A stretch of 23,849 nt of DNA, taken from NCBI GenBank assembly GCA_041739995.1, contig JBGSMV010000069.1:1-23849 (forward strand). Reading direction: 5' to 3'. Under the pieces are notes generated by a model. The model was not told the origin of the DNA. It saw only the letters and a program-made list of their open reading frames with translations, and made no database searches. Source of the stretch: Bdellovibrionota bacterium (GTDB lineage: Bacteria; Bdellovibrionota_C; UBA2361; JBGSMV01). The position numbers and the translations under genes were made by a program. Every line of letters starts with the position of its first letter. Within the stretch, counting starts at the first letter, position 1. Below are positions 1 to 23,849 of this stretch, in pieces.

Positions 1-2
1 GA

Positions 3-1772
3 GGCTTAGAGCCTGCGCTTGGAGATTGGCACCTTGGGGTAATCGGAGTGTTGGGGCTTCCGATGCGCAGCCGCACGGGACTCCTCGATGCGCTAAATCG
101 CCTAGCAATTCCCTATCGATGGGTGAACAGATTTGTTCCGCTTGGAAAACAAGATGCCCTAAAGGAGCTCAGAGAATACAAGCGAAAGTGGTTCGCGAAG
201 AGAAAAGGGATAGGGGTTATTATTAGCGAGATAATTTCAGGTGCTCAATCGGCGATGGTTGACACTGATGCGCTAAATAAGAGTGATGATGCTGATCAGG
301 CTCTACAGGAAGTGGCGGATGATCACGTGGCGTTTGGCTACTATACGCCAGTAGTGGTCTTGATGGACCGCGAGGCTGATAAGCTGCGCAGTCACGTCCG
401 TGAAGTGGAGCGAGTGATTAATTCCCACGGATTTGCAACGAGAATCGAAGACCTAAATGCTGTGGATGCGTGGCTTGGCTCAGTGCCTGGAAACTGCAGG
501 CACAATGTGCGACGTCCCATCATAAACACGCTGAACTTTACTCATCTGATGCCGCTCTCGGCGGTGTTCGCTGGTCCGAAGCGTAATCGCCATTTGGATG
601 GCCCACCACTATTCTATGCGAGCACTGGAGGGAGCACCCCATTTAGATTCGTTCCGCACATCGGAGACGTGGGGCATACGCTGATACTTGGTCCTACTGG
701 ATCCGGAAAGTCGACGCTCCTGTCATTTCTTGAGCTGCAGTTTCAGCGCTATCCAGACGCCCAGGTGTACATCTTTGATAAGGGGGGCTCTGCAAAGATT
801 GCGACCTATGGGGTCGGAGGTGACTACTACGAGCTCGGCGAGGATTCCTCCAAGTTGAGTTTCCAGCCCCTTGGTCACATCCATGAAGATAGTGAGCGGC
901 GTTGGGCGCATGAGTGGTTGCTTGATATTTTAGTGCAAGAAAACGTGACGCTTACCCCGTACCACAAGCAGGAGGTGTGGAGCGCACTAGGAAGGCTCGC
1001 TACGGCCCCTACGGCACAGAGAACGATGACTGGTTTTGTGTGCATGTTGCAAGACAATGAGCTGCGAAGGGCGCTGCATGGATACACGGTAGAAGGCGCG
1101 CATGGCGGCTTGCTGGATAGTGATAGCGACAACTTAAGCTATGGCCACTGGCAAACGTTTGAGACTGAGCATCTCATGAATCGAAAGCAGGCTGTGGCTC
1201 CGGTGCTGGCGTACTTGTTCCATCGCTTGGAGCAGCGGTTCAAAGGGCAACCGACGCTACTTGTTCTGGATGAAGCGTGGTTGTTTCTCGACCATCCGGC
1301 ATTTGCAGCGAAGATTCGCGAGTGGTTGAAGGTGCTTCGAAAAGCGAACGTGATGGTTGTTTTTGCAACGCAGTCACTCGCCGATGTCGACCAGAGTGTG
1401 GTGGCAAAGACAATTCGAGAGGCGTGCTTCACAAAAATTTATCTCCCAAACGGCGCAGCGTTGAACGAGGATGCGTTCGAAATGTATCGACGCTTTGGTC
1501 TTAATAAGAGGCAAGTCGAGATAGTCGCCAAGTCAATGCCGAAGCGGCACTACTACTATACCTCTCCACTGGGGAATCGGTTGTTTGAGCTGGGTTTGGG
1601 GGAAGCGGCCCTTGCCTACTGCGCTGCGAGTTCAAAGGAAATCCAAAGTTTTGCAGACGAGCTTAAGCAGCGCACAGCATCTGCCTCCGAGTTTAATCAG
1701 CACTATCTCGCGGGGCTAGGGCGACAGAACCTCGGCGTAAAGTTAGCTCAGCTTGAGAAGGAGGAAGTATGA
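3..1772 (+). CDS. trbE: Conjugal transfer ATPase TrbE (VirB4 family), 5'-truncated by window edge
   Basis: Frame is open from position 3 (GLEPALGDWHLGVIGVLGLP...LLDALNRLAIPYRW). Walker A GHTLILGPTGSGKST, FDKGGS motif, Walker B LLVLDEAW and IREWLKVLRKANVMVVFATQS are TrbE/VirB4 hallmarks. ATGA overlap with trbJ. Confidence 0.96.
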   Translation, partial: GLEPALGDWHLGVIGVLGLPMRSRTGLLDALNRLAIPYRWVNRFVPLGKQDALKELREYKRKWFAKRKGIGVIISEIISGAQSAMVDTDALNKSDDADQALQEVADDHVAFGYYTPVVVLMDREADKLRSHVREVERVINSHGFATRIEDLNAVDAWLGSVPGNCRHNVRRPIINTLNFTHLMPLSAVFAGPKRNRHLDGPPLFYASTGGSTPFRFVPHIGDVGHTLILGPTGSGKSTLLSFLELQFQRYPDAQVYIFDKGGSAKIATYGVGGDYYELGEDSSKLSFQPLGHIHEDSERRWAHEWLLDILVQENVTLTPYHKQEVWSALGRLATAPTAQRTMTGFVCMLQDNELRRALHGYTVEGAHGGLLDSDSDNLSYGHWQTFETEHLMNRKQAVAPVLAYLFHRLEQRFKGQPTLLVLDEAWLFLDHPAFAAKIREWLKVLRKANVMVVFATQSLADVDQSVVAKTIREACFTKIYLPNGAALNEDAFEMYRRFGLNKRQVEIVAKSMPKRHYYYTSPLGNRLFELGLGEAALAYCAASSKEIQSFADELKQRTASASEFNQHYLAGLGRQNLGVKLAQLEKEEV

Positions 1773-2524
1773 AACGGCACATAGTGCGAGTAGTTCTCTG
1801 CGTGACCCTTGGGGTCTATGGGGTGCTTCAACCGAGTGGTGTACGAGCAATCACGGTATTTGATCCCTCAAACTTCATGCAGAACGTGCTGACGGCGTTT
1901 CGAACACTGCAAAGCAATGTGAATGAAATCGAAATGATGGCGAATCAAGTTCGCCAAATTGAGATGATGATAAGGAATCTGGAGAAACTCGATTTTGATA
2001 TTCTAGATGATTACAACAGCCAGTTTCAGCAAATCTTTCACCAACTAGGTACCGTAGATGGGCTCATTAACGGACTAGATACTCTTGCGGACAAGTTCGA
2101 GGAGCTCTACCCGTTGTTAGATGAGCAGGGACAAGCGCCGATGACGCCCGAGGAGTTTGATTTCAAACTAACAGAAATGCGCCGGCAGAGTCAGAATATG
2201 GTGCAAGGCTCGCTTCGCGTAGCGGCAACGGTAATGGAGCAGCTGCCGCAGACGCAGAGTCAGTTTGATCAGCTCGTCGCTACCTCCCAGGGTGCAACTG
2301 GTATTTTGCAAGCGACGCAGGCTGGGAACCAAATTCTTGCCACACTTGGAGGTGAGACGATGAAGCTGAACACCATGATCGCCCACTTTCAACAGGCGAC
2401 TGTTGCAGCTCAGGCCCAAGAAAATACTGAGCGTGCAGCGGCCAAAATCGCAGATAAGAAGCTACTCGCCGGTTGGGAGTCCCCAATCAAACGAGTGCGC
2501 GTAGGTAACGATCCCATTCGGTAG
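1769..2524 (+). CDS. trbJ: P-type conjugative transfer protein TrbJ (VirB5-like)
   Basis: Signal peptide followed by ITVFDPSNFMQNVLTAFRTLQ; Q-rich helical body; SQGATGILQATQAGNQILA motif typical of TrbJ; lies between trbE and trbL; GAGGA RBS. Confidence 0.92.
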   Translation: MKRHIVRVVLCVTLGVYGVLQPSGVRAITVFDPSNFMQNVLTAFRTLQSNVNEIEMMANQVRQIEMMIRNLEKLDFDILDDYNSQFQQIFHQLGTVDGLINGLDTLADKFEELYPLLDEQGQAPMTPEEFDFKLTEMRRQSQNMVQGSLRVAATVMEQLPQTQSQFDQLVATSQGATGILQATQAGNQILATLGGETMKLNTMIAHFQQATVAAQAQENTERAAAKIADKKLLAGWESPIKRVRVGNDPIR

Positions 2525-2531
2525 AGGAAGT

Positions 2532-3947
2532 ATGGCGGCCCAAGAAGGAGTGGTAGCGACGATTTCGCCGTTGAACGAAACTGTTCTATTGTTCGAGGAC
2601 ACAATCAATCGCGGGATTCTTGCGATTGGCCCTTACTCGCTGTCTTTGCTCACGTCGCTGCTCATTATTGAAGTGGTTGTTTTGGCGTTACTTTGGGCTG
2701 CCGATGGGGGTCCCCAACTTGGAAAAGCGATCCAACGAATTTTCGTAGTTACCATTCTCTCGGGGTTGCTCCTGAATGGAGGACAAAATTACAAGGATGC
2801 AGTTGATGTGGTGAGGAGATCGGCGGAGGCTGTGGGAGGTAAGACCGGTGCTGGCTCGCGTGTGGGAGGAGTGCCTGGGCAAGCGGAAGTAGAGCCGCTT
2901 TCGGTGCGCCAGCCGGATTCGATTATCGAGCGCGGATTCCTACTGGTAGGAAAGCAGGTCGCGGAATCGAGCAGTGGCGTGTTCGGAATCCTTGCTGGAG
3001 GATTCACTCTATTATTGGCTTTTATGACCTTAATGGCTTTCGCCGTGCTCGCGCTTGTCTGTGCCGTTACTTACATTGAGCTACAACTACTAATGGTGTG
3101 CGGAATGATACTGCTTCCGTTTGGGGTGTTCCGGCCGACGGCGTTTCTCGCTGAAAAGGTCTTTGGAATGATCGTCTCCTTTGCCGTTCGCATATTAGTT
3201 TTGAGCGTAATGATCGGTATCGCCAATGACCGACTTACCACGGTGGGTCCGGCCGACATTTCGAATTGGCCTCACATGGTGAATCTAGCGGTGCTCGCGT
3301 TGCTTCTGTCTGTGCTTGGATGGCATGCGCCGTCTATGGCTGCGAGTCTGCTCACGGGCACGCCGAGTCTCAATCCTGGAGCGGCGATGGCAACAGGAGC
3401 TGCGATGGTGGGGTCTTCGGCAATGCGAGTGGTGGGTAGTGCTGCGTCTGCGCCGTATGCCGCCGGCGCCGGGGCGGTTGCGGGCGCGCTGGCTGGAGGC
3501 GCGAGTGCTCTTGGTGGATTCATGCGAGGCGGAGGATCTGGTTCGTCGCCAACGCCGCCTACTCTCCCGAGTTTAGGCGGTGATGGTGGGGTGCCAAAGC
3601 CGAATTCGAGTGCCATGCCAAAAGGAGGAGATAGTTCGAGTTTCCCTGGAGGTAGTGGCGCAAACGGTCCTTTATCGACTGCTTCTGCGGCATCACAGCG
3701 AAGCTTTGTTGGGGCGGCGCTGAAAGGTGGCCTTGCAACTGGTGCCGGTGCGGTATTGGGAGCAGTGGGCGGTACCGGAAGCGCTGCAATAGCGCAGCTA
3801 GCGGGAGGAAAGAATCGCGCAGTAGGTGGGGCGTTTAGTCCAGCCGCCTATTTCAACTCCGTGATCAAACACGCAGGAGCGGGTGCTCTCGACGTGGGCA
3901 AGAATGTCGGCCAGAAAATGGCTAACCCCAATGAATCAAAGAAATAG
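2532..3947 (+). CDS. trbL: P-type conjugative transfer protein TrbL (VirB6 family)
   Basis: Multiple TM segments; YIELQLLMVCGMILLPFGVFRPTAFLAEKVFG and APSMAASLLTGTPSL motifs; Gly/Ala/Ser-rich C-terminal tail characteristic of TrbL. Confidence 0.92.
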   Translation: MAAQEGVVATISPLNETVLLFEDTINRGILAIGPYSLSLLTSLLIIEVVVLALLWAADGGPQLGKAIQRIFVVTILSGLLLNGGQNYKDAVDVVRRSAEAVGGKTGAGSRVGGVPGQAEVEPLSVRQPDSIIERGFLLVGKQVAESSSGVFGILAGGFTLLLAFMTLMAFAVLALVCAVTYIELQLLMVCGMILLPFGVFRPTAFLAEKVFGMIVSFAVRILVLSVMIGIANDRLTTVGPADISNWPHMVNLAVLALLLSVLGWHAPSMAASLLTGTPSLNPGAAMATGAAMVGSSAMRVVGSAASAPYAAGAGAVAGALAGGASALGGFMRGGGSGSSPTPPTLPSLGGDGGVPKPNSSAMPKGGDSSSFPGGSGANGPLSTASAASQRSFVGAALKGGLATGAGAVLGAVGGTGSAAIAQLAGGKNRAVGGAFSPAAYFNSVIKHAGAGALDVGKNVGQKMANPNESKK

Positions 3948-3967
3948 TGACGCCTCCGGCAATCGTC

Positions 3968-3986
3968 CCCATCTGAGGTAACCCCC
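3968..3986 (+). repeat. Imperfect direct repeat copy 1 (CCCATCTGAGGTAACCCCC), possible operator
   Basis: Resembles CCCATCTGTGTACCCCC at 4695-4711; the two copies flank the inserted gene and each lies upstream of a start codon. Confidence 0.45.
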
Positions 3987-4065
3987 GTCGAAAGCGGAGA
4001 ACGGTAGAACTGTACGTGCGGTATGCGTATTGGTCTCTAACCGCGGAGACTATGAACGGGGGCCT

Positions 4066-4668
4066 ATGAGAAAGCTTGTTCTGCAGTTTGTTGGCGACAA
4101 GGAGTACGAACTCTTCGAAAGTTGTTTTGTTCATCCTCTGATTGAGGAGGAGCGACGCTGTGTTCGGGGAAAAAGGAGTGGAGCCTACCGAGGATTTAGT
4201 ACATTCCAATGGACGAAGGCTGTACAGGCAGTTTCTCTGCTCTTCATAGAAGCCGCTATTCGAAAGTTCCAGCCTGCCTATGGGCCTCTCCTGGTTGGCC
4301 CAAAGGGAAGTCCCGCGAGTTCCCTCGATTACGCCATTGATAAGCAAACGGAGTGGTTGACGGAGATGTTTGGGTGGACACCAGCGGGCACTGGGGTGAC
4401 CAAGAGACTGTTCCTTCGCTCAAACCCTGGGCAAAGATATCAGGGCCCAGTGGGCGTATCCATTAATTTGAACTGCCTCGCCTATGAGGAGATCGAAATT
4501 CTTCTAAATTACGAAGTACAACACTCGCTTCTTCAACTTACTCACCTGAAAGAAGCTATTCAGCAAAGGGCGCCGGAAGTCTGCACAAAGAAGGTACCTG
4601 CTCTTGCGCTAGTCAGGAGGAAGTCGCTCCTAGGAGAGCTCGATGGTGTGTTGGCGTTGGCCGACTAG
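4066..4668 (+). CDS. Hypothetical cytoplasmic protein inserted in the trb cluster; probable paralogue of 14776..15618
   Basis: 200-aa ORF from ATG 4066 with G-rich RBS (ORF track starts at TTG 4030); no signal peptide; colinear similarity to the N-terminal ~170 aa of the 14776 protein. Confidence 0.8.
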   Translation: MRKLVLQFVGDKEYELFESCFVHPLIEEERRCVRGKRSGAYRGFSTFQWTKAVQAVSLLFIEAAIRKFQPAYGPLLVGPKGSPASSLDYAIDKQTEWLTEMFGWTPAGTGVTKRLFLRSNPGQRYQGPVGVSINLNCLAYEEIEILLNYEVQHSLLQLTHLKEAIQQRAPEVCTKKVPALALVRRKSLLGELDGVLALAD

Positions 4669-4694
4669 TCCGTGAAGCAAGATAGGGGGCAGTA

Positions 4695-4711
4695 CCCATC
4701 TGTGTACCCCC
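4695..4711 (+). repeat. Imperfect direct repeat copy 2 (CCCATCTGTGTACCCCC), possible operator upstream of trbF
   Basis: See 3968-3986; also overlaps a local GTACCC-N6-GTACCC direct repeat. Confidence 0.45.
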
Positions 4712-4737
4712 ATGGAGAAAAGAAACAGAGGTAAGAG

Positions 4738-5496
4738 GTGAGTATGTCAACAAAAGGCGAATTGTTATCAGCCCCACTATCGATGAAACCACAAGCTGGC
4801 CCGGCGACTCCGTACCTGCGCGCGCGACAGGAGTGGGACGATCGGTTGGGTGGTCTTTACCAACAGAGCTGCATGTGGAGGGGGGCGACGTTTGTCTCGT
4901 CCTCCGCCGCTGCGGTCCTTGCGGGCGCGCTCTTTATAATGGTGAACAAGGCGAGCGTGGTGCCTGTGATTGTGGGACTAGATCGCGAGCGTGGTGAGCC
5001 GGTTGTGATCGGGCCAGCTGCGCCAGGTCAATTTAGGCCAGGCCCTACCGAGGTGAGGTACTTCCTTACCCAATTAGTGAACAACGTGCGTGGAGTGCCG
5101 CTTGATCCAGTGGTGATGCGAAAGAGTTGGGAGCATGCGTATGCGTATCTTACATCTGATGCGGCAACGCTGATGGGGGAGTGGGCGCGTAAACCTGAAA
5201 GCAACGTATCTCAAATCGGAAAGCGCACCGTTACCGTGCAACCAATTGCAATCACCCAAGTAGCTAACAGCGAGTCGTATCAGGCCAGGTGGCAGGAGAC
5301 AGTATACGACAACGGTGGGCGAGTCTTAGATGAGTACACGATGACTGGGTTGTTCACTGTGGTGCGAAAGGACCCCACAGGAGAGGAAGTGTTGTGGATG
5401 AATCCGTTGGGGCTCTACGTCTCAAATTTTCAATGGTCGAGGGAGTTAACCCCGGAGCGAAACGTGTATGCACAAAGGGCGTTGCATGAGAGCTAG
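4738..5496 (+). CDS. trbF: Conjugal transfer protein TrbF (VirB8 family)
   Basis: TPYLRARQEWDDRLG, single TM, VRGVPLDPVVMRKSWEHAYAYLT, SYQARWQE and NPLGLYVSNFQWSREL are TrbF/VirB8 motifs. Start GTG 4738 or ATG 4744. Confidence 0.95.
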   Translation: MSMSTKGELLSAPLSMKPQAGPATPYLRARQEWDDRLGGLYQQSCMWRGATFVSSSAAAVLAGALFIMVNKASVVPVIVGLDRERGEPVVIGPAAPGQFRPGPTEVRYFLTQLVNNVRGVPLDPVVMRKSWEHAYAYLTSDAATLMGEWARKPESNVSQIGKRTVTVQPIAITQVANSESYQARWQETVYDNGGRVLDEYTMTGLFTVVRKDPTGEEVLWMNPLGLYVSNFQWSRELTPERNVYAQRALHES

Positions 5497-6523
5497 AATC
5501 TTACTAAGCGCCACTCTCGCGGTGCTCGTGCCAGTAATTGCCTGGGCGGACGGGCTTAGAACACCGTCGGCTAAGGAGCAGATGTTGCGTGAAATTGTGG
5601 AGAGCGCTGCCTACGACGCCAAGAAGGACATGGAGAGAACTCTGCAGGTTGACGCTCCAGAACAGACGATGCCAGAGGAGGTGGTGCCAGCGCCTAGAAA
5701 GGCCAAGGGAGATAAGACTGCGGAGCTAATTAGTGAGCTGTCTCGAGATGTAGATCTTCTGCAGTCGCGACTGGTGGTCCAGCGTGCCTCGCTGCTCGCC
5801 ACAGAAAAACCTAAGAATGCAATCACCATGAAAGCGAAGACAATCTATCCCTATGTGGAGGGCGGGGTCTTCGAGGTGCACGCTGCCAAAGAGTTTGTGA
5901 CCGACATTCAGCTCGAAGATGGCGAAGAGTTGCTCAATGCCCCAATTGCTGGCGATACGGTCCGTTGGAAGACGGCGGTGGTGCAGAGTGGGAAACGAGC
6001 GGAGCGAAAGACTCACATCATGCTTCGGCCACTCGACGACCATTTAGAAACAAACATTATCCTCACCACGACTAAGCGCACGTATCACCTCAATGCCAGT
6101 AGTGGTGCGTGGCATATGCCGGTCGTTGCGTGGACCTATCCACAGGACGAAGAGGAGCAGCGTTTCGCCCAAGCAAGGGAGGACGATGAGGAGGATCTGC
6201 TTGCGGGTGTAACTCCGGAGAAGTTGAACTTCGAATATGCGGTTTCCGGTGAGGATTATGGGTGGAAGCCGATACGAGTATTTGATGATGGCGCTAAGAC
6301 CTACCTCCAAATGCCCCTTGCCATGAGAGTCAATGAGGCCCCTGCGCTGTTCGTGTTTGTAGACGGGGATCCGAAGCTTGTGAACTACCGAGTAGCGAGA
6401 GGCTACTTCATTGTGGACCGTTTGTTTGAGGATGCGGAATTGAGGGTGGGTCGTGATAGGCGAGTAACGGTGAGAAGTAGGGAGCGCTCACAAAGATCGT
6501 TTCTTGATCGGCTTTTTGATTGA
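5486..6523 (+). CDS. trbG: P-type conjugative transfer protein TrbG (VirB9/CagX family)
   Basis: Signal peptide MRARILLSATLAVLVPVIAWA; VTDIQLEDGE, AGDTVRW, TTTKRTYHL, LNFEY...WKPIRVFDDGAKTYLQMP, EAPALFV, LVNYRV...YFIVDRLF motifs. Alternative start 5468. Confidence 0.95.
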   Translation: MRARILLSATLAVLVPVIAWADGLRTPSAKEQMLREIVESAAYDAKKDMERTLQVDAPEQTMPEEVVPAPRKAKGDKTAELISELSRDVDLLQSRLVVQRASLLATEKPKNAITMKAKTIYPYVEGGVFEVHAAKEFVTDIQLEDGEELLNAPIAGDTVRWKTAVVQSGKRAERKTHIMLRPLDDHLETNIILTTTKRTYHLNASSGAWHMPVVAWTYPQDEEEQRFAQAREDDEEDLLAGVTPEKLNFEYAVSGEDYGWKPIRVFDDGAKTYLQMPLAMRVNEAPALFVFVDGDPKLVNYRVARGYFIVDRLFEDAELRVGRDRRVTVRSRERSQRSFLDRLFD

Positions 6524-6532
6524 GGTGGTGTC

Positions 6533-7690
6533 ATGCAACAGCAGCCTGTTTTGCGCCCTGCGGGACGCTTTCTCAACCGGAACCTCATTATTGTCGTAGT
6601 CGCAGCGCTGATGGTGATGGTTCTGTACTCAGTGGTGCAGGGGTTTGCGGCGCAGAGGCAGAAAGCTAGCCGACCGCAGGAGGTTCAGGTCGCAACTAGC
6701 ACTGGAATTTTGCAGCAGTTCCCAAGTTCCTATGACCGCATTCCCAGGCCTGTCGCTACGCAGCAACCGGTAGAGATTCGAGCACGCATGAGCGAGCGTA
6801 AGGTGGAGGCGGCGCCTCCTTCCGAACTCGAGCGATTGAGGGCGAGACTCGCTCTTCAGGCACTGCAAGCGGACCTTGTAATGGATGTGCGAAGTGCGGG
6901 TCGAGCTGGCTTGCCATCCACTGAGGTACAACCTGTCGCCCAAAACGCAGTGCAGCAGAACGGGCTCTCTATTGGAGTTTCGCTTGGTGCTTCTGGTGGT
7001 GGACCGGAGGTGTTGAATCCTCGTGATGGTTCCTCGCGGCAAGATGAGAAAGAGCAGTTTTTATCGAAAGCTCGGGATCCAAGTTTCGAGCATTCTTTCG
7101 GACTTGAGCCTGCTGGAAGTCCGTACACCATGATGGCTGGAACTATCATTCCTGGAGTGCTGATAAGTGGAATCAATAGTGATCTTCCAGGCCAGATTCT
7201 TGGGCAGGTCTCCGAAAACATTTTCGATACAAAACTGGGGAGACACTTGCTCGTTCCGCAGGGGACAAAGGTGATTGGACAGTATGATTCACGGGTGGTG
7301 TACGGGCAGGACAGGGTGCTTGTGGTGTGGACTAGGCTTGGGTTTCCAAATGGCACGGCCCTTTCGCTCGACGGTATGCCTGGAATGGATATGTCTGGGT
7401 ACGCGGGACTTAAAGATAAGGTGAATCATCACTTCTTGAGGCTGCTCACTGGAGTGGTGCTCGGCTCGATGCTCGGAGCTGGGGCGCAGATAGCGCAGGG
7501 CGACACGGGGACGTTGGATCCTTCCTTTTCGCAGCTAGCCTTGCAAGGTGCGGCGCAAAACATAAATCAGGCGGGTCAGCGAATTACGGAGAAGAATTTA
7601 GATATTCAGCCAACGATAGAAATTCGTCCTGGTCATCGTTTCTCTGTCTTCGTCACTAAGGACGTAGTGTTGAAACCATACAGAGAGTAG
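6533..7690 (+). CDS. trbI: Conjugal transfer protein TrbI (VirB10 family)
   Basis: N-terminal TM; AGTIIPGVLISGINSDLPG, PQGTKVIGQYDS, QDRVLVVWTRL, GYAGLKDKVNHH and IQPTIEIRPG VirB10 motifs. Confidence 0.96.
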   Translation: MQQQPVLRPAGRFLNRNLIIVVVAALMVMVLYSVVQGFAAQRQKASRPQEVQVATSTGILQQFPSSYDRIPRPVATQQPVEIRARMSERKVEAAPPSELERLRARLALQALQADLVMDVRSAGRAGLPSTEVQPVAQNAVQQNGLSIGVSLGASGGGPEVLNPRDGSSRQDEKEQFLSKARDPSFEHSFGLEPAGSPYTMMAGTIIPGVLISGINSDLPGQILGQVSENIFDTKLGRHLLVPQGTKVIGQYDSRVVYGQDRVLVVWTRLGFPNGTALSLDGMPGMDMSGYAGLKDKVNHHFLRLLTGVVLGSMLGAGAQIAQGDTGTLDPSFSQLALQGAAQNINQAGQRITEKNLDIQPTIEIRPGHRFSVFVTKDVVLKPYRE

Positions 7691-7698
7691 GGGGTGAT

Positions 7699-8106
7699 AT
7701 GAACAAGGTGTTTTTAATGGGAGCGGCGGTGGAACGTCCGGAGCTCAAGAAGGGTCGCTCTGGCACGCTGTACTGTGAGCTCAAGCTGGCAACCAATGAT
7801 CGGCGCCGAGCTGCGGATGGAGTGCTAGAGAGAACGGTGAAGTGGCATAGGGTGTTGTGTTTCGGTGACGTTGCTCAATTGGTCAGTGAGCAAGTGAGGT
7901 CGGGAACGGCGGTCATGGTTGAGGGTCGGCTGGAGCCGAAGCTCGTTCGTCGACAGGCAGGGAGTGACTTCGTGCAAACGGAAATTTTTGCGAGCAGCGT
8001 TGAGTTTCCGGAGGGGCGCTTACGGAGACGAGGTGCGCGAGTAGCTGCGATTAGCGCCATGCGCGCACGGGCAAATGGTCCGATGGAGGTGCGTGATGAA
8101 AGTTAG
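7699..8106 (+). CDS. ssb: Single-stranded DNA-binding protein (OB fold) lacking the acidic C-terminal tip
   Basis: MNKVFLMG...PEL, LATND, KWHRVLCFG, GTAVMVEGRL and TEIFASSVEF match the SSB pattern; GGGGG RBS; starts 8 bp after the trbI stop. Confidence 0.88.
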   Translation: MNKVFLMGAAVERPELKKGRSGTLYCELKLATNDRRRAADGVLERTVKWHRVLCFGDVAQLVSEQVRSGTAVMVEGRLEPKLVRRQAGSDFVQTEIFASSVEFPEGRLRRRGARVAAISAMRARANGPMEVRDES

Positions 8107-8470
8107 GTTGGAGGTGGTCGTAGTGATAGTGGGTTTGTTGGTAACAGGCTGCGCCCCCAAGGTGGCTCCTCTAGGGTCGAGTGCGTCTCTTGGAACGTAT
8201 CAGTTTGACTATCTAGTAGAGGCGGCTGGAAAAACTGGGACGGTACAAGTGTTCGATGATTGTCAGCAAACCTATATTCAGCTGTATCCGACTCCTAGCG
8301 ACATAGGAAGGTTGACCTTGAGCGCAGATGGAAAGCAGCGAGGACTCTCCTCTAGTGGGGGGTTCTTAGTGACTCCTGGGCTCTTTGAAACGGGCACGCT
8401 ACGTTTCGGCAAGGCTGAAACGACGATAACTAGGCAGCACAGCTCGTGTTTTCACAATGGCGGAACGTAA
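8096..8470 (+). CDS. Small lipoprotein consisting of one VirB9/TrbG C-terminal-like domain
   Basis: ATG 8096 with GGAGGT RBS; lipobox LLVTG-C; YQFDYLVEAAGKTGTVQVFDDCQQTYIQL parallels LNFEYAVSGEDYGWKPIRVFDDGAKTYLQM of TrbG in this window; overlaps the ssb stop. Confidence 0.75.
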   Translation: MKVRLEVVVVIVGLLVTGCAPKVAPLGSSASLGTYQFDYLVEAAGKTGTVQVFDDCQQTYIQLYPTPSDIGRLTLSADGKQRGLSSSGGFLVTPGLFETGTLRFGKAETTITRQHSSCFHNGGT

Positions 8471-8502
8471 CCTTAAACTCACGGAATAGATCAAAAGTTC
8501 AG

Positions 8503-8530
8503 TAGACTCAGAATAAACTCGAAATATACT
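8503..8530 (+). promoter_or_regulatory. Possible sigma70-type promoter for the giant pseudopilin gene
   Basis: TAGACT-N16-TATACT in an AT-rich intergenic gap; GGAG RBS at 8548-8551 before ATG 8557. Confidence 0.35.
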
Positions 8531-8556
8531 ACACAGAACGTCTGAACGGAGTGTCC

Positions 8557-11001
8557 ATGAAAGCAGTAAAAAGGGCTCACGGTTCGGCTGGGGCGTATTT
8601 ATTGGAATACGCTGTGGCTCTTCCTCTTCTTCTAACTCTTACCCTAGGCGCGTTAGACACCGCTAGGGTGTTGCAAGTTAAGTCGGCTGTTACAAAAGCT
8701 GCTGAAACTGCAGTCCGTTGCGTGTACACGCTAGACGGTGGCGTTGATGGAGCTCGTCGTTGTATCGACACGAGTGCTGCTCCCCCAACTGCGCTCTACA
8801 ACTGGTATCGAATTACCACGCCGCCCCGCTACGAGGTGGATCGCTACGATTATGACGGAGAGGCGTCGTGGTTTGATCGAAAGCGAGAGACGTACACCAA
8901 CATGACTGCGCGAATTCTCTCGGATTATCGCTTTAGTGTGCAGCGACAAAACCTTCAGGCGAGACTTGTGAGCTATCCGATTGAAGCTCAAGGAGAAGTG
9001 TATGTGAAGAACCACCATCTTCCTTACATTTCAGGAGATCCATTAAACCCAACCTTTAGATATCGGTTTGAACCAGGGGCGTCTGTGGCGCCGCGACTGA
9101 CTGTAAGCTCTGGGTTGTCGTTGAGCGCTCCTAGCGGGGGCAGTCAATCAAGAACGGTCACCTTCCGAATAACGCGCCCGTTTGCAAATCCCAATGCCCT
9201 TAAGGCTAGAATTAAGCCTGCGCGCTATGACAGAACGCCCCCATATTCGATCGCGGCAGATCATTTTAGGGATGCTCCTGGTACTGATGAATTCCGCTTT
9301 TCGGAGTTGGAGGATGAGTCGTTGGTAATGTTCCATATTCGTGGAAATGGGATCGGTGCGGGGCGAGTGGCGATAGATCTTTCGTGGTCAGGTGGTGGAA
9401 GGGGTCTTGGGGGAAGGGTGTTTGGCAGCTCGGGGCCAGCGAATTTTGTGCCTCGTGGTGCAGTTGAAGCCTATACAGATCCTGAGCTTTGGGGCGGCGG
9501 ATATCGAGAGTTCGAAGACCACTCGAGTATTAAGGTCCCTTTCAATAGGGATATCACTCTCAGGTTCACGTTAAGTGCGGATGCTGGGCAGGATGCGGGT
9601 TGGAACCTTTCCAATATTCGACTGTGGACGCCGGAGTACGCGCGGATTTCAAGGAATGATTGGCGTTGTTCAGATGGTTCCGGAACTATAACGAGAGGGC
9701 AGCATTTCCATAACCAAGCTACTGGTGCGGCTGTGGAATGTAGTTTGGGGATTCCCTCAGCGTTAGTAGAGCAGGTCTCGGTGCGGACGGCTTCGCCCAT
9801 CTATAGCAATTTTGCCTCGATTGGTTGTGGATTTGGGTTGGAAAACGCCCAAGTCCAGGTAGCGCAATCTCACGGGGATATCGAGGTGGCTTCGTATGAT
9901 TATGATGTGTCGCAGAGCTGCCAGAGTCTTGTAGTGCAAAGTGCTCCGAATGTGTGCGGTGCTTTTGGCCAAACTGGTGTTCCTGGAGGAACCCCGAACT
10001 ATGGAGTACCTCAATTGGCCGGCGCGGAAGGGCGCATTTGGGATTCCTCGCAGGCTCGATCAATTTGTCCTGCACAACCAACTGAGGACATGCAGCGCTT
10101 TGGCGTTGCGGTTCCGACCACGGTGAGTTGGGGTGAGAGAACTGTAACGGTAATGGATCCGGCGCATCCAGGAACCCCGTTGTCGTTTACACATCTCCGC
10201 CAGCACTGCGAAGACAATGCGGGAGTTGCTCCGGCCCTACTTCCGGTCCCTGCGGCGAAGCGAGGAATTCCCGCTCCGACTTTGACTGATGAGCCGCTCT
10301 ATACGTCGGACCAGGACCCGCGGGTTATGGCGGCGCAGCAACCTGGCCTCTATTCTTGTGCACAGATGCCTATTGCGTCGCGGACGTTCGGGGAAGAAAC
10401 GCGACCTGAATTGCCGATAACTAGCATTTTCCGTGGCGTGTATGAGGATATTGGGGATGGGTGCTGGGAAGATCGTTTGCAGACAGAGGCGCGTAATCTT
10501 GGACTGCCCGTAGCTGCCTACTTTGAAGGGGCTCGAGGGAAGAGATCTCCTGTCGTGTATGAGTCGATGCCAGCCACCCAATGTGGCGCATCGGTGCGAA
10601 TACGGTACGAAGGTAGGGGTGATGAGGAACTTGTAACGCATGAACCTGTTCGCGGAAGAGAGAGGCCGTCCGAGTGTGCTTCTCCGGCGGTTTGTCGAAC
10701 CGAGCTAGTTGGATTTGAAGGTGGGCAATATTCTGGACCGGTCGAAGACTTCGATGCTGCGGCGTCGATGGGCTTAAGTGAAATTGAGTCAGTATTTCCG
10801 GCAGCCGTTCGTTGTCCAGAAATGGGTGATAGTGCCGAGCCAAATTGCGTAGATGTTCAGGTAGTGGGTCAGGACGCCGCACTCGGTCGATCCTATTCGG
10901 CGCAAGCCCAGGCGGAGGTTCCTCTTAGATTGTTCTTTGGACGCACATTGCGAGTGAGTTCATCTTCTGCGGAAGTGGCAGAGAGGGCCTTCGCTCGGTA
11001 A
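8557..11001 (+). CDS. Giant TadE-like pseudopilin / putative pilus adhesin (~814 aa, 16 Cys)
   Basis: Prepilin cleavage motif SAG|AYLLEYAVALPLLLTLTLGALD (E+5) followed by a TadE-type helix KSAVTKAAETAVR; pilin-like C-terminal strands (VDVQVV...AEVPLRLFFGRTLRVSSSS); large unassigned middle region. Confidence 0.8.
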   Translation: MKAVKRAHGSAGAYLLEYAVALPLLLTLTLGALDTARVLQVKSAVTKAAETAVRCVYTLDGGVDGARRCIDTSAAPPTALYNWYRITTPPRYEVDRYDYDGEASWFDRKRETYTNMTARILSDYRFSVQRQNLQARLVSYPIEAQGEVYVKNHHLPYISGDPLNPTFRYRFEPGASVAPRLTVSSGLSLSAPSGGSQSRTVTFRITRPFANPNALKARIKPARYDRTPPYSIAADHFRDAPGTDEFRFSELEDESLVMFHIRGNGIGAGRVAIDLSWSGGGRGLGGRVFGSSGPANFVPRGAVEAYTDPELWGGGYREFEDHSSIKVPFNRDITLRFTLSADAGQDAGWNLSNIRLWTPEYARISRNDWRCSDGSGTITRGQHFHNQATGAAVECSLGIPSALVEQVSVRTASPIYSNFASIGCGFGLENAQVQVAQSHGDIEVASYDYDVSQSCQSLVVQSAPNVCGAFGQTGVPGGTPNYGVPQLAGAEGRIWDSSQARSICPAQPTEDMQRFGVAVPTTVSWGERTVTVMDPAHPGTPLSFTHLRQHCEDNAGVAPALLPVPAAKRGIPAPTLTDEPLYTSDQDPRVMAAQQPGLYSCAQMPIASRTFGEETRPELPITSIFRGVYEDIGDGCWEDRLQTEARNLGLPVAAYFEGARGKRSPVVYESMPATQCGASVRIRYEGRGDEELVTHEPVRGRERPSECASPAVCRTELVGFEGGQYSGPVEDFDAAASMGLSEIESVFPAAVRCPEMGDSAEPNCVDVQVVGQDAALGRSYSAQAQAEVPLRLFFGRTLRVSSSSAEVAERAFAR

Positions 11002-11209
11002 TTGTTGTCCTACCCCAAGATGGAAATCGGGTGTGCCCTGGATATCGCAAGGGGTTGAGAGGATCCTAGTCCAGGTGCTTGTTGTGTAATCGCGAAGGAG
11101 TCTTTGAGCGAATGGCTCACGGTGCAGCGACGGAAAGTGCAGCGCGGCTAACAATATAGAGAAATGAGCGCAGAGCCGTTCGTGCCGGGGAATTGCGATT
11201 CGTTCATCG

Positions 11210-11692
11210 CTATGAATGCAGGGCACAGGTGGAGAGGCATATCTGCTCATCCGGAATCCAGAGCCAGCATCCGTCGCAAGGAGTTGAGCATGTTGTGTGA
11301 ATCGACCCTCCTTCAAACCAGCCAACACTCTCAACTGTTGAGCGAAGGGCGTCGTTGAGTGTTGAGGATCGTGCGCCATTAAGTTCGTAATGGGTTATTG
11401 GGTCACCCTGCATAAAGCCGGCCTCGTACCCGTCTTTGTGGCGGGTAATTGTTAAGAGTCTCCCAAATCTATCGGCGAGGGTGAACGGCATTAATATGCG
11501 ACCTCCGACGTTCAGCTGTTCAAGCCACGCACGCTTTATCGTGTTTCCGCCTGCGCTAAAGATGACAACATCCCATTGCCCTTCAATAGAAGCTCCCCCA
11601 TCTCGATGCAGGACTTCTGCGTTTGGATAGATTGAAAGATTACCTTTCGCTTTTAACCAACTTGAATAGCTTCTTAAAATCCAACTTCTGCT
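11210..11692 (-). pseudogene. C-terminal remnant of a protein-L-isoaspartate O-methyltransferase (PCMT)-like SAM methyltransferase
   Basis: The 11210..11491 frame extends upstream without ATG/GTG/TTG to a TGA at 11693-11695 and reads AKGNLSIYPNAEVLHRDGG...WDVVIFSAGGNTIKRAWLEQLNVGGRILMPF (motifs II/III of PCMT-type MTases), ending in a CWL..CLS tail. The glycine-rich SAM motif I is missing. Confidence 0.65.
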
Positions 11693-11862
11693 TCAGGAAG
11701 CTCAATGCGACCAAGCCCTCTATAGGATAGGTGCGTGGCGTTATGTCTTAGTCCGTGCCCCAGTAGTAGGGCGCATTTCCTAAATTGTAGCTTGGGCTAA
11801 CAACAGCTACTCTCTTCGTGGTTTGTGCACAGTCTATCCACGACCCAGACAAGGATGCACCC

Positions 11863-12510
11863 ATGCGGATACGCGCTCTAATATCAGCCCTTTTCGCTTT
11901 TGCAACGTTTTGTAGTTTCGCATCGGCGGAGATTTACAAGTGCAAGGATCGCTACTCCTCTTCCCCATGTGAAGATGGGCAGCTGATGGCGGGGACAGCC
12001 AATAGTGAGGAATCACCGGTAAATGTGAAAGGTAAGGCCGATAACACGCCTTCCGCGCAGCCGGCCCGCACAGAAAAGTGCGCGGCCGGACAAATTTTTA
12101 TTTCTACCAGGCGACCTCCCCGCGGCGAGTGGGGAAAAAGAGAAAAACTCTTAGGCGATTTTCGAAACGAGGTGGTACTCAAAGGACGCCTCTTTGGTCA
12201 AGGTAAAGTATCGGCCGAGATTGTCGGAACCACGCCAGATTCTTCCAAGAAAAAGATTCTTACATCTAAGACGCTCAGATTTCCAGATGAAGGAGGCGAG
12301 AAGGATTTCGAGCTTCGATTTATTTTCACTAAGGGGTCGTGGGTGCTCGACTTGCAGAATCAAGGGCGCTTCAATGGATATTGCACGACTGAGTCTCACG
12401 AGCTGGTTCAAGCAAAGAGACGAGCGGAAGAAGCCGAAGAAAGGTCAATAAGTGCGGAAGCGCTAGCAAGCAAGGCACTGGCAATCGCGGTGGAGAATCG
12501 AAACGATTGA
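11863..12510 (+). CDS. Secreted DUF4124-like protein
   Basis: ATG 11863; signal peptide ending ASA| then EIYKCKD..YSSSPC (DUF4124-type N-terminus); low-complexity linker, beta-rich domain, helical C-terminus. ORF track start is 11818. Confidence 0.7.
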   Translation: MRIRALISALFAFATFCSFASAEIYKCKDRYSSSPCEDGQLMAGTANSEESPVNVKGKADNTPSAQPARTEKCAAGQIFISTRRPPRGEWGKREKLLGDFRNEVVLKGRLFGQGKVSAEIVGTTPDSSKKKILTSKTLRFPDEGGEKDFELRFIFTKGSWVLDLQNQGRFNGYCTTESHELVQAKRRAEEAEERSISAEALASKALAIAVENRND

Positions 12511-12820
12511 TAGGGCGTTTAAAGAGAGGCTCCTTTTCCTCTACACATTATTTTGAGCTTCCCCCCGATTAAAAAACTCTTCTTCGTGGATTAAGACTTT
12601 GCGTCCTATTCGGCGGACACAGCGCTCGAACCCGTTCTCATTTGCCTTAAAAATGAGCGCGCGAAGACCTCCAACGCGCGGGTAGTCATGATACGAGTGC
12701 CATTTAGCAACTGGGATGAGCCTCGAGGATGGCCCACTACCTTCAGCGGTTTATGACAGCTTGGCTGCCAACTTAGCAGTGGCAGGTTAAATTCCATTTT
12801 CCGCTGAGGCAGTACAGAAG

Positions 12821-14515
12821 CTAGGAAATGGGTGGCGTCCCCTTTTGAAGAGTTACTACATTCGCACCAATTTTCCCAAGAGCGGGATCGCAATCCACGC
12901 AGGCAAAGACCGACTTCCCTGGAGGTTGACGTGGATAGTTAATAGGCACATCCCAAGTGCCAGAGTAGTAATCCGTATGCACTTGGATGCCGGCAACGGT
13001 TCCCGGCCGGCGGTAGTAGGTTCTTGGGGTGTTCTCCAGTAGGTGTACGGTAACGTTTTTTAGTAGAGTGGCCGTGTCAAATGAGAAAAGATCGGAGTCC
13101 GAAGAGAAGATGTGTACAGAGGCGGCGTACCCATCGCTGTGTGCTTTGCGTTCGTTGTCTGGAATGCGTGGGCGCCTATACTTTGCGTAATACTCCGGGT
13201 CGCGCGGGAAGAGTTGGTGGTATCTAGATCTTGAGCGAAGAGAGATTCGTAAAACCTTTTGTCGACGGCCCCTAATTGAAGAGAGGGTGGAGGAGGCCCT
13301 CATCGCGAAACGAATAGCAGTGGCGGGGTATGAAGTTAGAGCGCGAGGGTTGTTGCGAAAGCGAGATTCGCTCAGTGTCCAGATGGTACCGTCGCTGGTA
13401 ATGAAGTTCTCGACTATGGTTGGCTGTTTGTGGAACCAGCGAATTGACCTACTCCCTCCGCGCATTCCGCTAACAGGTGGGATATTGAGAGATTCAGTTT
13501 GAAAGGAAACGGGCCCATATATGGAGCCAGCCTCTCCCAGAATCCCCCGAGCTGATTCACTTTGCCCCGAGAGTGCTCCGTCGTAAAAGCTTCCTACGTC
13601 AGGACCATATGCGCACTGTTCGGAAAAAGAATTGTCTGGGTAAATTCGAGCAACGCAAGGAAGGCTACGAAATACGTACGAGGCAAAGCCAGTTCCATCA
13701 CTAAGTACCCCTAAGCCTCGTAGGCTTTCGGCGTTGTCAATCGTGATAAGGGAGAAGGTGTCGTCAAGATTCAGCCGGGCAATTCGGCCAGGGAGGAAGG
13801 GTGTGTTGGGGCGGCCGTAGTAGTCGGTCAGAATTGAGTTTGCAATGAATAGGACCGATCCGTCGGAAGTTAGATGCGGGCGATCTAAGGGAGAGAGCCG
13901 AAACAAGTAGGGTAGGAACGTACGAAAAGGAATGAAGTTGGTGAGCTGCCCATTTTCGAGTTTGGATACCCCCGAATGGGCGGTGTCGGGAGTATTCCGG
14001 CGGCTAATGACCCACAGGCTTCCGTCGGCGCGACGAAATGGAGAGCCGTAGGGAATCGGTTGAGTTAGATCGAACTCGCGAGTGGCGGATAGAACTTCGA
14101 TTGTGCCGTCATTTGAAAGATGACTGATGGTGGAAATGCCATTAGGGTCGCTGAGCTTGGTGATAAGGTCGCGTTCCCCTCCGTTGGTTGAAAAAAGCAC
14201 ACCATCCCCATCTGCCACCATGCCGTCCACAGTCATGGCGAACGTAGTGTTCGGATTTCGAAGCACGGCCCCAACCTCGTCTAGTGAGTGCTGAGTGAGT
14301 CGTAGCGTAGTGGTATCGAGGTGAAGGATCTGTCGGAGGCTCTCGTCCTGAACAAGGGCCGTGAACCATAGGGAGTGCATATCACCGCCTTCAGCAAAGA
14401 CGGAGTTGGATTGGGATATTATTGATAGAGGAACTGGGACAAAGTTCGCTACCCGAGAAGGCTGTGCGTGCGCAGTGCCTACACCAAGAAGGATCAGAAG
14501 CAGGATTTGTTTCAT
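12821..14515 (-). CDS. Secreted hypothetical protein, probable beta-propeller
   Basis: Likely start MKQILLLILLGVGTAHA|QP (signal peptide); recurring DG-x-hydrophobic turns (DGVLFS, DGTIEV, DGSLWV, DGSVLF, DGTGFA, DGTIWT); basic C-terminal domain. ORF track start is 14572. Confidence 0.7.
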   Translation of the reverse strand: MKQILLLILLGVGTAHAQPSRVANFVPVPLSIISQSNSVFAEGGDMHSLWFTALVQDESLRQILHLDTTTLRLTQHSLDEVGAVLRNPNTTFAMTVDGMVADGDGVLFSTNGGERDLITKLSDPNGISTISHLSNDGTIEVLSATREFDLTQPIPYGSPFRRADGSLWVISRRNTPDTAHSGVSKLENGQLTNFIPFRTFLPYLFRLSPLDRPHLTSDGSVLFIANSILTDYYGRPNTPFLPGRIARLNLDDTFSLITIDNAESLRGLGVLSDGTGFASYVFRSLPCVARIYPDNSFSEQCAYGPDVGSFYDGALSGQSESARGILGEAGSIYGPVSFQTESLNIPPVSGMRGGSRSIRWFHKQPTIVENFITSDGTIWTLSESRFRNNPRALTSYPATAIRFAMRASSTLSSIRGRRQKVLRISLRSRSRYHQLFPRDPEYYAKYRRPRIPDNERKAHSDGYAASVHIFSSDSDLFSFDTATLLKNVTVHLLENTPRTYYRRPGTVAGIQVHTDYYSGTWDVPINYPRQPPGKSVFACVDCDPALGKIGANVVTLQKGTPPIS

Positions 14516-14585
14516 GCCTTCCAGTCTACGAGTAATAAAGCTCAAATCAATCGAGTTTCGGCCTGATCCCATCTAGAAGCCTCTG

Positions 14586-14662
14586 GGTGCGATGTGTGGC
14601 CATCGCACCGATGTAGCCCCAATGCACTGCTACGCTGTAGCAGTGCTGCTCCACTGTAGCAG
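14586..14662. promoter_or_regulatory. Cluster of palindromic sites (putative activator binding sites) in a divergent intergenic region
   Basis: GGTGCGATG-N6-CATCGCACC (14586-14609, perfect 9-bp IR); tandem 17-bp palindromes CTGCTACGCTGTAGCAG (14627-14643) and CTGCTCCACTGTAGCAG (14646-14662). Confidence 0.6.
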
Positions 14663-14723
14663 ACATGCACTTCGACCCCGCTGCGAAGGTAAGTATATCT
14701 AGATAGTTACGCACCTTGGCATG

Positions 14724-14740
14724 CTGGCACGTTCCGTGAA
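14724..14740 (+). promoter_or_regulatory. Putative sigma54 (-24/-12) promoter for the tad region
   Basis: CTGGCACG-TTCC-GTGAA versus consensus YTGGCACG-N4-TTGCW: perfect -24, degenerate -12; AT-rich segment GTAAGTATATCTAGATAGTTAC (14689-14710) and palindromes lie upstream. Confidence 0.5.
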
Positions 14741-14775
14741 CTAGACCTTCTCCGTCTCACATGACGGAGGAAAAA

Positions 14776-15618
14776 ATGAAGCGAGTTTTCAAGCTATACT
14801 TTTCGAACCAAGAACAACTCACCCTCATTCGCACTGCGTATGGTGTGGAGGGTAATCCCACAATTCAAAGTGACAGGGGGTCTTCCTATTTTGAAAGTGC
14901 TACGCGCACGCGGTTTGTTTGGGGCAACTCGTCCCAGGCGTTGGCGGTGATGTGCTTACGTACAGCTGCTGCGATTGCGGAGGGTGAGGTGACCGAAGAG
15001 GATATTCCGTTCGTGCTCAGAAGTGAGGAATCGAACTGCGCGAAGTCGGTGTGGAAGTCTTTCTATCGTGGCACGGAGCGTAGCGTAGCCAATGTATTCT
15101 TTGGCTCTTCCGCATGTGGGAGCTCTGGTGCGTCGGCTGTGATGGTCTGTGCTCGTAGTAGAGGAGGAGTTCGTACCGCATATTTCAAGCCACAGCGGGT
15201 AAGTAAGCTCGTTTTCGAAGTGTATGTGAACTCGGAAAAGGTGGAGTCCGCGCAGGAGCTAACGTCGCTTGCTGACTCGGTGGAGAATATCTTCGAGGTA
15301 CGAAGAGCAAATGATCCGCGTGTAAGGAAGACAGAGACGCGTGTGGTCAGAGCTGCGCCTTCGGCTGAGGAAGGTGAGCTGGTATCGAAGCGTGAGCAGT
15401 TAGTGTTGCAGGTCGGAGCCTTAGAACTGCGACTGGCGCAACTCAATGAGATGGTGGCGCTGGCTGAACAAAGGGCGGATACGCTTGTGGGTCAGCTTGC
15501 CGGCAAGCTGCGTGAGGCAGTGAAGGGTGAAGCGGGGGTCGGCGCACTCATGCGTGTCATGGGTGAGCAAATGACGGTTAAGCCAAAGGCGAAGGTGGCA
15601 GGCAGTGTGTTGCACTAA
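14776..15618 (+). CDS. Hypothetical protein with unknown N-terminal domain and C-terminal coiled coil; probable paralogue of 4066..4668
   Basis: GGAGG RBS before ATG 14776 (alternative 14761); heptad region LVSKREQLVLQVGALELRLAQLNEMVALAEQRADTL; N-terminal domain colinear with the trb-inserted gene. Confidence 0.8.
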   Translation: MKRVFKLYFSNQEQLTLIRTAYGVEGNPTIQSDRGSSYFESATRTRFVWGNSSQALAVMCLRTAAAIAEGEVTEEDIPFVLRSEESNCAKSVWKSFYRGTERSVANVFFGSSACGSSGASAVMVCARSRGGVRTAYFKPQRVSKLVFEVYVNSEKVESAQELTSLADSVENIFEVRRANDPRVRKTETRVVRAAPSAEEGELVSKREQLVLQVGALELRLAQLNEMVALAEQRADTLVGQLAGKLREAVKGEAGVGALMRVMGEQMTVKPKAKVAGSVLH

Positions 15619-15630
15619 GGGGGTGGAGTT

Positions 15631-16014
15631 GTGGGTCCTGAGGAGCAGAGGGTAATCGAGTATGGGGAGTCCGAATCGGTGCCCAAGGGGTATCGGCGGT
15701 TTCTCTCTCGACTTCTCTTTCAGGCGGTGATGGATGCGTTGGAGCGTAGAGAACCCCAACGGCGAGCCGTTTACCTGTTGCATTATCGCCCGAATCCTCG
15801 AGCACTTAGCTGGTTTAAGTCACGAAGCCTTCATTGCTGCCCAGAACGAGGGGTGAGTTTCGAGTGGATCTGCGAGCAGTTGGACCTCAACCCAGAGATC
15901 CTTCGGTCAGTGGTTTTACAGCAGAACGTTGAACTCGTCCGCAGTGCTAGAAGTCCTCTAGGTTTTCTCTTGGTTTACAGACAAAACGCGAAGAAACCGA
16001 ACTATTTCGGATAG
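15631..16014 (+). CDS. Small helical hypothetical protein
   Basis: 127 aa, GGAG RBS, GTG start 12 bp after the previous stop; pattern LLFQAVMDA...ALSWFKS...SFEWICEQLDLNPEILR resembles a recurring family of uncharacterised small proteins. Confidence 0.7.
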   Translation: MGPEEQRVIEYGESESVPKGYRRFLSRLLFQAVMDALERREPQRRAVYLLHYRPNPRALSWFKSRSLHCCPERGVSFEWICEQLDLNPEILRSVVLQQNVELVRSARSPLGFLLVYRQNAKKPNYFG

Positions 16015-16145
16015 TTGCGATTGTGCGACTTAGAACCGAAGTGGTGGTAAAACCTGTGAGGCCAAATTGAGTACAAGCCGGCCCGAAAACTGTCCGGCTA
16101 CGAACTGTGCTCGGTTGCCTCATGCAAATGCGCAAGGGGAGCGGA

Positions 16146-17627
16146 ATGCTTAAGGTCCTGGTTGTTGAAAGAACGGGTGAGGCGAGAGGTCGAGCCCATG
16201 AATTCATTCAAGGATTAGTGCCTAACGAAGCCTCGTCTCTTGAATACGTTCCTCGCATTGATTTGTGTGCATGTAGCCCTGAGGAGCTTCGCTTCCGCGA
16301 CTCTCCTGAAATTCTCATCATTGGTCCCTCCATTATTAACGAAGACATGGTTCAGGCGGGTGCGCTGCGTAAGTTGCATCCAAGTGCGGCGTGCATTGCG
16401 ATTCTGCCAGCGCGCAGAGCGGACCTCTCATCTGTTGAGCACCTAGCTCGGATGGGAATTGATGATGTGGTGTCTCCTGGAATCGACCCCGCGGACTTCC
16501 AACGACGGCTAGTTCTTCTGGCGCGACGAATCGCGAGACCGAAGACGGGTAAGCTTGTGCTCGTGGAGAGTGCAAAGGGGGGAGTGGGTGTTACCTCGAT
16601 GGTGGCCGCTCTTGCTGATGCCGCCATGCAGGAAGGGAATAAGGTTTGTGTTGTAGATCTTGATTTTGAGACGCAAGACCTTAGTCGATTTCTTCAGGCG
16701 CGGCCGTTTGTTTCCGAAGCGGTTCAGCAACTGCTCGATGGTGAAAGGGCAATTTCTTCAGAGTATATCGACCAGGCATGTGTCCCTGTACAGATAGGAG
16801 AAGGCGAGTTGTCCTGTGTTCCTCCTCCGCCAGAGACAGATGCAATGCATGAGAGTAGGGGTGAAATCTCAAGGCGCCTGGTAGGCATCACTGAAGCGTT
16901 AGATACCGAACATGACCTCGTGTTCATTGATGCTGGGGCGTGTCATGGAAATATGCTGCGAGTGCTCGAGCGTGTTTCGGATGTTGTAGTGTGTCTAGTT
17001 TCAAATGACCCGGCCGCCTTGTATGCCTCGTTAGAGAAGATTCGAAAGGTGCGCGCACAGATGACGCCCACTGCCCGTCTGTTGGTCCTGGAGAATGCTG
17101 CTGTGGGGACCGGGCTCGATCACAGTTTGTTGCGCGAGGAGTTCAAACGTTTGGCGGGACTTGAAGCGCATGAATGGGAAACTCCTGTGCCTTACTCGAA
17201 GTCAGCGACTACATGGCCTGGTTCGGGGAGCACGCTTTTCTCACTCATGAGCAAGGCGCAGCGAGTCTCTATATCTAAACTACTCTTGTCGATTGGTGCT
17301 CCGCGGCAGGGCGAGGCGGCACTTGAGGTGGAGCGAGTCTCTAAGGTGGGACTGCTTACCAGAGTGTTCGGCAAGCGAGGTAGGGTTGCGGATGCTAAGC
17401 TGGTTGAACTCCCGTCTGCACCAACACTTCCGCTCCTTGGTAGTGATGAGAGTAAAGTGGTCTCTCTCGCGCGACAGCGACATATAAAGTCTCAAACCAA
17501 TAACGATGCGTCTGTGTTTAAGGTCCTCCAGATTTCTGAGGGGACTGGAGAAGCGCTTGAGGCAGCGGGAGGCGAGGGAGCGGTGAGAGAAGCGAAAGCG
17601 CTTATCTCCAAGGCTTCTCTGGTTTGA
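16146..17627 (+). CDS. cpaE: CpaE/TadZ-like pilus localisation protein (receiver-like domain + MinD/ParA-type ATPase)
   Basis: N-terminal atypical receiver (MLKVLVVE...ARMGIDDVV); deviant Walker A SAKGGVGVTS, VCVVDLD, DLVFIDAG; lies directly before flp. GGGGAG RBS before ATG 16146 (track start 16107). Confidence 0.85.
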   Translation: MLKVLVVERTGEARGRAHEFIQGLVPNEASSLEYVPRIDLCACSPEELRFRDSPEILIIGPSIINEDMVQAGALRKLHPSAACIAILPARRADLSSVEHLARMGIDDVVSPGIDPADFQRRLVLLARRIARPKTGKLVLVESAKGGVGVTSMVAALADAAMQEGNKVCVVDLDFETQDLSRFLQARPFVSEAVQQLLDGERAISSEYIDQACVPVQIGEGELSCVPPPPETDAMHESRGEISRRLVGITEALDTEHDLVFIDAGACHGNMLRVLERVSDVVVCLVSNDPAALYASLEKIRKVRAQMTPTARLLVLENAAVGTGLDHSLLREEFKRLAGLEAHEWETPVPYSKSATTWPGSGSTLFSLMSKAQRVSISKLLLSIGAPRQGEAALEVERVSKVGLLTRVFGKRGRVADAKLVELPSAPTLPLLGSDESKVVSLARQRHIKSQTNNDASVFKVLQISEGTGEALEAAGGEGAVREAKALISKASLV

Positions 17628-17664
17628 GGCGGGATGAAATATTGTACAAAAGAGTAGGAGTAGT

Positions 17665-17859
17665 ATGAAAACCTTTCAGATATTGAAGACTAAGAATAAA
17701 GAAGCTGGCTTTAGTTTGCTGGAGTACGGCGTCGGCGCGGCTGTGATTTTAACCGTGGTCTTTATAGCGATGGGGGACTTGGGTAACTCGATGTCCGGAT
17801 TGCTGAATTCAATCGGGGGTTGGGCCGAGCAGCGAGCTGGAGAAATCGACGGTCAATAG
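17665..17859 (+). CDS. flp: Flp family major pilin
   Basis: 64 aa; leader ending EAG|FSLLEYG (E+5, Y+6 Flp motif), hydrophobic helix, AGGAG RBS; lies upstream of cpaB. Confidence 0.88.
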   Translation: MKTFQILKTKNKEAGFSLLEYGVGAAVILTVVFIAMGDLGNSMSGLLNSIGGWAEQRAGEIDGQ

Positions 17860-17877
17860 TTGATGAGGAAAGGACCT

Positions 17878-18774
17878 ATGGTAGCCCGAGTAGAGAAAAA
17901 TCAGCGGAAGATGCGGCGTGGGGCCGGCACCAAGCTTTTGGCGCCGACGATTCTGCTTGCAGCTTCCTTGATTGCGGGCGCCATAGTTCTAAAGCCTTCG
18001 GCGCGCGACACAGAGGCGGTGGCGAGAGCCCCGCAATTAGTCGGAGAGTTCGATCAGGTACAGGTCCCTGTCCCTTCGAAGCTTGTCCCAATTGGGACGC
18101 GCCTGAAGGACGTTCGATTTACGCGAGTGGCGTTTCCGGCCCATCAGGTGCCATCAGGTGCCTTGACCGATGTCTCGCCGTTTTTGGAGGCGATGGCAAT
18201 CGCGCCGCTCCCCGCCAATTTGCCCATATTTAGCGAGAACCTTTCGCTTACGTCATCTTCGACGAATCCTGTAATCGAGAGAATTCCGGATGGAATGCGG
18301 GCAATGACGTTGCGTGTCGATGCTACTGCGGCTGTGGAAGGTTGGGCTGGATCTGGTTCCGTGGTGGACATTGCTCTTATTGAGAGCGAGCGAACCACAG
18401 TAGTGGCGGAGCGGGTTAAAATTCTTTCTGCCGAGCGTTCCGTCATCCCCGTAGATGGGAGCACGCCGAATGTGCCGTCTACAGTCACTCTGTTGGTGAC
18501 TCAAGATCAATTTCTCGCAGTCTCAACTGCGGTAGGGAAGGGGAAAATTACGTTTGCGTTACGCTCCTCTCGGGACGAAGGCTCTTGGCAAGAAAATACG
18601 TTCTCAGCGCCTAGTTTACATAAACGTGCTGCCGCTGAACCGGTGTCGGTGTCCGGAGCCATGATCGACGCGAAGGGTCGAAAGCTTGTCTTGGTTAACG
18701 GTAGGTGGTCTGAGTCGACGGTGGTGCCTGAGGGCTTTCTCCGTGGGGCAGGCACCGAAGCAAAATCTGAATAA
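17878..18774 (+). CDS. cpaB: Flp pilus assembly protein CpaB/RcpC
   Basis: N-terminal TM, SAF-like domain (VPIGTRLKDV), IPDGMRAMTLRVD..AVEGW..SGSVVDI, TVTLLVT and GKITFALRS RcpC motifs. Start may be 17860, 17863 or 17878. Confidence 0.92.
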   Translation: MVARVEKNQRKMRRGAGTKLLAPTILLAASLIAGAIVLKPSARDTEAVARAPQLVGEFDQVQVPVPSKLVPIGTRLKDVRFTRVAFPAHQVPSGALTDVSPFLEAMAIAPLPANLPIFSENLSLTSSSTNPVIERIPDGMRAMTLRVDATAAVEGWAGSGSVVDIALIESERTTVVAERVKILSAERSVIPVDGSTPNVPSTVTLLVTQDQFLAVSTAVGKGKITFALRSSRDEGSWQENTFSAPSLHKRAAAEPVSVSGAMIDAKGRKLVLVNGRWSESTVVPEGFLRGAGTEAKSE

Positions 18775-18811
18775 GCGAAGCTGAGTAGTTTATCGCCTAG
18801 AGAGGTTCCCG

Positions 18812-20191
18812 ATGAAAGCAGCGGACAATCATGGAAGAAGGTTGGCGCTGCTGCCGGTTCCCGTAGAGGGAGCTTCTGGCGTAGGGAGTTCTCGCACCAA
18901 TGCCCTCACTCCTGTCCTACAGCAAATTCTTCGCGAAGCGCGCCAAGAGCTTGGCGTATCCTTGCTTGAGGGGAGTGCTTCGGGAACCGAAGTAGAGGTG
19001 GTGGTAGCTGAGGCATGCGAGCGCTTAGGAATAAAGCTAACTACTCTCGAGCGCGATCTTGTAGTTGCAGAGCTGGAGAAGGAGTCTCGACCCTTTGGCC
19101 CACTTGAGCCGCTTGTCAACGATGTCTCCGTCAGTGACATTATCATCACTGGTTTTGATAAAATTAATGTTCAGCAGGGACGAAGAAATTTTCTTACCGA
19201 CATTCGCTTTCCGTCGCAGACGGACTACGAGGCGTTTGTTGAGCGTCTATTAATGAAAGCTGGCACCACCTACTCGACGAAGAAACCAGTAGCTGATGGC
19301 ATGATGGATGGTTTCGCGCGAATTCACGTCGTCCATCGCTGTTTGTGTGCTGAGGGAGAGGGTCCATACCTGACGATTCGATTGAATCGTTACGCGTCTG
19401 TGCGCACCGGTGATCTTATCAAGGCAGGGCTCGCACCAGCTGAGGTATTTCGTTATCTAGAAGGAATCGTCCGCGTTGGCCGAACTGTCTTGATTGTGGG
19501 CGAAGTCGGTGCTGGAAAGACAACTTTGGCTCGCGCGCTTGCGGCGAGCATTCCAGAGGATGAATCGATTCTCGTAATTGAAGACACCCCGGAGATAAAG
19601 CTGGACCACCGCCTTGTCCGTTCAGTAGTTACGCGCGAGGCAAACACGGACGGTGTTGGGCGCATGCCGCCAGCTGAGCTGATTCGAGCTGGGATGCGTA
19701 TGGCAATGAACCGAATAATCTTCGGTGAAATGCGAGATGCAGAGGCCGCCGAAGCGTTTATTGACGTATGCGCGTCGGGGCATCCGGGGCTCTCAACCAT
19801 TCATGCTCGTTCAGCCGCAGAGGCACTTACGCGACTAGAGCTGTTTTTAGGGCGCGCTCAAAGAGGCGTATCTAGAGAAGTACTCAGCCAGCAAATGGTT
19901 ACTGCAGTAGCGGTAATCGTGTATGTCGATCTGTGTCGCGAGACGGGGCGTCGAAGAATCATGGAAATAAAGGAAATTGGACCAGTTGCGGATGGAAGGA
20001 TCCGTGAGCGCGACATGTTTGGGTATCGTGTCGAAGAGGGTGTGCCTGTGTGGAGTGTTGCCCAAAAAGTGTCCGCGCATCGCTCGCTACTGGAGCGCCT
20101 TGATCAGCCGGTGGTTCTATCTGAGTTTCCACAAGAGCTGACAGTGGATCTGAGCTCCGAGTTCGCGCATGCCGCTGGGAGGACGTACTGA
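18812..20191 (+). CDS. tadA: Tad pilus assembly ATPase TadA/CpaF
   Basis: FGPLEPLVNDVSVSDIII, Walker A GEVGAGKTT, Asp box IEDTPEI, Walker B IIFGEMRD, His box SGHPGLSTIHARSA, GRRRIMEI. Confidence 0.95.
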   Translation: MKAADNHGRRLALLPVPVEGASGVGSSRTNALTPVLQQILREARQELGVSLLEGSASGTEVEVVVAEACERLGIKLTTLERDLVVAELEKESRPFGPLEPLVNDVSVSDIIITGFDKINVQQGRRNFLTDIRFPSQTDYEAFVERLLMKAGTTYSTKKPVADGMMDGFARIHVVHRCLCAEGEGPYLTIRLNRYASVRTGDLIKAGLAPAEVFRYLEGIVRVGRTVLIVGEVGAGKTTLARALAASIPEDESILVIEDTPEIKLDHRLVRSVVTREANTDGVGRMPPAELIRAGMRMAMNRIIFGEMRDAEAAEAFIDVCASGHPGLSTIHARSAAEALTRLELFLGRAQRGVSREVLSQQMVTAVAVIVYVDLCRETGRRRIMEIKEIGPVADGRIRERDMFGYRVEEGVPVWSVAQKVSAHRSLLERLDQPVVLSEFPQELTVDLSSEFAHAAGRTY

Positions 20192-21060
20192 TGCGTTATT
20201 CACCAGCAAAGAAACTTGAGCGCGCACATGTCATCATGGGGCAATCGGAGGATGCCGCAGTGCCGCGGGGAAAGCGTGCGGTACGCCTGGGTGCTGAGAA
20301 GCATGTTTCAGAGACTCTTGGGCAGATCACCTCGGAGCTCCTGTATGCGGGTCTCACACCGGAGTATCTCCGAACCGTAGCGTTGCATTCTGCGCTTGCG
20401 GGGATGGCGTGCGGGGTTGTGGCTCTGGTGTCGGGGGTGTCCCTGATTGTTGTCCTGGCGCTGGTAGTCCCAGTGGTGCACTGGTTTCGAGTGAAATCTA
20501 TGGCGGCTCGGCGCGCGTTATCGTTTGAGCGAGACTATACGGCATTCCTGTTGGCATTAGCCTCCTCGGTCCGAGCTGGACTTGACCCATTGAATGCAAT
20601 GATTAAGTGCGTGGAGCTGTTCCCGAAGGATAGCGAAGTGCGCAGTGCGATTTCAAAGTTGAAGGTGGATATTGATTCTGGGCGTACGGAGGAGGCGGCT
20701 TTTGGTCGCTTTGCGGAGGATATCCGCCATCCCGACATTGGGCTGTTTTCAACCGCGATTGTCTTGGCACGGCGAGAAGGGTCCTCGCTTGGTGGGTGTT
20801 TGGAGCGCCTCGCTCGGGTGACAAGGCAGCGGCAAAGTTTTCGTAGGAAGACAAGGGCGGCTGTCGCGATGCAACGCATGAGTGCGATAGGGCTCGCATT
20901 TATTGCGATTCTGATCATAGGCATTCAGTTCATCGGGAATCCGGAAAGTTTGCGTGTGGCCTTGGCAACGGACTTCGGGTTTCGCGCGATGACGATTGGG
21001 ACTCTCGCAATAGTCTCCGGAATTATCTGGATGATCCGGCTCGCGAGGACTCGCATATGA
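20191..21060 (+). CDS. tadB: TadB-like inner-membrane platform protein (T2SS F domain)
   Basis: TM pair; LLALASSVRAG, AIVLARREGSSLGGCLERLA; C-terminal TMs; TGATG coupling to tadA. Confidence 0.9.
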   Translation: MRYSPAKKLERAHVIMGQSEDAAVPRGKRAVRLGAEKHVSETLGQITSELLYAGLTPEYLRTVALHSALAGMACGVVALVSGVSLIVVLALVVPVVHWFRVKSMAARRALSFERDYTAFLLALASSVRAGLDPLNAMIKCVELFPKDSEVRSAISKLKVDIDSGRTEEAAFGRFAEDIRHPDIGLFSTAIVLARREGSSLGGCLERLARVTRQRQSFRRKTRAAVAMQRMSAIGLAFIAILIIGIQFIGNPESLRVALATDFGFRAMTIGTLAIVSGIIWMIRLARTRI

Positions 21061-22016
21061 TGGAAGTGGTACTGCTCGCACTGTCTGTTGGCGCGGCGTG
21101 CGTGTCGCTCTTGTTGATGGTTCGAGCCTCATCGCGTTCAGCTGTGGAAGTGCATGAGGACTTATTAGCCGCTCAGGACGCCCGAGTGGAAAAGGAAGCT
21201 GCTGAGGCGGCAGGGCGCCTTAAGATTGATGGAGAGCGAATTTATCTAAATGATGAGTTTGCCGCACATGGCCTTCTCACGGATAGGCAGCGCAGAGCAT
21301 TTAAGTCGGGAAACCGAATTAGAATCGTCTATGGTGCGCTCGTTGGTGTTGGAGCTGGACTTTGGATTGCGAATAACCCCGTTAACTTTGGGCTCATGAT
21401 CCTGTGTGGTGCCGCTGTGGGGTGGTTGCTTGCGCGGAATTCGCTTAAAGCGAACCAGCGCAGATTTTTTCGTGAAATTGAGTATCTGCTTCCGATTGTG
21501 ATGGAGCGACTGGTAATGGCAGTCCAGGCTGGGCACGATATATTAGCCTCGGTTGGCCAAGTGTTGCGCGTTGAGGGAGAGGCTAGAAAACATAAGCGGG
21601 TCAAGTTTGTAAAGTCTTACGACCCTGTGACGCAGCTCTTGCATGTCGTCTACTCGATGACAGAGAGCGGGTGTAGTTTTGAGGCGGCGCTGAGCTATGT
21701 AGCTCAACGAGTTGAGTCTGCCCCACTTAGACATGCGTTCATTCATTTAGGAATTGCGCACCGAGAAGGTGGGGAGCTCATTAAGCCTCTTCGAGAGCTC
21801 GCTGACGCCACTCAGCTATATTTTCAGGAGACTGTTGAGGAAGAGATAGCGAAGATGCCAATTCGCGCCACTATGCCTTTGGTACTTACTTTTACGGGGC
21901 TCATTATATTTTTCGTTACGGCGCCTATTTCCCAAGTTTCAGAAATTGCCGAGAAGGCTGCTCCGCGATCGGGGTCGAGCAAGACCCAACAACAGCATCC
22001 GAGGAGGGGGTTGTGA
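21057..22016 (+). CDS. tadC: TadC-like inner-membrane platform protein (T2SS F domain)
   Basis: LPIVMERLVMAVQAG, EAALSYVA, GGELIKPLRELAD, EEEIAKMPIRATMPLV; second GspF-type gene after tadB with ATGA overlap. Confidence 0.9.
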   Translation: MMEVVLLALSVGAACVSLLLMVRASSRSAVEVHEDLLAAQDARVEKEAAEAAGRLKIDGERIYLNDEFAAHGLLTDRQRRAFKSGNRIRIVYGALVGVGAGLWIANNPVNFGLMILCGAAVGWLLARNSLKANQRRFFREIEYLLPIVMERLVMAVQAGHDILASVGQVLRVEGEARKHKRVKFVKSYDPVTQLLHVVYSMTESGCSFEAALSYVAQRVESAPLRHAFIHLGIAHREGGELIKPLRELADATQLYFQETVEEEIAKMPIRATMPLVLTFTGLIIFFVTAPISQVSEIAEKAAPRSGSSKTQQQHPRRGL

Positions 22017-23467
22017 GAAGTCGAGCTAGTCAGTGTGGCTCCGTAACGCTTCTTGTGGCCGTCACCATTCTACCGCTGCTGTTTCTTGGATTGGCGCTTT
22101 CGGTTGATATGGCGAATTACTATGGAGATACCCGAGCGGTGCAGTCGGCGCTAGACGATGCCGCGATGCACGCCTATCGCTTTTTGCCTTATCAGGCGGA
22201 CGCGGAGCGAGCGGCCACATCATACCTTGCTACAAGATATCCACAGTACTTTGAGAACGGACAAAATGTGGAGATGAGGGTTACCGGAGATGCGATAGCG
22301 CTTCGCTATGTGGGGAGGAGTCCTCTAGTCTTTCCGAGACTGTTTGGGCTCCTCACACAGAGTGACGTGCCAGAGGATATCTCGATCGCAGCGACGGGCG
22401 TCGCTCGTGGTACTGCGATGGATGTGTTTATTGCGTTGGATGCATCAGCGCAGTACATGGCACCACCTCTTGCGGGTCCTGCGTGGGAAAGTGACACAGA
22501 CTGGCCGGCGGCAGGGTTCTTTCAGAATCTTCATACTTTCATTGGCGCAGATGGACAGCCAATCGATGCGCGAGTTGCGACGCAGCAGTGTTGGAACCCG
22601 GCGCTGGGAATGGTCAAGAGGGCTGCGCTTCGAACTTATCAGTACTTTAGTGCCTTCAATCGGGATCAGGTGGGTGTAGGGGTTTTCCCGGGGTATGGCG
22701 CATATGTAGATGTGCTTCGCGACGTGTTGCCACTTGATGTTCCGGTAGAAAGTGGAGCAGAAGCCAAGTGGGTTGATTTCTATGGTGAGGCAAGAGGGGA
22801 TGCTTACTGTGCGGGCGCTGCGGAACGAGAAGTGAACGAGGCTAAGTATCGCCTGCCATCTAACATGGAGAACCTGCCTACGTGGACACCGCCGAGCGGG
22901 GCGCCGGCTCAAATGGTCGTGCCGCCAACGTGGAATTTTGATCCTGACTACGCAAGCTACCTTCGGGTGTCGCAAGCAATCTGGTCGGCGGCAAGCAGAG
23001 ATGGTGGGATGCCTGAGTTCGCTTCATTGCTCCAGTACTCGGCATCGATGTTGCTTGGAGCGCCAATTCTCGAAACCCGCACGTCGTTGAAAATGCAAAC
23101 AATGAAGATAGGTTTCATATTTGCAGGAGACCTGCCTTGGGTTGCGGGAACTAGATGGACTCCTGGTGGCCCCAGCGAGCCGGCGCTTAGGCAATCTCTG
23201 CAGAATCTTCGAAGCTTTGTGGAACAGGATCTAGAAAGCTTAGACATGCGCCTACAATACTATTATGTCCTGTTTGATCACCCTGGTAACGGGGGCGTAG
23301 GAGCTCTGGTCGATGAGTTGCAGGCCGTGTTTGATGATGAGTTAGGAACAGAAGAGTCGTCGCGCGTTAAGGTAGATGTGGTTTTTGCGCAAAGTGCAGA
23401 ACGCTTCGGGCGTGAGATGCTTCCGCCGCTGTTGCTCACCAAGCGAAATGTGATGGTGTCTCAATGA
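22013..23467 (+). CDS. tadG: TadG-like minor pilin with degenerate vWA-like domain
   Basis: QCG|SVTLLVAVTILPLLFLGLALSVDMA...VQSALDDAAMHA Tad N-terminal domain; MDVFIALDAS vWA-like first strand; GTGA overlap with tadC. Confidence 0.78.
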   Translation: MRSRASQCGSVTLLVAVTILPLLFLGLALSVDMANYYGDTRAVQSALDDAAMHAYRFLPYQADAERAATSYLATRYPQYFENGQNVEMRVTGDAIALRYVGRSPLVFPRLFGLLTQSDVPEDISIAATGVARGTAMDVFIALDASAQYMAPPLAGPAWESDTDWPAAGFFQNLHTFIGADGQPIDARVATQQCWNPALGMVKRAALRTYQYFSAFNRDQVGVGVFPGYGAYVDVLRDVLPLDVPVESGAEAKWVDFYGEARGDAYCAGAAEREVNEAKYRLPSNMENLPTWTPPSGAPAQMVVPPTWNFDPDYASYLRVSQAIWSAASRDGGMPEFASLLQYSASMLLGAPILETRTSLKMQTMKIGFIFAGDLPWVAGTRWTPGGPSEPALRQSLQNLRSFVEQDLESLDMRLQYYYVLFDHPGNGGVGALVDELQAVFDDELGTEESSRVKVDVVFAQSAERFGREMLPPLLLTKRNVMVSQ

Positions 23468-23849
23468 AAGCTCGATCTCATTGCATAGAGGGCGGCATGG
23501 CTCTCCTTGAGGCGGCGATAGTGTCCGTGTTGCTTATGACTCTGGTGATCGGAGGCATTGCGGCGCGGCAAATCATAACCCGAGTTGATGAGGTGCGTTC
23601 GATCGCTAATCGACCGCTTCTCCAGATGTCAGTGAAGCCGCTTGAGATTAGGTTCACTCCGACAGGGGAGCCTGAAGTGCGTGTGCACATAGATAGACTT
23701 AGCGTGGGAATACGGGAGGCTGCCGAAGCAGCCGAGATTCAGCTCCGGCAGGCCCTTTCCAATAATGGAACCCCGGAAGAGCCATTCTTTATTGAGGCTA
23801 AGTTTGCGGTAGTACATGTGGACCCTTCTACGGGGAGGCCAACTGGGCA
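23464..23849 (+). CDS. TadE-like pseudopilin, 3'-truncated by window edge (not in ORF track)
   Basis: ATG 23464 overlaps the tadG stop (ATGA); MKARSHCIEGG|MALLEAAIVSVLLMTLVIGGIAA has G|xxxxE and a hydrophobic helix; frame stays open to the window end. Confidence 0.8.
   Translation, partial: MKARSHCIEGGMALLEAAIVSVLLMTLVIGGIAARQIITRVDEVRSIANRPLLQMSVKPLEIRFTPTGEPEVRVHIDRLSVGIREAAEAAEIQLRQALSNNGTPEEPFFIEAKFAVVHVDPSTGRPTG

Follow-up and report, generated by a model that had tools for sequence, protein, structure and literature searches.

A Tad pilus locus and a giant TadE-type pilin gene linked to P-type Trb conjugation genes in an uncultured member of the Bdellovibrionota

The stretch of DNA analysed here, hereafter the window (23,849 nt), is the entire contig JBGSMV010000069.1 of GCA_041739995.1, a draft genome of 81 contigs and low read depth from an uncultured bacterium of the Bdellovibrionota, related to predatory Bdellovibrio. 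Ten genes, from trbE to a giant pilin gene, lie co-oriented on the forward strand, and the largest gaps between them, taken from ORF coordinates, are 82 and 80 nt. This agrees with the first-pass annotation, which described a P-type trb set running into ssb, a VirB9-domain lipoprotein and a giant pilin with short gaps. The TrbE/VirB4 ATPase gene is cut at its 5' end (3..1772), so that the C-terminal 589 aa are encoded (NCBIfam TrbE, E 1.5e-249; model positions 219-793 of 815). It is followed by TrbJ (VirB5-like; 1769..2524; NCBIfam TrbJ_Ti, 115 bits against a cut-off of 100.55), TrbL/VirB6 (2532..3947; Pfam TrbL, E 2.9e-19), TrbF/VirB8 (4738..5496; Pfam VirB8, E 6.9e-37; NCBIfam TrbF, 169 bits against a cut-off of 152), TrbG/VirB9 (5468..6523; Pfam CagX, E 3.5e-54; NCBIfam TrbG_Ti, 202 bits against a cut-off of 180.85) and TrbI/VirB10 (6533..7690; Pfam TrbI, E 7.8e-62). 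A short single-strand DNA-binding protein (SSB; 7699..8106; Pfam SSB, E 2.6e-22) comes next, as it does after trbI in all four annotated related elements (genomes G025, G048, G084 and G019). The adjoining 131-aa protein (8075..8470) resembles the C-terminal part of VirB9, with a CagX match (E 1.6e-6, 28.5 bits) under the Pfam cut-off of 34.2 and a BLASTP match to TrbG of E 3e-4. It is probably a lipoprotein, judging by a signal peptide and cysteine recognised by eye, and its homologues stand behind trbI or ssb in 7 of 80 loci from genomes and 12 of 36 from metagenomes.

The last co-oriented gene behind the Trb genes (8551..11001, forward strand) encodes a giant TadE-type minor pilin of 816 aa (Pfam TadE, E 4.1e-9, residues 14-56). 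Its translation starts with an N-terminus of the G/xxxxEY type, and its predicted structure consists of a helix (residues 17-56) followed by beta-rich domains; its cysteines are conserved across nine homologues. Of 41 genomes of the order, 33 have paralogues of this family. Nearest to the giant pilin of the window are P0002 (59% identity) and a protein on contig C150 of genome G033 (29%, E 4.7e-85) that adjoins TrbG-TrbI. The gene starts 80 nt past the lipoprotein gene in the window and about 96 nt past trbI in G033. In the four annotated relatives, the same slot holds variable cargo (AbiE, PIN, HNH and DUF5677).

Two genes for putatively secreted proteins follow. The first (11818..12510, forward strand; 230 aa) has a DUF4124 match below cut-off (E 0.0011) and a signal peptide recognised by eye, and its product is probably secreted. 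The second (12821..14572; 583 aa), the only long gene of the window on the reverse strand, also encodes a probably secreted protein; it has no family match in Pfam, NCBIfam or PHROGs and shows no homology (hhalign probability 1.2%) to the secreted proteins that G033 has behind its giant pilin.

The two halves of the window share a protein family, as the first-pass annotation had noted. One member, u212 (4030..4668, forward strand; 212 aa), is located between trbL and trbF and represents an element-associated family without an assigned role. It has no match in Pfam, NCBIfam or PHROGs, and its predicted structure (pLDDT 81) has no fold match in the PDB; related Trb elements and contig C21 of the same genome carry homologues (36-57% identity). 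A divergent second member, u285 (14761..15618, forward strand), is recognised by profile only (hhalign probability 94.6%, E 6.8e-8, with a six-member family profile, matched over 163 columns), as BLASTP of u212 against u285 found nothing; both match one and the same ORF of a relative. On contig C390 of G033, a family member sits upstream of that contig's Tad locus, at the same position as u285. The next gene, u127 (15631..16014, forward strand; 127 aa), travels with the element as well, with homologues on C21, in the Trb locus of G004 and upstream of TadZ on G033:C390.

A Tad locus on the same strand was confirmed downstream, beginning 5.1 kb past the giant pilin gene. TadZ (16107..17627), a CpaE-like ParA ATPase with an N-terminal extension (Pfam AAA_31, BcsQ and MipZ), is 38% identical to the copy in a second, core Tad locus on contig C64; P0004 (65%, located on a contig of 84,613 bp) and P0005 (64%) are its nearest relatives, and no other exceeds 44% identity. 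The candidate Flp-type major pilin (17665..17859; 64 aa) gives a weak match (Pfam Flp_Fap, E 0.0019; 18.4 bits, cut-off 32.2), shares 52% identity with the core-locus Flp and carries the motif GFSLLEY in its translation. CpaB/RcpC (17860..18774; NCBIfam pilus_cpaB, 101.9 bits against a cut-off of 71), the TadA/CpaF ATPase (18812..20191; Pfam T2SSE, E 1.2e-31; 60% identical to the C64 copy), TadB (20191..21060; Pfam T2SSF, E 2e-13) and TadC (21057..22016; Pfam T2SSF, E 3.7e-5, just under cut-off; 54% identical to the core-locus TadC) follow. The block continues with a TadG-like large minor pilin of 484 aa (22013..23467; Pfam Tad, PF13400, 22.4 bits, cut-off 22.3), which matches G033:C390 best (37%, E 2e-100; own C64 copy, 30%), and the first half of a TadE-like minor pilin (23464..23847; hhalign probability 97.9%), cut by the contig end. 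Searches with Pfam and NCBIfam found no secretin or prepilin peptidase gene in the window. The three Tad loci of this genome that were examined have no secretin beside them; the genome as a whole has two secretin matches and one A24 peptidase match.

Both ends of the window can be extended. TrbE is cut exactly at the contig break: with a relative's TrbE as query, residues 1-218 are found at the 3' end of contig C3 (6890-7540) and residues 218-782 on the window. The 3' end overlaps the reverse complement of contig C24 by exactly 14 nt, the only overlap of at least 8 nt between this end and the ends of other contigs; overlaps of at least 10 nt occur in only 10 of 25,920 ordered contig-end pairs. 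The halves of the TadE-like gene lie on both joined ends, covering profile columns 4-121 in the window and 135-223 at the end of C24 (hhalign probability 95.7%). An in-frame TGA occurs nine codons past the junction, where coverage is low, and was counted against the reading of one element with a transfer function. Based on the split genes and the end overlap, C3, the window and reversed C24 were joined into one conjugative element, an ICE or plasmid that spans 58 kb or more. The first-pass annotation had advised looking upstream for the missing conjugation genes. TrbC and TrbD are indeed there, on C3; TrbB, the coupling protein (T4CP), an integrase and part of a DUF3363 relaxase lie instead on C24, together with TraF.

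In the proposed order, a sigma-54 regulator and an AAA+ protein on the C3 side are followed by TrbC-D-E-J-L-(u212)-F-G-I, SSB and the VirB9-like lipoprotein, by the giant TadE pilin and the two secreted proteins, by u285 and u127, and finally by TadZ-Flp-CpaB-TadA-B-C-G, the TadE-like gene, a response regulator and a hybrid kinase. Facing these are an M23 peptidase, an SH3 protein, TrbB, a 376-aa protein, the TraF peptidase, the integrase, a type I-E CRISPR-Cas system, the coupling protein and the relaxase. In this order the Tad block sits between two convergent blocks of conjugation genes, and it very probably belongs to the conjugative element.

The Tad block and the giant pilin of the element are extra, diverged copies of genes that are also kept on the chromosome of the lineage. 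The core Tad locus on C64 has the same gene order (30-60% identity to the element copy), and a second, orphan giant pilin lies beside etfAB on C11. All 91 genomes of the order have TadA relatives (36-71% identity), among which the closer ones, of core type, are about 50-63% identical to the TadA of the window; TrbI occurs in just 17 of the 91. Relatives indeed have a tad locus and giant pilin in the absence of trb genes, a constellation that the first-pass annotation had regarded as evidence for chance insertion, but these are different, core paralogues at other positions. Since the Tad block retains its own two-component regulators, like the chromosomal copy, it fits a captured host module.

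The Trb and Tad pairing is rare yet recurring, which marks a rare sub-lineage rather than a standard design. Neither the giant pilin nor TadZ, Flp, CpaB, TadB, TadC or TadG was found at 15 related Trb loci in 12 genomes of the order; among 80 TrbI loci from genomes, one has the giant pilin and none has Tad genes, and 36 TrbI loci from metagenomes have neither. The pairing recurs in G033, an assembly that is fragmented and 7% contaminated, where it is spread over two contigs. C150 has the order TrbG-TrbI-giant pilin, with genes other than trb upstream of trbG. C390 encodes a u212-family member, a u127-like protein, TadZ through TadG, a TadE-like protein, a regulator and a kinase, faced by M23, SH3 and TrbB. 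The closest database relatives of TrbI (P0039, 69%), the giant pilin (59%) and TadZ (65%) are each located on an 84,613-bp contig, and it is from this equal size alone that they are taken to share one contig. A quick TrbI tree places the window together with P0039 and P0040 (SH-aLRT 99); a common origin of the window and G033 copies was not shown by the TrbI tree or a TadA+CpaB tree. The linked unit proposed by the first-pass annotation therefore stands as part of one conjugative element and as a pairing that recurs in G033 and, presumably, on the 84,613-bp contig, and falls as a general unit, being absent from 15/15, 79/80 and 36/36 loci.

The ICE PAPI-1 carries an accessory type IVb pilus beside its T4SS, which holds donor and recipient. 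Accessory type IVb pili that stabilise mating pairs are also described for I-complex plasmids; in R64 and TP114, a thin pilus that bears a tip adhesin keeps donor and recipient joined (PMC8213034). The element resembles these plasmids in that a T4SS element encodes a separate type IV filament (PMC8213034). It differs from both I-complex plasmids and PAPI-1 in that its filament is of the Tad/Flp kind (type IVc), encoded with TadZ, CpaB and TadB/C instead of the pilL-V set, its T4SS is a P-type Trb, and its candidate tip is an 816-aa TadE-type pilin instead of PilV, with no shufflon seen; moreover, the lineage has a chromosomal system of which this module, described here at gene level, is a paralogue. 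With P-type Trb systems (Ti/RP4) it shares TrbC, D, E, J, L, F, G, I and B, TraF, a coupling protein and a relaxase. Unlike in Ti/RP4, TrbB and TraF form a block of their own together with SH3 and M23 proteins, trbI is followed by SSB and the VirB9-like lipoprotein, and in this sub-lineage the TrbB/TraF block is inverted, with the Tad locus between the two blocks.

Tad pili of predators are described as using large minor pilins as exchangeable tips, and Herrou et al. 2025 place a Kil-like subclass in the Bdellovibrionales (PMC12075869). Like the Kil system of Myxococcus xanthus as presented there, the element has a Tad-type pilus of a predatory lineage, a large minor pilin whose gene lies outside the main locus, and a functional connection with a second secretion machine, here proposed from gene linkage (PMC12075869). 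This likeness concerns the description at system level, and the partner machine is a conjugative T4SS on a mobile element instead of a needleless T3SS. In Cutibacterium acnes, linear plasmids that are putatively conjugative likewise have a tad locus directly beside VirB4-type transfer genes (PMC5696575). Unlike the element, these have a Gram-positive host and transfer genes of the FtsK/TcpC/VirB4 type, their transfer operon as described includes no giant TadE pilin, and their Tad pili are interpreted by the authors as colonisation factors (PMC5696575).

Physical linkage of the Tad and Trb genes is thus supported, and from it we infer a function. We tentatively favour a contact pilus that serves DNA transfer over an adhesion or predation cargo. 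The giant pilin would be produced along with the Trb channel when the element is active, and would prime or tip a Tad filament assembled by the motor that the element itself encodes, the filament's pilins being processed by the single prepilin peptidase of the host. This filament, a type IVc counterpart of the accessory pilus of IncI and PAPI-1, could attach to another cell and draw it close for Trb-mediated DNA transfer. Against this speak the related Trb elements that do without the Tad module and giant pilin, the position of the giant pilin in a variable-cargo slot and the large CRISPR-Cas cargo elsewhere on the element.

These same observations suit a somewhat less probable, adaptive cargo: a captured contact pilus copy, with locus, regulators and giant tip pilin, that benefits the host (e.g. 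new prey range, adhesion or biofilm formation) and has no role in DNA transfer. The Tad block is indeed a full paralogue of the core locus, regulator and hybrid kinase included, and Tad is reported as the type IV filament system that is most often plasmid-borne and most often transferred (PMC6668835). Adhesion and tissue colonisation are predicted for the C. acnes plasmid locus (PMC5696575), and prey contact is described for Kil-like Tad pili of predators (PMC12075869). Yet the linkage has been kept over deep divergence (TrbI 69%, TadZ 65%, giant pilin 59%) and is seen in G033 too, whereas the cargo of the four annotated sister elements varies from one to the next. In addition, the giant pilin stands behind Trb core genes and apart from the Tad locus in both genomes.

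It is improbable that there is no unit at all, i.e. that one or two mobile elements inserted by chance beside a second chromosomal Tad locus, that the element is decaying, or that contigs were misbinned or misjoined. The low-depth draft, the quality of the G033 assembly, TrbG-TrbI without other trb genes on G033:C150 and the rarity of the pairing would fit this reading; opposed to it are the conjugation genes on both sides of the Tad block, two independent signals for each contig join, the core Tad locus and core giant pilin retained elsewhere in the genome, the same order on G033:C390 and the one contig size common to the three closest relatives. Still less credible is contact-dependent delivery or killing, in which the Tad pilus would aim the Trb channel at prey or rivals so that proteins or DNA are injected; this would be the type IV equivalent of the Myxococcus pair of Kil pilus and needleless T3SS. 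Predators among the Bdellovibrionota, the reported dependence of Kil tips on a second secretion machine (PMC12075869) and the predicted secreted proteins after the giant pilin here and in G033 speak for it; the relaxase part, coupling protein, SSB, TraF and TrbB form a signature of DNA conjugation, sister elements carry ArdC, and general family matches, which did not specifically target effectors, include no effector-like family. Very unlikely is a hybrid envelope conduit, in which a secretin-less Tad pilus would use the VirB9/VirB10 outer-membrane core as its exit, with the VirB9-like lipoprotein as an aid: it would account for the missing secretin genes beside the Tad loci and for a giant pilin accompanied by TrbG-TrbI only on G033:C150, but core-type Tad in 91/91 genomes against TrbI in 17/91 indicates that Tad pili of this lineage need no VirB9/VirB10, and the lipoprotein is also found in elements without Tad genes.

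If the favoured reading of a contact pilus for DNA transfer is true, the pairing of Tad and Trb may help cells to grab partners.

The window comprises an entire contig, C59, from an 81-contig draft genome with 91% completeness. It opens with ten co-oriented genes encoding TrbE (5'-truncated), TrbJ, TrbL, a 212-aa protein (u212; 4030-4668), TrbF, TrbG, TrbI, a short SSB, a VirB9-like protein and an 816-aa TadE-type protein (the giant pilin), and the largest gap between them is 82 nt. After a gap of 816 nt follow the gene of a 230-aa, probably secreted protein and, on the opposite strand, that of a 583-aa protein that is probably secreted as well. Two genes encoding unknown proteins of 285 aa (u285; 14761-15618) and 127 aa (u127; 15631-16014) come next, and the Tad locus begins 92 nt beyond, in the order TadZ, Flp, CpaB, TadA, TadB, TadC, TadG and the first half of a TadE-like gene. 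Read by eye, the N-termini of Flp, the giant pilin and the TadE-like protein display a motif of the G/xxxxE(Y) type. Gene content and order confirm the observation in the first-pass annotation that a Trb set, a giant TadE pilin and a Tad locus are linked. A promoter and terminator scan gave no signal above shuffled sequences, and neither a tRNA gene nor an Rfam family was found. The stretch is present in four DNA runs of a single study, labeled as biofilm or hot-spring metagenome, only as short contigs at a depth of about 2-8, and the contig end was bridged in none of these low-depth runs. No RNA data set containing the stretch was listed.

Two other contigs of the same genome adjoin the window. 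TrbC and TrbD lie at the end of contig C3 together with the part of TrbE that spans residues 1-218, and the TrbE of the window begins at residue 218. The 3' end of the window shares an exact 14-nt overlap with the reverse complement of contig C24. Among the ends of all other contigs, this is the sole overlap of ≥ 8 nt with the window 3' end; genome-wide, 10 of the 25,920 ordered pairs of contig ends overlap by ≥ 10 nt. The last ORF of the window corresponds to columns 4-121 of a TadE-like profile (probability 97.9%) and the tail of C24, in the same frame, to columns 135-223 (probability 95.7%). Nine codons past the junction, this TadE-like gene contains an in-frame TGA (C24 end, L010:17590-17933, minus strand; depth about 2-8), which could reflect either a true disruption of the gene or an assembly error at low coverage. 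Past the junction, the first C24 products are a response regulator and a hybrid kinase, with a 215-aa protein after them. The strand then switches, and genes for an M23 protein, an SH3 protein, TrbB, a 376-aa protein and TraF come before those of a tyrosine recombinase and a 416-aa protein. Farther along, C24 carries a CRISPR array with at least 33 repeats, then the cas genes of a type I-E system, an RNase T-like gene and genes for a 218-aa protein, a coupling protein and part of a DUF3363 protein.

C3, the window and C24 sum to ~58 kb, and the ends of the element lie beyond these contigs. As transfer genes are located both on the C3/window side and on C24, the Tad block is flanked by them on either side. 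The pilus genes thus lie inside a conjugative element, of which the Tad block and the giant pilin are very probably parts. TrbB, TrbC, TrbD, a coupling protein, a relaxase, an integrase and att sites had been proposed as features to look for upstream. The genes were recovered on C3 and C24, the relaxase as a DUF3363 part, but no repeat common to C3, the window and C24 was found that could mark att. Circular closure from C24 to C3 is unsupported: the left-end ORF of C3 resembles a secreted protein and not the start of a relaxase, and the two ends do not overlap. The type I-E set on C24 is complete (Cas3, Cse1, Cse2, Cas7, Cas5, Cas6e, Cas1 and Cas2; L010:1-7600 and L181:5418-8291), its array has a period of 61 nt, and the CRISPR-Cas system has the coupling protein on one side and the integrase/TraF/TrbB block on the other.

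By gene content, the Trb part is a P-type (MPF-T) conjugative type IV secretion system. The VirB4-family ATPase is present (NCBIfam TrbE, E 1.5e-249), with its N-terminal 218 residues on C3, and the P-type channel and pilus set is complete, with TrbJ, TrbL, TrbF, TrbG and TrbI in the window and TrbC and TrbD on C3. C24 carries the TrbB-like ATPase, the TraF S26 peptidase, the tyrosine recombinase, the coupling protein (T4SS-DNA_transf, E 1.5e-83) and the DUF3363 part of a relaxase; the latter is cut by the contig end, and no relaxase catalytic domain is seen on C24. Across the order, represented by 91 species genomes, the Trb part has the patchy distribution of a mobile element, with TrbI found in 17 of the 91, three of which have short fragments only. 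Four relatives on long contigs share the order (DUF2840)-TrbC/TrbD-TrbE-J-L-F-G-I-SSB, followed in some by a VirB9-like protein. Downstream, they carry variable cargo (AbiE, PIN, HNH, DUF5677), a u212-family gene and, on the other strand, ArdC. Their block ends with the TraF peptidase, a ~375-aa protein, a 71-aa protein, TrbB, an SH3 protein and an M23 peptidase, with unrelated genes beyond. The same conserved end block of Bdellovibrionota Trb elements is found in L065-L069 (contigs of related genomes, G048:C35, G084:C78 and G019:C7) and at L010:9970-13822 on C24; its ~375-aa protein belongs to no family, and the 71-aa protein is absent on C24. The ATPase downstream of trbI in the relatives was considered as a TadA and rejected, being TrbB-like, 304-334 aa long and located among the TraF, SH3 and M23 genes. 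A sigma-54-dependent response regulator and a 750-aa double AAA+ protein precede trbC on C3 (L247:2364-6215), and the TrbB block on contig C390 of the related genome G033 adjoins a similar regulator (L198:16880-18262). These regulators may represent the element's own transfer control.

The window Tad locus has the core of a Tad system without a secretin or prepilin peptidase in the locus, as is the case for the core locus of the lineage, the chromosomal copy on contig C64. The TadA ATPase, the TadB/TadC platform, TadZ and CpaB/RcpC are all present. TadC scores slightly below the Pfam cut-off and is 54% identical to the core TadC; Flp has a weak Pfam match (E 0.0019, below cut-off) and is 52% identical to the core Flp. 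Minor pilins are represented by the TadE domain of the giant pilin, PF13400 in TadG and the TadE-like profile match of the last gene. No secretin (RcpA/CpaC) was found in the window, on the C24 side or in the C64 locus, and no prepilin peptidase (TadV/CpaA) in the window. The whole genome contains two secretin matches (C23:59793-60284 and C22:36120-36632) and one A24 prepilin peptidase match (C64:162997-163353), none of them beside any of its three Tad loci. The C64 locus (50179-61332) has the same gene order, TadZ-Flp-CpaB-TadA-B-C-G, a 230-aa TadE-like protein, a response regulator and a hybrid kinase, at 30-60% identity to the window genes, and a third, more distant locus is located on contig C47 (28904-35686). 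The Tad part and the giant pilin represent additional copies of genes that are widespread in the order. A TadA relative occurs in all 91 genomes, with the closer, core-type copies roughly 50-63% identical to the window TadA. The window TadZ has no close orthologue in the order (best 43% identity), which argues that the window copies are old paralogues or imports and not the product of a recent duplication. Elsewhere in the genome, the end of contig C27 (L011:8695-9192) and the start of C33 (L012:136-777) encode what appear to be two halves of one type II/IV secretion ATPase, which suggests that these contigs are neighbors. C27 also encodes a 626-aa flagellin with six FG-GAP repeats between its N- and C-terminal helical regions (L011:5844-7724, minus strand).

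Members of the giant pilin family were detected in 33 of the 41 genomes of the order searched. The genome's own second copy, on contig C11 (L025:10226-12712), adjoins etfAB, far from any Tad locus, and so does an orphan giant TadE-type pilin in G001, a genome of the same genus (C82, L039:12005-14908). A phylum-wide search returned matches in 8 of 124 genomes (E ≤ 1e-35), none closer than that of G033. Scanning genome contigs with the giant pilin alone yielded no further copies, and scanning metagenome contigs with an alignment of the pilin pair yielded none. The structure model (pLDDT 71.9, pTM 0.35) gave only matches of TM about 0.1 against the PDB by Foldseek, and a PDB sequence-profile search gave no match.

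The earlier claim that both halves of the window carry a member of one unknown protein family was borne out by profile comparison: the u212 family profile matches u285 (probability 94.6%, E 6.8e-8), and u212 and u285 both match a single ORF of a relative. By BLASTP, u212 does not match u285, and the family has no match in Pfam, NCBIfam or PHROGs. The u212 model is a confident one (pLDDT 81, pTM 0.77) but matches no fold in the PDB. Foldseek returned nothing at E ≤ 0.001; the best VIA-align Z was 4.0, the PDB profile search reached E 0.96, and the best ESM Atlas score was 0.81. In sister elements, the u212-family gene adjoins ArdC. On contig C21 (L180:8825-11626 and 13365-13916), one family member is joined, at the N-terminus, to a 933-aa STAND NTPase containing TPR repeats.

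The pairing of Trb with these pilus genes is rare. Among 15 Trb loci from 12 genomes of the order, none has the giant pilin, TadZ, Flp, CpaB, TadB, TadC or TadG nearby. Of 80 TrbI loci in the genome collection, inspected up to 10 kb on each side, one has the giant pilin and none TadZ, Flp, CpaB, TadB, TadC or TadG; in 36 metagenome TrbI loci, many of them short, neither the giant pilin nor those Tad genes occur. Recurrence was nevertheless observed in G033, a genome of another family of the order that is a fragmented bin with 7% contamination. On its contig C150 (L038 6744-9063), the genes of TrbG and TrbI precede one for a giant pilin. This pilin is the best match within the phylum (29% identity across the full length, E 4.7e-85), and two secreted paralogues come after it. 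Upstream of trbG, genes for NIF3, an AAA_18 protein and PfkB stand in place of trbF, L, J and E, so this arrangement is either a remnant or a three-gene module. Kinship of the 583-aa window protein with two secreted proteins of G033 was rejected (hhalign probability 1.2%). On a second G033 contig, C390, genes for a u212-family member and a u127-like protein stand ahead of TadZ through TadG, which are followed by those of a TadE-like protein, a regulator and a hybrid kinase. Genes for M23, SH3, TrbB and a 72-aa protein face this Tad block. The gene order of C390 is that of the window and C24 combined, and its regulator and kinase match C24 better than C64. The ends of the G033 contigs do not overlap.

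A search of a database of 5.8 billion protein clusters gave, as the nearest relatives, P0002 for the giant pilin (59%), P0004 for TadZ (65%) and P0039 for TrbI (69%). Each is a single sequence on a contig of 84,613 bp, which we take to be one and the same contig; a second close TadZ relative has 64% identity and the next best 44%. A quick TrbI tree places the window with the 69% relative and a partial, 84%-identical one (SH-aLRT 99) and does not resolve the TrbI of G033:C150. Quick trees of TadA and of TadA with CpaB are star-like. Neither a grouping of the window with G033:C390 (AU p 0.755) nor one with the genome's own core copy (p 0.544) could be rejected. A common origin of the window and G033 Tad copies is neither shown nor rejected by the Tad trees. 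The proposal of a linked Trb and Tad contact system is partly supported: it holds as to physical linkage and as to recurrence, in G033 and presumably on the 84,613-bp contig, and is tempered by the rarity of the pairing.

As to function, we tentatively favor a reading in which the giant pilin and the Tad block form a contact pilus that would serve DNA transfer. This preference is based on a Trb/Tad linkage that has outlived much sequence divergence, on the tip-type pilin that follows Trb core genes in two genomes and on precedent, as every tested element-borne type IV pilus known to us serves mating. Such pili are covered in PMC8213034. Against a functional Trb and Tad unit speak the rare pairing, the position of the giant pilin in a slot that holds cargo in sister elements, the regulators that the Tad block keeps for itself and the other large cargo on the element, as well as the non-trb genes upstream of trbG on G033:C150 and the fragmented, contaminated state of the G033 bin. 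A close rival, only slightly less likely, is that the pilus is cargo that benefits the host. This would fit the way Tad loci travel, as described in PMC6668835 and PMC5696575, and the role of Kil-like pili in predators, as presented in PMC12075869.

It is also conceivable, though unlikely, that the element took over the predator's prey-contact pilus and expresses a giant tip pilin of its own alongside the Trb channel; in that case, the filament would dock on non-kin or prey cells, and DNA or proteins would pass into them through the channel. If so, it would be the type IV secretion counterpart of the pairing of Kil pilus and T3SS, and a route of gene flow from predator to prey. Mere chance adjacency of the Trb and Tad modules, to which their rare pairing would be no obstacle and their recurrence would be, is improbable and ranks below both the transfer pilus and the cargo. 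A killing or effector machine is more improbable again beside these two, and a shared outer-membrane conduit is the least credible of all.

A contact pilus for DNA transfer, the reading we favor, would work most like the accessory pili of R64, TP114 and PAPI-1, yet it is not a member of that kind. Those systems have a type IVb pil set with a PilV adhesin, whereas the window has Tad-type genes instead, which weakens a claim of membership and leaves the claim of working alike unaffected. The accessory pili of conjugative elements determine where these spread and to whom, and the cases studied so far are, to our knowledge, type IVb, of enterobacterial plasmids and of PAPI-1. A literature search that covered few subscription journals found no published description, for Gram-negative bacteria, of a Tad locus on a Trb-type element. 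Tad is the type IV filament most often transferred between genomes, according to PMC6668835. In the predatory phylum, Tad pili are thought to mediate prey contact, and a Kil-like Tad subclass has been placed in the Bdellovibrionales (PMC12075869). A Trb element with a Tad pilus and a giant tip pilin would extend the accessory-pilus principle to the most-transferred type IV filament and to a predatory phylum. With the tip gene in a different operon from the pilus motor, it would also provide a natural test of the 'exchangeable tip' idea. If the pilus is instead cargo for the host, the element would show how contact specificity can move between predators.
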